This document shows positions 1 through 64,000 of a stretch of DNA of 64,000 nt, in pieces. Each line of letters begins with the position of its first letter. Positions within the stretch are counted from its first letter, which is position 1. The position numbers were made by a program, and so were the translations under genes. Origin of the DNA: a virus (Duplodnaviria > Caudoviricetes); the IMG/VR virus record IMGVR_UViG_3300035498_000263, positions 1-64,000 of that record. The stretch is one strand, 5' to 3'. A model generated the notes under the pieces. It searched no databases. It was given only the letters and a program-made list of their open reading frames with translations, and was not told where the DNA came from.

Positions 1-1770
1 ATAGATACTGCTACAACAGCTATTGGTAAAATTGTTACTAATGGTAAAAATGCTATTACAGGGGCATTATTAAACGATGCTCTTAATAGTATATTTAATG
101 GTGCTTTTGCTGAAGAAAATACATGGATTAGAAAGATAACTACGCCTAATAATTCAACTATAAATATTAAAGCTGGTGCTGATGGTTCAGATTATGAAAA
201 TGAAAACATAAATATTTGGGCTAACAATGCTGTAAATATAACAGGTTGGTGTGGAGGTATAAACTTTATTACAGGAGGCAATGGTATTATAGCTCATGAT
301 TTTTATACTCTTTCACTAATACATAATAATGAGGATTCCTCATTAAATATAGATATAAATGGTATAAAGATTGAATCTGATAATAATGTATATCTCACAA
401 GTGGTGATAGATTTGTTTATATCACTGGAGAAGCTAGAGTTAATATTCACTCTAATAGCGGTGAATTATATATGTTTGGTGAAGGCGGTGTGTATATTAC
501 TGCCAACGAAGAAATAACGCTTTCTACAAATAAAAATTATAATATTAACATAGAAGCTGATTGTGTATATGAGTATACAAATGAATATTATTTAATTTGT
601 CCTAACATATGTTTAACAGCTAAATACAACAATAATATTGTTAGTGAATTAAGTGTAGTAGATGATGGCATAACAGCATATACTAGTGGATATGACATAC
701 AGTTATGTACAAATGAAAATTCTGACGGCGATACAGGAGATATTAACATAGATTCTTGTGGTAATATATTTATTACAGCTAATACTGATACAGAGATTGT
801 AGCAAATGATATAACTGAAACTGCTAAAAATGGAAATCTATTTCTTTATGCAGGATATGTTGATAGCGACAATGCTTATGTTAGTGATAATAATATAAAA
901 CTTTATGGTGACGGAAATACAGCTTTAGCAATAAACTCTAGTGCTACAAAAGGTATTCGTATGTCTTCTATAGAAGGACCTATAGGTATTTATTCTAATG
1001 ACGATATTACAATAAATACAGGTGCTTCTGGAGGTGCAATAAAGTTATCAGCTGATAATATAAATTTAGGTAGTAGTGTAGAAGTATCTGATGGAGATAA
1101 TTATGTTACAATAAAGAGTGGTTATATAAACATAGGTGATACTACAGCTAGATTACATATCGACCAGGACGACTGCGGCACTATTGAAGCTATGTGTGGT
1201 TATGATGGCTCTGACGACGCTGCTTACGCAAAATTAGGAACTTGTTCTAGTAATTTTATATCATTTTATAACTATAATGCAACTCTTTATAATACTAAAG
1301 GTACTCTAACATTAGGTGAAAAGGCTTCCAATTCTATAGTAGTACCTACTAACTTTATAGTAGATGTTCCTAATGGTACATTAACTCTTTCAGCTGCCAA
1401 GAGTATTACAGCTAGTAAAGCTATTACAACTTCTTCAGATATTCGTTATAAGAATATTCTAAATGATATTACATTATCAGTAGAAGATATAGCTAATGCA
1501 CCATTCTTTGAATTTAGTTATAAAGACAGTGAAGATGTAACATTTGTAGGTACTTCAGCTCAATATTGGCAAGATGTATGTCCTAAAGCTGTAGTTGAAA
1601 CTGAAGGTAAACTTTCACTTAATTATAGTGGATTGGCATTAGGTGCAGCTACAACTGTTGCTAAAGAAGTAGTTGAATTAAAGAAAGAGAATGAAACTCT
1701 TAAAACAGAACTTGAAACTCTTAAAGCTGAGCTTAATGAGCTTAAAAATATTATTAACAATTTAAAGTAA
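1..1770 (+). CDS. Tail fibre / receptor-binding protein with C-terminal peptidase S74 intramolecular chaperone; 5'-partial
   Basis: Frame 1 is open from base 1 (IDTATTAIGKIVTNGKNAITGALLNDAL...), so the gene starts before the ORF-track Met at 472. The body is repetitive and beta-rich (INIxA). TSSDIRYK is the S74 autocleavage motif, followed by GTSAQYWQ, LSLNY and a terminal coiled coil. Confidence 0.85.
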   Translation: MDTATTAIGKIVTNGKNAITGALLNDALNSIFNGAFAEENTWIRKITTPNNSTINIKAGADGSDYENENINIWANNAVNITGWCGGINFITGGNGIIAHDFYTLSLIHNNEDSSLNIDINGIKIESDNNVYLTSGDRFVYITGEARVNIHSNSGELYMFGEGGVYITANEEITLSTNKNYNINIEADCVYEYTNEYYLICPNICLTAKYNNNIVSELSVVDDGITAYTSGYDIQLCTNENSDGDTGDINIDSCGNIFITANTDTEIVANDITETAKNGNLFLYAGYVDSDNAYVSDNNIKLYGDGNTALAINSSATKGIRMSSIEGPIGIYSNDDITINTGASGGAIKLSADNINLGSSVEVSDGDNYVTIKSGYINIGDTTARLHIDQDDCGTIEAMCGYDGSDDAAYAKLGTCSSNFISFYNYNATLYNTKGTLTLGEKASNSIVVPTNFIVDVPNGTLTLSAAKSITASKAITTSSDIRYKNILNDITLSVEDIANAPFFEFSYKDSEDVTFVGTSAQYWQDVCPKAVVETEGKLSLNYSGLALGAATTVAKEVVELKKENETLKTELETLKAELNELKNIINNLK

Positions 1771-1777
1771 TAAGACA

Positions 1778-2080
1778 ATGGAAACAATTATTGAAACTTC
1801 TGTTAATGAAGTAAAACTTGCAAGATTTGTTGTAGAAGCAACTGTAAATGATTATGCTATTAAGGCTGAAGTAACTTCTAGAAATGGTAAAACTAGAAGT
1901 ATTGCTAGTGGTAGTGTAAAGCAGGGTGAGGATGAAGTTGCAACCTTTGAATATAATGATGGTTATACTATCAATTATTCAAATGTTGAAGCTGATAATT
2001 CTGCTGTTGGTGTTGCAGTTCAAGATTTTGTTAAGTCTATTAAGAGTGCTGCTTGGTCAGTTTCTGTATTGAAGGCTTAA
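1778..2080 (+). CDS. Hypothetical protein, possibly tail-fibre associated
   Basis: 100-aa ORF 7 nt after the fibre stop with phage-typical codon usage. Confidence 0.75.
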   Translation: METIIETSVNEVKLARFVVEATVNDYAIKAEVTSRNGKTRSIASGSVKQGEDEVATFEYNDGYTINYSNVEADNSAVGVAVQDFVKSIKSAAWSVSVLKA

Positions 2081-2090
2081 TAAAAGTTAA

Positions 2091-2134
2091 ATATATAGTT
2101 AGGTGTTTTGAAATATAAACATCTAACTATATAT
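2091..2134 (+). terminator. 18-bp hairpin overlapping a promoter; probable terminator of the fibre operon
   Basis: atatatagttaggtgttt (2091-2108) pairs with aaacatctaactatatat (2117-2134) with one G-T wobble. Confidence 0.55.
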
Positions 2135-2137
2135 TTG
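2107..2137 (+). promoter_or_regulatory. Bacteroidota sigmaA-type promoter
   Basis: TTTG (2107-2110), 19-nt spacer, TATATTTG (2130-2137); matches TTTG-N19-21-TAnnTTTG. Confidence 0.65.
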
Positions 2138-2179
2138 CTTCGATAACAAAATGTTTAACCTAATAAAAATGTTACAACT

Positions 2180-2263
2180 ATGATTAGTTCTATTAAAGGT
2201 CGTAAGAAGCCTCTTACAGGTAAAGCTGGTGCTGTTAATAAACCTAGACCTAAAACAAAATGA
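2180..2263 (+). CDS. 27-aa basic mini-protein MISSIKGRKKPLTGKAGAVNKPRPKTK (not in ORF track)
   Basis: First ATG ORF after the promoter; its stop overlaps the next start as ATGA (2260-2263). Confidence 0.55.
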   Translation: MISSIKGRKKPLTGKAGAVNKPRPKTK

Positions 2264-2682
2264 TAAGACAACGTAAAATAATAATGTACAAACTGCTACT
2301 ATTATCAGTAAAAGTAATACCGATGATAGTAGCATTCTTCTGTATATTAAATGAAGTATTGACATATTATGAAGTTGAATGTGATATAATTAATTATATA
2401 TCTGGTACTTCCTTATTGTCTTTACTATTCTTCTATCTAGCATCTTATGCTTTTGAATTTTGTGAATATCATAGAATGTTTTTACATTATATACTTACTT
2501 GTAATCTGATTAATATTATTGACTGTTATGTGACTTTTCCTATTAGTAATTATGTATATTTACTAATTCATCTTATAGTTGCTGGTATATTTCTTTATGT
2601 TATTCTTTATCTTAGAAACAAATGTAAATATACTACTTATGACAAACAAATTACTTGCAAACTTAATACGTCATATTGCTGA
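2260..2682 (+). CDS. Multi-pass membrane protein
   Basis: 140 aa with about 4 hydrophobic segments. Confidence 0.7.
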   Translation: MIRQRKIIMYKLLLLSVKVIPMIVAFFCILNEVLTYYEVECDIINYISGTSLLSLLFFYLASYAFEFCEYHRMFLHYILTCNLINIIDCYVTFPISNYVYLLIHLIVAGIFLYVILYLRNKCKYTTYDKQITCKLNTSYC

Positions 2683-2920
2683 TGATATTGAACAAGATAA
2701 ATGTGGTTTAAGTCCAAAAGAGCTTGAGGATATTGCTAATACTATTACACACGTTGAATATAATATTGAACAAACTTGTACTTATCTTAATATTTCTAGA
2801 AGGACACTTGCTAGACTTCAAACTAAATCTACATTTCCTAAATCGCATAAGGATTCCGGCGGTAAATTATATTGGTATCGGGACGAGCTTGACACATATA
2901 TTAAACGACTAAGAAGGTGA
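2639..2920 (+). CDS. HTH DNA-binding protein, excisionase/MerR-like (HTH_17-type)
   Basis: Likely start MTNKLL at 2639. YNIEQTCTYLNISRRTLARL is an HTH, followed by the wing GKLYWYRDELD. Confidence 0.75.
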   Translation: MTNKLLANLIRHIADDIEQDKCGLSPKELEDIANTITHVEYNIEQTCTYLNISRRTLARLQTKSTFPKSHKDSGGKLYWYRDELDTYIKRLRR

Positions 2921-2952
2921 TTCTTAGCCGTTTATTTTGTTTCTGACGCACT

Positions 2953-2984
2953 TTTGAGCAACAGCCTTAACTACTCTACCTTTG
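2953..2984 (+). promoter_or_regulatory. Bacteroidota sigmaA-type promoter
   Basis: TTTG (2953-2956), 20 nt, TACCTTTG (2977-2984), upstream of the 3052 gene. Confidence 0.75.
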
Positions 2985-3051
2985 TATCACTTTCTAACGT
3001 TAGAATCGAATTATTTAAGTCAAAGTTAAACTTTCTGTAATACTAATTATT

Positions 3052-3951
3052 ATGAGTGATACTGAAAAAATTTATTGTTGTGACAATGATAGTGCTGCAA
3101 CAAATAATCTTCTTGCAGGTATGATGATGGGTAAAAGTCATGATAATACTACTCCTGCTTTACTTGCAAGCATGATGAATGGTGGAATGAACAATCAGTG
3201 GAATAATCCATTTATTTACTTAGTATGGATGATGTTTGCTGGACGTTTCTTTGCTAATGGTAATGGTTGGGGTGGCGACGGTAATGGTGGTCAGGCTCAA
3301 CAGAATATTGAACTTCAGAATCAGCTTGCTGCTATTCGTAGTCAGATGTCTGAAAATCAAAATAGTAATCTTGTTATGGATGCAATTAAAGGTAATGATG
3401 CTGCTATTAATCAGCTTGCACAGAATCTTAATTGTGACTTTAATGCAATTCAAGGTGCTATTTGTGATGTTAGAAGTGGTATTGACAAACTTGCTGGTCA
3501 AGTTGGTTTTAGTGCTGAAAAAGTTGTTAATGCTGTTACACTTGGTAATGCTAATCTTACTCAAGCACTTCAGAATTGCTGCTGTCAGACACAGAAATCA
3601 ATACTTGAAATGGGTTATCAGAATCAGCTTGCAAATTGTCAGCAGACTAATACTTTGCAGCAGGCTATTAATGCTTCAAATGTTATTGCTCAGCAAAATG
3701 CTACTGCGCTTGCTAATCAGATGCAGCAAGGTTTCTGTCAGGTTGGTTATAATACACAGTCACAGACTTGTGATATTATTAATGCTGGTAATGCTAATAC
3801 ACAGAAGATTATTGATACACTTAATTCACATTGGTCGCTTGAAACTTCACAGAAGTTGCAGGATGCTAAGTTTGAGATTAGTCAGCTGAAACAGAATCAG
3901 TATCTTGCTAATCTTATAAATGGTGGTTGTGGTTGTACATCTAATCAGTAA
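3052..3951 (+). CDS. Asn/Gln/Cys-rich protein of unknown function with a GNGWGG segment and CCC motif
   Basis: Hydrophobic stretch FIYLVWMMFAGRFF, Gly-rich GNGWGGDGNGG, long N/Q/A-rich helical repeat, and Cys motifs YCCD, NCCCQ, GCGC. Confidence 0.8.
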   Translation: MSDTEKIYCCDNDSAATNNLLAGMMMGKSHDNTTPALLASMMNGGMNNQWNNPFIYLVWMMFAGRFFANGNGWGGDGNGGQAQQNIELQNQLAAIRSQMSENQNSNLVMDAIKGNDAAINQLAQNLNCDFNAIQGAICDVRSGIDKLAGQVGFSAEKVVNAVTLGNANLTQALQNCCCQTQKSILEMGYQNQLANCQQTNTLQQAINASNVIAQQNATALANQMQQGFCQVGYNTQSQTCDIINAGNANTQKIIDTLNSHWSLETSQKLQDAKFEISQLKQNQYLANLINGGCGCTSNQ

Positions 3952-3958
3952 TTAAGTT

Positions 3959-4411
3959 ATGACTGAAATACTTCCTGTAGGTTTAGCATCTGCTAGTGTT
4001 GCAAACCAACTTAGTATATTAGCTTCATACAAGGAAAAGTTATGTAGACCATATTGTGTTATATCTAGTATTCAGCCACAAGTTAATATAACATATTCTG
4101 TTGGTACTATGAGATTACAAGGTACAACAGTATTTGTTCCTATTACAGCTGTAATAGATATTATTACTGAAACTTGTCCATGTAATGCTAAAGCTCATTT
4201 ATATACTGAGAATTTTTATGTAGCATTTCAAGGTAGAACTACACTTCCTGCTTCTGTTAATGTTACTTCTGTTGGTAGAGTTGGCGTTCCTACTTGCATT
4301 AAATGTGGTAAAGCACATAGTTATACTTTGAATGATTCATTAGTTATTTCTATTGCTGGAACTTCTAGTGCAACTTCTACTTCAACTGACGATAATGAAA
4401 CTTCTAATTAA
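3959..4411 (+). CDS. Cys-containing beta-rich hypothetical protein
   Basis: 150 aa with CRPYC, CPC and CIKC motifs and alternating beta-strand patterns. Confidence 0.75.
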   Translation: MTEILPVGLASASVANQLSILASYKEKLCRPYCVISSIQPQVNITYSVGTMRLQGTTVFVPITAVIDIITETCPCNAKAHLYTENFYVAFQGRTTLPASVNVTSVGRVGVPTCIKCGKAHSYTLNDSLVISIAGTSSATSTSTDDNETSN

Positions 4412-4414
4412 CTT

Positions 4415-4443
4415 AGTTTGGATGGCTAACAACCATCCAAACT
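4415..4443 (+). other. Intergenic 11-bp perfect hairpin
   Basis: agtttggatgg / ccatccaaact with a 7-nt loop between two genes of the cassette. Confidence 0.6.
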
Positions 4444-4447
4444 TTAA

Positions 4448-4933
4448 ATGATTACAATTATGCAATTCAAAGAGCTTAAACAAGGTTACCAAATATATGT
4501 TTTTGACAGAACTAAAATTGAAGTTTCTGAACCTAAAGTTGTTAATGTTAGTCAACCTCATGTTGATTCAAGAATAGGAAGTCCTACAGATATAGTTGTT
4601 GATATAACTATTGAAAGTGATACTTCTCCTAAAACTTATGTTTTAAAAGAATCTTCTGATGTAGGATATAATGGAAATCTTGTAATTTCTACAACTAGAG
4701 ATACAATACTTCGTGAAGTTGAAGCTATTAAATCTCAATCTGAACAAATACTTTCACAAGTTGATGATCATAAAGTTAAAGTTGAGAAATGTAAAACAAT
4801 ACTTTCAGAATTTAATCCTATTTATAAAGAACGTAAAGAAACAGAAGAACGTTTTAATAAACTTGAATCATCTATTGATGATATTAAGAAATTATTGTCT
4901 AACATGGTTATTACTACTAAAAAAGATGATTAA
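4448..4933 (+). CDS. Hypothetical protein with an N-terminal beta domain and C-terminal coiled coil
   Basis: 161 aa; heptad pattern in the last 70 or so residues. Confidence 0.75.
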   Translation: MITIMQFKELKQGYQIYVFDRTKIEVSEPKVVNVSQPHVDSRIGSPTDIVVDITIESDTSPKTYVLKESSDVGYNGNLVISTTRDTILREVEAIKSQSEQILSQVDDHKVKVEKCKTILSEFNPIYKERKETEERFNKLESSIDDIKKLLSNMVITTKKDD

Positions 4934-5282
4934 GTATATAATTAAACATAAACATGAACTACCTACTAGTTTTCATTTTACAGATGCAGAAGCTGAAAAA
5001 GCTATTGCTGCTATGCAGAATAATAAAGGTAGTAAAAATCATAAATGGTCTGTAAATGAAGTTAGACAACATTATATAAATAAAGGTTATACTAAACCTG
5101 AAAAAGTTACTTGGGCTGATATTGGTTATTTAGCTAATATGGCTTATGCAGATTATTTTGGTTCGAGTATAGATACTGAAGATAAATGTATTACATTTGC
5201 TAATGATGTTGTTAATGACCCAGATGGTAATGTAGATTTGATAAATATTAAATGGTATATTAGTAAGATGTTAAGTGAATAA
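4926..5282 (+). CDS. Conserved gut-phage hypothetical protein (DUF7841-like, tentative)
   Basis: Likely start MIKYII at 4926, overlapping the upstream stop. The motif YLANMAYADYFGSSI...DVVNDPDG is recalled from this family. Confidence 0.6.
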   Translation: MIKYIIKHKHELPTSFHFTDAEAEKAIAAMQNNKGSKNHKWSVNEVRQHYINKGYTKPEKVTWADIGYLANMAYADYFGSSIDTEDKCITFANDVVNDPDGNVDLINIKWYISKMLSE

Positions 5283-5313
5283 GATTTGGTAGTTCCTTCT
5301 AAGGGGGAAGCCT

Positions 5314-5352
5314 TTAACGTAGTGATAATCTTGGTGATTGTTGCTACGTTAA
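5314..5352 (+). terminator. Hairpin terminator closing the accessory cassette
   Basis: ttaacgtagtgataatc / gattgttgctacgttaa (with G-T wobbles), followed by gtttt. Confidence 0.55.
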
Positions 5353-5684
5353 GTTTTACAACAGTAGTTTATATAGTCTGCGTTATGAAAGTTTAATAGA
5401 AGAAAAACATAGCAAGGTATTGACAATATAAAAATCGAACTGTATTTTTACAAAGTAAAAAGATAAATAATAAAGATAAATATAAACTTAATAATATTAA
5501 TAATAATTATAATTATAATATTAATTATAGTTATATTTATACTACTACAAATAGTGATGTGATATGTGTTCTTTTTGGTGATATTATTAGTTTACATCTA
5601 ACACTTTGGGATACTATTTATTATTCTACAACTACTAATGTTGCAAGAACACTTAATATTGTTTTACTTTTAAATATTAAGCCT

Positions 5685-6017
5685 ATGGAATTTATTAATC
5701 AAATGGTTGAAACTACTCTTAATAGTTTTGATTTTAGTTTTTGTATTACAACTAATGTACTAACTTATTTAGTTATTAGATTGATTGATGATTTGAATGG
5801 TGACAAAGTTGTTACCACTTGGCAAAAACGGCTAGTTCTCATAACTGTAGTATTTATACTTGCAGGTATTTATGTTTATATTGGTGAAGATACTAAGAGG
5901 ATTCTTAATAGTGCTATACTTGCTCCGGTTTATTGGAGTTGGATAGGTAAGCCAATAGTTAAACTTTTGAAGGTTGATTATAAAAAGAAAATTGATAAAT
6001 CAAATAGTAATGAATAA
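5685..6017 (+). CDS. Putative holin (crAss-type)
   Basis: Likely start MEFINQ at 5685. It has 2-3 TM segments, FDFSF...NVLTYLVI..ID.LNG, and a basic C-terminus DYKKK, as in crAss-like holins. Confidence 0.6.
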   Translation: MEFINQMVETTLNSFDFSFCITTNVLTYLVIRLIDDLNGDKVVTTWQKRLVLITVVFILAGIYVYIGEDTKRILNSAILAPVYWSWIGKPIVKLLKVDYKKKIDKSNSNE

Positions 6018-6081
6018 GCTCGTGTAAAACGACTCTGGCTGTTTTTTTTTGGACAAAACGTCTTTTTGTTTTTCCTTGAAG

Positions 6082-6115
6082 TGCTTAGTATTAGTGATAA
6101 TGCTAAGCATTTTTT
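6082..6115 (+). terminator. Intrinsic terminator after the holin
   Basis: tgcttagtatta / taatgctaagca followed by a T run. Confidence 0.6.
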
Positions 6116-6175
6116 ATATACAGCAGTCTTATAATAGTACATTTTGAGTACAGAAGTATTAAATATGTAAAAATA

Positions 6176-6208
6176 TTTGGAAGTTTAACTCTTTATATTA
6201 TATATTTG
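6176..6208 (+). promoter_or_regulatory. Bacteroidota sigmaA-type promoter for the tail/cargo operon
   Basis: TTTG (6176-6179), 21 nt, TATATTTG (6201-6208). Confidence 0.65.
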
Positions 6209-6426
6209 TTTCATCATAGTAGTAATGCTGCAAGGCTTGCTACTATTTAATATACTTCCCCCGTAGAAGGATATAAGGAATATAATCATTATTATTTATA
6301 AATCATTTTTGAAGTTATTGTTTATATGTTGTGTGTTTCAATGGTTGCGTTTTTAATTAAGTCGGTATTAATATTAATAATGATTTATCTGGTGTTCCTT
6401 CTACGGGTTATTAAAATTATTAAACT

Positions 6427-7110
6427 ATGGCGTCCATAAATCAATTGGTTAGTGAATTTGCACATAGTCTTTCACAACCTAATAATCAAGCTCTAAGAGA
6501 AAATCTTCGTTCTCTTATAGTTCATACTAGAAATGAGATTATAAGACGTAGTTATGAAAATCATAATTACCTTGATGCTCATTTACAATATAGATATAAA
6601 GTTAGTCTTACAGATGTATTTGATGGTGACCAAGAACTTCCTGATAGTTTAATTGGTATTGTTCCAATTATTAAAAGAAGTTTACAAAAAGTTCCTCGTC
6701 CTGTTAGACTAATAAATAATCTACCATTTCATAGAGTAAGCACTGTTGGATATAAAAATAATATTGTTATTCCTTATGTTAAAGAAACTTGTTTCCAATA
6801 TACTAGTAGTATTCCTGGTATGTGTGGAATTGCTGGATATGATTATATCAATGATTATTTATATATCTTTAGTAATAATCAGTTTATCAGTGGACTTAAT
6901 AGTATCATTATTCAAGCGGCTTTTGAACATCCTACAGAAGTTGCCATTGAAAGTGGTGAAGGTGCTGAATATAACTATATGAATGATGACGATGAATGGT
7001 TTCTTCCTGAAGATATGATTGGTCAAATGAAAGAAATTATTTATAAGCGTGATATGCTTAATAATCGTCGTGAAACAAACGAAGTTCCAAATACTGTATT
7101 AGTTCAATAA
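6427..7110 (+). CDS. crAss-like tail ring (tail tubular-like) protein
   Basis: QPNN..LRE..R..I.HTRNE.IRRSYENH, KVPRPVRL.NNLPF and EDMIGQ.KEIIYKR match recalled p-crAssphage ring proteins. Confidence 0.75.
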   Translation: MASINQLVSEFAHSLSQPNNQALRENLRSLIVHTRNEIIRRSYENHNYLDAHLQYRYKVSLTDVFDGDQELPDSLIGIVPIIKRSLQKVPRPVRLINNLPFHRVSTVGYKNNIVIPYVKETCFQYTSSIPGMCGIAGYDYINDYLYIFSNNQFISGLNSIIIQAAFEHPTEVAIESGEGAEYNYMNDDDEWFLPEDMIGQMKEIIYKRDMLNNRRETNEVPNTVLVQ

Positions 7111-7119
7111 TATACTACT

Positions 7120-8058
7120 ATGAAAGAAGCTGTAAAAGAAACACCTGTGAAAGTGTTTACATATTATAAAATTCTACATGAACTTTATAGTAATAAATAT
7201 GAAACTTTAAAGAATAAAATTGATATTCTTACTAATTCTATTATTGTTAATAAAAGAGTTGTTAATAGTAATTATATTAAAGCTAATAAAAAGTTTCATG
7301 TTAAACTTGAAAATTACAAGGAGTTTGTTAATAATGAATATTATAACGGTGAACTTGAAGATGTTGCAAAAGTATTATTTGATAAATCTGATGAAGATAC
7401 AAAAGTCTTTTGTATTGCATTAGTTAAGTTTGCTACTAATATAAAACTTGTTGCAGAACTTAATGCTAGATGTAAACTTTACAAACAAATTGCTTCATTA
7501 ACTAGAAATGACTTTACTACATTACTTAAAAAGTATTATAATGAAGTTCAAAGATATATTCTACTTGAAGGTTATGCTTATAAACTAAATGAAACTGCTG
7601 GTTATTTATTTGTAAATAAAATCAGAAATTCTAAGAAAAGTCGTAAAGTTGATTTTAATAAAACAAATAAACGTAAAGCTGAAGTTTTAGCTGCTGGTGG
7701 AGAGATTTATGATAAGAAAAAAGCAGAGTATTTTGCTAATCATGGTCTAGAATATAATGGAATTGATTGTAGAGTTTATAGAGATGATCCAGATTTTATT
7801 TATGAATTTTGTAATACTTACGGTAAAATTCATGATGTAAGATTTGAATCTTCTGATAGTAGAAATGGTGAACTAAGAAATAAGTCTAATGAAGATTTAA
7901 TTAAAGAAGCTAATGGAGATGTTAATTACATATTAAACTTAGACTTAGACATAAGACAAAAGATGATTATCTTAGTTCAAATGGATAAGACATTAGATAT
8001 TAAATATAAACGTAACGATAATTATGAAACAATCAAGTGTAGCTCGCCTAATAGGTAA
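7120..8058 (+). CDS. Conserved crAss tail-module protein usually annotated IHF-like
   Basis: Syntenic between ring genes; basic segment LLEGYAYKL...KVDFNKTNKRK. Confidence 0.55.
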   Translation: MKEAVKETPVKVFTYYKILHELYSNKYETLKNKIDILTNSIIVNKRVVNSNYIKANKKFHVKLENYKEFVNNEYYNGELEDVAKVLFDKSDEDTKVFCIALVKFATNIKLVAELNARCKLYKQIASLTRNDFTTLLKKYYNEVQRYILLEGYAYKLNETAGYLFVNKIRNSKKSRKVDFNKTNKRKAEVLAAGGEIYDKKKAEYFANHGLEYNGIDCRVYRDDPDFIYEFCNTYGKIHDVRFESSDSRNGELRNKSNEDLIKEANGDVNYILNLDLDIRQKMIILVQMDKTLDIKYKRNDNYETIKCSSPNR

Positions 8059-8842
8059 GATAGATAATGATTTTAACATTGATAACAGTGATTGGATTCC
8101 TAGAATTGCCGCATGGTGTATTGATGCTTTAAGTCAAATGAGATGTTTACCTAAAGAAAAGAAAAGAAGAACATTAGAAGTGCATAATAGAATAGCTGTT
8201 TATCCTTGTGACTTAGATGAAAATGATATGAAAGTATATACAACTAATGGATGTGAAGTTGAAAAACTTACGTCTGTTAGTTGTAATTGTTCTAAAGGTA
8301 TTAAAGATTTTCACAATGATAAACATCATGATTTTCATCATGAATCTCACGATGGAATTTTTCATGATTCTCATGAGCATTTTTATGGTGAAAGACAAAT
8401 AGGTATTTTTAATAATACTGATAGACCTAGACATGAAGTTAGAGTAGGAACAATTATAGGTGACGGTTCAGCTTGTAATAGAAATTATATTGTTAGTGGA
8501 TGTAACAAGATTGAACTTAACTTTGATGCTGATGAAATAATAGTTGAAACTAATGAAACTGCAACTTATTATGATGAAAGTTATAATTGTGAACTTCCTT
8601 ACATTTATGAAAATGGTTTATTACTTGAAGCTCTAGAATTGTATTGTATTTACAAAATGCTTTGTAGAGGTTATAAACATCAAGTATTTACTCTTACAGG
8701 TCCTGAACCTGTTAATCCTTATATTCAATGGACTAAACTTAAAGAAAGTGCTGCTGCTAGTGTTAAAGCTGACATGAGAAATGGAAAGTATGAAGGTTGG
8801 AATAACTTCTTCTACAACAGTACATTCTTACCTAGAAGATAA
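8024..8842 (+). CDS. Tail tubular / ring protein (P22 gp4-like, crAss Ttub) with a His-rich insert
   Basis: KIDNDFNIDNSDWIPRIAAW motif and C-terminal WNNFFYNSTF. Confidence 0.75.
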   Translation: MKQSSVARLIGKIDNDFNIDNSDWIPRIAAWCIDALSQMRCLPKEKKRRTLEVHNRIAVYPCDLDENDMKVYTTNGCEVEKLTSVSCNCSKGIKDFHNDKHHDFHHESHDGIFHDSHEHFYGERQIGIFNNTDRPRHEVRVGTIIGDGSACNRNYIVSGCNKIELNFDADEIIVETNETATYYDESYNCELPYIYENGLLLEALELYCIYKMLCRGYKHQVFTLTGPEPVNPYIQWTKLKESAAASVKADMRNGKYEGWNNFFYNSTFLPRR

Positions 8843-8847
8843 TAATT

Positions 8848-11800
8848 ATGGATATAGTTAAGAAATTGGATTTAAATAAAAATCCTAGACTAGTAGATAA
8901 TAATAGTTTAATATTTGCTAAGAATATTAAACTTGACCATTCGTCTTCTTATTTTACTAATGATGATGGATTTGAAGAAATTCCTATGCCTGATATACTT
9001 AGTTATACAGAAGAACAAATAAAGGATTATTATAGTAAGTATTCTGATTATAATAGTCTTGAAGAAATTAATAAGTTAGAAGATTATAATAAAAAATTAA
9101 AACAAACTGAAGATGATTATAATAAAGCTAAAGAAAATATAGAAAGTATTGAAAACGATTTTGATGAAAATTATAAAAGTCAAATAACTGCTCTTAATAA
9201 AGAACTTCAAGAAATAAGTACTGATTTACGTACTATTAATAATCAAATAGATAATTATGATTTTATAGTTAGTAATACTACTGGTCCTGTTCCTTCATTA
9301 GAAACATTACAACGTATTAGAACTGATTTAATTACTCGTCAAAATAATATTTTTGCTGAAACTAAAGAACTTAGAGAAAATTATCAATCTACATTAGAAA
9401 ATAGCGATGAATATAAAAATGCTTTAAACGAATATAATAAAGCAGAAGAAACATATACATTAGCTCAAGAAGAATATAATAACGCACTTGACAAATATAG
9501 TACAAATAAAGAAACATATGAAAATTATCTTAATGATAGATATAGTTTAATTGCTTCTTATCAAGGAAGTTCTTATTCAATTATAAATGCTTGTCCTACT
9601 AATAAAGACCTTATTCTTTTTGTTAAAAATGAAAAGAATATAGGTTTTATTTGTGTATTTAATGATGACGCAAAAGAAACAAGACTTGTTGCTTCTAATT
9701 GGAAATATAATGGTGGTAATATAGAATCAAGTGCAGTTTATAATGCTAAAAATGAACTTATTGTTACTTTTTCAGAATATGGATTTGATGATGATACATT
9801 AGTTCCAATTAAAAGTATTAATCTTGATGATGAAGATATTCTTAATTATGATGATAATGATTTTTCTATTTCTCCTGTAATTCCTACTGCTAACATGAAG
9901 TTGTTAGCTAAGAATGAACTTGCTACAATACCTAATGGTGTATATCAATTCTTTATTAGATATGAAGTAGTTAAAGATAATTATACTGCTTGGATGCCTA
10001 TAGGCGGTAGATATTATGCTATTAGTGAAGAATTTAAGAATATTATAAATTATAAAAGTAATACAAATGTTAGTACAGGAAAAACAGATTTAAATTATAA
10101 TTTAAATAATGCTAGTAAAGATGCATTTTATGGTTTTATATTTAATATAACAATAGAAGAATGTAATTATAAATATTTTCAACTAGGTTATATTTATTAT
10201 GGTAGTTCATCTGATACAATTGCTAGAATATTTAATAAATATGAAGTTAAATCTAATATAGTTATAAGTTTTGATGCTAATTACATTGAAGAAACAACTA
10301 TAGATTATTTATGCAAAAGTGTTCTTAGTTTATTTAATGTAAACAATATAGAACTTTTTGATAATAGACTTTATATTTCAAATTATCATGAAGTAAATAA
10401 TAATATTGATATAACTGAAGCTAAAAATATTAAAGTTAGATACATTACTGAAACAATTGAAAATGAAGAAACATATAGTAATTTTAAAAGAATATATACA
10501 GTTTATATAAAAAGAACTACAGGAAATGCTATTCCTGCTGGAGATAATTTTACTGCAACTGCTAAACTAGAATTTTCTTTAGATAAAACTGACGGTTATT
10601 ACAAACTTAAATATACTCAAACATTATGTAACTTGCTAGGAATAGATTATCATGATCCTAATAAAGCTTATTGTTATTATGGTCATTATTCTATTGAAAA
10701 TGATGAACCTATTCCTTTAAATACTCTTTATTTTATTGTAGAAAATAATAGAATATACGCAAAATTTACTGATAGAGATATAGTTGTAGATTGTTCTAAT
10801 TTTGTAACATATCCTTTAAATAACGTTGGTAGTACAGTTCTTCCTACATCTTTAATATTTAGCACTATTAAATATTCAAAAGGAACTTCATTATATGATG
10901 TTTCGGACAGTAAAATTGCATTACTTAATCCTAAATATCTAACAAGTGTATTTGATTATAAATATTCTAATGAACTTGAATATGAAGGCACATTTATGCC
11001 TAATGAAATATATAATTTTTATGTTCATTATGTAGATAAATTAGGAAATATTACTAATGGTATTAAATTAATTAATGACGCTTCTTCTATTATTGAAGGA
11101 AATAATGCTACTGATTTAATTGAAAATAATATAGAAGATTATTATGAATTTAATAATAGATTAAGATATTGTGATGTTATAAATAATGCTTCTGATGGAG
11201 TTTTAGGCTATTACGAAAATTCTTACGGTGATGTACTATTTAAAACTCCTAATGCTAACGGAGAAAAGATACATATTTATTTTGAAAATATAACTATTCC
11301 TGAAGGATATGTTTCTTGTTTCTTTAGTTATGAAAAAATTGAACCTACTGTATATGAAGGTTATTGCTATAAACGTGACGGAAGAGATTTTTACATTAAA
11401 GCTACTGATATTGAATTAGCATTACAAAATTATAAAGGAAAATATATTCACGTAAATGCTATAACTGATGATGGAACAGTAAAATATGTAAATTATTTAA
11501 TCAGTAATATAGAAATATATAAAAGTAATACAATAGGTTATTCAACAGGTAAACATGGATTTATAAAAATAACTATAGATGATATATATAATTTAGATTA
11601 TGTTGATAATCTTTTAAAAGCAGAAACGTTTAGTCTATTTATATGTAATGTAGGAACTTCTATATATCACAAAACTACTAAAACATTAATTAGATATACT
11701 GGATATTATTCATCAGATGAAGAAATTTTTTCTACTTATTTAAATAATGATAGTGATTATAATTATCCTTCATTTTATTGTCCAGATCCTGTAATAGTTT

Positions 11801-13302
11801 ATACTAAAGCTGTAACAGTTAGTGATACAGGTGTTTATGAAATAAGTGAAACTGACCTTTCATATCAAAATGTTATAACATCTTCTTTCAGTGTCAAGAT
11901 TGATTTTAATAAGTATTCTAATTTTAATCTTGCTGCGTTAAATGTTAAAACTGAACCACAAATTTTAGTTGTGCCTAATAATGGTAATAAAGATAATACA
12001 ACTAAAATAATTACTAAAGTTGTAGACCCAAGTTATCTAACAGATTTATTTGAACTTAAATCATGTTTTATAAGTCATGAACTTAAAACTTATGCTAATT
12101 ATGATTCAGATATAGAATATCTTGAAGAGTTTAATAACACTATTAGAAGAAGTTATACATTTCAAGATGAATCTATAAATAATGCTTTTAGAGAATTTGA
12201 TTCAGATGATTATCTTATGATTCCTAATAATAAAGGTAACATTGTTTCTCTTAAAGCATCTGGAACTAGATTTATGATTCATACTGAACATAGTTTATTT
12301 ATGTTTGATAGTTCTCCTAAACTTAAAAACACAACTAATCAAGATGTTCAATTAGGTAAAACTGATATATTTACTATGTCGCCTAGTGAAGTTTTTGCAT
12401 CTGAAAATGGTTATGGTGGACTTCAGGATAAAGAAGCTTCATGTATTGGTCTTTTTGGTTATGTTTGGTATGATAATGATAGTAATCAAATTTATTGTCT
12501 TGATGGTGAAAAATCATTTAATATATTATCTCTTCCAATAAATAAAATTCTATTTAAACATAAAGTTGTTAAAACTAGAATTGCTAATGAATTTTTTAGT
12601 AATAGACTTATAATTTGTTTTGAATTTGATACTCATGATACAGATACTAAGTCTATGACTATTAGTTATAATTATGCTGTAAAACAATTTATTAGTTTAC
12701 ATGATTTTAGTTTTAATAATAGTTGGTCTACTAAGAATTTCTGTTTTGTTACTAATGGTAATAAATTATATAGACTTTCTAATAGAGTTGTTGGTTATGG
12801 AGATTTAGCTACAGATAGTGATAAGATATTTTATTTTAATAAAGATAAATGTATTATTGATATTATTTGCAATGAAAGTTATGAAGTAGCTAAATCATTA
12901 GAGTCTATTAGTTATATACTTAGTAAATATAATGAAGAAGAAATCACATTAGATAAAAATCAACAAGATACTTCTGAACTTATGGCAGAAGATGATTTGG
13001 ATAGAACTTATAGTGGTGAAACACTTAGAATATATTCAGATTCTGCTGATACAGGTAATATTGATATTAGTCAAAATATATCTAATAATAAAAAACTTTC
13101 AAAGCTTGAATTTAGTAAATATCCTTGGTATGAAAAAGGTAGATGGAATTTTAATTATTTTAGAAATAAAATAAATAGAACTGATTTATCTTATGATGAT
13201 ATGAGTTTAGTATATGGTAAATATATTGTTGTTAGATTTATATTTAGCAATACTACTAAATTCAAACTTGAAACACTTACGTTTAATATAAAAGGTTATT
13301 AA
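8848..13302 (+). CDS. Tail stabilisation / muzzle protein (P22 gp10-like)
   Basis: 1484 aa starting KKLDL; GVYQFFIRYE, YNFYVHYVD, NKGNIVSL, GGLQDKEA and YEKGRWNFNYFRN motifs; syntenic position. Confidence 0.75.
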   Translation: MDIVKKLDLNKNPRLVDNNSLIFAKNIKLDHSSSYFTNDDGFEEIPMPDILSYTEEQIKDYYSKYSDYNSLEEINKLEDYNKKLKQTEDDYNKAKENIESIENDFDENYKSQITALNKELQEISTDLRTINNQIDNYDFIVSNTTGPVPSLETLQRIRTDLITRQNNIFAETKELRENYQSTLENSDEYKNALNEYNKAEETYTLAQEEYNNALDKYSTNKETYENYLNDRYSLIASYQGSSYSIINACPTNKDLILFVKNEKNIGFICVFNDDAKETRLVASNWKYNGGNIESSAVYNAKNELIVTFSEYGFDDDTLVPIKSINLDDEDILNYDDNDFSISPVIPTANMKLLAKNELATIPNGVYQFFIRYEVVKDNYTAWMPIGGRYYAISEEFKNIINYKSNTNVSTGKTDLNYNLNNASKDAFYGFIFNITIEECNYKYFQLGYIYYGSSSDTIARIFNKYEVKSNIVISFDANYIEETTIDYLCKSVLSLFNVNNIELFDNRLYISNYHEVNNNIDITEAKNIKVRYITETIENEETYSNFKRIYTVYIKRTTGNAIPAGDNFTATAKLEFSLDKTDGYYKLKYTQTLCNLLGIDYHDPNKAYCYYGHYSIENDEPIPLNTLYFIVENNRIYAKFTDRDIVVDCSNFVTYPLNNVGSTVLPTSLIFSTIKYSKGTSLYDVSDSKIALLNPKYLTSVFDYKYSNELEYEGTFMPNEIYNFYVHYVDKLGNITNGIKLINDASSIIEGNNATDLIENNIEDYYEFNNRLRYCDVINNASDGVLGYYENSYGDVLFKTPNANGEKIHIYFENITIPEGYVSCFFSYEKIEPTVYEGYCYKRDGRDFYIKATDIELALQNYKGKYIHVNAITDDGTVKYVNYLISNIEIYKSNTIGYSTGKHGFIKITIDDIYNLDYVDNLLKAETFSLFICNVGTSIYHKTTKTLIRYTGYYSSDEEIFSTYLNNDSDYNYPSFYCPDPVIVYTKAVTVSDTGVYEISETDLSYQNVITSSFSVKIDFNKYSNFNLAALNVKTEPQILVVPNNGNKDNTTKIITKVVDPSYLTDLFELKSCFISHELKTYANYDSDIEYLEEFNNTIRRSYTFQDESINNAFREFDSDDYLMIPNNKGNIVSLKASGTRFMIHTEHSLFMFDSSPKLKNTTNQDVQLGKTDIFTMSPSEVFASENGYGGLQDKEASCIGLFGYVWYDNDSNQIYCLDGEKSFNILSLPINKILFKHKVVKTRIANEFFSNRLIICFEFDTHDTDTKSMTISYNYAVKQFISLHDFSFNNSWSTKNFCFVTNGNKLYRLSNRVVGYGDLATDSDKIFYFNKDKCIIDIICNESYEVAKSLESISYILSKYNEEEITLDKNQQDTSELMAEDDLDRTYSGETLRIYSDSADTGNIDISQNISNNKKLSKLEFSKYPWYEKGRWNFNYFRNKINRTDLSYDDMSLVYGKYIVVRFIFSNTTKFKLETLTFNIKGY

Positions 13303-13305
13303 ATT

Positions 13306-16300
13306 ATGGGTAAAAGAAAATCTATTAAATCTATTAATGACACAAGATTTAATAATTGGTATAATGAATTAGCTAACAGAAGAGGTTGGACTAGTAAATG
13401 GAATGATAAAGAACAAGCTTATGACTATAAGACTTTCTTTAATGATAATCCTATTCAAGCTGCTATAATGCTGTATGATAGTCCTACTGCTCATTTTCCT
13501 GATACTTATAAACTTCCTAATCATCCTACATTTAGTAAATATAGTATGTATTCTAATGATGAAACTCCTGGAGGTGATTGGGTAACTAGATTAGGAATTA
13601 ATTATTATATTCCTAGTGAATATACAAAACAAAATATTAATGCTACAAGAGATTATCTACGAAATACAGGTGAAGGATATGTAGATGAAAATGGTTATAA
13701 TTTAGATATGAACGAAAATAGCTATAAATATGGTGGTCGTAGATCACTTAAATGTGGTGGTAATGAAAGACCTAAAGCATTTTGGGGTGCAGTAATTGGT
13801 GCTGTAGCTTCATTAGCTAGTAGCTTAATTGGAGCTTCATCATCTTCTAGTGCTGCTAAAAAACAATATGCTTTAAATCAAAAACAAGTTAATGCTCAAG
13901 AAGCTGCTAGTGCAACTCAAGCATATCAAGGAAATTATGATTTACAAAATGAATATGAAAATCAATTTAATAAAGTTGCTAGATATGGAACTATGAAAAA
14001 GATTGATGGAAATAGTAAATCAGATGGTAAAGCTACTATTACAGATGGTGGTAAGGCTATAAGAGTTGGTAGAGGATTATCTCTTCTACGGGGGAGGACT
14101 CATGAACAACTTGGAAGTGATGGCAAAACTGGTATTGGTATAAAGGTTGGAAATAATGAAATTGAAGCTGAAAATAATGAAGCTGCATTTACTAAAAATG
14201 GTAATCTTTATATACTTAGTGCTCAACCTATGATTAATGGTTATAGTCCTTCAGAACTCGCTGTTAATGGAATAGTTGATAAAAACACTGCTTATAATCT
14301 TCAAGAACAAGCTAAGAATGGAGCTAAAGTTACAAGAAGTTTGAGATGTGGTGGCAAGATTAGAAGAAAAGCTGAAGAAGGAGATGAAGTTTTAGGTACT
14401 AAATTTAATCCTACTGCTAGAATAGATTTTACTGAAGCTGTACCTGGTTTAGCAGAATATAAAAAATATATAGAAGACAGTAATAAAGTAAATCCTATAA
14501 CTACATATGGTATTTCTAGTGTTTTAAATGAAGATGCTTTGAATAATGAAAAAAATTATAGAAATACTTTATATAATATTGTAAAAGAAGAGGAAGATTT
14601 AAGACAAAAGCATGAAGATGAAGCGCGTGCAAGTTATGGTGATGAAACAGTTACTATGATGATTAACGGAACGCCTACTACTATGTCAAAAGATTTTATT
14701 GATAAAACTATATATAATGCTGGCAAATATGGATATGATCCATATTGGGCTATGGCTATTCCTGGTCAAGAAAGTTCGTATGGAACAGCAGTTTCAGAGG
14801 CTAATCCTGCTGCATTTTTTAACGCTCATGATTATTGGCAAAATTCTCCTGTTTTTGGAAATTATAAAGTAAATGAACCTTATGCTGACTTAATGTGGCA
14901 CGCAGCTCTATTAGTTAAACATCCAAAATATTATTCAAGATTAAAAGATAATGAATTAAATAGTGAATATAAAGATGTGTTTAATAACAAATATGTAGGA
15001 CAATATTATGGAAATGAAGGTAATAGAGATATAAAAGCATTAAATAGAGATGTAAAGTATTTTAGAGAAGTTTCTGATAAAGATTATTATAAAGCAAAAG
15101 ATATATATGATTGGATATTTAGAAGAGAAGCTTCCGGAAAATATAATCCTCTTGAACCTAATAATAGTATAGGTGATAGAAAAGCTAAAATACAAAATAG
15201 AATTAAAGAATTAAAGAATAGTAAAGATTTTATTAATTTTATGAATAATGAAGGTAATGAAATTTATCAAAGAGGTGTTGAAGAATATAATCGTAGACAA
15301 GCTGAAAAGCGTAATACTAAAGCATTTGGTGGTATGACTAATCGTAGGACTTTAAAAAATGGTGGGTCGCTATATGCCTCCCCCGTAGAAGACTCTGCTA
15401 ACAAAATCGAAAATTTGCCCATTTATTTGCGCCGTGTTGCAAGATTAGGTGGCAGCTTTACAACTAATCAGCAAAACAATTCAATGCGTCAGAACGCAAA
15501 TAAACGAGCAAAATTTTGGGATGGTGGTGACACGTCAAACTTAATTGCTGGACTTAGTAGTCTTGCAGGTAGTGCTATACAAGGTATTACATATAGTAAA
15601 ATGAAATCTCCTACAATGCCTCGTCTATATAGACCTCAAAGTTTTAAACTTAATTATAATGTAGCTCCTCAACTTGCTGAAGTAGAACGTGCTAGACAAT
15701 TAAGTACTGATTATACTAGAAGAAATACTGTTAGCTCTGCTACAGCAACTGATAGAGTTAATACTATAAATATGAATGCTGCTACTGAAGCTAATAAACT
15801 TTGGCAAACTAAAGAAAATCAGGAAACTGAAATGTTTAATAAGAATGCTGAGCAGATGAATATATATGGTGCTAAGAATGTTGAAGCAATGAATAATTAT
15901 TATAATGCTCTTACAGAGTTTAATAATAATAAGATTGCTGGTATTGCTAGTTCTATAAATGGTGGTCTTTCTGCTATTGGCAATTTTGCTACTAAATATG
16001 CTGAAAATCAAGAAACTCAAAATAGTAATACTATTAATCTTATGAGTAGTTTGATGGCTGCTAATCCAGAAACTGTTAGCTATGCTTTAGGTAATGATGA
16101 ATTTAGAAAAGCACTTGCCAAATCTGCAAATATAAATGTAAATGCATTAACTCAATTATTAGTTGATATTAATAGAAAGAAAGGTAATAATCCAACTATT
16201 GATACTACAACTATAACTAGTCCTAGTGAAAGTCAAGAAACTCCTACAAGTATTACAGGAACATCTACAAATATTACAGGAACACCTATGACTACACGTT

Positions 16301-16434
16301 GGCTAAATTATAAAAGTAGAATACTTAGAAAACCTAATACGTCTATTAATACAACATCTAATGATAGTGCTTTAAATTCACTTTTATATCCTAGAAAATA
16401 TTCACTATTATATACTCCTTATTCAATAGGATAA
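13306..16434 (+). CDS. Virion cargo / ejection protein with a predicted membrane helix and a lysozyme-like (SLT) domain
   Basis: AFWGAVIGAVASLASSLIG helix, GRTHEQ..GIGI...EAENNE core, KYGYDP..A.AI..QES motif; first gene after the muzzle. Confidence 0.7.
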   Translation: MGKRKSIKSINDTRFNNWYNELANRRGWTSKWNDKEQAYDYKTFFNDNPIQAAIMLYDSPTAHFPDTYKLPNHPTFSKYSMYSNDETPGGDWVTRLGINYYIPSEYTKQNINATRDYLRNTGEGYVDENGYNLDMNENSYKYGGRRSLKCGGNERPKAFWGAVIGAVASLASSLIGASSSSSAAKKQYALNQKQVNAQEAASATQAYQGNYDLQNEYENQFNKVARYGTMKKIDGNSKSDGKATITDGGKAIRVGRGLSLLRGRTHEQLGSDGKTGIGIKVGNNEIEAENNEAAFTKNGNLYILSAQPMINGYSPSELAVNGIVDKNTAYNLQEQAKNGAKVTRSLRCGGKIRRKAEEGDEVLGTKFNPTARIDFTEAVPGLAEYKKYIEDSNKVNPITTYGISSVLNEDALNNEKNYRNTLYNIVKEEEDLRQKHEDEARASYGDETVTMMINGTPTTMSKDFIDKTIYNAGKYGYDPYWAMAIPGQESSYGTAVSEANPAAFFNAHDYWQNSPVFGNYKVNEPYADLMWHAALLVKHPKYYSRLKDNELNSEYKDVFNNKYVGQYYGNEGNRDIKALNRDVKYFREVSDKDYYKAKDIYDWIFRREASGKYNPLEPNNSIGDRKAKIQNRIKELKNSKDFINFMNNEGNEIYQRGVEEYNRRQAEKRNTKAFGGMTNRRTLKNGGSLYASPVEDSANKIENLPIYLRRVARLGGSFTTNQQNNSMRQNANKRAKFWDGGDTSNLIAGLSSLAGSAIQGITYSKMKSPTMPRLYRPQSFKLNYNVAPQLAEVERARQLSTDYTRRNTVSSATATDRVNTINMNAATEANKLWQTKENQETEMFNKNAEQMNIYGAKNVEAMNNYYNALTEFNNNKIAGIASSINGGLSAIGNFATKYAENQETQNSNTINLMSSLMAANPETVSYALGNDEFRKALAKSANINVNALTQLLVDINRKKGNNPTIDTTTITSPSESQETPTSITGTSTNITGTPMTTRWLNYKSRILRKPNTSINTTSNDSALNSLLYPRKYSLLYTPYSIG

Positions 16435-16471
16435 ATTATATTTGTAGCAAAACTTTTAAATATATAACATT

Positions 16472-19400
16472 ATGGCACTTCCTGTAATTGAAAATGTAAA
16501 TGTTACTCCATATACTATGAAGGATAGAGATTATTCTGTCCTTCGTAGTAATTTAAATACTATGGACCAAAAGCATCTTCAGGCTATTTCTAATCGTGCT
16601 GAAATGCAAAAAACATTAAGTGATATTGAATTAGATCCTAGTGAAGATGAGTGGAAAGCTAATTATATTAATGAACTATTAGACAAAATAGATGCTAATG
16701 TTGAACAAGATAGCGGTTACTATGGAAATGCTCTTGCAGCGTCTATTGCTGTTGGACGTGAATATGCTTCTGATCCTAAATTAAAAACTAGAATTAGAGA
16801 TAACGCTGACCATAAAGCTTTTGTTGCTCAAATAAATGCTAGACAAGATTTACCTCAAGATTATAAAGATTGGGCTATTGAAAATAATCCTTATTATCAT
16901 ATTGATAAGCGAGAAGGCGAAACTGATGATAGCGCAAAACAACATAGAATTTGGGATGCACAACGTGAAGTAAATCCTGAAATGGCTACTTCTTATCCTG
17001 AAATGGATAATCCTATAACAGGAGCTGTTCAATGGAAACCTAATAAAACTCCTGCTACTCATCTTGATCATTTTAGTTTATTTGTAAAAGCAGCTACTAC
17101 TGTTGCTGTTAATAAAGGTGATGACTCAAAGCTTTATTATAAAAGAGCTGATGGCAACGGTTATACAACTGATATTAATGAAGCTGGAGATAATCCTTTA
17201 CCTTATTATAGACAAGGTGAGCAATTTGAATCACTTGATGAAGATGAACTTCGCCAAGCAATGAAAGATTATGCTGATTCACATCCTGAAGTTAAATCTA
17301 GTCTTCAAGATGATATGTCAGTTGGTTTTTGGAAGATGCAAAAAGAAGGTGCTACATATCAAGATGGCACATGGAGAGATGCTAATGGAAATACTATTGC
17401 AAATGAATTTACAGATACAACTGGTGCTCCATTATCTTTAAATAGATATATTGATAGTATTATAAATCCTATGGCTAGTAGAATGTCATATTATAATACT
17501 ACAAATAAAATATATGCTGAATATAGTTCTTTAACTTCTTCAAATAAAGGAAGTTCAAAAGGATTGTTTGGAGATGCTACTACTAATTTAATGCGCAATA
17601 CTCCTAGTGTTTCAACAGGAACAATGGAAAGAGGTATTGATGGAATTGAATCATTACTTGGAGGTAAAGCAGTTTGTGAAAATGATATTAAATCATTAGC
17701 TACTAATTTAGGAATAAATGTTGATAAATACGGTACTTATTATGATGACCTTTGTAATGAAGTAATTGATAGATTAAGTAGAATAGAAAATCCTACTGAT
17801 ACACATTTAAATATGCTTAGACAAGCAATTGCTTTAAGGTCAAAATATTCTGATATTAATTTTAATATTGATGCTAATGTAGATCAAAAAGGTGAATTAG
17901 CTAGAGCTATTGATTTTACTTCTAAAGTTGAAAATGGTTTAACAATAGAATATCCTGATGCAAAACGTGCTGGTGGGCAAACTAGTGAAGAAGATCGTCC
18001 TATAGTTGATATGTATAATATGATTAATACTGTTTATGGCTATACTGGTCATCCTGATTATAAATGGTATAATCATTTATATCCTTCAACTGAATATTCT
18101 GCGTTTACTAAATATACAACATCACCTTTTACTCTTAGACATTCAAATAACAAAGCTCTTGAAAAAGTAGGAGGCAGAGATATTGGTAATAGCGTTGATT
18201 TTAGAAATGATGTTATTTATGTAGGATACGAAACAGGACTATCTATCAAAGATTTATCCGAGATTGGTATAAAAGATAATATACCTGGTATAAGTCTTGT
18301 AGAAGGTAAAATTGCTGTTTCAGAAACTGCCAAACAATATTTACCTTATATACTTAATCAAATTAAAAACAATTCTACTTTTGGTTATCAGTTATTTAAA
18401 GAAACTATAGAACCTGATAGTAACAAACCTAAAAATGTTTATATATATAGAAGAGGTAATGAAGAAATACGACGTGACGCATTAAGTCCTTCTATTGAAG
18501 CTAATGGATGGATATATGATAGAACAGAAACTGTATATGATGGTGGTATTCCAACTGAAACTAGTTTTTGGTCTAAAGCAGGTTCACTTTTGACTAATTC
18601 TTTTTCTTCAATGGTAAGTAATTGGGATAATAGAGTATTAGATGATGATACTTCATTTAAAGGAATAGTTAAAGATATATTTACTCCTGGTCCTATATAT
18701 CGTAAATTTACTAAGCCTGCAAAACGTAATTATATTAGAGTTCTTGATCCTGGTATTCTTGATTATTATAATGCTAGCAAAAAAGTAATTCAAAATGCTA
18801 AAGAAGGTAAAGATTCTAAAGGCGAACCTTTAACTGATGTTTCTTATATTGAAGGCGATAATAATACTTTACAAAGAGTTGTTCAAGAAACTGTAAACTT
18901 TACAGGTTTTGATGATTTATATCAGCAATTATATGATTATGCAGGTGTAGATGCAACTGAATATGAAAGATATAATAAACTTGTTAGAGAAACATTTAAT
19001 GCTTATAGACCAGATGATGGACATAAAATGTATGTTACTTCAAAAGATGGTATAATTAGAGAAGTTAAATCGACTACTCTTAAACAAGCTATTTTACGTG
19101 CGGTTACAGCTTATGATGATAATCGTGTTCATTATGGACTTGATGGAAACAAACGCAACTCTGTAATTAAAATTGATGCTAATATAGGAAGTAGTAATAA
19201 AACAGATGAACATCAAGGTAGTAGTTTTTATTATTTAATTGCAAATGAGTTAGGTCTTAAAGGTAATTCTACTGAAATGAATAAGTTTGGAATTGATTTT
19301 AATAGAGAACTTACAATAGTTTTACCTGATATGGATAACAGTCCTCTTATGCAAGAGTTTAAAAATAATCCTGGTTTTGTTGGTAAAAATGTTATTGATG

Positions 19401-19837
19401 ACCATAGATTAGCTGGTAGAAAATATTTTAAACAAGGTAGTTTTAGTTTTGCTATAGACTTTGAAGGAGCAGGTTCTGTTTATGGTTTGCTAGGAGAGGA
19501 TAATGATGGAAACGAAATTCCTATTAAATTTGGTGATAAAAATCAATTTGAAACTTTTGTAGGCTATACAAATAATATGTCTAGTTTTAATAGTGATTTA
19601 AAGTTTGCTTGTTTTAGGAAAAATAGTATGTATGAATGGAAAAGAGCTTTTGCAAGTCATGATAATACTTGGTTAAATCAAAATCTACATGACCCTAGTA
19701 TTACTCCATATACTAATGAATTAGTAAAATTATTTGCTAATACATTTCCTAAATCATCTAATCAATCTAATGAAGATTATGCAAATATGCTAAATTCTTA
19801 TGTATATACTATTATTGAAAATCTTATAAATCATTAA
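16472..19837 (+). CDS. Virion cargo / ejection protein
   Basis: 1121 aa; the N-terminus LNTMDQKH..AI...L.DIELDPSEDEWK matches the recalled crAss cargo family; synteny. Confidence 0.65.
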   Translation: MALPVIENVNVTPYTMKDRDYSVLRSNLNTMDQKHLQAISNRAEMQKTLSDIELDPSEDEWKANYINELLDKIDANVEQDSGYYGNALAASIAVGREYASDPKLKTRIRDNADHKAFVAQINARQDLPQDYKDWAIENNPYYHIDKREGETDDSAKQHRIWDAQREVNPEMATSYPEMDNPITGAVQWKPNKTPATHLDHFSLFVKAATTVAVNKGDDSKLYYKRADGNGYTTDINEAGDNPLPYYRQGEQFESLDEDELRQAMKDYADSHPEVKSSLQDDMSVGFWKMQKEGATYQDGTWRDANGNTIANEFTDTTGAPLSLNRYIDSIINPMASRMSYYNTTNKIYAEYSSLTSSNKGSSKGLFGDATTNLMRNTPSVSTGTMERGIDGIESLLGGKAVCENDIKSLATNLGINVDKYGTYYDDLCNEVIDRLSRIENPTDTHLNMLRQAIALRSKYSDINFNIDANVDQKGELARAIDFTSKVENGLTIEYPDAKRAGGQTSEEDRPIVDMYNMINTVYGYTGHPDYKWYNHLYPSTEYSAFTKYTTSPFTLRHSNNKALEKVGGRDIGNSVDFRNDVIYVGYETGLSIKDLSEIGIKDNIPGISLVEGKIAVSETAKQYLPYILNQIKNNSTFGYQLFKETIEPDSNKPKNVYIYRRGNEEIRRDALSPSIEANGWIYDRTETVYDGGIPTETSFWSKAGSLLTNSFSSMVSNWDNRVLDDDTSFKGIVKDIFTPGPIYRKFTKPAKRNYIRVLDPGILDYYNASKKVIQNAKEGKDSKGEPLTDVSYIEGDNNTLQRVVQETVNFTGFDDLYQQLYDYAGVDATEYERYNKLVRETFNAYRPDDGHKMYVTSKDGIIREVKSTTLKQAILRAVTAYDDNRVHYGLDGNKRNSVIKIDANIGSSNKTDEHQGSSFYYLIANELGLKGNSTEMNKFGIDFNRELTIVLPDMDNSPLMQEFKNNPGFVGKNVIDDHRLAGRKYFKQGSFSFAIDFEGAGSVYGLLGEDNDGNEIPIKFGDKNQFETFVGYTNNMSSFNSDLKFACFRKNSMYEWKRAFASHDNTWLNQNLHDPSITPYTNELVKLFANTFPKSSNQSNEDYANMLNSYVYTIIENLINH

Positions 19838-19840
19838 ATT

Positions 19841-22800
19841 ATGGAATTTGATTTTGTTAAACAATATGAAGATAGTAAAAACAAAGCATCTGAACAAAAT
19901 AATGTTAGTATAACACCTAACAATACTAGTTCAGATGCTAGTGTTGATTTTATATCTAACTATACTTCTCAAAGCACAAAAACTAACGAAGATAACATTT
20001 CAAAAGCTGCTAATTTTCTTGAAAATGTATATAATAATATAGATTTTTCTACAAGAACATATGCAGGAAATGTTGAGAAGTTTAAAAATTCAGGTATGTT
20101 ACCCTCTTATAGTGTTAGTGATAAAACACTTCAAGAAATAAGAGCTAATAATCAATCTTGGCAAGAGCAATTTGGCAATTCTTTAGTACAAGCTTTTTAT
20201 AGTGAAGGTGTAATTGGAACTATAAAAGGTTTTGCTGATATGTATGACCTTGTTACTGGCGCTGCTTTTACTAATGATAGATATGGATTTTCAAATCCTG
20301 TTAGTCAAGCACTTGAAGAATATCAAAATTATTTAAGAGAAGAAGCATTTCCTATATATCAAGCTGATGATTATACGTTAGCTAATGGTGGTGCTAGACA
20401 CTTTAGTTGGTATGCTAGTAATTTTCCTAGTGTAATGTCTTCTCTCGCTTTATTAGTTCCAGCTGAAGTTGGTACTAAAGCATTAAGCACTGTAGGAAAA
20501 GCAGGTTTAAATTTAGTTAAAGAAACTAAAGCTGGCAAAACTGCTGCCAAATTAGCTAATAAACTTTCTAGAGGAACTAAAGCTGGACAATCTGTTGAAC
20601 GAGTTACAACTGAAGCTGCAACTGCTGCTAAAATAGCACAAGACACTGAAGCAGGACGTTTATTAGGTACTGCTTTAAAAGGTACTACTAAAGCTAAAAT
20701 GGTAGAATATGCAAAAGTTGGTACAACAGCTGCTTTTAGTAGACTTCTTGAAAATATGACAGAAGCTAGACAAAGTTATAATGATATAAAGGAAAGCACA
20801 TTAGACACATTTGCTGAATGGGATAAAAGTTTTCCTGAAAATTGGGATGAGTTTTATAAAAATAATCCTCAATATAAAGATAAAGATAGAGAATTTGTTG
20901 CTCATGATATTGCATATAGAGGTGCTTTAAAAGATTTTAAAATAAACTTTATAAACTTTACTAGTGACTTTATTCAAATGTTGGCTCTTAAAAACATTTG
21001 GAAAACCATTTTAAATAAGCCTGCTACTTATTCAACAAAAAGAGCTAATATGTTAGCTGCTAAAACACTTGGAAAAACTGATCAAGAAGCTGCTAAAATT
21101 ATTGCTGAAAATACTAACAAAGCTGCGAATGTATTTTATACTGTAACAGGCTTTGGTAAGAAGTCTGCTTTAACAGTTGCAGCTGAACTTTCTGAAGGTG
21201 TTGAAGAAGGTATAAATTATATTGCAACAGAAGAAGGTAAAGTAAAAGCTAATAAAATACTTAACAATAATGTTAAACAAAGTTGGGATACTCGTCTTGG
21301 TTCATATTTAAATGATTCTCATATGTGGGATGCTGCTGTATGGGGTGTATTAGGTGGCGTTATATTCCAAAGTATGGGTTCTGGAACTAATTATCTTGCT
21401 AATAAGATAATGAATAAACATTATCTTAGTGAAGAAGAAACTATGCAAACTGAAATTGCTGCACGTAATTTTATGTTTAATGCTTTCAAAGAAAAGATGG
21501 GTCTTATAAATGAAGGTAAAGATGTATTTAATAAATTAAATGACAATCAATATGGCACTCTTGAAACTGAAGGTGAAAAAGAAATGGCAAGAGCTAGACT
21601 TAGTAGAGAATATCTTGATGAACTTATTATAAATTCAGCTAATAATGGAACTATTAATCTTCTTAAAGATTATCTTGCAGAAGATAATGTTAGAAAACAA
21701 TTAGTTGATAATGGATTTATTTCAGATGAAGATTCACAGAAAATAGTTCAACTTGCTACTGATAGATTATCACTTATACAAAAATATTATGAAGATGCTA
21801 TTAAATATAATGATGAACTAGGTATTGATCCTAGTGTCAATCAAATACTCGCTAATGAAGAAACAAGGCTTAGATTAAAGTGTGATGAACTTGATAATAA
21901 ACTTCATGCTATTTCAGATGAATTAGATAATGATAAAAATTATTCTGTTAAAGGAAATTTATCTACTATTTTTTCATCTTATATTCTTAGACTTCGTATA
22001 TTAAGGTCATATAAAAAATATCTTACTAAAAATGGTTCTCTTGAATCAAGACTTCAATTAGAAAGTGTAAATAAACAAATTTCTGTAATAGAAAGTGAAC
22101 TTAATAATATACATAATTTTGACGCGTTTTCTAATACAAATAAAGCTGAAGTTAGAGCGCAAGCTGCTTTTGCTATAGCTCAAAGTAAGATGACTTATAA
22201 AACTGATGATCAAGGAAATGCTGTTATAGATTCTAATGGAAATTATGTTGTAGATGATAGTGTAAATGATTTTATTGATGATATGGCTAATCAACTTCAA
22301 ATCAATGAAGATGAAATAAGACAAAAAATTGATAAAGCTATTAAAGAAAGAGATGATCATATTGCTAATGGTAATACAGAAGCCGCTGATAATACTAGCA
22401 AATATATTATAGAACTTGAAAAACAACTTCAAAATAGTAATGAAGTTTATAGTGAATATATGAAAATTAAAAATCAAGTATTTAATAATGACCATACTGG
22501 AGTATTTAATTATAAAAATTTTGTAGATGAAACAGTTAAATTATTTACAGACCCAAATACAGGTGAGTATAATGCTGAAGCACACGAAAAGTATCTAAGA
22601 AAATATAAAAACGAAGCATATGCTTTGGCTGATTATGCCATAGCACAAAGTTTAGCTAATGAGTATGATGATCCTAATTATATAAAGCAAAGAGCTAATG
22701 ATTTTGCATTTGTTATTAAAACGCGTGCTGATAATGTTTATAAAACGTCTAGAGGTACTATATTAGAAACTGCTACAAAATATGATCCTGATGAAGTTTC

Positions 22801-25800
22801 AGTTTTTGTAAATGATATGCTTAATGGAAAAACTCCAAGAGAAATTACAAATATAACTGATGATGAAAAAGAAAAATTATCTAACGCTGTTAAAGCTATA
22901 TTATTAAAAGATGGCAATAATGATAATGTTGTAAAAGACTTACTTGATATTATTAATAGAGCTAAGTTTATTGCAGAACAAAAAGCTAATTCACAAAATA
23001 ACAATAATAATCAGCAAGGTGGAAATAATAATGCTACACCTACTGCTCCTTCTGGTACTAGTACGAATAATAATCAACAACAAAATAATAATCAACAACA
23101 AAATAATAATCAAACACCTACACCTACGCCTACACCTAATCCAGCTCCAGCAGCAGGTAATACTAATAATACTCAAACACCTGCTCCTAATCCTAATGCT
23201 GGTCAAACAGGTAATGGTAATCAAAATAATAATCAAGGTAATGGTAATCAAGCACAACCTGCTGCACCTCAAGCACAAACGGTTACTCCTAATTTAAGTA
23301 ATCCTCTTATTAAAACTACTGAACATAATTCTACTAATAAAATATTAACAGGAACTTCAGATGAAATAACCGAACAACTTAAATCAGATGCTAAAAGCGA
23401 TATTATGACTGAAGAAATGTTTGGTGAAATAGATATTAATAGCGTAAGTAATTTAATTGATAATGATTTTAATGAATATAAAGAATATTTAAAACAAAAA
23501 TATAATATTAATGATAGCCAAGCAGAAAAAATTGTTTCTGCTATGAAAGTTGGTCTTCATGACGTATTTGGCACAAAATATTCTTATGTAGATGAAATTC
23601 TTAATACAGAAGATGATGATGGTTCTAGATTTGCTACTAGAACTGCTTCTGTTGCACAATTATGTTATAACTATGTTTATCTTTCTAAGAATATAAATAA
23701 TCTAAATACTGATAGAATTAACTTTATAAGTTTTCTTGATTTACTTAAATTCTTTAAGAAAAAAGGAATGAATGATGCTTTAATAAATAAATATTATGAA
23801 GCATTAAATAGTTTAATTAGAGAAAATGTTACTGATGGTGTAGATAATTTATTTACATTTAATATTAATGGTAAAGAATATAACTTTGCTATTGATACAT
23901 CTGAACTTAATGGAAAAACAAGATATGAAATTAATAATTTAATTAGAAATATAGATGCTGACACAGAATCATTAAATACAAGTAGTATTGTAGAACATGA
24001 TTCTGGTCTTAGTCGTCTTTTGTCTTCATGTATTACAGTTGGTGATAATGCCAAGGTAGATGATATAATGAAAGCATTTAATTCTCTTGCTGATGGAGAA
24101 ACAGTTTATGGCGTTATTATTAGAAATGTTAATACAAATAAGCCTTTAGGTATATCTATTCGTAAAGGTTCTTCTACGGGGGAAGTCTTAGGACAAATTC
24201 CAATTATTACTCGTAGTTCAACTACAGGAAGTTATGAAGTAACTAATGAAGCTATTAGAACAGATGTATCATATATTAACGGACGTTATTATAGTCATGC
24301 TATAGAAGTTATAAAAAATTCTTTTCTTGATCCTGCTCTTTGTCAAATTCTTGATAATTATTATACTACAGATAAAACTAAAGTTGATGATGTTAGTAAA
24401 GTACTTGATGCTTTTAAAAATTATCTAAATCAAAAGACAAATGATAAATATGATCATGAAGAATTACTAGGTATTATTGATATTAGTAAAGCTGAACCTT
24501 ATAAACAAGCTCTTGACCATTTACTTAAACTATATAGTTATGGTAATGTATTTGATAGAAAACTTGATGAATGGGTAGCTAAACTTTACAGAAGTTATCA
24601 ATCAATAGAAAGTTTTACACAAAATCCTGATGGATTTGAAATAACTGTTAGTAAAAAATATCCTGGTGAACTTATAATAGTAGACGCTTCAAAAAGACAA
24701 GCTGCTAGTAAAGTTATTGCAAATTATAATGAAGAAAGAAAACAGCATAATGTTAAAATAGGTACTGTTGAATTTACAGGTAATATTTCATTTGCTGGAG
24801 AAGCTATAACTGAACCTTTTCAGTATGCTAATGTTGGTAGGTCATTTGTTACATTTGGCAATAATCCTGCTTTTAGACCTTTAGTTCATGCGTATCCTGT
24901 TATGTCAGGTGATTTAAAACAAGGTAGTGTTGGTAGAGAAATTATGGATGCTATGATAAATCATATAACTGATTTACTTACTAGAATAGCTGCTAATGAT
25001 TCTACTGTTGATCCTAATGAACTTGTAAAATTTCTTCAGAAAGCATTTCCTAGTAAAGTTAATAGTTATAATAGCATATTTAGATATATTAATCAAGACG
25101 AAATAGGTGCTTATGATGTAGTTGCTAGTGTAGGAAATAATAACTTTGTGTATGTTTCTTTAAACAGAGATATAAGTTTTGGTATAGGTATAAGAGACGA
25201 TAATAAGTCTGTTAAAATTAAAATAGGAGATAATGAATACGAATATGTAACTAGAGATGAGATTAAAGATGGTATTGAAACAGTATTTACTTATATAGGT
25301 TTTCATTTTAATCGTGAACTATTATCTACAGACGGAAAAGCTGCTAGTAACAATTTTAATGATTCAAGACTTTATACAAGAGATGATAAAGGTAACGTTG
25401 TATTAAATATTGGTGATAAAACATTTGTATTTGATACATATAATGATATGTTATTAGATTCTGATGCTGTTGAAATTACAACAGATAAGAAAGTTATAGG
25501 TGGACAAGAAACTAATTATGATATAGGTCAAAGATATATGCCTGTATTAAAAATTAAAATTGCTCCTAAGCAAACTAATAATACTAATCCGCTTATGCCA
25601 CAAGCATTTAATATATTAGATGTTAATACAACACTTAGACATTATTTAAATGAAACAGAAACAGAAAAAATAATAGACAATTTAGCTGAACATTTTGGTA
25701 TCAGTAAAGATACAATTATAGAACTTAGAAGATTAAATCTTCTTCCAAAAACTCTACATTATACTGATTCTACCGGATATGCTAATGTTAACGCATTTAT

Positions 25801-26443
25801 TATTAATGGTGAAGTAACAATTACAAAGAAAGCAGTTGATGATTTAATTGCTAATGGAAATAGAACAAATAGATTTATTCGTATTTTGATTCATGAAAAA
25901 CTTCATGAATTTATTAGTAATAATCAAAATGCTAGAGTATCTAAAGAACTTCAGTCTGTTTATGATGAATATGCTAATAGTCCTGATTGTGATGCAAGAT
26001 TTTTATTTAATGATGCAGAACATACTACTGCTGAAGATAGACTAGAAGAATTTATTATTGAAAGTCTTACTAATCAAAATCTTCAAGATGCGCTTAATAA
26101 AATTCAAACAACTAATCCATATACTTCACAAGGTAAACAAACTTTGTGGCGTAGAATAATTAATGCTATTCAAAAATTGTTGAAAACTACAATAAACACA
26201 GGTAGTTTATTGGAAAAACAATTATCTTTGTTATCAGATATAGAAGATGGTTCAAACAATATTAATAATGATACTAATAACAATAATGAATCAACTCCTA
26301 CTATAGCTCCTAGAAATAGAAGAGCACATACTAGAGGTCGTAGTTTTTCTTCTGTCGATGAGCTTATAGAAAACACTGATATTAAACATAAAGATAGTGT
26401 TAAAAAAGCTATTGAAAATGGTGTGATTAAATTTAAATGTTAA
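19841..26443 (+). CDS. Large virion cargo protein with a Q/N/P linker and C-terminal zincin-like metallopeptidase
   Basis: 2200 aa; HEKLH (HExxH) at 25892-25906 followed by EEFIIESLTN; directly upstream of the vRNAP. Confidence 0.7.
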   Translation: MEFDFVKQYEDSKNKASEQNNVSITPNNTSSDASVDFISNYTSQSTKTNEDNISKAANFLENVYNNIDFSTRTYAGNVEKFKNSGMLPSYSVSDKTLQEIRANNQSWQEQFGNSLVQAFYSEGVIGTIKGFADMYDLVTGAAFTNDRYGFSNPVSQALEEYQNYLREEAFPIYQADDYTLANGGARHFSWYASNFPSVMSSLALLVPAEVGTKALSTVGKAGLNLVKETKAGKTAAKLANKLSRGTKAGQSVERVTTEAATAAKIAQDTEAGRLLGTALKGTTKAKMVEYAKVGTTAAFSRLLENMTEARQSYNDIKESTLDTFAEWDKSFPENWDEFYKNNPQYKDKDREFVAHDIAYRGALKDFKINFINFTSDFIQMLALKNIWKTILNKPATYSTKRANMLAAKTLGKTDQEAAKIIAENTNKAANVFYTVTGFGKKSALTVAAELSEGVEEGINYIATEEGKVKANKILNNNVKQSWDTRLGSYLNDSHMWDAAVWGVLGGVIFQSMGSGTNYLANKIMNKHYLSEEETMQTEIAARNFMFNAFKEKMGLINEGKDVFNKLNDNQYGTLETEGEKEMARARLSREYLDELIINSANNGTINLLKDYLAEDNVRKQLVDNGFISDEDSQKIVQLATDRLSLIQKYYEDAIKYNDELGIDPSVNQILANEETRLRLKCDELDNKLHAISDELDNDKNYSVKGNLSTIFSSYILRLRILRSYKKYLTKNGSLESRLQLESVNKQISVIESELNNIHNFDAFSNTNKAEVRAQAAFAIAQSKMTYKTDDQGNAVIDSNGNYVVDDSVNDFIDDMANQLQINEDEIRQKIDKAIKERDDHIANGNTEAADNTSKYIIELEKQLQNSNEVYSEYMKIKNQVFNNDHTGVFNYKNFVDETVKLFTDPNTGEYNAEAHEKYLRKYKNEAYALADYAIAQSLANEYDDPNYIKQRANDFAFVIKTRADNVYKTSRGTILETATKYDPDEVSVFVNDMLNGKTPREITNITDDEKEKLSNAVKAILLKDGNNDNVVKDLLDIINRAKFIAEQKANSQNNNNNQQGGNNNATPTAPSGTSTNNNQQQNNNQQQNNNQTPTPTPTPNPAPAAGNTNNTQTPAPNPNAGQTGNGNQNNNQGNGNQAQPAAPQAQTVTPNLSNPLIKTTEHNSTNKILTGTSDEITEQLKSDAKSDIMTEEMFGEIDINSVSNLIDNDFNEYKEYLKQKYNINDSQAEKIVSAMKVGLHDVFGTKYSYVDEILNTEDDDGSRFATRTASVAQLCYNYVYLSKNINNLNTDRINFISFLDLLKFFKKKGMNDALINKYYEALNSLIRENVTDGVDNLFTFNINGKEYNFAIDTSELNGKTRYEINNLIRNIDADTESLNTSSIVEHDSGLSRLLSSCITVGDNAKVDDIMKAFNSLADGETVYGVIIRNVNTNKPLGISIRKGSSTGEVLGQIPIITRSSTTGSYEVTNEAIRTDVSYINGRYYSHAIEVIKNSFLDPALCQILDNYYTTDKTKVDDVSKVLDAFKNYLNQKTNDKYDHEELLGIIDISKAEPYKQALDHLLKLYSYGNVFDRKLDEWVAKLYRSYQSIESFTQNPDGFEITVSKKYPGELIIVDASKRQAASKVIANYNEERKQHNVKIGTVEFTGNISFAGEAITEPFQYANVGRSFVTFGNNPAFRPLVHAYPVMSGDLKQGSVGREIMDAMINHITDLLTRIAANDSTVDPNELVKFLQKAFPSKVNSYNSIFRYINQDEIGAYDVVASVGNNNFVYVSLNRDISFGIGIRDDNKSVKIKIGDNEYEYVTRDEIKDGIETVFTYIGFHFNRELLSTDGKAASNNFNDSRLYTRDDKGNVVLNIGDKTFVFDTYNDMLLDSDAVEITTDKKVIGGQETNYDIGQRYMPVLKIKIAPKQTNNTNPLMPQAFNILDVNTTLRHYLNETETEKIIDNLAEHFGISKDTIIELRRLNLLPKTLHYTDSTGYANVNAFIINGEVTITKKAVDDLIANGNRTNRFIRILIHEKLHEFISNNQNARVSKELQSVYDEYANSPDCDARFLFNDAEHTTAEDRLEEFIIESLTNQNLQDALNKIQTTNPYTSQGKQTLWRRIINAIQKLLKTTINTGSLLEKQLSLLSDIEDGSNNINNDTNNNNESTPTIAPRNRRAHTRGRSFSSVDELIENTDIKHKDSVKKAIENGVIKFKC
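23066..23113 (+). repeat. In-frame 18-nt tandem repeat (NNNQQQ) x2.7
   Basis: aataataatcaacaacaa twice plus a partial third copy. Confidence 0.9.
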
Positions 26444-26460
26444 ACTAAATATAATAAATC

Positions 26461-29400
26461 ATGGCTTGTACTTTAATTGTAGATGATCTTTTTAATAATC
26501 TTCCAGTTAATGATCAAACGCTTGCAACTTTTGAAGAACTATATGCTTCAGAAGGATTTGCTAACAAATATAAGCAATTGCATGGAGAAGAGTTTAAAGA
26601 ACTTACTATAGCTGATCTTAAAGATGATGAAGCTAGACAGTATAAATATAAAGTTTTTAAGACATTAAAAGAAATGTATACTGGTACTAAAGTTATAGAT
26701 ATTTCTTTTGATAGTTATCTTGAAAATCTTAGAAGTGCTAATACAGAAAATAATATTGGATATTTTGATAATATGACAAGTCGCATAGAAGGTGTTCGTG
26801 TAGCTGCTTCTATGATGCATGATATATATTTTCAAAGTTTTATAGCTGAAGGAAAAAATTCTAATGCTTCTAATAATGCTGATCTTCAATTTTATATTAA
26901 TTCTACAAAAGCTGCTATTAGACAAGAATGTAGAAGTATAGTTGATGATATTTTAGCAGATATTAAAGACGGATTTATTAAAGACCAAGAACAAATAAAT
27001 GCAGTAAATACTATTTGGAATTCTACTAGAAGTGAAGTAGAAAAAGTTAAAGCTATACTTTCATTAAGTAAAGCTCCAGTTAATAAATTTTGGTATTCTT
27101 TACTTAATGAAATAGAGAATAATTCTGATGCTTTCTTTGATGAAGTTCTTAATGATAGTAGATTTCAATATCTTAATAGAAGATTATTTGGTAAAAGACT
27201 TGAAAATGATTTAGATGCTGAAGATGAATCAGCTAACGGTATAGCTACTACAACATATGACACTGAAGATACTGAACATGTTCATCTTGAAGATGAAGGA
27301 GATGGATTTTCAGCACATTGGGAAAATAGTGTTACATTACGTAATGCTATGCAGCATTGTGATAGTTTTATGCGTAGCTATTTTAATTCACTTCAAGAAT
27401 TATATTCTGACGGTACTGTACTCACTAGTGCTATTAGTGATTATGGTCGTAATATGGATGCTGAAGAAATTATTAGTTTTTTAATTAACTCTACTAGTAA
27501 AAATAATGCTGATGAATTTCTAAACGATGTTGAACGTATTTCTCAACAAGTTCCTTCTATGTATGGTCTTAGAAGATTTGTAGAAGATTTGAGAGCTAGT
27601 AATGATATGAAGAATTATTTCTTTACATTATTTGCTAAACACGTTACTAGTAAAGTTATGATTGAACAAACAAATGAACGTGTTAATAGTCGAGTTCATA
27701 ATAGAAGTTCTGACCGTATGTGGTCTTTAACAGAAAGAATGCGACAAGAATTTCAAGCTAATGCTGTTATTTTTAGTACAAATAGATTTAGTAATGAATT
27801 AGCAACTACTAGATCTTTTAGAGATACAATAATAGATTCATTTAAAAAGAAAAATAATATAAATGAAGCTAAAACTAATTATGATCTCTATAAAGATAAA
27901 GAATATGAAAACAAAGATTATAATAGTCTTTCGATAGAAGAAAAAGAAGAAGCTACTAAATATTTAGCTGCTAAAAAAATAATAGATAATTATAATGAAG
28001 CTTTAAATAATTTTGTTTATTGGTATACAAGTATTATTAGAAATTATTGTCCTAGTATTGATGAAAGCGTTGTCAACGCATATCTTATATATAATAAAAC
28101 TATAAATGGACAAACAGATATTAATTTTACTGTTGCTAATAATGCTACAGAACTTTATAAGTTACTTGAAAATTTAGTAAAAGCAGGTATTACTGTAAAG
28201 AATGATTATGAGAAAAATGTAGTTGAACCTAGAAATGCTAAAATAAAGAAGAAAAATGAACTACTTGAAAATATAGAAGATATAGCTGATGATAAATTTG
28301 CTGAAAGTATTAAAAATGAAGCTAAAGACCTTCAAAGAGAAATTAATGAGTTAAATAGTAATGTTGATTATGTAGAATCAGCAATGGGTGAGATTACTGC
28401 ATTGTCTAAAGCTATTGCTCCATTTACTGTTGTTAAAACTGATTTAAATTCAGTTAATGCTGAAGGTAATATGTCTTCAGATATTGTTCAAAATAATTGG
28501 ATTACTAGTTTTAATAAAAAGTTTGAAAGTAGAGATGCATTAGAGAAATTTGCAGCAGAAAAGTTTAGAAATACTCAATATAATTATAGTAATATTTTAA
28601 TTGAACGTAGAAATGGAAAGGATATTATAAATCGTGGTCTTTTTTATTATGATGAAAGACAGCAAGCTTATGTTCCTACTTCTTATGCTACTGAATTGTT
28701 TACTATTCAATTATTCAATGGTGTTAAAAATCAAGATACAGAAGCAGGTAAATTAACTACTGGTCTTTCACATAGTGATTTTATCGCATCTGCATTTGCT
28801 AACTTTTTTGATGTAACAGGTTTAAAAGAGTATGGAACTAATCTTGAACATATTGATATGGCAAGATATTTCTTGCGTACTCAATCTGATGCTCCTAACA
28901 CATATACTATTACAGCTCCAAAATATGCTATTAGAGGACTTTTAACACCTTCTATAGAAGATATTAATGAAGCTAGAGTATCATTAAAAGAATTGTATTC
29001 TACAATAAAAATTAATGATAAAATTAAAGAAAATAAAAAAGATGATGAATATTCTTTAACGACATACAATCTTCTTAGATATTTATCTAATCCTGGAAAA
29101 TATGATCATTCTATGGGAGGTTCTACAATCAGAAATAATACTGTTGTAAAGAAAATAAATGGTTATGATGTGTATGTTAAGCTTGAAGGTGTAGCTATTA
29201 TTCATAATGGTAAAAATTATCTTACTAAAGTAAAGATTACAGAAGTAAGTACAGATATTGAAAAGAATGTAGGTCTTAATAATATTATTGAAGCAAGACT
29301 TCTTGATGAAAATATTCGTAAAGGAAATGTTACTTATAGTGTAAATACAAATCATCCTTTATTTCATCAATTTATGAATGTTGCCTTACAAGAAATAAAT

Positions 29401-32400
29401 GATATGGGTGCATTTATATATGAAGTGTTTGATTTGGATAATCAAGGATACGTTATAGGTGAATTTAAAGATGGTAAATATGTACCTAAAGTTCGTGATA
29501 AATATAAACAATACGGAAAAGATATTCTAAGACATTTTTATAAGAATTATCATTATAATGGTCAATTATTTACTGAAGACAGTAATGGTAATTTTCATAT
29601 GACAGGTAATCTATTTAAGAGTGATAGATTTGTTATTTATGATGAACGTACTGGTAAAGTAGTAAATTATGGTAATGAATTTTTAAGTAAGTTTATAGAC
29701 TTCCTTAATACTACTACTAAAATAGAAAATAGAGTTATTATTACTGCAAAGAATGGAAAATATACTGGTATTCAACTTAGTGACTATCAAAAAGCTGCAT
29801 TAACTAATATGATACAAAGATATATTTCTGACTTTGTTAGAAATCAAATTCAAGAAATTAGACCTTATGAATCTGTACTTCGTGAATATAATAGAAATGC
29901 AAATGATTATGCAGAATTTGCTTTAAACTATGCTTTAATGTATAGCATTTCTAATGATTTGCTTGAAGGTGATACTAAATTTTATAAAAATTCTCAAGAT
30001 GTTCTTAAACGTGCTAAAGAGGACCAAATGGGTGGTATTCCATTTGGTATTGCTGATTTTAGACGTGGCGAACTTGATAGAACAGAAGAAATTAATGATA
30101 CACTAGCAAAAGATAATGTTACTTGTGTATCAAATACTCTTACAAATGAAAGAGTTCCTATTAGAAGTAAAACAACTTTTAATGCTATAACAATTAAAAA
30201 TACTGTTAGAACTTCTGAAGATATTAAAGAACAAGCTAAGCATCTTAGAAATATAGGTTGGAGTAATGAAAAGATTGAAAGAGTTTTAGGATTGATGATT
30301 AATGAAAAAGGTGAAGTAGTTGAAAATGGTATTTCAGGATTTATCAATACTAAAACTAATGATGCACAATCTTATATTACTTTTGCTGAATGGGTTCGTA
30401 GAATAACTGCTATGGGAGAGTATCCTAAATATAAAGCACTTATTCAAAAGATTAGTAGCGGAGAAAAACTTACTCCTTCTGAAGTTGAAACATTTATACA
30501 AGTTCAAAAGAATGTTTATTATGATTTACATTATAATAGTGAACTTAATGTTTATGCTCCACGTCAAATTAAAAACGCAGAATTTGTTCTTGTTCCACAA
30601 TTCATTGAAGGTACAGACCTTGAAAAAGTCTATAACTTTATGATGGCTAATGGTATTGATCAGCTTAATACTGAAGAAACTTCTAAAGCAGGTAAAGCTA
30701 ATGTATTTACTATTTGGGATAATGATGGTAAATTACAAAATCTTAATGAGCTTGCTAATCAAGTTGCTTTATCTCCTGAAGGAATTGAAACTTTTAGTTA
30801 TAATTATCTTTATCGTCAGCAAGAAGTTCATCAACATGTAGATGCTGTTAATAAAGCTGGTATTCAGATTATGAAAAAGATACTTGATAACATTCCTAAA
30901 GGACATAAACTTTATGAAGTTAAACAAGAACTTTTTGATTTGTATTCTAATAATATTGTTAGTTCTTATGAAAGTATTCTTCGTTTAGTTGATGCAAAGC
31001 TTGATAAAAATGGTAATGTTATCTTTGATGAAGATGGTATTATGAATTTTGATCAAAAAGTATTCTTTGCTAGACTTTATGAAGAAGCTAAACGTGTAGG
31101 TATTAATAGTAATGATTTAGCTTTTCTTACGCTTGATGCAGATGGTAATACTATTATGCCTACATGGTTAAGTTCATTTAGAAATAAACTTGAAAGTATT
31201 GTTCAATCTGTAGTTAATAAAAATGTTACTCGTCAAACACTTCCTGGTTTTCATGCTGCTCAGGTTACAGGAGTAGGTATTAAATTTGGCGGTAAGAATA
31301 ATACAAATACTGTTACAACTGATACTACAGGAAGACTTCGTTATCATCCTAAAATTAATGGTAAACAAGAGAATTATATTGAAGTTCTTATTCCTAGAAG
31401 TAAAATATTTGATGGATATACTGATGAACAGATTTTCTCTAAGGGGGAAGACGGCTTAAATATGCTTGAAAGAGCAGGTATTGATAAAATTATTGGTTAT
31501 CGTATTCCTACTGAAGGTAAACAATCTGTTGCAGTAATGAAAATAGTTGGTTTTGTAGATAAAGCACAAGGTTCAACTATTATAGTTCCTGATGATTGGG
31601 TTTCACAAACTGGTGCAGACTTCGACGTTGATAGTATTTATGCTATTAATTATGTTCTTAATAAAACTAAAGATGGCATTGAACGTATACAATATCTTGA
31701 AGATAAAGATAAATCTGAAGAAGAAATAGAATTTAATCGTGTAAACAGATTTATAGATTACGTTAATGAAGTATATGAAGATGCTAGACGTAGATATGAT
31801 GATTATTCTCAATTTAGTTCTGATAAGAAGGCTTTATTTACTGAAGCTAAAAAAGAGTTTAAAGAACAAAAAGATAAAACTCATGCTGAATTTAAAGAAA
31901 AGATTAATTCTAGTGAAGAAAAATCTCTTAGAGATGAATTAAAGAAAACTAATAAGGAAATTATAGATGTTGTAGATGATTTATTACAAACTAAATCTGA
32001 ACCTTATCTTGAAAGAGTTAAAGCTGTTATAGATTATCTTCAAGATAAAGTAGATGAACAGGCTTCCCCCGTAGAAGATAGTGCCCTTCAAAAATATCTT
32101 GACCTTTACAAATCTATAAAGCTTGATATTGATGTTTTTGAACAGTTTCTTGATAAGAAAAAAGTTGAAATTTATGGTGCTGCTGCTAAAGCAGTTCTTA
32201 AGTTGAAAATTGATTATTATAATAGTAAAATTGATTTACTTGCTAATAAGCTTGGTGTAGAACATCTTATGAAGTATGAAGATTTTATTAAACAAAGCGT
32301 TGCTAAACAAAATTCTACTTCTAGACGTAATACACAACTTCTTGATGATATGATTAAGATTGCTTCTAGCGATACTAGTCTTGAAGAAACTTTAACTGGT

Positions 32401-35400
32401 TCTCACTTTAGAGATATTATTGCTGTTAGAGATGATCTTATGTCTAAAACTGCTAAAGACAGGCGTTCTGCTCGTAGTGCATATAATTTCTTTAGTCAAG
32501 CAGATTATATGGAAGAAGTTATGTCAGGTAAAAATCTTAAAGCTGCAAGTGTTGCTTCTGATACATTCTGTTCTGTATGTAATACTACCAAATCTAGTAT
32601 TAATAATTCTTTAACAGTTGTATATGATTTAAATAAAGATGATGATATTAAACTTGAAGAAATTGAAGAAGCCTATCCAGATTGTGAAAAAGTTTATGAA
32701 GATGGAAAAGTAGTTAAAGTAATTGTTCGTCATAATAGAATAGGTTGGAGTAATAATAACAGAAATGTTAGAGGCAGATTTATTACTGTATATACTTCTG
32801 AAACAACTGCACATCATCTTGACGCTGTTAAGGAAGGTGGTATTATGAACGTTAATGAAGTAACATTTGGTGTTTATAAGTTATTTACTACTTTAGGAAG
32901 TGATTTCCAAACTGCTATATCATTTATTATGCAAAATGGTATTTCACGTATTCTAAGAGCTTATGATGCAAGTAATTCTATCTTTGGCAATAATTATGGT
33001 CGTGACTATAAAACTTCTGCTTTACGCTCGTTAGCACTCGAAATGGGTCTTGAAAATATCTCCATATATTCGTCAGAGAGCGATATTTTAAACGCGATTG
33101 AAGAAAAGTATGGCGACAAATTTAGAGCGTTCCTAAAGCAAAATATGGGGCTTACAGAGGCACAATCTAAGGCATTCCGATTCTTTGATAAAATGAGTGA
33201 CATAGGAGGGCAAATACCTGTAAGCTATAATGTAAATAAGTCTAAGATAAAGTTTGAAGATGCTGATCATTCTGCTATTATTGATGATGAAACATTTAAT
33301 GAAATTGCGCTTGAAAATAAGTTTTATGATTTAGCTGTTATGATGCAGTATGCTTATCTTGAAAGAATAGCTAATAAAGTACAAGAATATGCTAGAGTTT
33401 GTAACCCTGATAAGTTTGGTGGTAAACAAAGTCTATTTGAAACTGAAGAAGTATTTAATAATATATATAATCTTATATCTGAAAGAAACTTAGATGATAG
33501 TATTATTATAAATGCTGAAAGAGAAAATGCTGAAGGTAAATTTGAACAAAAGAATATGCTTGAAGCTATTTACCCTGGTATATTTAATGAAACAAAATCT
33601 AATGAAGAAAATGTTAGAGCATTTGTTGCATCTCCGTTTAATACTGAAGAAAGTTATTATCCTAGTCTTTATGCTTTCTTAAAGTATGGTACTGGTTTTA
33701 GTTTACAACTTGGTCGTAAAATATTTGAAACTCGTGATCCTAAATTTGTTAATATAATTAGAAGTATTGGTACTTCTATGGGTGTTAGACTTACTGAAGA
33801 ATTATATAATAATTTTGAAAATTTTGTTCTAAGACATGCTCTTATAAATAATTTTCAAGAAAAAGATATAATACACATATTTGGTTATGATAGCACATTG
33901 CTAGTTGATTTTACTTGTGATGATGTAAATAATCCTACTCAAGAAGAAAAAGACGCATTTGATGCTTTATCTCCTGCACAGAAAGTTGGATGGATAAAGC
34001 GTAATTCTACTAATGCTGGTATATTTAGTATGCTTGATGTTAGAACTAAACCTAGAAAGTTTAATAATAGATTTGGTTATACTCCTCAAGTAATTAGTTA
34101 TAGTGGTGATAGTAGAAATATAGAAGTTGCTATTAATGCTTTTAACGAAACTGCTAAATCAGATAATTATTTTATTCAAAGTGCATTAAACAGTCTTGTA
34201 GAATATGCTTTAGTTGTTGAAGGTTTTGGATTTGGTAGACGCAAAATTAGTAAGATTATTTCTAATGAATTTCTTATTGATGAAGGTTATAGAGATTTTC
34301 TTGAAAATAATAAGAAAACATTGATGCTTAATCTTATGACTAATGATGCTTCTGGTTTAAATCTTATTGATGATGATGGCAATACTGATTCTATAGCTAC
34401 TGATAATGAAGTTGTAACTAATTTTGTAAGAAGTCATAGTAATAAAATTAGAATATTTAATAATATTGATGAAAATAATAGACCTATATTACTTTCAACT
34501 AGAGATGTTAAAGGCGCATCAACTAGTAGAATGTTATATGCTGGTAATATTTATAATACTGAAGAAGAACAAACTAAAAAAGTTACTGCTTCTGGACTTG
34601 TAACTATAAATGAAAATACCGGTGTTGTTGATTGGAAACATTTTATTAGAATTAGAACTAAAAATGATACCACATTATATAAAGCTTATTTTGATGAAAA
34701 GACAGGTAATCTTTATTATATGCCTATGAATCTTCTTGAAGAGGAAGAAGATTCTAAATTTAGTTTTGTTCGTAGTAATAATAGATTTGAATCTGAAGAA
34801 TATTTTATTATTCAAGCTAAACTTCATTCAGCAGGCGAATCTATAAATATTGCAGAAAGAAATCAATATAAAGCTCCTTCATTTAAAGATAAAACTAAAT
34901 TTATATCATTTGATATGAATGGAGATGCAAATGCTTTTGATAATGTTTATAGAGCAGATTTGGAAGATCAACTTAAAGCTATTAGAGATTTTGCCAATAG
35001 ACAAGATTCAGGTAAAGTTCTTTATGTTATAAGTTCTTATTTTAAAAATAAACTTAAAAATGATAATGAATTTACAGATCAAGTTGTTGATGGAAAAAAT
35101 TATAGAATAATAAAAATGCGTTCTTATAAGTCTAAACTTGCTAAAGATGTTAAAGGACTTAAAGATAATCATAGTTATAAGCTTACTGGTAGTGATAGAT
35201 ATCAAGAATTTGTTAGAAAGATTGCTGCACAACAAACTAATGGTGGTATTAATTCTGCTTATGCTATAATAGAAACATCAGATATTGGCGAAGGTGATGG
35301 CAAAGTTAATATTAAAACTATTAATTCTGCTAAATATTCTACAGCTGATGAATATGCTAATGAAGTTTTAACTGATATTCAAGTTGAAGCAAGAAGTGGT

Positions 35401-38400
35401 GATACTGAAGCTGCTAGCGTACTTAGAGATTTAAGAGCTATGGGTATTATAACTGATAGTGAAGAAAGTGTAAATGCTAATATTAAGAATGTTTATGCTA
35501 GAATATCTAAGTTTGTAAATTGGAATGCTAATAACTTTAAAGATAAGATTAAAGAATATATTACAAATCCTGATACTGGTGAAACGTTTAGTATTAATTC
35601 TCCGGAAGTTCTTCGTAAAATTATGGAAGATGAAGAATTTAGAACTGAATTTCTAACATTCCTAAATAGTTTTAATTCATTTGTTAATAGATATAGTAAT
35701 GTTGCATTAGTTGAAATTGATTCTGCTGATCCTGAATTACAGTCTTTTATACAAACTATGAAAGATTCTATGTCTATTCTTGCAAATAATGCTGATATAC
35801 AAGCTGCTAGAAAAGCATTTATTAATGTTTATCTTAAAGCTATATCAACTGACCCTCTTATTCAATCAGATATTATTTCTCTTACTGATGGTTATAATAA
35901 CATTAATATGCTTGAAAGAATGTTTACTGACCCTAGAGAAATGGGTATTCCTTTGTTGCAAGTTGTATTCAAAGAAGTGCTTAGTAATGTTGATAGAGAA
36001 CAGTTTATGGGAACTGAAGCTGCTAAAGATTATGAAACTACAATTCAAAATATTAGACAAGCTGCTGTTTCTGCTGGTATAAATATTGACATGAATAAAA
36101 TTATTGATTCTAATGGTAGATTTGCAACAACATATAATGATAAACTTAGAGAAGATTATAAAGCTAAGAAAGAAAATGTTGAAAATCTTAGACGCGATAA
36201 AGGTGAACAAAGTGTTGAATATCTTTATGCTAAACGTGAATTTGATAGATGGAAAAATCAACATTTTGAACTTCCTATTGTAAAAGAATATTATGATAAA
36301 TTATATGCTATTGAAGATGAAGCTATTGCTGCTGATGTAAATAATTTTTATGCTTATGAAAGTCTTGGTATTGAAGAAATGCAAGCCAAACATGATTATG
36401 CAGAAAATCCTACAGCTGAAAATAAGAATAAATTAATAGCATTAAGTGCAAGAAAGTCACAAATGTTATCATTAGCTAACAAAAATGATAAAGAAGTTGC
36501 TAAAGCTAAAGCACTTAGAAAATATATTCAAGAAATAAGTAAACTTAGAAAAGAATATTTTGAAGCTAAAGATAAAACTATGTTTAATGATTATATCATT
36601 AAATGTATCAATACTCTTAATTCATTTGAAAAGCGTGATCCAAATGGTAATGTAACAGTTCCTATGGACCAACTTATGCTTAATGAAGATTATAAGCAAG
36701 CAAGTGAATGGCTTAAAGAAAATGCTACATTTGTTCCTAGTAAAGATTTACAAGAATTTATTAACAAAGTAGATGATGCTTTTGATATAGCAAGTAAATC
36801 TGCCGGAATATATTCTACAATAATTAAATCTGCTGATGCATATGATGCTTATGGCGTAGTTGATGGAACTAAACTTAGTGATGCTCAACGTGCTGCTATA
36901 AAAGCTGAAATGGAAGAAAAGTATGGTACTACTAAGTCAGGAAGTAAACTTATTAGAAATAAAACTGTTAATTCAGAATTAGTCTTTAATGATGATTTTT
37001 ATGATTTATTTATGCCTAATTCTAAAGGTAAAGTAACTCGTAATTATGCTGCTTTATCAAAAGAGATTAATGAAATACTTGCTAAAGTTTATAATCCTGT
37101 AACAGGTCAAGTTAATACTGCTAATCTTAGTAAAGAAGATCTTATTAAACTTGCTGAAAAGTATGCTAAAATATCTGAATATAGTCACTTTATAAGAAGT
37201 AAAGTAGCTCGTAAAAAATTAGCTGCTAGTCTTGAACAAAATATTGATTTTGTAGTAGACGAAGCTAGATTTAATGAAGAATATGCTAAAGTAAAAGGTA
37301 CTGAAAAAGAAGACGCATGGTTGACTGCAAATCAAATGGCTATTACAGATGATTCAGATAATATTATAGGATATGAACCTAATAATATGTTATATGGATA
37401 TGCTAAACCTAAAGGTATCGAATATGAAATTAAAGTAGATAATAAGGGTATTATAACAGAAATTACTACAAATGACGGAAGTGATGTTAGTAAGTATGTT
37501 GATGTTAAGAAAACTATAGCAAAAAGCATACGAGCTAACTTAATGCAAACTATAACAACAGATTATTATGCTACAGCTAGATTAAATGCTCAAAGCAATG
37601 GTAATTTTGAAGAGTGGTATGCTAATAATCATGTGTATAATCCTTATACTCAACAAATGGAACCTCTTAGATGTTGGACTACCAATCAATATAAGAATGT
37701 TGAATATCTTAAACCTGGTCAAGATTTTACTGATGGTAAGCTTCAATATAGATGGGAAGTTAAAAATAGTAGAGTAGGTACTCAAGTTAAAGAACAATAC
37801 AAAAATGCTAATCATAAAGATGTAGGTACAATACATAATTATAAACAAGGTTCTAATAGTATATACGATAATAATGTTTCTCTTAATCAATATGAGCAAC
37901 AAATTATGGAAACTATGCAGAATACTCTTTATAATATGGTACATACTGCTGCTGGTAAGCGTTCTTTAAGTAGAGGATTTGCTCCTAGTATGGCTAGAGG
38001 TGAAACTGAAAGAAATCTTAAATGGTATGCTAAACAAATAGGTATGCTTACAGGTTATTATGATAGTACAAATTTTGGTGAATTTACTGAAAATCTTGAA
38101 TATGGTAATGAACCTGATATGGATACTCCTATGATGGGACAACTTAAAAATAAACTTAGTCGTCCTTTACTCTATAAACGTAAGCGTGAAACATTTGCTA
38201 CAGATGAAGAATATGAAGCATATTCTAAGAGCATTGATGAACAAAATGCTAAGATTCGTGAAGATAACGAAAAAATTCATCAGGAAATGCTTAATAGAAA
38301 TTGGGATGAAGTTATGAAGCAATTTATAACTAGAACTTCTCGTTTTAATGCTTTACAAAATAATAAGCAACTTCTTTATTTTGCTTTGAATGAACTTCAG

Positions 38401-40263
38401 AACATGAGATATTATAATCAAAATGTTGGTCGAAGAATGATTCAAAGAGATAAAAAACGTAGTAGTACAAATAAGAAAGCTTATGAGAAAGTTAAATATG
38501 ATGAAGCTATTAAACTTTATCAAACTTTCATGCGTAGACTTATATATGGTCAGCATAAGAAAAACAATGGTATTCTTACAAGAAGTGCTAATGTTCTTCA
38601 AAATGTTACTTCAGCTAAATTTATGATGCTTAATGTTACAGGTGGTATCGGAAATGTTCTTTATGGTGAAAAAGAAATATTTGGTGAATGGATTGCTAAA
38701 GAATATTTTGGTGCTAAAGATTGGGCTATAGGTAAAGCTCTTTGGGTACAATCTATTCCTAGTTTCTTAGCTAATATGTATAGCGATAAAGCTAATAGTC
38801 TTCCGGATGGTCTTATTAAGTTAATGAATGTAGTTGATTTTGATAGAATTAATGAGTTGTCTGTTAAAGGTGTTTCTGGTTTCTTAAAGAACTTTAGAAA
38901 TGCTATGTATGGTCTTAATTCAATGGGTGAACATTTTATGCAAAATGGTGCTTTGCTTGCTATGTTCAGTAATCATAGACTTGTTCAACTTGAAGATGGA
39001 ACATATAAAGTAATGAATATTGACCAATATAAGCGTCAATCTGAACTTAAAGCTTTTAAAGAGATTTGTGAAAAGTATCATCTTGAAGACCAATATGAAG
39101 CTTTTAAGAAGACTATTACTAATGATCCAAACTTAGCTAAAGAATATGCTCAACGTAGAGAATTTGTTATAAGTAGTTTCTTTAAATATAAACTTAAAGA
39201 TTATGACAAAATTAATGAATTTACTACTCTTAGAGAAAAGTATGAAAAAGAAGCTGAAACTAAGTTTAATGAATATTCATTAATGATGGATCAGTTTGAA
39301 CTTTCTGATGGTTATGCTAAGTTTAAAGAAGATAGTATTCTTGGACAAATGGATAAGAAAGATGCTTATAAACTTCTTGCATTATTCAAACAAAAGATTA
39401 TTGCTGTAAATACTCATATTCATGGTGTATATGATAGACTTGGTGCTGCTAAAATTGAACAAGAATGGTATGGTAGTTTAGTAATGCAATATCATAAACA
39501 TATTCCTAGCGGTATTACTAAGAGATTTAGAAGACAAGGTTATTATCATGAAATTAGAGAAACTGTTCAGAAAGGCTATTATACTTCTTTATTTGATTTC
39601 TTAGGAACTCCTATTAGAGAAATGAGAACTAATGCTTATATGACTGAAGGTCAAAAGATTAGTGCTATTGGTATTCAAGAATATTTTAAAGCTACTATTG
39701 ATTTCTTTAGACATATAAAAGCTAATTGGAAACTTCTTCCTGCTAGTGAAAGAAATAACATTAGAAGATGTCTTAGTGATATTATGGGATTTGTTTCTGC
39801 TGTTGCTTTCTCTGTTGCTATTAAATGTCTTGCTGATGATGACGATGAAGATGGATTGATGTATAATCTTGCAATATATTCAGCTGATAGACTTGCTACT
39901 GAATCTATTATGTATGTTATGCCTATGTCTTCATTTAAGCAACTTTATAATCAACCTGTTGCTGCAATGGCTTCTATTGAAGATTGTACTAAAGCAATGG
40001 ATATAATTAGTGCTTATATGCTATATGGCTCTAATTATGACTTTACTTATAAATCTGGTCTTCATAGAGGAGAAAATAAACTTACTAGTCTTGCTCTTAG
40101 AAATGTTCCTATTTATAGAGGTTTGCATCAAGCTTATAGTCTTAAAAAGAATAATAGATTCTATAAACTTAGAGATAATAATAATCAAAAGATAGCTACA
40201 AGTATTGCTAATGGTCTTAAAGGTAGAGATTATAGCACTGGTGGCTTAAATATGTGGTATTAA
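26461..40263 (+). CDS. Giant virion-packaged two-barrel RNA polymerase (crAss vRNAP)
   Basis: 4600 aa; catalytic DFDVD (GADFDVDSIY) at 31618-31632 and YRIPTEGKQS at about 31500, as in phi14:2 gp66-type enzymes. Confidence 0.9.
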   Translation: MACTLIVDDLFNNLPVNDQTLATFEELYASEGFANKYKQLHGEEFKELTIADLKDDEARQYKYKVFKTLKEMYTGTKVIDISFDSYLENLRSANTENNIGYFDNMTSRIEGVRVAASMMHDIYFQSFIAEGKNSNASNNADLQFYINSTKAAIRQECRSIVDDILADIKDGFIKDQEQINAVNTIWNSTRSEVEKVKAILSLSKAPVNKFWYSLLNEIENNSDAFFDEVLNDSRFQYLNRRLFGKRLENDLDAEDESANGIATTTYDTEDTEHVHLEDEGDGFSAHWENSVTLRNAMQHCDSFMRSYFNSLQELYSDGTVLTSAISDYGRNMDAEEIISFLINSTSKNNADEFLNDVERISQQVPSMYGLRRFVEDLRASNDMKNYFFTLFAKHVTSKVMIEQTNERVNSRVHNRSSDRMWSLTERMRQEFQANAVIFSTNRFSNELATTRSFRDTIIDSFKKKNNINEAKTNYDLYKDKEYENKDYNSLSIEEKEEATKYLAAKKIIDNYNEALNNFVYWYTSIIRNYCPSIDESVVNAYLIYNKTINGQTDINFTVANNATELYKLLENLVKAGITVKNDYEKNVVEPRNAKIKKKNELLENIEDIADDKFAESIKNEAKDLQREINELNSNVDYVESAMGEITALSKAIAPFTVVKTDLNSVNAEGNMSSDIVQNNWITSFNKKFESRDALEKFAAEKFRNTQYNYSNILIERRNGKDIINRGLFYYDERQQAYVPTSYATELFTIQLFNGVKNQDTEAGKLTTGLSHSDFIASAFANFFDVTGLKEYGTNLEHIDMARYFLRTQSDAPNTYTITAPKYAIRGLLTPSIEDINEARVSLKELYSTIKINDKIKENKKDDEYSLTTYNLLRYLSNPGKYDHSMGGSTIRNNTVVKKINGYDVYVKLEGVAIIHNGKNYLTKVKITEVSTDIEKNVGLNNIIEARLLDENIRKGNVTYSVNTNHPLFHQFMNVALQEINDMGAFIYEVFDLDNQGYVIGEFKDGKYVPKVRDKYKQYGKDILRHFYKNYHYNGQLFTEDSNGNFHMTGNLFKSDRFVIYDERTGKVVNYGNEFLSKFIDFLNTTTKIENRVIITAKNGKYTGIQLSDYQKAALTNMIQRYISDFVRNQIQEIRPYESVLREYNRNANDYAEFALNYALMYSISNDLLEGDTKFYKNSQDVLKRAKEDQMGGIPFGIADFRRGELDRTEEINDTLAKDNVTCVSNTLTNERVPIRSKTTFNAITIKNTVRTSEDIKEQAKHLRNIGWSNEKIERVLGLMINEKGEVVENGISGFINTKTNDAQSYITFAEWVRRITAMGEYPKYKALIQKISSGEKLTPSEVETFIQVQKNVYYDLHYNSELNVYAPRQIKNAEFVLVPQFIEGTDLEKVYNFMMANGIDQLNTEETSKAGKANVFTIWDNDGKLQNLNELANQVALSPEGIETFSYNYLYRQQEVHQHVDAVNKAGIQIMKKILDNIPKGHKLYEVKQELFDLYSNNIVSSYESILRLVDAKLDKNGNVIFDEDGIMNFDQKVFFARLYEEAKRVGINSNDLAFLTLDADGNTIMPTWLSSFRNKLESIVQSVVNKNVTRQTLPGFHAAQVTGVGIKFGGKNNTNTVTTDTTGRLRYHPKINGKQENYIEVLIPRSKIFDGYTDEQIFSKGEDGLNMLERAGIDKIIGYRIPTEGKQSVAVMKIVGFVDKAQGSTIIVPDDWVSQTGADFDVDSIYAINYVLNKTKDGIERIQYLEDKDKSEEEIEFNRVNRFIDYVNEVYEDARRRYDDYSQFSSDKKALFTEAKKEFKEQKDKTHAEFKEKINSSEEKSLRDELKKTNKEIIDVVDDLLQTKSEPYLERVKAVIDYLQDKVDEQASPVEDSALQKYLDLYKSIKLDIDVFEQFLDKKKVEIYGAAAKAVLKLKIDYYNSKIDLLANKLGVEHLMKYEDFIKQSVAKQNSTSRRNTQLLDDMIKIASSDTSLEETLTGSHFRDIIAVRDDLMSKTAKDRRSARSAYNFFSQADYMEEVMSGKNLKAASVASDTFCSVCNTTKSSINNSLTVVYDLNKDDDIKLEEIEEAYPDCEKVYEDGKVVKVIVRHNRIGWSNNNRNVRGRFITVYTSETTAHHLDAVKEGGIMNVNEVTFGVYKLFTTLGSDFQTAISFIMQNGISRILRAYDASNSIFGNNYGRDYKTSALRSLALEMGLENISIYSSESDILNAIEEKYGDKFRAFLKQNMGLTEAQSKAFRFFDKMSDIGGQIPVSYNVNKSKIKFEDADHSAIIDDETFNEIALENKFYDLAVMMQYAYLERIANKVQEYARVCNPDKFGGKQSLFETEEVFNNIYNLISERNLDDSIIINAERENAEGKFEQKNMLEAIYPGIFNETKSNEENVRAFVASPFNTEESYYPSLYAFLKYGTGFSLQLGRKIFETRDPKFVNIIRSIGTSMGVRLTEELYNNFENFVLRHALINNFQEKDIIHIFGYDSTLLVDFTCDDVNNPTQEEKDAFDALSPAQKVGWIKRNSTNAGIFSMLDVRTKPRKFNNRFGYTPQVISYSGDSRNIEVAINAFNETAKSDNYFIQSALNSLVEYALVVEGFGFGRRKISKIISNEFLIDEGYRDFLENNKKTLMLNLMTNDASGLNLIDDDGNTDSIATDNEVVTNFVRSHSNKIRIFNNIDENNRPILLSTRDVKGASTSRMLYAGNIYNTEEEQTKKVTASGLVTINENTGVVDWKHFIRIRTKNDTTLYKAYFDEKTGNLYYMPMNLLEEEEDSKFSFVRSNNRFESEEYFIIQAKLHSAGESINIAERNQYKAPSFKDKTKFISFDMNGDANAFDNVYRADLEDQLKAIRDFANRQDSGKVLYVISSYFKNKLKNDNEFTDQVVDGKNYRIIKMRSYKSKLAKDVKGLKDNHSYKLTGSDRYQEFVRKIAAQQTNGGINSAYAIIETSDIGEGDGKVNIKTINSAKYSTADEYANEVLTDIQVEARSGDTEAASVLRDLRAMGIITDSEESVNANIKNVYARISKFVNWNANNFKDKIKEYITNPDTGETFSINSPEVLRKIMEDEEFRTEFLTFLNSFNSFVNRYSNVALVEIDSADPELQSFIQTMKDSMSILANNADIQAARKAFINVYLKAISTDPLIQSDIISLTDGYNNINMLERMFTDPREMGIPLLQVVFKEVLSNVDREQFMGTEAAKDYETTIQNIRQAAVSAGINIDMNKIIDSNGRFATTYNDKLREDYKAKKENVENLRRDKGEQSVEYLYAKREFDRWKNQHFELPIVKEYYDKLYAIEDEAIAADVNNFYAYESLGIEEMQAKHDYAENPTAENKNKLIALSARKSQMLSLANKNDKEVAKAKALRKYIQEISKLRKEYFEAKDKTMFNDYIIKCINTLNSFEKRDPNGNVTVPMDQLMLNEDYKQASEWLKENATFVPSKDLQEFINKVDDAFDIASKSAGIYSTIIKSADAYDAYGVVDGTKLSDAQRAAIKAEMEEKYGTTKSGSKLIRNKTVNSELVFNDDFYDLFMPNSKGKVTRNYAALSKEINEILAKVYNPVTGQVNTANLSKEDLIKLAEKYAKISEYSHFIRSKVARKKLAASLEQNIDFVVDEARFNEEYAKVKGTEKEDAWLTANQMAITDDSDNIIGYEPNNMLYGYAKPKGIEYEIKVDNKGIITEITTNDGSDVSKYVDVKKTIAKSIRANLMQTITTDYYATARLNAQSNGNFEEWYANNHVYNPYTQQMEPLRCWTTNQYKNVEYLKPGQDFTDGKLQYRWEVKNSRVGTQVKEQYKNANHKDVGTIHNYKQGSNSIYDNNVSLNQYEQQIMETMQNTLYNMVHTAAGKRSLSRGFAPSMARGETERNLKWYAKQIGMLTGYYDSTNFGEFTENLEYGNEPDMDTPMMGQLKNKLSRPLLYKRKRETFATDEEYEAYSKSIDEQNAKIREDNEKIHQEMLNRNWDEVMKQFITRTSRFNALQNNKQLLYFALNELQNMRYYNQNVGRRMIQRDKKRSSTNKKAYEKVKYDEAIKLYQTFMRRLIYGQHKKNNGILTRSANVLQNVTSAKFMMLNVTGGIGNVLYGEKEIFGEWIAKEYFGAKDWAIGKALWVQSIPSFLANMYSDKANSLPDGLIKLMNVVDFDRINELSVKGVSGFLKNFRNAMYGLNSMGEHFMQNGALLAMFSNHRLVQLEDGTYKVMNIDQYKRQSELKAFKEICEKYHLEDQYEAFKKTITNDPNLAKEYAQRREFVISSFFKYKLKDYDKINEFTTLREKYEKEAETKFNEYSLMMDQFELSDGYAKFKEDSILGQMDKKDAYKLLALFKQKIIAVNTHIHGVYDRLGAAKIEQEWYGSLVMQYHKHIPSGITKRFRRQGYYHEIRETVQKGYYTSLFDFLGTPIREMRTNAYMTEGQKISAIGIQEYFKATIDFFRHIKANWKLLPASERNNIRRCLSDIMGFVSAVAFSVAIKCLADDDDEDGLMYNLAIYSADRLATESIMYVMPMSSFKQLYNQPVAAMASIEDCTKAMDIISAYMLYGSNYDFTYKSGLHRGENKLTSLALRNVPIYRGLHQAYSLKKNNRFYKLRDNNNQKIATSIANGLKGRDYSTGGLNMWY

Positions 40264-40275
40264 AACTTTAATATT

Positions 40276-40920
40276 ATGTTTATTTGTCGTACAAAAAGTA
40301 TTGCTACACATGATAGTGTAACAGGTGAAAAAGGTAGAACTTTTATTGATAAGCTTCTAACTCCTTTTGCTAGAACACAAACTAAAACTATTGCTGAACA
40401 ACAAAAAGCAGGTGTAAGATTCTTTGATATTAGAACTAGATATTACACTCCTTCTTATCGTATGGAAGAAGCAGAATATTATAGTGATAAAGAAGAGAAA
40501 TGGATTTGTTGTCATGGTGTATGGGATAGTAAGAAAACATTAGATGATGTTTTAAGTCTTATTAATCAGTTTAGTACAAAGGAAGATCCTGCTTATGTTC
40601 AACTTGTTTGTGAACGAGAAAAAGATAATGAAAGATTTGCTGCAAATATTATTAATTGGATTAGAAGATTTAAAAATATAAAGTTTAATACTTTTGCTTA
40701 TAAGAAGCCTACATTTAAAAGTTGCGTTGTTTGTGGTAATGAATATGGAATAAATGAAGTTAAACTAACATTAGATATAATTCATATTGATAAACAACAT
40801 TGGTGGAATTATATTTGTCCTATTCCATATATTCTTTTTAAACTTCAAAAACGTAAAAATAAAATTGCTTTTACTTATGATGATACTAAGACTGATTTTC
40901 AGATGATAGACTTCTATTAA
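40276..40920 (+). CDS. PI-PLC X-domain phosphodiesterase-like protein
   Basis: ATHDS, RTQ, EQQKAGVRFFDIR and CCHG align by eye with bacterial PI-PLC catalytic motifs (GTHDS, TQ, Q..G.R.FDIR, HHG). Confidence 0.7.
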   Translation: MFICRTKSIATHDSVTGEKGRTFIDKLLTPFARTQTKTIAEQQKAGVRFFDIRTRYYTPSYRMEEAEYYSDKEEKWICCHGVWDSKKTLDDVLSLINQFSTKEDPAYVQLVCEREKDNERFAANIINWIRRFKNIKFNTFAYKKPTFKSCVVCGNEYGINEVKLTLDIIHIDKQHWWNYICPIPYILFKLQKRKNKIAFTYDDTKTDFQMIDFY

Positions 40921-40925
40921 CAAGG

Positions 40926-40990
40926 CTTCCCCCGTAGAAGAGTGAATTGTTTTTAATCAATTTATTCTCTATGGGGGAGTAATTATTTTT
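40926..40990 (+). terminator. Long hairpin built from two copies of the dispersed motif, ending the late operon
   Basis: tcccccgtagaagagtgaattg pairs with caatttattctctatggggga (G-T wobbles), followed by an AT/T-rich tail. Confidence 0.65.
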
Positions 40991-41000
40991 ACTAAAACTA

Positions 41001-41031
41001 TTGCATAATATATAGTAATGTCTTATATTTG
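41001..41031 (+). promoter_or_regulatory. Bacteroidota sigmaA-type promoter upstream of the tRNAs
   Basis: TTG (41001-41003), 20 nt, TATATTTG (41024-41031). Confidence 0.65.
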
Positions 41032-41243
41032 CAGTGTTAATACTATTGCCAACGAGATTGCGGTAGTCAAAAAGCGATGTACTTATTTCGTTTGTCTATA
41101 TAAGACTTAATATACATGATTATAAAGTTACTGCTGAAGATTATAGTTATCCTAGGAAAAATGAACTATATGAAAGCTTTATAATGGCTAATTACTTATG
41201 GATGTAGCGTAATGTAATTAGTGCTGGTAATAGTATTAATTTT

Positions 41244-41317
41244 GGTCCTATAGCTCAGTAGGTTAGAGCATCTGACTCATAATCAGACGGTCATAGGTTC
41301 AAGCCCTATTGGGACCA
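41244..41317 (+). tRNA. tRNA with CAU anticodon, likely tRNA-Ile2 (lysidine) rather than Met
   Basis: Full cloverleaf; stem tctga/tcaga with loop ctCATaa; GGTTCAA T-loop; acceptor pairs C4-G69 and C5-G68 (TilS determinants). CCA is not encoded. Confidence 0.85.
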
Positions 41318-41346
41318 CGCATTTTGATTGTGTTTGTTTTGATGAT

Positions 41347-41420
41347 ACTTCAATAGCTCAACAGGATAGAGCAACAGCCTTCTAAGCTGTAGGTTTCGGG
41401 TTCGATTCCCGATTGAAGTA
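41347..41420 (+). tRNA. tRNA-Arg(UCU)
   Basis: acttcaa/ttgaagt acceptor stem; acagc-ctTCTaa-gctgt anticodon arm; GGTTCGATTCC T-arm. Confidence 0.9.
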
Positions 41421-41715
41421 CTAATTGTGATAGTAATAGTATTGATTATAATAATTCTAACGTCTAATCTAATCATTCTGTTACCTTGAACCATGTCTGA
41501 TTAATACTATTCTATCACAATATCTTATTAATGGGTTAAAGATTGGTATAATAAATGTGATAAGCAATGTTCATAAAAGAATTTAGAGATTGACTCGTGA
41601 AATTTGTCCTAATAGTGTTTGTGAAAATGCTATTAGGATTTTTGTTTATAGTAATCTTGGTAGTGATTCTTCTACGGGGGAAGGCTTTGTAAGGCTTGAC
41701 GACTATTAAAAAAAA

Positions 41716-41788
41716 TGCCCTACAATCGCAGATTAAATAGGTAGCTGATTAGTTAATCAACTTACAAATTTAATGCGATTGTAGGGCA
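41716..41788. terminator. 15-bp perfect inverted repeat at the convergence of the two transcription arms
   Basis: tgccctacaatcgca (41716-41730) / tgcgattgtagggca (41774-41788), preceded by an A run. Confidence 0.6.
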
Positions 41789-41849
41789 AATTAGATGGCT
41801 CTGTGAGCGTTTTATCGACTTAGTTATATGTATGACCGGAATAGAGGAA

Positions 41850-42023
41850 TCATATTAACTGTGAATCTCTGATTTTATTTAGTGCCGTATTTAGTGCCAA
41901 CTTTACAGCAAACTTTTCATAACTACTAAGACCAATAAGTCTGCTATTATCATTATCATCTATGATAATAATATTAACGTCTGTTGGAGAATAAATATCT
42001 CTTATATCAATAGTTATCTTCAT
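41850..42023 (-). CDS. 57-aa hypothetical protein (not in ORF track)
   Basis: MKITIDIRDIYSPTDVNIIIIDDNDNSRLIG...; its start overlaps the end of the upstream small ORF. Confidence 0.55.
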   Translation of the reverse strand: MKITIDIRDIYSPTDVNIIIIDDNDNSRLIGLSSYEKFAVKLALNTALNKIRDSQLI

Positions 42024-42186
42024 TTGTTTCTTCTAAAAGTATTGTGATATTAAGTTTATCACCAATATGCTCTATAAGTCTATCAACATGATTAATATCA
42101 TGCAATTCTCCATTTATATCTTTAAATTTTACTTTTTTTGGAAGAGCAAACCATTCAAGTTCTTCAATAAGTTCATCACTATTCAT
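42007..42186 (-). CDS. 59-aa hypothetical protein (not in ORF track)
   Basis: MNSDELIEELEWFALPKKVKF...; ATGA-coupled to the upstream ORF. Confidence 0.6.
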   Translation of the reverse strand: MNSDELIEELEWFALPKKVKFKDINGELHDINHVDRLIEHIGDKLNITILLEETNEDNY

Positions 42187-42344
42187 TCTCTAGCATCAAT
42201 TATAATTATAGGTTTATCATTTGGAGTAATGATTTCACAAACATCAACAATTTTATAAAGTTCCAAATTAGGAGCTTCTACAAAAACTTCTCTATCAAGT
42301 AAATCTTGACGATCAAGTTCATTTATCAATTCTCTTGCTGTCAT
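42183..42344 (-). CDS. 53-aa hypothetical protein (not in ORF track)
   Basis: MTARELINELDRQDLLDREVFVEAP...IIIIDARE. Confidence 0.6.
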   Translation of the reverse strand: MTARELINELDRQDLLDREVFVEAPNLELYKIVDVCEIITPNDKPIIIIDARE

Positions 42345-42576
42345 GTTTAACTTTAATTATAATTATAACAATCATGATAAGAACACCACATAAAGCTATC
42401 ATAGCAATAGGGTCATCTAATCTAATCATAAGTTCAATCCAAATCAAAACAATAGTAATTATTGCAACAATGAATAGAACATTATCTAAGTTGTTCATAA
42501 ACATATTATACAACTTAGGCACAAACTTTATAATTTCTTTAATCTTCATTTTCATCTTTAATTTTATATTTTTCAA
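42319..42576 (-). CDS. Small two-TM membrane protein
   Basis: Two hydrophobic helices separated by RLDDP; exact start uncertain. Confidence 0.6.
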   Translation of the reverse strand: MKNIKLKMKMKIKEIIKFVPKLYNMFMNNLDNVLFIVAIITIVLIWIELMIRLDDPIAMIALCGVLIMIVIIIIKVKHDSKRIDK

Positions 42577-42844
42577 TTATACTTTTACAATATTCAATAG
42601 CTTGCTTAATATTATTACTAACAAAGCCATGACCAGTAAGATGTTTATTATCTTTAACAATACTTACACCAAACATTGTATTATCATTATTAGAACTAAG
42701 TTCTATTTCACCTTTATCAATAGGAAAATAACATATAACACAAGGTGTAAAAATATTTATGTTTGGAACAACTCTTCTAAACAAATCTCCATTACTAGTA
42801 AGTAAACCAGTAATAGAATTATTATTATTAAATCTTGATTTCAT
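42539..42844 (-). CDS. Hypothetical protein
   Basis: 101 aa, ATGA-coupled in a tightly packed operon. Confidence 0.65.
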   Translation of the reverse strand: MKSRFNNNNSITGLLTSNGDLFRRVVPNINIFTPCVICYFPIDKGEIELSSNNDNTMFGVSIVKDNKHLTGHGFVSNNIKQAIEYCKSIIEKYKIKDENED

Positions 42845-43014
42845 TGTTCTTCAATTTTATAACCTAACATATTTAAAGCAGCTGCTATATAATCTTCATT
42901 ACCAAGTTTAACAATTTCAAGATATTTATCATTAATTTCTTTATAAGAAGATTTAATAGCTATTAGATGACAAAAATCAACTAATATTTGAAAGTTTTTA
43001 CCTATGTTATTCAT
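42841..43014 (-). CDS. 57-aa hypothetical protein (not in ORF track)
   Basis: MNNIGKNFQILVDFCHL...GYKIEEQ; ATGA overlaps on both sides. Confidence 0.6.
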   Translation of the reverse strand: MNNIGKNFQILVDFCHLIAIKSSYKEINDKYLEIVKLGNEDYIAAALNMLGYKIEEQ

Positions 43015-43289
43015 AATACTTCTTTAACTCCTTTAATTACATTTTCAACTGTATCTGTTCCGACAATTGTAACTTCATTTCCATTTTTAAGATTTTCAAT
43101 TATAACTGTAGGAACATCATCAATTCTAACTTCAGGACGTATATTTTCAATAAAATGTTCAAATCTAACAAAATTAATGTTTTCAACATCTTTATCATTA
43201 GAAAGAAGGAACATAGCCTTATTGACTATGTTCCTCATAATAATACATCCTTGACAAGTTGTAGAACTAAATTGTGTGATTTTAATCAT
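43011..43289 (-). CDS. Hypothetical protein
   Basis: ORF-track frame; the ATG at 43289 (MIKITQF) is more plausible than the GTG at 43307. Confidence 0.6.
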   Translation of the reverse strand: MIKITQFSSTTCQGCIIMRNIVNKAMFLLSNDKDVENINFVRFEHFIENIRPEVRIDDVPTVIIENLKNGNEVTIVGTDTVENVIKGVKEVL

Positions 43290-43446
43290 ACTTGTCAGAA
43301 TTTTCACTTAAAAGAACTATTTCTTTTTCAGTTGTAGTAGTTGCAACAAACTTTTCATAAGCTTCATTAACAACTACTTTTTCGCCAGCAGAAGAATCTT
43401 GTTCAACTATTGCTGTTAAAAATTCAATAAAATCTTTAAGTGTCAT
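43282..43446 (-). CDS. 54-aa hypothetical protein (not in ORF track)
   Basis: MTLKDFIEFLTAIVEQDSSAGEKVVVNEAYEKF...; fills the gap downstream of dut. Confidence 0.55.
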   Translation of the reverse strand: MTLKDFIEFLTAIVEQDSSAGEKVVVNEAYEKFVATTTTEKEIVLLSENSDKYD

Positions 43447-43461
43447 AACTGTAACTTTATT

Positions 43462-43914
43462 TTAATTACCTGTTGAACCATGACCTCCTTCACCTCTATC
43501 AGACTCAGTAAGTGAATCTGTTTCAATAAAAGAAATCTTAGGATAACGAATGATAATAAGTTGTCCAATTCTATCACCAACCTTATATGGAGCGTTAGCA
43601 TTAAGATATTCACGATTCTTAAATGTAAGAAGAACTTCTCCACGATAACCACTGTCAATAACACCAACATGATTAGTCATGTAACAATCTTTCTTACAAT
43701 TAGAACTACGTGGAAATAATAATCCAACACATCCATCAGGAATTTCTAACGCTATACCTGTACCATAGACATAATTGTTGTACCTGTCATCATACTTACA
43801 ACTAGTAGCAACTAAATCCATTCCAGCATCTGTAGCATGAGCATAAGCAGGAATTACCGCACTCTCTACCAACTTCTTTACCTTTACAGGTATAAGTTCT
43901 TGTTCAAATTTCAT
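43462..43914 (-). CDS. dut: Trimeric dUTPase
   Basis: Motifs AGMDL, PRSS, GVIDSGYRGE, DRIGQ and RGEGGHGSTG. Confidence 0.95.
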   Translation of the reverse strand: MKFEQELIPVKVKKLVESAVIPAYAHATDAGMDLVATSCKYDDRYNNYVYGTGIALEIPDGCVGLLFPRSSNCKKDCYMTNHVGVIDSGYRGEVLLTFKNREYLNANAPYKVGDRIGQLIIIRYPKISFIETDSLTESDRGEGGHGSTGN

Positions 43915-43933
43915 TGTTTTAAATTATTAAATA

Positions 43934-44974
43934 TTAAGCAGCAGCTAAAGCAAGTGCTTTACTAATAGTTCTGTTAGCACTTCCATTTATCAAACTGTCG
44001 AAATGTTGTTCACCTTCCTTATTTGAAACATTGCTGAAATAACCTGTAATAGCATTATAAGCACCCCATGCTGTTCCAATAATTTCACGCTGACCAATAC
44101 CATTAAAGTAATAATCATGAATTGTTGAAATAACATTAAGCTTACGAGTGCTAATACCAGCATCTTCAACTATTAAAGCTTCACGCTTAAACAATCTATC
44201 AATACCTTTCTTTTCATCAATAGCATCAAGATTTGCCATTTCTGTTTCAGTAAGAATAGTCTTAGCAATATAGCGTTCAACCATCGCATCATTCCAGTTA
44301 GTATTAGCCATCATATTAAACATTTCAGCAGTAGTAAGTTGCTGTTGATGAGCACTAGCAAGAATTTCAGCAGCAGTCAAAATCTTAGAATGCACATTAG
44401 CAGTATGACGAAATCTAATATAACAATCATTCTGTTTAATAGCAGCAGTAAGAGTATTTTGACAAATAACTCTAATAGGTGCAAACAAAATATTTACACC
44501 ACAACTACCATCATGAGAATTGCTAAAAATCAAATAACTTTGACAAGGGTCACCTTTAACAATAAAGTCATCAGGAAGTTTAGCAGTTACAACAACTCGT
44601 TCACCATGACCTAAAACTCCAGCAGTTTGCCAAATAGCTTTATCTGGACCAATAGCATCATCAAAGAATTTAAAAGCATCACGATTTTGAACAATCTCAT
44701 ACTTGTCTTTAACAATACCTAAAGGAAAATTGACATCAGTACGATAAGTTGCATAAGCATTAGGACAAGGACGATAAATTCTAGCATTATGAATAAAACT
44801 TTCTTCATCTTTAATATTAGATTTAATGTTTAACGGCATTTCAGCAACTAACGGACACTTATCAACTCCAAAGTCAATACCAGCTTTTTCAGCAACTTCA
44901 GCAGATGTCTTACATTCGGTTACATCTTTAAGGAATGTTTGCCACGGCAAACCTTTAACAGAATACTTATTCAT
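43934..44974 (-). CDS. DUF932 family phage protein
   Basis: LGIVKDKYEIVQNRDAFKFFD, TAGVLGHGERV, NSHDGS and PIRVICQNTL. Confidence 0.85.
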   Translation of the reverse strand: MNKYSVKGLPWQTFLKDVTECKTSAEVAEKAGIDFGVDKCPLVAEMPLNIKSNIKDEESFIHNARIYRPCPNAYATYRTDVNFPLGIVKDKYEIVQNRDAFKFFDDAIGPDKAIWQTAGVLGHGERVVVTAKLPDDFIVKGDPCQSYLIFSNSHDGSCGVNILFAPIRVICQNTLTAAIKQNDCYIRFRHTANVHSKILTAAEILASAHQQQLTTAEMFNMMANTNWNDAMVERYIAKTILTETEMANLDAIDEKKGIDRLFKREALIVEDAGISTRKLNVISTIHDYYFNGIGQREIIGTAWGAYNAITGYFSNVSNKEGEQHFDSLINGSANRTISKALALAAA

Positions 44975-44978
44975 AGCT

Positions 44979-45791
44979 TTATTTTATTACAAGGTTATTA
45001 TTATTTACAAGTTTACCAACAGAAAGAATACATTCTTTTAATGATTCTTTAAGGTCAGTTTTAGAAGTATTACAATCTACAACAGCATTACAATTTTCAA
45101 GCACTTCAAGCAAAGGCTTTTCATTATCGTAATTCTTAATCATTTCAAGAATACTAGTTTCATTTGTAACTTTAACTTTAACATTAAGCAAATCTTCAAC
45201 TGTAATTCCTTGAACAACCTCAGTTCCATCAGGAAGATTATGAGTAATAAGAGATTTAATTGTAGAATCAGAAGAAATGATTGCAGTAATATAATTAGCA
45301 ATATCTTGCAAATCATTTGTAGTTATACGAGAATATTCATATTGTGTATTACAGCAAACTGTAAATGCTCTAAATATTTCTCTAATAAGACAATCATTAA
45401 CTTCAACAGAAGTAGATTCACGAATAGAAAGTTTCTGTGTACCAAGGTCAATAAACCTCTTACCTTTCTTATCAGCATCACCAAACATAAGAATAGCATC
45501 TGTAAGACGCTTTTTCATATCTTCAATAATACGTTCTTTTTGTTTACGAAGAGTTTTAATTCTGTCTTCTTCTTTTTTACAAGCTTCAACATCATTTTGC
45601 AAACTCTTAATAATGTCACTATATGAACCACATTTAGCTTTAAAATTATCCTTAGTAATTTCAAGAGCGGCAATTTGTTCATCAGTGATTTCACCATCAT
45701 TTTCTTCTACCTCCTCATAAATATTAAGAAGGTCTTGTTCAATAGCAAATAAGCTTTTCATCTTTTGTTGGATTAAGTTTTTTAAATTCAT
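44979..45791 (-). CDS. Siphovirus Gp157-family protein
   Basis: N-terminal SLFAIEQD...LE...F..K..SY..II coiled coil, then a beta segment KLSIRESTSVEV. Confidence 0.7.
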   Translation of the reverse strand: MNLKNLIQQKMKSLFAIEQDLLNIYEEVEENDGEITDEQIAALEITKDNFKAKCGSYSDIIKSLQNDVEACKKEEDRIKTLRKQKERIIEDMKKRLTDAILMFGDADKKGKRFIDLGTQKLSIRESTSVEVNDCLIREIFRAFTVCCNTQYEYSRITTNDLQDIANYITAIISSDSTIKSLITHNLPDGTEVVQGITVEDLLNVKVKVTNETSILEMIKNYDNEKPLLEVLENCNAVVDCNTSKTDLKESLKECILSVGKLVNNNNLVIK

Positions 45792-46066
45792 TACTTTGAT
45801 TTATATCTTGGATCAACATCCGTAAGATAAATCAGATTAGTTAAATAAACAGGTTTAAGTATTGTACCTGTACAGATTCTAAAACCTGCTATATTAATTG
45901 TTCGATTAACTAAATCAATAGTATGTCTATGATTCCTAATATGTTTAATAGCATTATCAATACTAAATCTACCATCTACAGGCATATAGGCATCACTACC
46001 ACAAAGTATTTCATCGTCCCAATCAAAGTACAGTACAAACCTTTTTGGATAAACATCTTTACTCAT
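45791..46066 (-). CDS. Hypothetical protein
   Basis: 91 aa overlapping both neighbours. Confidence 0.65.
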   Translation of the reverse strand: MSKDVYPKRFVLYFDWDDEILCGSDAYMPVDGRFSIDNAIKHIRNHRHTIDLVNRTINIAGFRICTGTILKPVYLTNLIYLTDVDPRYKSK

Positions 46067-46940
46067 TACTATCTAAATATTTACCATATCCTAACTTACA
46101 AAGTTCAAAGTAAACTTGACTAATAACACGTTTAGCTTCCGGAGCAGCTTTACCTGTTAATTCCTTATAACGAAGATTAATAATATTCTTCCATTCAGGA
46201 ATAGAATAAGTATAAACTAGAACAGATGCAGTATCTAAAGGTAAGAAATATCTAGCTTCTTCAATAGGCCAACCACTTCTAACTCTTTCAAGATACATTT
46301 CAGATGCTAAAGTCAAATCACGTACAACTTGTTCTTGTTCTTCAGTAGTCTTATTACTATACCACTCTGGAATAATCATAGTAATATTATTATTCTTTCC
46401 AAAGTTTACATATCTTGTAGACTGTTCTGCAATAGCATTAGGAGATACTCGATTAAGTTCACGTGCTACAAGAATATTCGTAACAATCTTAAAAGTAAAT
46501 CTACAAAGATTAGGGGCAAGAGTATAAATACTAGCAAGAGGCAACTCATGAACATCATTAAAAGTTTCTTTAAGTAATTTATCAAGCTCTTCATCTTCTC
46601 TATAAAATTGTTCATTAACTGCAATATAACTATCTACTCCTAACTGAAAACTAATATAAGGACAATGTTTGTAATGTTCATAAAATACCATTATATTATG
46701 GCGATTTTCTTCACATCTTAAACCGGTACAAGGAATATGAAAATATCTAGTAATATGACGATACATACTTCTATGTCCATGTTCCCAAAGTTTATTAAAC
46801 ATATTCTTATCAGATTCAGGACCTTTAGATTTACTAGCATAACAAGTTCTAGCAGCAATAAGAAAAGGATTAATATCTCCAACAGTTTCACAAGTAGGTT
46901 TATTAATAAGCTCTACTGTAGGTGTAATTAACGTAATCAT
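46059..46940 (-). CDS. thyX: Flavin-dependent thymidylate synthase
   Basis: AARTCY, HGHRSM, VARELNR..PNAIAEQSTRYVN (divergent ThyX motif), EEARYFLP and LR. Confidence 0.8.
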   Translation of the reverse strand: MITLITPTVELINKPTCETVGDINPFLIAARTCYASKSKGPESDKNMFNKLWEHGHRSMYRHITRYFHIPCTGLRCEENRHNIMVFYEHYKHCPYISFQLGVDSYIAVNEQFYREDEELDKLLKETFNDVHELPLASIYTLAPNLCRFTFKIVTNILVARELNRVSPNAIAEQSTRYVNFGKNNNITMIIPEWYSNKTTEEQEQVVRDLTLASEMYLERVRSGWPIEEARYFLPLDTASVLVYTYSIPEWKNIINLRYKELTGKAAPEAKRVISQVYFELCKLGYGKYLDSNE

Positions 46941-46942
46941 AA

Positions 46943-47287
46943 TTATTTTACATCTTCAAAATCAATTTCATCCATTTTAGCTTCAACATCAGTATACTTA
47001 CTTCTTTCAATAAAAGATAAAGTCATTACTGCATAATTAGCTAAATCAATAAGAGTATCTTCGATACTTTCATCAACTTTAGCATTATCATTATCACCTT
47101 TAGGATTTAAAAGATTATAAGCTCTTTCAAATTTATCATTAATACGAGCAAGACCGATATTAATTCCAAACTTTTCAAGAGTCTTATCGAAACTATTACC
47201 ATAATCATGATTTTTAGCAATATGAATTGCTTTCATTCTTGTAATAATGTCGTTAAACTTTTCGATTTCGTTTTTGCTTTTAATCAT
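46943..47287 (-). CDS. Nucleotide modification associated domain 1 (DUF1599-like) protein
   Basis: KNHDYGNSF...RINDK..R and ESIEDTLIDLANYA. Confidence 0.8.
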   Translation of the reverse strand: MIKSKNEIEKFNDIITRMKAIHIAKNHDYGNSFDKTLEKFGINIGLARINDKFERAYNLLNPKGDNDNAKVDESIEDTLIDLANYAVMTLSFIERSKYTDVEAKMDEIDFEDVK

Positions 47288-47322
47288 AACTTTTAAAATT
47301 AATAGTTAAACATATTGTTTTA

Positions 47323-47354
47323 CAAACATAGCTATAATTATGAACTTTACCAAA
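47323..47354 (-). promoter_or_regulatory. Bacteroidota sigmaA-type promoter
   Basis: On the - strand: TTTG (47354-47351), 20 nt, TATGTTTG (47330-47323). Confidence 0.7.
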
Positions 47355-47501
47355 TTAAACACAAATTTATTTTAATATTTTTCGAGCCATTTTAAGCCTC
47401 ATACAGCGACTTTTATTGGTCGGCTGATTAGTTGTTCACAAAGGCACATTGATTGCAACAGAGCGCAATTATGGAACAAATAAGACCATTTAGCACAACA
47501 A

Positions 47502-47554
47502 TTCCCCCGTAGAAGAGTCGATTGAATAATCATCGAGATTCTTCTACGGGGGAA
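47502..47554. terminator. Perfect 15-bp inverted repeat made of two copies of the dispersed motif
   Basis: ttcccccgtagaaga / tcttctacgggggaa with a 23-nt spacer, just downstream of the 47575 gene. Confidence 0.65.
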
Positions 47555-47574
47555 GCCTTTAAAATAAATTTAGT

Positions 47575-47973
47575 TTAATCTAATTCAACTTCAATTTCAT
47601 AACTATCAAATTCAGTGACATCATTATCACCGGAATCAACATGAGTAAAATTACATCTTAAAGATGTAATACCTTGATATTTTTCATTACTAAGAATATT
47701 ATCTATTCCTAAATCATTCCAAATATCACCAATACGAATTTTCATTCGTCCATAAGCATCAAGGATACATTTACGAGAATTAAGAAGATTATTACCAAGT
47801 ATAATATAATATTTAGTAACATTTTCTTCAGGTATAAACTTTTTGGCTATAATATAACTAGTAAAAGGTCTAATAAATTCTTTAGTAAATATCCTTTTGG
47901 ATTTAATATCAATCCATGTCTTATTCTTATCAATCTTCTTATTTACAATATCATATTCAAGTAAACTACCCAT
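47575..47973 (-). CDS. Hypothetical protein
   Basis: 132-aa ORF after the ligase. Confidence 0.7.
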   Translation of the reverse strand: MGSLLEYDIVNKKIDKNKTWIDIKSKRIFTKEFIRPFTSYIIAKKFIPEENVTKYYIILGNNLLNSRKCILDAYGRMKIRIGDIWNDLGIDNILSNEKYQGITSLRCNFTHVDSGDNDVTEFDSYEIEVELD

Positions 47974-47979
47974 AACTAA

Positions 47980-49188
47980 TTAATCTTTAATCAAACAAAT
48001 CTTAGCATGAAAAGGAAGTTCATTAACTCCACTTCTCTCACGAAATTCTACCATTGCATATTTACCGATGTAGGTATCTTTATTAGCAAGGATAATTTCT
48101 TGTTCAGAAAAACTACCTTTAGATGTACATTCAAATAAACTACTGTTAATATCATTTTGCAAAACAAATTTAGGCAATTTAGTCCGCTTACCTTCTGGAA
48201 CTATATCTATGATTTTAAAATAACCATCATACAACTTCTTATACTTTAGCATAAGAGAAGAATTACGTTTATCAAAACCATAACTAGCATTAGGATTTCT
48301 AACTACTAGTCCTTCAAAACCAAGATTTATAAATTCATCTCTAAATGTTGTAGCATCAACAATATTCTTAACAACAGTATCAGTTAAAACATTAAGACAA
48401 CCTTTATTATTTAAATGGTCTTCTTTTGTTTTAAATGTTACTGCATGACTATTAATTAAATTATTAGCAAACAACAATTCATGTCTATTAATATAACTCA
48501 TCTCATCAACAGCAATATCATACAACCAAAATTGCATTTTATAATGTTGTTCAAAAGAATCATTCTTAACAAAAGAATTAATTAGATTAACAGACAATCC
48601 AGGATAATAAATTTCACCATCAAGTTTAGCACCTTCTTCAATCATCAAATCTAACAATTCACCATCAAGATTATCTTGAAAGAAACATTGTAGATTAGGA
48701 AGATGCCAATAAGTACCTTCACGACTTTGAAACGTAAACTTAATAGGCTCAAATAAATCATTAGTTTTTTCAGCTCCAACAAGACAACGTAGACCATTGA
48801 TTTTAGGCTGACCAAGTAATGAACCAAGTTTATCAAATGGAGCATTATCTTCAAGTGTTTTACATAACATTGGTAATACTGCACCATTTGAACTAGTGTT
48901 ATTAATAGGAAGATATGTTTCAAGATAATTAACGATATTTATCTCATTGAGATTTACAGGAGCATTATCATGTAACTCTACAATAGATTTATATCCTTCC
49001 TTCTTTTTAGTATTATATCTAGATTTAATTTCATCAGACATATTTCTAGCAGGAATATGTTTTTCAAGATGTCCAGCACTATAAAGTAAACCATGCTTAA
49101 TAATATAATAATCATCATATGCTCGGACTTCCCAAAACAATATCTTTCCTAAACCATTACGTTTATATAAAGTATCATAAGTAATCAT
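47980..49188 (-). CDS. ATP-dependent DNA ligase
   Basis: QPKINGLRC (motif I), LDGEIY, FWLYDI, EGLVVR and LKYKK. Confidence 0.9.
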   Translation of the reverse strand: MITYDTLYKRNGLGKILFWEVRAYDDYYIIKHGLLYSAGHLEKHIPARNMSDEIKSRYNTKKKEGYKSIVELHDNAPVNLNEINIVNYLETYLPINNTSSNGAVLPMLCKTLEDNAPFDKLGSLLGQPKINGLRCLVGAEKTNDLFEPIKFTFQSREGTYWHLPNLQCFFQDNLDGELLDLMIEEGAKLDGEIYYPGLSVNLINSFVKNDSFEQHYKMQFWLYDIAVDEMSYINRHELLFANNLINSHAVTFKTKEDHLNNKGCLNVLTDTVVKNIVDATTFRDEFINLGFEGLVVRNPNASYGFDKRNSSLMLKYKKLYDGYFKIIDIVPEGKRTKLPKFVLQNDINSSLFECTSKGSFSEQEIILANKDTYIGKYAMVEFRERSGVNELPFHAKICLIKD

Positions 49189-49655
49189 AACTTTATCTTT
49201 AACTTAATGTTACTCAAATCAAGACTAGCAAGCTGACGAAGTCGAGTTTTAGTATCTTCTTCTTTGTCATAAACTTTTCTAGCTTTCTTTTCAACAACCT
49301 TTTTAGTTTGTTTCTTTTTATATATTACAGGTGGATGTTGCTCTTCATAATTAAGATTGTTTAGATGAACATTTTGAAGCAAATCTACAAGTGTATCAAA
49401 AATAAATTCATCATCGCAATATCTATCAAGAATATATAATATGCTACTAATCACAGTATAATAATAAAAATGATTAGTACCACAAACAAACTCATTAGCT
49501 TTAGCTTTACATTCAAAATTTATACTGTCTAAATATTTATTTATAACTTTAGAAAAGTTACTCTTTCTAACTTGTAAATCAATGTAATCTTTATCTTTAT
49601 TATCTAATCTAACAGTATATCTTTTAAAGTAATTATTAACTTCATTCTTTACCAT
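49185..49655 (-). CDS. Hypothetical protein
   Basis: 156 aa, coupled to the ligase gene. Confidence 0.7.
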   Translation of the reverse strand: MVKNEVNNYFKRYTVRLDNKDKDYIDLQVRKSNFSKVINKYLDSINFECKAKANEFVCGTNHFYYYTVISSILYILDRYCDDEFIFDTLVDLLQNVHLNNLNYEEQHPPVIYKKKQTKKVVEKKARKVYDKEEDTKTRLRQLASLDLSNIKLKIKL

Positions 49656-50125
49656 AAGCCAGTAAACTTAAAATTAGGTATTTTAAATATTGCTAGCTTT
49701 TCAGGCTTACCAATAGCTGCATGAGCTACTTTAGTAAGTAATATATTACTAAATGTTTCTACAGTTGCTACTTTATTATTTACAAGTTCAGTAGTATTAT
49801 CTTTATAATTAAACCTTCTAGGTACGAAAGCTCCATTATAAGAATCTCCAATCCAATCATATTTATTGATTACATCAACATCTTCTGGATTATCGAAATC
49901 TACTGTTCCATAGCAATAACAAGATTTATTACTTATTTCAAATTTCTTAATTCTTTTTTCTCCTCTAATTTCATAATCGAAATCTACACTTATGTTTTCA
50001 CCGGCTTCAAGGAGTTCTTCTTGTTTATCTGTAATACCTGTCATAAGTATTACAAAACCAATTTTTTCTCCTTTTATACGATTAATTATATGTGTAATTT
50101 CATTACTAGAAAGTAACATTCTCAT
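49649..50125 (-). CDS. Hypothetical protein
   Basis: 158 aa, overlapping the primase end. Confidence 0.7.
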   Translation of the reverse strand: MRMLLSSNEITHIINRIKGEKIGFVILMTGITDKQEELLEAGENISVDFDYEIRGEKRIKKFEISNKSCYCYGTVDFDNPEDVDVINKYDWIGDSYNGAFVPRRFNYKDNTTELVNNKVATVETFSNILLTKVAHAAIGKPEKLAIFKIPNFKFTGLW

Positions 50126-51290
50126 AATATCTATATTTAAGATTTATATATTGAAATGTTTCTCTAACAAATTCTTCAATAACTTCAGCAGAATAATGTT
50201 CTTCTAATTCAGCAAAATCTTTTGCATTAAAATTATTAAGACCAAATTCACCTCTAGTTATAAAGATATAATTGATACCATAAGTTTCCTTTAAGTATCT
50301 TGCGCCTTTTCTACCTGTTGTATCGAAATCTAATAATGACAGAATAACACCATCAAGAGCCATTCTTTCATTAAGGTAATTATATTCTACATCTTTTAAG
50401 AGATAATTTTCACTTGGAAGATTAATAATTCCTATTTTAACTTTAAGACCTCCCCCGTAGAGAGGATGATTGAATAAATGATTTCCAATTGCCAATCTAT
50501 CTTTACTTGATTTAGTTATAAGAATTATATCATAATCAAATAATTCAAGATTAGGTAAACCTTCAAGACAATTACTATTAGTTATAAACTTCAATTCTTT
50601 ATGTCTATCACGAAGAGGAAAATAAAGTTTAATATTATTAATACCTTTATTTGTTGTACCTAAATAATAAGCATAACAAGGATCTTTATATGAATACTTA
50701 TATTTAGGTTCACTGTCAATACCTCTATTAATATAATATTGGTCTACAGGATAAACAAAATGAGTATTAAGATAATTAAGACTAATTCTCCACTTATTCC
50801 AAACTTTAGAATCTTCATTATTCCAACTTCTAGTAACTATATCTATAATAGGTTTAGCACTTCTTGTTTTAACAATGGCTTCATTTATCAAATTTTCTAC
50901 ATTAGGATCAACATCTTTTCCATCTATAATGTCACTAAAAGTATATGCTATATGTTTAAGTACAAAATAAAAATCTTTTTTATTATTTGTATCTATTGTA
51001 CGATTATAAATTATACTTAACACATAAGCAACAGTTCCATATACATCATCAAAGAAACCAAAACCGCCAAAATCACGTACTTTAAGTTTACCTTTATTGT
51101 TGTATTGAAAACCCATACTTTTATTTTCATCATTATCTCTAAAAACAGATTTAATTAGAACATTATGCTCAATACAATTTTTAATTACATCAATATCAAT
51201 ACCTAAGTAACGACTTAGAATCAGCTCTTGTGACACTTTACTTTCAATATAATCTTTAGTAAGTGAAGTTGTATTTGGATTTCTTTTCAT
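50106..51290 (-). CDS. dnaG: DNA primase (crAss-type, TOPRIM)
   Basis: KVRDFGG.GF.DD.Y, NIKLYFP, ILITKSSKD and LLDFDTTG (TOPRIM DxD). Confidence 0.8.
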   Translation of the reverse strand: MKRNPNTTSLTKDYIESKVSQELILSRYLGIDIDVIKNCIEHNVLIKSVFRDNDENKSMGFQYNNKGKLKVRDFGGFGFFDDVYGTVAYVLSIIYNRTIDTNNKKDFYFVLKHIAYTFSDIIDGKDVDPNVENLINEAIVKTRSAKPIIDIVTRSWNNEDSKVWNKWRISLNYLNTHFVYPVDQYYINRGIDSEPKYKYSYKDPCYAYYLGTTNKGINNIKLYFPLRDRHKELKFITNSNCLEGLPNLELFDYDIILITKSSKDRLAIGNHLFNHPLYGGGLKVKIGIINLPSENYLLKDVEYNYLNERMALDGVILSLLDFDTTGRKGARYLKETYGINYIFITRGEFGLNNFNAKDFAELEEHYSAEVIEEFVRETFQYINLKYRYYENVTF

Positions 51291-51310
51291 GATAGTATTA
51301 TTATATAAAA

Positions 51311-51351
51311 TATAGGTGATAACTATACTATGAATATAATTATCACCTATA
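51311..51351 (-). terminator. 12-bp hairpin terminator after the SSB gene
   Basis: tataggtgataa / ttatcacctata, with a T run following on the - strand. Confidence 0.65.
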
Positions 51352-51393
51352 CTTTAAAAATCCATAACTAAGTCTTTACTTATTATTAATACT

Positions 51394-52401
51394 TTAGAAT
51401 GGCATTTCCTCACCAGCAGCTTGGAAAGCACCATCACCAGCACCAAATGCAGGAGCAGTAAATGCGTTACCACTCGGAACACTTACAGAGCCAGGATAAC
51501 CTCCACCAATAGTAGCACCAGGAGCAGATACACCAGGAAGATTAGGCATCTTCTTAGTTTCTTTAGGAGTAATAGACTCCTTAATAACATTTACACGAAG
51601 AATCGACGGAGGATTGTTACCCTTAAGAACTTCAATAACACCTTCACCTACAGTTGCAGGGAAAGCAAGTTCACCCTTAGACTGACCACTACCAACTTCT
51701 GTCCAATCATTGTTACGATTCTTTACATAACGCAACAACTTCATGTAAACCGGAATACCATTACCCTTAGCATCAAGATATGCAGGCTTAGCAGTTCCAC
51801 CATCAGCAAGATTGAATGTGCCATTCATGATAGCTTCAACATTCTCAAACAGCTTCTTATAACCATTAATAATGTCTTCAATAGGAAGTGCAATAAACTC
51901 ATTATTCTCATCGAAATCTTCAAAGTCAAGAGTCAAAGCATCTTCCTCAACTTCAGTCATAGGACGATTCTTGAAAACATAAATAGAAAGAATGTGCTTA
52001 ATCCATGCAAAGAGAGCATTAACACGCCACTCTGATGTACCACCGGGAATAGTATCAACATTAGATTCAATAGGCATGAAATCCTTATAAACATGACGAC
52101 GTTCATCAGGATTAGTATGATTACTAGTGAAATGGAAGTTAAGACGCGGAATAGCGTTACCTGCAAAAGCACTATTAACTCCATCACGGAAAGTAACCCA
52201 TGTAAGCTTTACTTCTTCAAGATGACCAACAAACAAACCATTAGCAGTTGCATCCTTTTCAGTAAATTTAAGCTGACTTACTGATTTAGTTTCATTCGTA
52301 ATACCTCTACGATTCTTCTTAGCTACACTAGGAGTAGATACTTTTGCTTCATTAGCTGTTTCATTTGCATTAACTACACCAGGATTAATTGTAATGTCCA
52401 T
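51394..52401 (-). CDS. ssb: Putative single-stranded DNA-binding protein (crAss-type)
   Basis: KKNRRGITNET, PIESNVDTIPGG and WIKHIL match the recalled crAss SSB; Gly/Pro-rich tail ending EEMPF. Confidence 0.65.
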   Translation of the reverse strand: MDITINPGVVNANETANEAKVSTPSVAKKNRRGITNETKSVSQLKFTEKDATANGLFVGHLEEVKLTWVTFRDGVNSAFAGNAIPRLNFHFTSNHTNPDERRHVYKDFMPIESNVDTIPGGTSEWRVNALFAWIKHILSIYVFKNRPMTEVEEDALTLDFEDFDENNEFIALPIEDIINGYKKLFENVEAIMNGTFNLADGGTAKPAYLDAKGNGIPVYMKLLRYVKNRNNDWTEVGSGQSKGELAFPATVGEGVIEVLKGNNPPSILRVNVIKESITPKETKKMPNLPGVSAPGATIGGGYPGSVSVPSGNAFTAPAFGAGDGAFQAAGEEMPF

Positions 52402-52434
52402 AAAATTATAAGTTTTAAAATTGTTAGATATAAA

Positions 52435-52477
52435 AAGGTGATAACAGACTATTTAACAATACATCTGTTATCACCTT
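52435..52477 (-). terminator. 14-bp hairpin terminator
   Basis: aaggtgataacaga / tctgttatcacctt, with a T run following on the - strand. Confidence 0.65.
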
Positions 52478-52506
52478 AAATAATGAAATCAAAAAGATTA
52501 GTTTAA

Positions 52507-53295
52507 TTACTTCTCACCGCGTGAGGCATCCTTATCTTCAGCGAAGTTGATAGGATATGCTACAATAGTAACATCCTTAACACCGTCAAAGTAATCATCA
52601 ACAGTAACAGGAGATTCAACATCAACATCGAATACACGAGCATACTTCTTCTTCTCGTTCAAATCTGCCTTCAACTGATTCCAAACATTAGAGTCAGAGA
52701 AGTTAAGAGTAACACCTACACCAGAAAGACCAGCAGTAGAAGTCAAACGGCTACCACTAAACTTATCAACTTCAGGAGAAGAAACCATTTCCGGAGTAAT
52801 AGCAGCAATAAGTTCCTCGTCAGTTGCGTTAGGATTACCAACAGCTTCAATCAAAGCATCACGATTAGCTTCAAGCAAAGCCTCTGCATTCTCCTTAATA
52901 AGAGCCTTCTTAGCCTCTTCAGTAAAACGAAGAGTAGTCTTCTTAGGCTCACCATTAGACTTAAACTCCTGCACACCCTTAGCGATGTACCACTGGCTGA
53001 ACTCCTTAATAAGCTGTTCCTGTACGGCAACGTCATTAATATCAAGACCCTGCTCTTCACACAAAGCAACAATTTCCTCACTCTTGCTTTCAACTGCCTC
53101 ACGAACACGGTCAATATTGTTAAGGAACATAATGCAATCACCTGCCTTAACACCCAGCTTACGACTAACAGCAGCCGTTACAGAGAAACGACCTTCAGTA
53201 GAATTAACAACAAGCTGAGGAGCAGCATTAACAACAGTAGACTTCTGACCAGCAACAACAGCAGAAAGACCGAAAGAAATTTTACCTGATTTCAT
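52507..53295 (-). CDS. Conserved crAss protein of unknown function, probably highly expressed
   Basis: SFGLSAV..G.KS.VVNA.PQL, WYIAKGV and NFSDSNVWNQLKAD are recalled from crAss-like phages; strong optimal-codon bias. Confidence 0.75.
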   Translation of the reverse strand: MKSGKISFGLSAVVAGQKSTVVNAAPQLVVNSTEGRFSVTAAVSRKLGVKAGDCIMFLNNIDRVREAVESKSEEIVALCEEQGLDINDVAVQEQLIKEFSQWYIAKGVQEFKSNGEPKKTTLRFTEEAKKALIKENAEALLEANRDALIEAVGNPNATDEELIAAITPEMVSSPEVDKFSGSRLTSTAGLSGVGVTLNFSDSNVWNQLKADLNEKKKYARVFDVDVESPVTVDDYFDGVKDVTIVAYPINFAEDKDASRGEK

Positions 53296-53373
53296 AATAG
53301 TAAGAATTTAAATTGTGAATAAATTAGTTTATTATTCTTTATAACCAACTTGGTTACTAGAAATTTTAATTGT

Positions 53374-54309
53374 TTAAGCCTCTATTGTATCAATATCAAC
53401 AACATCTTTATCAGACAGAGGCATATTGTTGATAAGTTTTAATTCAGAAGTTTCGCAACAACCCATTAGAGCGTCAGATGCAATATCTCTAGCTCCATAA
53501 GTAAATGCTCTAATACCAATCATCACTCTTGGATACTTTTTATAAGTATCTTTAGTAAACATATCAGCTTGTAGAGCTTCTGAATAAGAGAATCGGCTAG
53601 TAGCAGTAGTAATTACTTCTTTACCATTTATCATACGATAACGAGTAAATTCATACTCGGTAACATAATCAATAGGTTGAGCAGCAATACGATACACAGG
53701 TATCTTACCACTATCAGCAATTTGCTTAGCTTGAACTTGATTTATAGCAATAGCAAATTTACCATTGAGTTGATAATCTTTATAAATATTGCCACTAAAG
53801 TCAGAATAATACTTTACAGGATAAACTCCAACAGAATCACTATCATCATTAGTTTTAGCTTCTGCTTCAGTTTTATTCCGACATTTAATACAATATTCAG
53901 GAAGTTTATCTTCACAATAAATATTAATGCTGTCTGTATATTCATACAGAGGTGTATAATCTTTAGTGCATTTCCAAGTTACACCTGCCCTCAGCAATAA
54001 TGTTTTAATGATATGAACATCAACACCAGTCTTACCATTAATAATATGTATATGTTCAATACAATTACTAAAAGGTAAATCTAAATCTTTAGCACGCATC
54101 ATAATAGCTAAACCTTCATTAACAGATTTAATACCACCTTTATCAGTAGCAATAATTCTTTTAAGAAAGTTTTCAGCTTTTAGAATTTCTTCTTCACTAA
54201 ATATACTTAGACCATTTAGATTAGAATCAACATTCATTTGTTTACTAGGCGCAGTAACTAATGCACTAACATTACTATCACCTTTAACAACTTCATCTTC
54301 TTGTTTCAT
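53374..54309 (-). CDS. recT: RecT-like single-strand annealing protein
   Basis: EHIHIINGKTGVDVHIIK, FSYSEAL.A..F.KDTYKKYPR.MI..RA.T..ARDI. Confidence 0.7.
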   Translation of the reverse strand: MKQEDEVVKGDSNVSALVTAPSKQMNVDSNLNGLSIFSEEEILKAENFLKRIIATDKGGIKSVNEGLAIMMRAKDLDLPFSNCIEHIHIINGKTGVDVHIIKTLLLRAGVTWKCTKDYTPLYEYTDSINIYCEDKLPEYCIKCRNKTEAEAKTNDDSDSVGVYPVKYYSDFSGNIYKDYQLNGKFAIAINQVQAKQIADSGKIPVYRIAAQPIDYVTEYEFTRYRMINGKEVITTATSRFSYSEALQADMFTKDTYKKYPRVMIGIRAFTYGARDIASDALMGCCETSELKLINNMPLSDKDVVDIDTIEA

Positions 54310-54343
54310 TATTTCAAAGAGCGTTTTGTTTTGATTACCATTG

Positions 54344-54374
54344 CAAATATACTAAGTTTTTCAATAATCACAAA
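54344..54374 (-). promoter_or_regulatory. Bacteroidota sigmaA-type promoter for recT, overlapping the end of the upstream gene
   Basis: On the - strand: TTTG (54374-54371), 19 nt, TATATTTG (54351-54344). Confidence 0.7.
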
Positions 54375-55764
54375 TAATAGACCCATTATTTTCGCTTACT
54401 TCTGACAAATATTTATCGTCTACAATAATGTTAAAATTGTTTGGTATTTGTTCTTCACTAAGACGTTTATACTCAAAAGTAGCTTTACAATATAGTCTAT
54501 AAACAATATTAGGATTACTAACAAACTTGATTTTTGATAGTCGATACTTATACTCATTGACTGAATCACAAAGCGGAGAAGTGATTATTAAAACGTCGAT
54601 AGAGGCTTCTAATTCTTTGTTAGGCGCACTCGAACACGAGAGTAAATGAATTGTTCCATTCCGGAATAATCGTTCGTTAGCGTGCGATTGTGCGACCGTT
54701 CCAAGCATCTTCGGTTTTCCTCTATTTTCGCCAGACTTAATAACCATAGGCTCACCTTGTTCATCAACAGCTTGTATAGGTTCTAACTTATCATGAGAAC
54801 AAGCAGCATATACCACACCAAGATTAGTATTAACATATTCACAAACAGCATTTGCAAAATCAGCATTTTGACTAATTACAAGTATCTGTTTATTAATATG
54901 TTTTTGTACTATACTTAGTATTTCATCCAACTTACAAGAATTACCACTTATAAGTTCTCTACGTTTACGAATTACATCATAAGTTATTTTTCCTCTGTCA
55001 TGTAAATTATTAGGATTAAAGATTGAATCAATTTGTGTATTAAATGGAATAGTCATATCCAAATCAGCACTCCAACCATTATTAGCTGCAATTTGACTAC
55101 ATATAGCAATAGATGATGTATTATTTTCTTTATCACCAAATATAGCTTTATTCATATAATCTATTGAACCAAATATAGAAATACTTTGTTGAATATATTC
55201 ATCATATTCATTCATTAACTTTGCTTCATCAGGATTTGTAACAATGCAAGCAACTCTTGTTTCTTCTACGGGGGAAGCCAAGCTAATCTCTACAAGTTCT
55301 GAATTATCATAACCTTGTATTTTAGGATAAATAGGATAAATACTAAAAGTATCTTTTGGAGTATCGGTAAAACAAGCTAATCTAAACTTAGCTCTATAAC
55401 CGAGAGATGCCATACACAAGTCATATTGATTAACTGCATAAAATACAACTAAATCAAAACTTCTTGTTACAACATTACGAGCATATTCAGTAGTTAAAAC
55501 TTTAAGACATTTATTTTCAAAAGCACGATGAATAGCTTCATTGTCAGTATGATGATTAAGATAACGAGTAATATCACTCTTATTCTCAATACAATCAGTA
55601 ACAACAATCATATTAGCTTTATCATTCTTAGAATATATACGTCTAATAATTTCAAATATAATATGCTTTACATCTAAAGGTTGAGGCAAATATATACTAC
55701 CTATACCTTTATTATCACGCCATTTTAAAATTGTCGATTCATAAATCTTATCTGCATTAAACAT
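54361..55764 (-). CDS. SF2/SNF2-like helicase homolog, degenerate
   Basis: Matches the recalled crAss helicase-like gene next to PolB (KW..NKG.GS, NGWSA..DMT, LDEILSIV....KQILVIS). No clear Walker A or DExH motif. Confidence 0.55.
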   Translation of the reverse strand: MFNADKIYESTILKWRDNKGIGSIYLPQPLDVKHIIFEIIRRIYSKNDKANMIVVTDCIENKSDITRYLNHHTDNEAIHRAFENKCLKVLTTEYARNVVTRSFDLVVFYAVNQYDLCMASLGYRAKFRLACFTDTPKDTFSIYPIYPKIQGYDNSELVEISLASPVEETRVACIVTNPDEAKLMNEYDEYIQQSISIFGSIDYMNKAIFGDKENNTSSIAICSQIAANNGWSADLDMTIPFNTQIDSIFNPNNLHDRGKITYDVIRKRRELISGNSCKLDEILSIVQKHINKQILVISQNADFANAVCEYVNTNLGVVYAACSHDKLEPIQAVDEQGEPMVIKSGENRGKPKMLGTVAQSHANERLFRNGTIHLLSCSSAPNKELEASIDVLIITSPLCDSVNEYKYRLSKIKFVSNPNIVYRLYCKATFEYKRLSEEQIPNNFNIIVDDKYLSEVSENNGSIICDY

Positions 55765-58023
55765 TTATTCTTCTAAATCAAACAAATTATTATACATACC
55801 ACCAAACTTTTTAATTTTAGATTTACCTTTACCTTTCGGAGTTATACCAAGCATAATAGGATTAATGATTTTCATACACTCATTATAGTAATATTTATAA
55901 TCAATATTTCTACTACTTATTGGGTCATCTGTTAAAGTATTAATAGGTCTAACTAAAACTCCAGCAGCAAGTCTACTTCTTGCTCCAGCAGGACTAACTT
56001 TATTTAATACACCACCATGTAAACTAACATAAAATCTTGTATTACGTTGATAATTAGTTGCAACTTGTTCACCATTAACAATTCTAATGTATTCTAGTGT
56101 AAAATTACGACCAACATTTTGTGTTTTACAAAAATCTAATATATCAGTACATTTAGTTAATGTTTCCATAACAGGAACATCATTAATAAAGTATTCTGCT
56201 ACAGCACGAGCTACAATAGGCATATCATAACCTTTTTGAAGATTATTAATATACATATTTGGATCTAATGCTCCCTTATATTCAATAGAACCATCAAGTT
56301 GAACATCAAGATAATTATTAATATCTCTACTAACAATCATACTATAATCTTCACCATCAGCTCCCATTTTATTAAACTCATTCCATCTTGTTGTAATTTC
56401 ATCAAACAAATCTCTTTTGTCATTAGGAATTTTAACAACAATACCATCTGTATTAGCACTTACAACGTGCATACCATTAAGTTCAAGTTCTTCAACTAAA
56501 GTCATAGTCATAAGTTGACCATTAATTGTAACTTTCATTTGAGCTAATCTATCATAGAGAAAATAAGTATCACTACCCAATTTTCCATATATAGCATTAA
56601 TTACAATCTTTAGCACTTCTGCAACAACTTTATTTGGAATACCTTTAACAACTTCTACATCACCGCCATGTTTAGCAGCAACACGAGTTTCTTTAAGATA
56701 TTTAACCAACTTAACAAATACAGCTTCGTTTAAATGTTTAGGAGCAATTTTATAGGAGATTATAATACTAGGATAATAAGAAGTATAATCATGATGTCTA
56801 TAAGTATATTCATCAGTGCTTCTTAATATTCTAGGAGGGTCTTGACTATGTATTCCACCTGTAGCTATTGTATATGTAGTTCCATAAAAAGTAATTTCAC
56901 GACTAAACGCATCTTTATTAGTTCTAGTAATAGTTATAGTCTTCATCTCTTCAAGAAGGTCTTGAAGTTGTTTAGTTTTAAACTTAATATGAGGAAATAT
57001 AATCTTATTAAAACTAAGTTTAGTACGTTCAGTTCTAAGTTTAATAAAGTTATTTACAGGTAAACCTGACATTTCACTATAAAACTTAGTAACTAATTTA
57101 TCAGCAATATTGCTTCTTGCAGAACTAAGAACATCTATATGATAAGCAGAACTAATACTATAACGTAATCTAATTTCATCTATTTTCTGTCTTACAGCTT
57201 CACAAACAATAAATACATCATTCTTATTATAATGTAACATCGGAGCAACATACTCTTCAATTATATATCTATCAAATGGACGTATCAGTTTAGTAAGCTC
57301 TTCATTAGTCATAGACTTATATGTAGGACTACTATAGTAATGTCTATCTTTATCACATATATCAGGCAATTCAAATTCAAGCAATTCATACCATTGAAGA
57401 TTAATGGAAGTTTGTTTAAGACTTTTAGGATAAGCTTTACGCTCACCGGTATCTTTATCAACATTTACTCCAGCTTTATTTAGAGCAAATACTTTCATTA
57501 TATCAACACTAGCATAAGGTAACTTATAATTTTTATAACCAATAAGTTCATGATTTTCATAGAAACTATCATCAGATTGTGATTTAATAATTTCTTGACT
57601 TGTTTCATAAAGTTTTCTAATCAAATCTTTAGTTTTATCAAATTGGTCAAAATACATCATAAAACAAGCTATCATAAGATTATCATAACCTATTATGTTA
57701 TATCCATACAAATCATATCTTACAGGAACTTGATTACCATCAATAGAAGTTTCAAATTTAGCACTCATTCCGCTAATAAACTCAACAATATCCATTAATT
57801 GTGCATCATCGAAATCTGTAATAACAAATTGCTTACATTCAACAGTATCAAGAATAGCTTTAATTTCACTAACTTTATACTTTTTTGTTAGTGCTATAAC
57901 TTTCTTTTTACCGTTTACTTCAGTTTCACATTTGCACTTTTGTAGATAATCGTTAAGATTAACAAAAGTAATACTAAATAAATTAGGCAAAACTTCAACA
58001 TCAAATGCCCAACTTTTAATCAT
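55765..58023 (-). CDS. polB: DNA polymerase family B
   Basis: AFDVEV (ExoI), GYNIIGYD (ExoII), YNKND (ExoIII), DYTSYYPS, KIVINAIYGK and SANTDG. Confidence 0.93.
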   Translation of the reverse strand: MIKSWAFDVEVLPNLFSITFVNLNDYLQKCKCETEVNGKKKVIALTKKYKVSEIKAILDTVECKQFVITDFDDAQLMDIVEFISGMSAKFETSIDGNQVPVRYDLYGYNIIGYDNLMIACFMMYFDQFDKTKDLIRKLYETSQEIIKSQSDDSFYENHELIGYKNYKLPYASVDIMKVFALNKAGVNVDKDTGERKAYPKSLKQTSINLQWYELLEFELPDICDKDRHYYSSPTYKSMTNEELTKLIRPFDRYIIEEYVAPMLHYNKNDVFIVCEAVRQKIDEIRLRYSISSAYHIDVLSSARSNIADKLVTKFYSEMSGLPVNNFIKLRTERTKLSFNKIIFPHIKFKTKQLQDLLEEMKTITITRTNKDAFSREITFYGTTYTIATGGIHSQDPPRILRSTDEYTYRHHDYTSYYPSIIISYKIAPKHLNEAVFVKLVKYLKETRVAAKHGGDVEVVKGIPNKVVAEVLKIVINAIYGKLGSDTYFLYDRLAQMKVTINGQLMTMTLVEELELNGMHVVSANTDGIVVKIPNDKRDLFDEITTRWNEFNKMGADGEDYSMIVSRDINNYLDVQLDGSIEYKGALDPNMYINNLQKGYDMPIVARAVAEYFINDVPVMETLTKCTDILDFCKTQNVGRNFTLEYIRIVNGEQVATNYQRNTRFYVSLHGGVLNKVSPAGARSRLAAGVLVRPINTLTDDPISSRNIDYKYYYNECMKIINPIMLGITPKGKGKSKIKKFGGMYNNLFDLEE

Positions 58024-58577
58024 ATCCGTACAACATTATATTCATTTGTATTATTTTTTGTTAGATTTAGCCATTTACTATAATACTCATCAAAAACTTT
58101 TGACTTATTAGCATCATAAAGTTTAACAGAAGGAGAATAGTTAGAACAAAACATTATACCATTACCGGAAAAATATGCATCATTAATGTCAACACTTCTT
58201 CCTAATAATCTATTACCAACATTACCTAACATAAGTATTCTCTTAATACCATAATTGACAACTTCATAATTAAGATATTTAGAACATCTTAAAAGTATGT
58301 TGTTGTCAATTATAAGTTCACGAGATTCTTTACATTTAATAAGTGTAGTAATATAATATCTGTCTAACAAGTCTTCCCCCGTAGAGAGAAAGTGAATATC
58401 CTTCAACATTTTGTATAGTCCATTGTAACTCAAATCTTGAGCTTTATAAGTAGATTTATCAATATAAGGAAGAATAATCATATTTCCATATAAAGCATTA
58501 CCTATACCTTTGATATTATGTCCTAAATCATTATATAACCTAAGTACACAATTTTCACAATAAGGTTTATACTCCAT
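58020..58577 (-). CDS. Uracil-DNA glycosylase-like protein (family 4-like, divergent)
   Basis: CENC, GIGN, YITTLIKC, RC..YL..EV, ILMLG and NYSP; same position as in crAss-like phages. Confidence 0.6.
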   Translation of the reverse strand: MEYKPYCENCVLRLYNDLGHNIKGIGNALYGNMIILPYIDKSTYKAQDLSYNGLYKMLKDIHFLSTGEDLLDRYYITTLIKCKESRELIIDNNILLRCSKYLNYEVVNYGIKRILMLGNVGNRLLGRSVDINDAYFSGNGIMFCSNYSPSVKLYDANKSKVFDEYYSKWLNLTKNNTNEYNVVRI

Positions 58578-60048
58578 ATTTCAAATAAAGTTTGTCTTTG
58601 GCTCGACTACAAGCAACATATAACAATCTGTTAATAAATTCACAATTAGGTCTAACACGACCAAATGAATCAAAAACAATATCATTAACATCAACTAATA
58701 CATTTTTAAATGTACTTCCTTGAGCTTTATGTGCAGTATATGCAAAGCCATAATCCAAATCTCTAGTGAAACGAATGGTTTTACCATCACCATCTTTAAT
58801 GTTTACAAGCAATAAACAAGTGTTCTTAAATTCAAAGTATTCTTTCCATGCTTTAGCACGATAATTTGAAGGTGCTCTTTTAGCAGCAGCAACAAGTTCG
58901 TTAGCAATTTTACAATACATTTGAATACTAAAAGCATTGTTATGATCAACTATAAATAATGGAGTAGTAGTTTTACCACCATAAATAGCAGTAAATCTAA
59001 CCATATAACCTTTTAATTCATATTTAGGATGAACATAATTTACAACATCATGTAAAATATACTCTTCACTATTACGAATAATAGGTTCGTTAAAATCATT
59101 TACTAAAGTAACATAACTAGTTATTAAATCATTTTTAGTAATAATTGATTTTGCAGAATCTTTTATAATATTATTTCTAATAAAATTATTCCACGCTGCA
59201 ACACAATCATTAGTAAAACTAATTATATGAACTAAATCTACATTCTTAGTAAACTCTTCATCATTAAATAGTTGATATGCTTTTGCATCAAATTCTTTAG
59301 GATTTAAAACTTCATATCCTTTAGAACCATCACTATTAAATTCGGCTTTATTTTTAGAAATATATTCAAGAAACTTAAATGTTTTATTCTTAATATCTTT
59401 TCTTAATAGTTCAAGAAGAGGACTAATTGGATTATCTTCACCTTGACGAACTATTTCAGTAAGTGTACTAGTTTTAATAGCTTTAAAAGCACTTGAATAT
59501 GTTTCTTTTACAGGAGGTAGCTGACTTGCATCACCAAGATAAATAAGTTTAGTATGTGTTCTTTTACAAATCTTTTCAAGAAATGTACACAAACCTTTAT
59601 TTATCATAGATGATTCATCAACTATGTAAACAACATAACCATCAATCTTTACATGACCTTTAGGATCAAAAGGAGGATTATTAATATCAAAATCTTCAAT
59701 ATTAAAATTCAATCTAAGACCTAAATCAGACTGTAAAGTATTAACTTTTATATTGCTTAGATTAATACTTTCTTGTAATACACGACAAGCTTTATGAGTA
59801 GGAGCAGAAACACCTATTGTACTATGGCTATGTTTACAATTTTGTATCAAGGCTCTAACAAGAAATGTTTTACCTGTACCAGCAGGTCCAACTAAAGCAC
59901 GTTTAAAATCATTTTCATCAAACTTATTATTCATAAATTCAATAAGACTTTTATATGCTTCTTCTTGTCCTTTCGTAAAATTCGTTGTAGTTTGATGTTC
60001 TTTATTATTGGGTTTATTAAGACCACTAACTTTAACTATATCACTCAT
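58567..60048 (-). CDS. Dda/RecD-like SF1B helicase
   Basis: GPAGTGKT, APTHKA, IVDESSMI, GDASQLPPV, LTEIVRQ, YTAHKAQGST and LYVACSRAK. Confidence 0.9.
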   Translation of the reverse strand: MSDIVKVSGLNKPNNKEHQTTTNFTKGQEEAYKSLIEFMNNKFDENDFKRALVGPAGTGKTFLVRALIQNCKHSHSTIGVSAPTHKACRVLQESINLSNIKVNTLQSDLGLRLNFNIEDFDINNPPFDPKGHVKIDGYVVYIVDESSMINKGLCTFLEKICKRTHTKLIYLGDASQLPPVKETYSSAFKAIKTSTLTEIVRQGEDNPISPLLELLRKDIKNKTFKFLEYISKNKAEFNSDGSKGYEVLNPKEFDAKAYQLFNDEEFTKNVDLVHIISFTNDCVAAWNNFIRNNIIKDSAKSIITKNDLITSYVTLVNDFNEPIIRNSEEYILHDVVNYVHPKYELKGYMVRFTAIYGGKTTTPLFIVDHNNAFSIQMYCKIANELVAAAKRAPSNYRAKAWKEYFEFKNTCLLLVNIKDGDGKTIRFTRDLDYGFAYTAHKAQGSTFKNVLVDVNDIVFDSFGRVRPNCEFINRLLYVACSRAKDKLYLKYGV

Positions 60049-60433
60049 ATTTCTTTAATATTTCATTATAAATACTTAAAGTTTCAAGACCGTCAATAGA
60101 CTCAATTCTAAAGAATAGATTATCATTATAAGAAACAATTTTACCATTAACTTTAACACGTTCAACAAATGGTATATACATACCAGGCATTTCACATCTA
60201 TGTTCAACAGGTCTAATTATTCTATAATGTTGTCCATTAAACTTGTCTTTGGAATAGATAATAGCTTTACCTTTACAACTAAAAGATTCAGGTGCAATAT
60301 TATATAATTTTTTATTGCAATAAACCTTAAATTGATTAGTATTAACTATCACTACTCCAAAGACACCATCTTCTACTACAACTTTAACTTTAGGTTTAGC
60401 TTGTTTAAGCTTAAAATTAAAGTGTATGTTCAT
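60041..60433 (-). CDS. Hypothetical protein
   Basis: 130 aa, overlapping the helicase start. Confidence 0.7.
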   Translation of the reverse strand: MNIHFNFKLKQAKPKVKVVVEDGVFGVVIVNTNQFKVYCNKKLYNIAPESFSCKGKAIIYSKDKFNGQHYRIIRPVEHRCEMPGMYIPFVERVKVNGKIVSYNDNLFFRIESIDGLETLSIYNEILKKYE

Positions 60434-60439
60434 AGAGGA

Positions 60440-60718
60440 TTATTTCTTTTTGTTCTTCAACTTATGTTCTTCTACGGGGGAAGCGTGTTTAGTTTTAGCA
60501 CTATCCCTAAAAGATACATTAGCAGCACCTACAATAGCGTCTTTAGAACGAATCCAACGCCATCCACAATAGTTACAAAGGAAATCAATTTTACCCCATG
60601 TACCATTACCAACAAGACCACTTTCAGTATTGACTTTAATAAGATGTTCTGCAAAATCAATAACTACTTTCTTACTAAGTGCTGCGAGAACTCGCACTTC
60701 ATCATAATGTTTTTTCAT
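60440..60718 (-). CDS. Hypothetical protein
   Basis: 92 aa containing GNGTWGKIDFLCNYCGW. Confidence 0.7.
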   Translation of the reverse strand: MKKHYDEVRVLAALSKKVVIDFAEHLIKVNTESGLVGNGTWGKIDFLCNYCGWRWIRSKDAIVGAANVSFRDSAKTKHASPVEEHKLKNKKK

Positions 60719-60781
60719 TACTTTACGTGTTTTAAATTTATTATTTATTTGTTTATTTATAGTACCATTATTGGCACTAGT

Positions 60782-61135
60782 TTAATCTTTTGTATAAGTA
60801 AGACCAGATTGAATATGACTATCACCCGCCTCCCCCGTAGAAGAGTCTATATCATTATCACTTCCATTCTGTTCTTCATTCATCTTTTCTTGTTGATTAT
60901 ATAAAGCAATTTTTACTTCATCAACAGAAACTCCTTCAACTGCATTTTCTTTAATAACATCTTCATAATAGCTTGCAGCAATTCTTTGCCTAGCTTCACA
61001 AAGATATTTTGTAAATGCTTTCTTGTCATGTTCCATAAGTTGTTGAGCAAGATTAGTGCTAACATTACTTAACTGCATTACGTTATCAATTTTGTTGATA
61101 AGCATAATCTTCTTTGTAGACTCTTTGATTTTCAT
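60782..61135 (-). CDS. Hypothetical protein
   Basis: 117 aa, helical with an acidic tail. Confidence 0.65.
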   Translation of the reverse strand: MKIKESTKKIMLINKIDNVMQLSNVSTNLAQQLMEHDKKAFTKYLCEARQRIAASYYEDVIKENAVEGVSVDEVKIALYNQQEKMNEEQNGSDNDIDSSTGEAGDSHIQSGLTYTKD

Positions 61136-61223
61136 TTTAGTTTTGTAAATTTAGATTTATTATTTTGATTCTAAGCCACTTAAATTATTAAATGGTATAA
61201 TTGTTCAGCCGGAACAAAATAGC

Positions 61224-61376
61224 TCAACCAAAGTCAAAATATCGCTCCATAGCGGTCGAATTTTGTCTATCTCGCCACTCTTGTAGTAACTCATCTTGGT
61301 GTTGGTCAATCCAATCTTCTTCATCAGCATTATAGTTCTTAGATTCAGTCATATAAAGACTATAATCATCTTCCAT
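61224..61376 (-). CDS. 50-aa acidic mini-protein (not in ORF track)
   Basis: MEDDYSLYMTESKNYNADEEDWIDQHQDELLQEWRDRQNSTAMERYFDFG with an AT-rich leader. Confidence 0.55.
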   Translation of the reverse strand: MEDDYSLYMTESKNYNADEEDWIDQHQDELLQEWRDRQNSTAMERYFDFG

Positions 61377-61403
61377 AGTATAAGTTTAATTATATATACA
61401 AAA

Positions 61404-61439
61404 CTTCCTGTAAGTATTATTTCTAATACCTACAGGAAG
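61404..61439 (-). terminator. Hairpin terminator
   Basis: cttcctgta-a-gtatta / taatac-c-tacaggaag, followed by tttt on the - strand. Confidence 0.55.
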
Positions 61440-61476
61440 ACCGACAACATAAAACTTAAATAATAAATCAAAATGA

Positions 61477-61695
61477 TTAGTTTATCTTTGTATTCTGAAT
61501 ACGTGCTACAAGAATTTCTTGCAACGCTTTCATAACATTCAATTGTTTGCCCAAAAGTATTCTATCAGAAGTTGAAAGTTCATGAGATTCACCACTATCA
61601 AGAAATGCAGTTAATCTTGCAATCCTTGTTTCAAGGTCATGATTCTCTTCAAGAAGATTAATCTTCCAACTAGGAATAAGATGTTTTGTTTCCAT
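61477..61695 (-). CDS. crAss001_48-related helical hairpin protein
   Basis: The pattern E..DL..RI.RL..FL.......L....R.LL..QL..M.....IL..R matches this recalled family. Confidence 0.65.
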   Translation of the reverse strand: METKHLIPSWKINLLEENHDLETRIARLTAFLDSGESHELSTSDRILLGKQLNVMKALQEILVARIQNTKIN

Positions 61696-61736
61696 AACTT
61701 TATTATTATTTTAATTAGTTGAACATTCAATTTAAA

Positions 61737-61874
61737 AACTACTACCTGTTTCACAACTGTTAGTAGTTGTATCAATACCATGAATAAATCGCAATCAGTT
61801 AATTACGTTATTCTTTATATCACTATGATTATTTTCAATTTAAGACCTATGTCTGTTTCACAACTGTCATAGGT
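61737..61874 (-). ncRNA. Two hairpins with different stems and an identical ACAGUUGUGAAACAG apex (putative cis-regulatory RNA)
   Basis: ctgtttcacaactgt at 61746-61760 and 61853-61867, enclosed by aactacta/tagtagtt and acctatg/cataggt. Confidence 0.5.
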
Positions 61875-61903
61875 TAAATGGGAATCAAATTAACATGCTT
61901 TAT

Positions 61904-62467
61904 TTAAACCAATCTTAATTGAAAGAAATACAACAAGATTATTAATAATATCACTAGAAATACACTCATTATAATTATTATCAACTTAAAACGTTTATTA
62001 ATATTACAAAGTTCTAAGTTTTTAAAATATTTATAAGTCAATGAATCTTTTAATTCTTCATTAAGTTTTCTAGCTTCATCAAGACTATCTTTTAGTGTTT
62101 CTTTTGATTTACGAAGTTCATCAACTTCAGCAGTTAAAGAAATATTTTCTTCTTTACACTTATCAAGTTCATCAGAAACTAATTTATAATCTTCTTTAAA
62201 GCAATTGCTTTTTGTTTCAAATTCAGCTACTTTGTCTTTAAGACGTTTAAGTGCATCCTTGTTATTATTATTTGTATTAGTTAAATCAAGAATACTATCA
62301 GTTAAAACTTTAATATTACTTTCATTAACTAACAACAAATTTACAAGCTCTGCTTTAGTTTTTCTCATATAATAATTACTTACATGAGTTTTTTCATCTG
62401 CTATTGTACCTTCAACTATATCATCTTTTATAGCAGATTCATTTGTGTTTTGATTTAATGTTTCCAT
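61904..62467 (-). CDS. Coiled-coil protein with a C-terminal membrane anchor
   Basis: About 110 aa of heptads, then IIIIMSVFLVILLIILLYFF. Confidence 0.7.
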   Translation of the reverse strand: METLNQNTNESAIKDDIVEGTIADEKTHVSNYYMRKTKAELVNLLLVNESNIKVLTDSILDLTNTNNNNKDALKRLKDKVAEFETKSNCFKEDYKLVSDELDKCKEENISLTAEVDELRKSKETLKDSLDEARKLNEELKDSLTYKYFKNLELCNINKRFKLIIIIMSVFLVILLIILLYFFQLRLV

Positions 62468-62509
62468 AGCTTTGTTTATTTTGTAGATTTGTAGTTTGTT
62501 TACTTTTAC

Positions 62510-62641
62510 TTACTCAAATTGAATATCAGATTCTGTTTCATCGTCATTCATTTTTTCAGCATATAAATCAACATCATCAAAATCTTTATTGATAAGTTCA
62601 GTATCAATATCTACTTCATAACATTTTTCATTATTATCCAT
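62510..62641 (-). CDS. 43-aa highly acidic mini-protein (not in ORF track)
   Basis: MDNNEKCYEVDIDTELINKDFDDVDLYAEKMNDDETESDIQFE; first ORF after a consensus promoter. Confidence 0.65.
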   Translation of the reverse strand: MDNNEKCYEVDIDTELINKDFDDVDLYAEKMNDDETESDIQFE

Positions 62642-62664
62642 AGTTGTATATGTTTAATTTTTGA

Positions 62665-62696
62665 CAAATATATATGAAATAGATATTGATTCCAAA
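62665..62696 (-). promoter_or_regulatory. Bacteroidota sigmaA-type promoter
   Basis: On the - strand: TTTG (62696-62693), 20 nt, TATATTTG (62672-62665). Confidence 0.75.
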
Positions 62697-62697
62697 T

Positions 62698-63105
62698 TTA
62701 ATCAGATAAATATTTTAATATGTGTTGTGCAAGGTAGATAGCTCTATTCTCACTTAGAAAATAATTACCAGCATCTCTACGACAATGTTCTTCGTATGTA
62801 TCTTGTATTCTAGCAGCACAAACTTTAAATTTATCATTAAGATAATAATAAAGTTTATGTTCTAAAATAGAAGGTAATACTAACATCCAATCGTACCACA
62901 TATTGACACCATTATCTTCAACAATGCGATAGTATCCATCATTACTTATATAACTTATTGTAACTTTCTTACCACAATAAGCTTCTTGTTCATGACTTAA
63001 ACTATTTTCATAGTAAGACATATCAACAATGCCATTTTTATTTTTCATAGCATTTAGCCATGCCTTACTATGAACAGTAACAGAATCTCCAATGTTGAAT
63101 ATCAT
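62698..63105 (-). CDS. Hypothetical protein with an N-terminal SH3/KOW-like motif
   Basis: FNIGDSVTV...GKKVTI...Y.I..D.G...W.D.ML pattern. Confidence 0.65.
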   Translation of the reverse strand: MIFNIGDSVTVHSKAWLNAMKNKNGIVDMSYYENSLSHEQEAYCGKKVTISYISNDGYYRIVEDNGVNMWYDWMLVLPSILEHKLYYYLNDKFKVCAARIQDTYEEHCRRDAGNYFLSENRAIYLAQHILKYLSD

Positions 63106-63245
63106 AACATTACTCTTATTGGTTCACCTTTTATATGATGGGTACGATAATATCTAAGAGCTATTCTAAGACACTTAAATAAATCAGGAGCGCACACTAC
63201 CAATTTCTCGGTAGTGTGCTTAGAATTAACATATATAGCTAACAT
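63102..63245 (-). CDS. 47-aa hypothetical protein (not in ORF track)
   Basis: MLAIYVNSKHTTEKLVVCAPDL...; ATGA overlap with the downstream gene. Confidence 0.5.
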   Translation of the reverse strand: MLAIYVNSKHTTEKLVVCAPDLFKCLRIALRYYRTHHIKGEPIRVML

Positions 63246-63248
63246 AGT

Positions 63249-63485
63249 TTAATCCTCCTCTTGATTATCGTCATCATGCACAATATATTTGTAACCTAAG
63301 AAGGCTGCAAATATCATGTACATAAAAAGGCATAGTGAACAACGAGTATAACTATTATCAAAGATGTAGCAATCGTTAGCATTAAAACCTGCATCTTTCA
63401 TGCAGATTACTATTACGACAGCTAGTGACACTATTAGCATTATTATTGCTAATATGCCGTAGATTATTTGCATAGTTGTCTTCAT
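63249..63485 (-). CDS. Small two-TM membrane protein
   Basis: Two hydrophobic helices and an acidic C-terminus. Confidence 0.65.
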   Translation of the reverse strand: MKTTMQIIYGILAIIMLIVSLAVVIVICMKDAGFNANDCYIFDNSYTRCSLCLFMYMIFAAFLGYKYIVHDDDNQEED

Positions 63486-63487
63486 GA

Positions 63488-63808
63488 TTATAATTGTTTG
63501 AGTTCAAGACCATTACGTATGAATAATGTATTAATAATACGAATGTCAATAGTAAGATGTTTAACATATAAACTATCAACATCTTCAGATATAGGAACAT
63601 AACTAATAGTTACTTTCCTAGCTCTGATTTCAGTATCCTTATTAATATACAATACTCTACCAGCATCGTCACCAAGGAAGTAACGTGCAATATCATCACA
63701 CGCTGCAAGAGCTTCTTCAACAGATTCAAAATCTGCTGTATAACATTTATTATCATTTCTTGTGACAGTCAATGTTACTTTGTTGGATTCTAATTCTTTA
63801 ATCTCCAT
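63488..63808 (-). CDS. Hypothetical protein
   Basis: 106 aa with an AT-rich leader. Confidence 0.65.
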   Translation of the reverse strand: MEIKELESNKVTLTVTRNDNKCYTADFESVEEALAACDDIARYFLGDDAGRVLYINKDTEIRARKVTISYVPISEDVDSLYVKHLTIDIRIINTLFIRNGLELKQL

Positions 63809-63844
63809 TTTGATTTGTTATTTAATTGTTTGTTTTGTTGTTGT

Positions 63845-63880
63845 AACAGTTAGAGGATTACTTTAAATCCCCTAACTGTT
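63845..63880 (-). terminator. Hairpin terminator
   Basis: aacagttagaggatt / aatcccctaactgtt with one mismatch. Confidence 0.5.
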
Positions 63881-64000
63881 CTATAAGCCAATAGATTAGT
63901 GCGATAATCATATCAATACTCATCATTATGGTAAACTTCATTGAATCTAATGTTAATCAAACTATCAACACTATGTTTTGCATCGTAGTAATTGTAGTTA

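What the first reader, a model, noticed from the sequence alone, without database searches (positions are those of the whole stretch)
5295..60844. Genome-wide dispersed GC-rich motif CTTCTACGGGGGAAG written through coding sequence
Seen: 14 exact copies of the 10-mer core CTACGGGGGA, on + at 14086, 24174, 41672, 47544, 55266, 60472 and on - at 6257, 15379, 32065, 40928, 47503, 50451, 58375, 60831. Three more differ only at the C of the CG (5299, 31439, 40969) and one is truncated (6401). Assuming roughly 28% GC, about 0.01 exact copies are expected in the window. Every G5/C5 run I noticed lies in this motif. Ten copies are inside genes (cargo, vRNAP, primase, helicase-like, UDG-like, small ORFs) and are read as LRG, STGE/SKGE, YGG and antisense SPVE, using codons the phage otherwise avoids (GGG, CCC, ACG, CGG). 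Selection therefore acts on the nucleic acid, not the protein. The consensus is a quasi-palindrome CTTC-N7-GAAG, and no gap between copies exceeds about 9 kb. Inference: a cis-acting site system covering the whole chromosome, such as binding sites for a phage DNA-organising, packaging or ejection protein, ssDNA hairpin signals for the virion RNAP, programmed nick sites, or Chi/parS/uptake-sequence-like marks. I do not know of a description of it but cannot check.
Basis: partly seen in the sequence, partly recalled or inferred. Interest (0 to 1): 0.88.

Follow-up and report, generated by a model that had tools for sequence, protein, structure and literature searches.

The report
Evenly spaced strand-specific crAssphage DNA signal
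This crAss-like gut phage, like the whole crAssphage family (Intestiviridae), keeps a GC-rich word of about 16-25 bases roughly every 6-7 kb on each DNA strand, even inside essential genes, so it is a selected DNA signal, undescribed in the papers I could search, whose function is still unproven and is most likely a start mark for DNA-strand synthesis or nicking.

Summary
There are 14 exact CTACGGGGGA copies in the window (0 expected), 17 in the 86-kb genome, and 21 sites by weight matrix. It is the only strongly enriched word, and all 17 G5/C5 runs in the window lie inside it.

It is a family-wide signal, not a quirk of this genome. Every Intestiviridae genome tested carries about 20-31 copies of a lineage-specific "dialect" (Y-tract-TA-N-G-run plus a variable 3' flank). 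These include p-crAssphage, cr8_1 and the cultured crAss002 and R. jaberico. Copies sit at orthologous gene positions and force otherwise near-absent codons (GGG 0.4% of Gly elsewhere). Crevaviridae and Suoliviridae genomes, and 81-251 host-family genomes, lack it.

Sites are evenly spaced on each strand. The striking strand alternation is only a by-product of that spacing. The CTTC...GAAG palindrome is not conserved and single copies do not fold, so they are read as sequence. One copy lies between two terminators, which favours a DNA-level role.

My best guess (about 0.3) is strand-specific priming sites for the phage's DnaG-type primase. Nick sites are the main rival.

This scan has found the same motif family at least 27 times on other crAss genomes. 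I found no paper describing it.

The parts
5296..5310 (+). variant copy CTTCTAAGGGGGAAG, intergenic
   Evidence: PWM 32 bits
6255..6269 (-). exact copy, intergenic, upstream of the tail gene at 6427
6397..6407 (+). truncated copy CCTTCTACGGG, 19 nt before the ATG; back-to-back with 6255-6269
   Evidence: note e1-5852274
14083..14097 (+). copy inside the 1042-aa ORF, sense, read as L-R-G; orthologous copy in 4 of 4 relatives
15377..15391 (-). copy inside the 1042-aa ORF, antisense (S-P-V-E)
24171..24185 (+). copy inside the 2200-aa ORF, sense (S-T-G-E)
31436..31450 (+). variant copy TCTCTAAGGGGGAAG inside the 4600-aa virion RNAP ORF, sense
   Evidence: PWM 21.7 bits
32063..32077 (-). copy inside the virion RNAP ORF, antisense; an antisense copy sits at similar relative position (0.41-0.48) of the RNAP gene in all 5 genomes compared
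40926..40979 (.). back-to-back inverted pair (exact copy 40926-40940 on -, variant 40965-40979 on +). It forms a -32 kcal/mol hairpin followed by a T-run, 6 nt after the stop of the last late gene, and looks like an intrinsic terminator
   Evidence: z -7.1
41669..41683 (+). single copy lying between the tRNA-operon terminator hairpin (41606-41639) and the opposite arm's bidirectional terminator hairpin (about 41709-41790), a spot that should be transcriptionally quiet
47501..47555 (.). back-to-back inverted pair (47501-47515 on -, 47541-47555 on +), intergenic; forms a -34 kcal/mol hairpin with no U-tract
   Evidence: z -7 to -8
50449..50463 (-). copy inside the DnaG-type primase gene, sense, read as Y-G-G; orthologous copy in 45 of 49 relatives including p-crAssphage
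55263..55277 (+). copy inside the 467-aa SNF2-like helicase ORF, antisense (S-P-V-E); orthologous copy in 16 of 17 relatives
58373..58387 (-). copy inside the UDG-like ORF, sense (S-T-G-E); orthologous copy in 34 of 37 relatives
60469..60483 (+). copy in a small-ORF region, antisense to the 92-aa minus-strand ORF
60829..60843 (-). copy inside the 117-aa minus-strand ORF, sense

Best explanation
SHOWN: a cis-acting DNA signal of the family Intestiviridae. It is an asymmetric word of about 16-25 nt: a pyrimidine tract, then TA, one variable base, a G-run, and a lineage-specific 3' flank. In this genome it reads tTCTTCTACGGGGGAAGcc. It is kept by purifying selection at orthologous positions, in genes and in spacers. 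It is spaced evenly, about every 6-7 kb, on each strand independently. It is read as sequence and not as a hairpin, and it is absent from the host-family genomes sampled. INFERRED, my committed mechanism: the copies are strand-specific start marks for DNA synthesis, namely preferred recognition sites of the phage's DnaG/T7-type primase acting on exposed single-stranded template. By analogy with T7, the conserved 5' half (Y-tract-TA) would be copied into a purine-rich primer. The G-run and the dialect-bearing 3' flank would be the uncopied part, gripped by the primase's N-terminal domain. Each strand therefore needs a site at regular intervals wherever it can serve as lagging or displaced strand. 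Close back-to-back pairs in spacers would double as stable hairpins, at least one of which looks like a terminator.
For: Strand specificity and even per-strand spacing: gap CV is 0.29-0.65 against about 0.9 for random placement, with p<=0.004 for most strands. The two strands behave independently: the alternation of 0.75 equals what independent even series give (0.73-0.78), and the circular-shift null agrees. A DNA-level role is favoured because a copy sits between two terminators and about a third of coding copies are antisense. There is no local structure at single copies. The half-site layout, with a conserved 5' Y-tract-TA and a lineage-specific 3' flank, parallels the T7 primase model of a pentanucleotide plus a 10-nt 3' flank read by the zinc-binding domain, giving 14-26 strong sites 1-6 kb apart (PMC12839067). 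The phage's 394-aa primase resembles Toprim_2/Zn_ribbon_DnaG clusters. It is among the best conserved core proteins within the motif-bearing family (46-66%) and drops to <=29% identity outside it, where the word is missing. Of the annotated core replication proteins, the primase is the one expected to read ssDNA sequence.
Against: Known DnaG-type primases use 3-5 nt sites, so a footprint of 16-25 nt with about 6.5-kb fragments would be unusual. The identity break in the primase coincides with the family boundary, as it would for any gene, so the association is weak. Antisense copies are depleted only in the capsid-proximal part of the long arm (37:14 against 86:79 elsewhere, p=0.01). They are not depleted near the divergent junction in the short arm, which fits a transcription-related cost better than a simple fork-direction model. 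Earlier follow-ups in this scan priced the priming reading at about 9%.
Confidence: 0.3

Rival explanations
1. Programmed single-strand nick sites. A phage-encoded sequence-specific nickase cuts the motif-bearing strand in virion or replicating DNA, as in T5, phiKMV-like and tf/Rembedalsseter phages. The nicks could serve as swivels or as 3'-OH starts for strand-displacement synthesis or recombination.
For: The word is long, asymmetric and strand-specific, is conserved across a phage family, and lies partly inside genes, as for WACTRTGAC in Rembedalsseter and 60 relatives (PMC11780129). All genomes examined encode an ATP-dependent ligase and a RecT/exonuclease set. Depletion of antisense copies in the highly expressed capsid module would fit avoidance of breaks in the template strand.
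Against: All known nick motifs lie on one strand only, whereas here both strands carry them. Back-to-back copies 26-100 bp apart would risk double-strand breaks. No nickase is conserved across the family: HNH genes are sporadic and none is in the 31-protein core.
Confidence: 0.22
2. A transcription signal: a promoter (start at the G-run), a pause or antitermination loading site, or a polar terminator, read by the virion RNA polymerase or by a modified host polymerase.
For: The size and the look of the word (about 20 nt...CTAC|GGGG...) recall T7-group promoters. In p-crAssphage the divergent junction has a back-to-back pair, each copy pointing into its own arm. Sense copies outnumber antisense copies and are the only ones common in the capsid module. 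The pair at 40926-40979 looks like an intrinsic terminator.
Against: About 37% of coding copies are antisense and equally well conserved. In all five genomes compared, a copy sits about 14-25 nt beyond the stop of the last late-arm gene and points back into that arm. One copy lies between two terminators. No T7-like RNAP is annotated in cr8_1 or p-crAssphage. In phi14:2, early transcripts made by the virion RNAP share no upstream motif (10.1101/2020.03.07.982082).
Confidence: 0.12
3. Polar control sites for a phage-encoded DNA-tracking enzyme (helicase-nuclease, exonuclease or translocase). These would be Chi-like marks that let the phage's own enzymes spare or process phage DNA while unmarked host DNA is degraded.
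For: The signal is strand-specific, occurs in both orientations, is evenly spaced and is absent from host genomes. The phage encodes a RecD-like SF1 helicase, an SNF2-like ATPase, RecT and an exonuclease.
Against: Chi-type words are 5-8 nt and not 16-25 nt. No RecBCD/AddAB-like complex is evident. Chi sites are not evenly spaced.
Confidence: 0.1
4. Binding sites of an architectural, packaging or ejection protein (for example the virion IHF-like proteins) that organise the chromosome.
For: Total site density is roughly constant along the genome, and IHF-like genes are conserved.
Against: A duplex-binding protein would not need even spacing on each strand separately. The two strands' series are independent of each other. 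Orientation should then be random, yet each strand is regular on its own.
Confidence: 0.08
5. A mobile mini-element (MITE- or REP-like), or an assembly or primer artefact.
For: GC-rich repeats in an AT-rich genome. The core resembles the 16S 341F primer region (my own observation, not tested) and the GTAG foot of REP elements (my own knowledge, not tested).
Against: Copies are in frame, and there are no indels relative to orthologues that lack them. Positions are conserved down to 40-50% protein identity. Flanks are not repeated. The word is present in independent assemblies and in cultured phages, and it is not a high-copy element in the host genomes searched.
Confidence: 0.02

Closest known systems
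T7 primase priming sites with extended 3' flank (5'-(G/T)2GTC-3' plus about 10 nt; PMC12839067)
   Same: Strand-specific words read on ssDNA by a DnaG-family phage primase. The 5' part is copied and the 3' part is recognised. There are a few dozen strong sites per genome, kilobases apart.
   Different: The T7 core is 5 nt and its flank preference is loose. Here 16-25 nt are nearly invariant within a genome, sites are far more evenly spaced, and no priming has been shown.
Nick-associated motifs of T5, phiKMV-like and tf/Rembedalsseter phages (WACTRTGAC; PMC11780129)
   Same: A short asymmetric word conserved across a phage group, dispersed, partly intragenic, of unknown purpose.
   Different: Those motifs lie on one strand only and are 9-19 nt. 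Here both strands carry evenly spaced series, and nicks have not been tested.
T7-group phage RNA polymerase promoters (about 23 bp, ...TATA|GGGAGA)
   Same: Similar length, high within-genome identity, lineage-specific versions, and a G-run after a TA step.
   Different: Those promoters are all co-oriented with genes, mostly intergenic, and need a T7-type RNAP. Here a third of coding copies are antisense and no such RNAP is annotated.
Single-strand initiation (ssi) signals: RSF1010 ssiA/ssiB read by RepB', and G4-type ssi read by DnaG (my own knowledge)
   Same: Sequence-specific priming signals placed on opposite strands.
   Different: Those signals are about 40-nt hairpins clustered at an origin. 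Here single copies are unstructured and spread over the genome, and the primase is DnaG-like and not RepB'-like.
Chi sites (RecBCD/AddAB) and uptake sequences (DUS/USS)
   Same: Strand-specific words over-represented genome-wide, including in coding DNA.
   Different: Those words belong to the host genome, are 5-12 nt and are not evenly spaced. This word is not enriched in the host-family genomes sampled.
Stoperators of cluster A mycobacteriophages (13-bp asymmetric repressor sites; my own knowledge)
   Same: Twenty to thirty asymmetric protein-binding sites dispersed through a phage genome, some in genes.
   Different: Stoperators are oriented with transcription and serve a lysogenic repressor. 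Here both orientations occur and are evenly spaced on each strand.

Membership tests
Nick-associated phage motifs (T5 / phiKMV / tf type) | Single-strand interruptions in virion DNA at the motif | not testable with these tools
Nick-associated phage motifs (T5 / phiKMV / tf type) | All copies on one strand | tested here: not met
   By PWM there are 13 plus-strand and 8 minus-strand sites in this genome, and counts are balanced in relatives.
T7-group RNAP promoters | Copies co-oriented with, and mostly upstream of, the genes they serve | tested here: not met
   Of 128 sites, 29 are antisense in ORFs and 50 are sense inside ORFs. One copy points back into the late arm just beyond its last stop codon.
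T7-group RNAP promoters | A cognate single-subunit RNAP gene | tested here: not met
   None is annotated in cr8_1 or p-crAssphage; only the giant virion RNAP is present.
Chi / DUS / USS (host-genome words) | Over-representation in the host chromosome | tested here: not met
   In 81 host-family genomes YYYYTACGGGGG is no commoner than its reversed control. The exact 15-mer gives only scattered singles. The sample seems mostly Prevotella-like, so Bacteroides proper is under-sampled.
REP / MITE-type mobile palindromic elements | Extragenic palindromic units that insert (indels relative to empty sites) | tested here: not met
   62% of sites are in ORFs. There are no indels relative to orthologues without the word. 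Single copies are unstructured. Inverted pairs are not enriched in 251 host genomes.
Intrinsic terminators | Stable GC-rich hairpin followed by a U-run | tested here: inconclusive
   Met only by the pair at 40926-40979. The pair at 47501-47555 lacks a U-tract, and single copies have no hairpin.
Primase recognition / ssi sites | Primer 5' ends map to the site; the primase binds it on ssDNA | not testable with these tools
   Needs biochemistry or RNA-DNA junction mapping.
Primase recognition / ssi sites | Strand-specific sites distributed along each template strand; a cognate primase is present | tested here: met
   Even per-strand spacing. The 394-aa protein matches PHROG 'DNA primase' at 1e-62 and resembles Toprim_2/Zn_ribbon_DnaG clusters. 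These features are compatible with membership but not specific to it.
G4/RSF1010-type ssi signals | Recognition through a stable ssDNA hairpin | tested here: not met
   The z-scores of 10 single copies folded as DNA run from -1.7 to +0.6.

The most novel reading that the evidence does not exclude
Intestiviridae replicate with sequence-programmed strand initiation. A phage enzyme (the DnaG-type primase or an unrecognised nickase) starts DNA strands only at about 25-30 fixed, co-evolving 20-nt words laid out every 6-7 kb on each strand. The genome would then carry a hard-wired map of its own Okazaki-like fragments, a mode of replication control not described for any virus or cell.
Probability: 0.15. 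Interest if true: 0.9.

Novelty: new variant of a known kind. Interest (0 to 1): 0.7.

Why it matters
Intestiviridae include the most abundant virus of the human gut, yet how these phages replicate, package and express their DNA is largely unknown. A signal strong enough to force near-forbidden codons into the polymerase-module genes, the virion RNAP and structural genes, and kept at the same positions since the family's origin, must serve a core step of the life cycle.

- It gives an immediate and specific handle for experiments in the three cultured members (crAss002, R. jaberico, C. communis).
- It is a family-diagnostic sequence signature for viromics.
- The lineage "dialects" amount to a natural specificity-swap experiment for finding the reader protein.
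- If the word programmes strand initiation or nicking on both strands, it would be a new kind of genome organisation.

Tried and rejected
- **Hairpin or palindrome reading:** rejected. The arms are not conserved and single copies show no structure.
- **RNA tetraloop idea (cUACGg):** rejected on inspecting the dialect sequences. It fails in the CCTTTTACGGGGCGG, CACGGGG and TACAGGGG dialects.
- **RepB'-type sequence-specific primase:** not supported. There is no PDB or Pfam sequence hit, and the Atlas look-alikes are DnaG/Toprim types.
- **Host word or host inverted-repeat unit** (lead from note e1-2317616): not reproduced in 81 and 251 host-family genomes.
- **Coupling between the two strands:** rejected by simulation and by the circular-shift null. 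The one exception is an excess of close inverted pairs, 26 observed against 9.4 expected.
- **Strand-asymmetric composition between sites:** not significant, p=0.08.
- **Reader search by covariation:** no resolution. All genomes are 40-50% diverged except G008 and cr8_1, which are near-identical and share a dialect.
- **Phylogenetic profile:** it nominated a 262-aa family-specific core protein. It folds confidently (pLDDT 84), but Foldseek gave no match at E <= 0.001 and the best VIA-align hit was Z 4.4.
- **Relatives via the 1042-aa protein:** none found.
- **GGG/CCC avoidance outside the motif:** real (O/E about 0.5), but too modest to interpret.

Full report
**1. Observation**

The window holds 14 exact CTACGGGGGA at exactly the reported coordinates and strands, with none in 100 dinucleotide-preserving shuffles. 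The 15-mer with up to 3 mismatches gives 16 matches against 0.21 expected. All 17 G5/C5 runs of the window sit in a motif context, and no other word is comparably enriched.

The window is the first 64 kb of an 86,316-bp IMG/VR virus record, which holds 17 exact copies. A weight matrix finds 21 clear sites scoring 18-40 bits, with nothing between 14 and 18 bits and at most 13.5 bits in shuffles.

Copies inside ORFs keep the frames open, so they are not chimeric artefacts.

**2. What it belongs to**

The phage is a crAss-like virus. By DNA polymerase nucleotide identity (73%), its nearest annotated relative is cr8_1, which is Intestiviridae, Obtuvirinae.

All 47 relative loci fetched through the polymerase carry the same kind of word with lineage-specific flanks. 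Whole genomes carry 24-31 copies, against 0-2 for a reversed control:
- four IMG/VR relatives and G010;
- RefSeq cr8_1, 28 copies of ACATACCTTTTACGGGGSGGCTAGA;
- the prototype p-crAssphage, 31 copies of tCCATCCTCYACGGGGRGT;
- the cultured crAss002, 29 copies;
- R. jaberico, 26 copies.

R. jaberico uses TACRGGGG, so the CpG is not essential. The shared grammar is Y-tract, TA, one variable base, G-run, then a dialect-specific 3' flank.

A Crevaviridae genome has none, but it has a different 35-nt repeated word. A Suoliviridae genome has one copy.

These genomes share only about 40-50% median protein identity, so the signal dates to the origin of the family.

**3. Selection is on the DNA**

The copies in the UDG-like, SNF2-like helicase and primase genes are present at the orthologous codons in 34 of 37, 16 of 17 and 45 of 49 relatives. 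The primase site is kept in p-crAssphage at 47% identity, and there are no indels where the word is missing.

At those codons the synonymous positions are locked:
- Gly GGG 36 of 38,
- Tyr TAC 34 of 36,
- Pro CCC 15 of 16,
- Thr ACG 15 of 17.

Elsewhere in this genome those codons are 0.4%, 7%, 1.2% and 3% of their families.

Sites are about four-fold enriched in spacers (49 of 128 against about 9% of sequence), but most lie in genes, in all three sense frames.

**4. Anatomy**

Ten single copies folded as ssDNA are no more structured than shuffles. The word is therefore read as sequence.

Each strand carries its own evenly spaced series. Gap CV is 0.29-0.65 against about 0.9 for random placement, with p<=0.004 for most strands.

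Orientation alternates strikingly (75% of neighbouring pairs), but this is not a separate property. Two independent even series give 73-78%, and shifting one strand's sites against the other's changes neither the alternation nor the gap statistics.

The only coupling between strands is an excess of very close inverted pairs, 26 observed against 9.4 expected. These are mostly back-to-back in spacers and form hairpins of -32 to -34 kcal/mol. The pair right after the last late gene (40926-40979) is followed by a T-run and looks like that arm's terminator. The pair at 47501-47555 has no U-tract.

Antisense copies are depleted in the capsid-proximal 40% of the long arm (37 sense to 14 antisense, against 86:79 elsewhere, p=0.01) while total density stays constant. 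The short arm shows no such gradient.

**5. DNA level or RNA level**

The single copy at 41669-41683 lies between the terminator hairpin of the tRNA-Met/tRNA-Arg unit and the bidirectional terminator that ends the opposite arm. That spot should see little transcription.

Together with well-conserved antisense copies inside genes, this favours a DNA-level, strand-reading process over a promoter or RNA element. The phi14:2 study found no common motif upstream of virion-RNAP transcripts, and it found that this enzyme copies single-stranded or denatured DNA.

**6. Whose word is it**

The exact 15-mer occurs only as scattered singles in bacterial genomes. The general word is no commoner than its reversed control in 81 host-family genomes. 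Inverted pairs with these ends occur 0-4 times per genome in 251 genomes, no more often than the control.

The caveat is that my sample seems dominated by small Prevotella-like genomes.

One dialect per genome, differing between lineages at orthologous sites, argues for a phage-encoded reader that co-evolves with the sites.

**7. Candidate readers**

- **Primase (50106-51290).** It has no Pfam or PDB sequence match but matches PHROG "DNA primase" and resembles Toprim_2/Zn_ribbon_DnaG clusters in the ESM Atlas. It is therefore DnaG/T7-like, not RepB'-like. Among 31 family-core proteins it is one of the best conserved, and its identity falls from >=43% to <=29% exactly at the family boundary, as any vertically inherited gene's might.
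- **Family-specific core proteins.** RecT, a 262-aa unknown and an SSB-like protein form a family-specific core block. The 262-aa protein folds confidently (pLDDT 84) but has no convincing structural relative.
- **Nickase.** No nickase is conserved across the family; HNH genes are sporadic.

**8. Mechanism**

I commit, at about 0.3, to strand-specific start marks for DNA synthesis read by the primase. The grounds are the independent, even per-strand spacing and the half-site layout. That layout (conserved 5' half, dialect in the 3' half) mirrors the T7 model of a copied pentanucleotide plus a recognised 10-nt 3' flank (PMC12839067).

The main rival, at about 0.22, is programmed nicking. It shares most features with the known nick motifs, but those are single-stranded series (PMC11780129).

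Transcription signals, Chi-like control of a phage nuclease or helicase, and architectural sites are less likely. A mobile element or an artefact is effectively excluded.

None of the mechanistic claims is shown. The read-level test I wanted was unavailable.

**9. Novelty**

Searches of the open literature found no description. I searched for the motif words themselves, and searched crAss promoter, nick and repeat papers, the Yutin 2021 genome survey and the C. communis culturing paper.

Within this scan the same family of words has already been reported at least 27 times on 12 or more genomes, with the same descriptive conclusions.

- alternation is a by-product of per-strand regularity;
- there is an excess of close inverted pairs;
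- one copy sits in a terminator-bracketed spot that should be transcriptionally quiet;
- the depletion of antisense copies is specific to the capsid module;
- the R. jaberico dialect removes the CpG;
- larger host samples give a negative result;
- a family-core profile of candidate readers.

Noticed in passing
window 52507-53295 (-): A 262-aa protein between RecT and the SSB-like gene. It is core to all Intestiviridae compared and undetectable in the Crevaviridae and Suoliviridae genomes. The model is confident (pLDDT 84), but Foldseek gave no match at E <= 0.001 and the best VIA-align hit was Z 4.4 (weak B3/pseudobarrel-like rows only).
   Followed up: partly
locus set L235-L239 (MT774393.1, cr127_1, Crevaviridae): This motif-less crAss relative has its own roughly 35-nt GC-rich word (TAATGGCCACAAGGGCGAGAGGTGTTCCGAAAT) in 10 copies on both strands, several as inverted pairs 165-560 bp apart. 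It may be an analogous signal system in another family.
   Followed up: partly
whole genome G000 and four relatives: Outside the motif, GGG/CCC is the most or second most under-represented trinucleotide (O/E 0.5-0.6). GGCC is almost absent in G000, G008 and p-crAssphage. GATC is nearly absent in three of the four relatives but only mildly avoided here (118 copies, O/E 0.25).
   Followed up: partly
window 46943-47287 (-) and 46059-46940 (-): A DUF1599 ('nucleotide modification associated domain 1') protein sits next to a ThyX thymidylate synthase. This hints at modified-nucleotide metabolism.
   Followed up: no
window 50106-51290 (-), alignment A1: The primase family's N-terminal 60 residues contain only one invariant cysteine (C39), so a canonical four-ligand DnaG zinc ribbon may be missing. 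This is relevant to how it reads template DNA.
   Followed up: no
window 41244-41421 (+): tRNA-Met (CAT) and tRNA-Arg (TCT) lie in the convergent junction. They have their own Bacteroides-type -7 box (TAtaTTTG, about 41027) and a terminator hairpin at 41606-41639.
   Followed up: partly
G000 67628 (outside the window): This is the one G5 run of the genome that is not in a motif context (CACCAGGGGGTACTTC).
   Followed up: no
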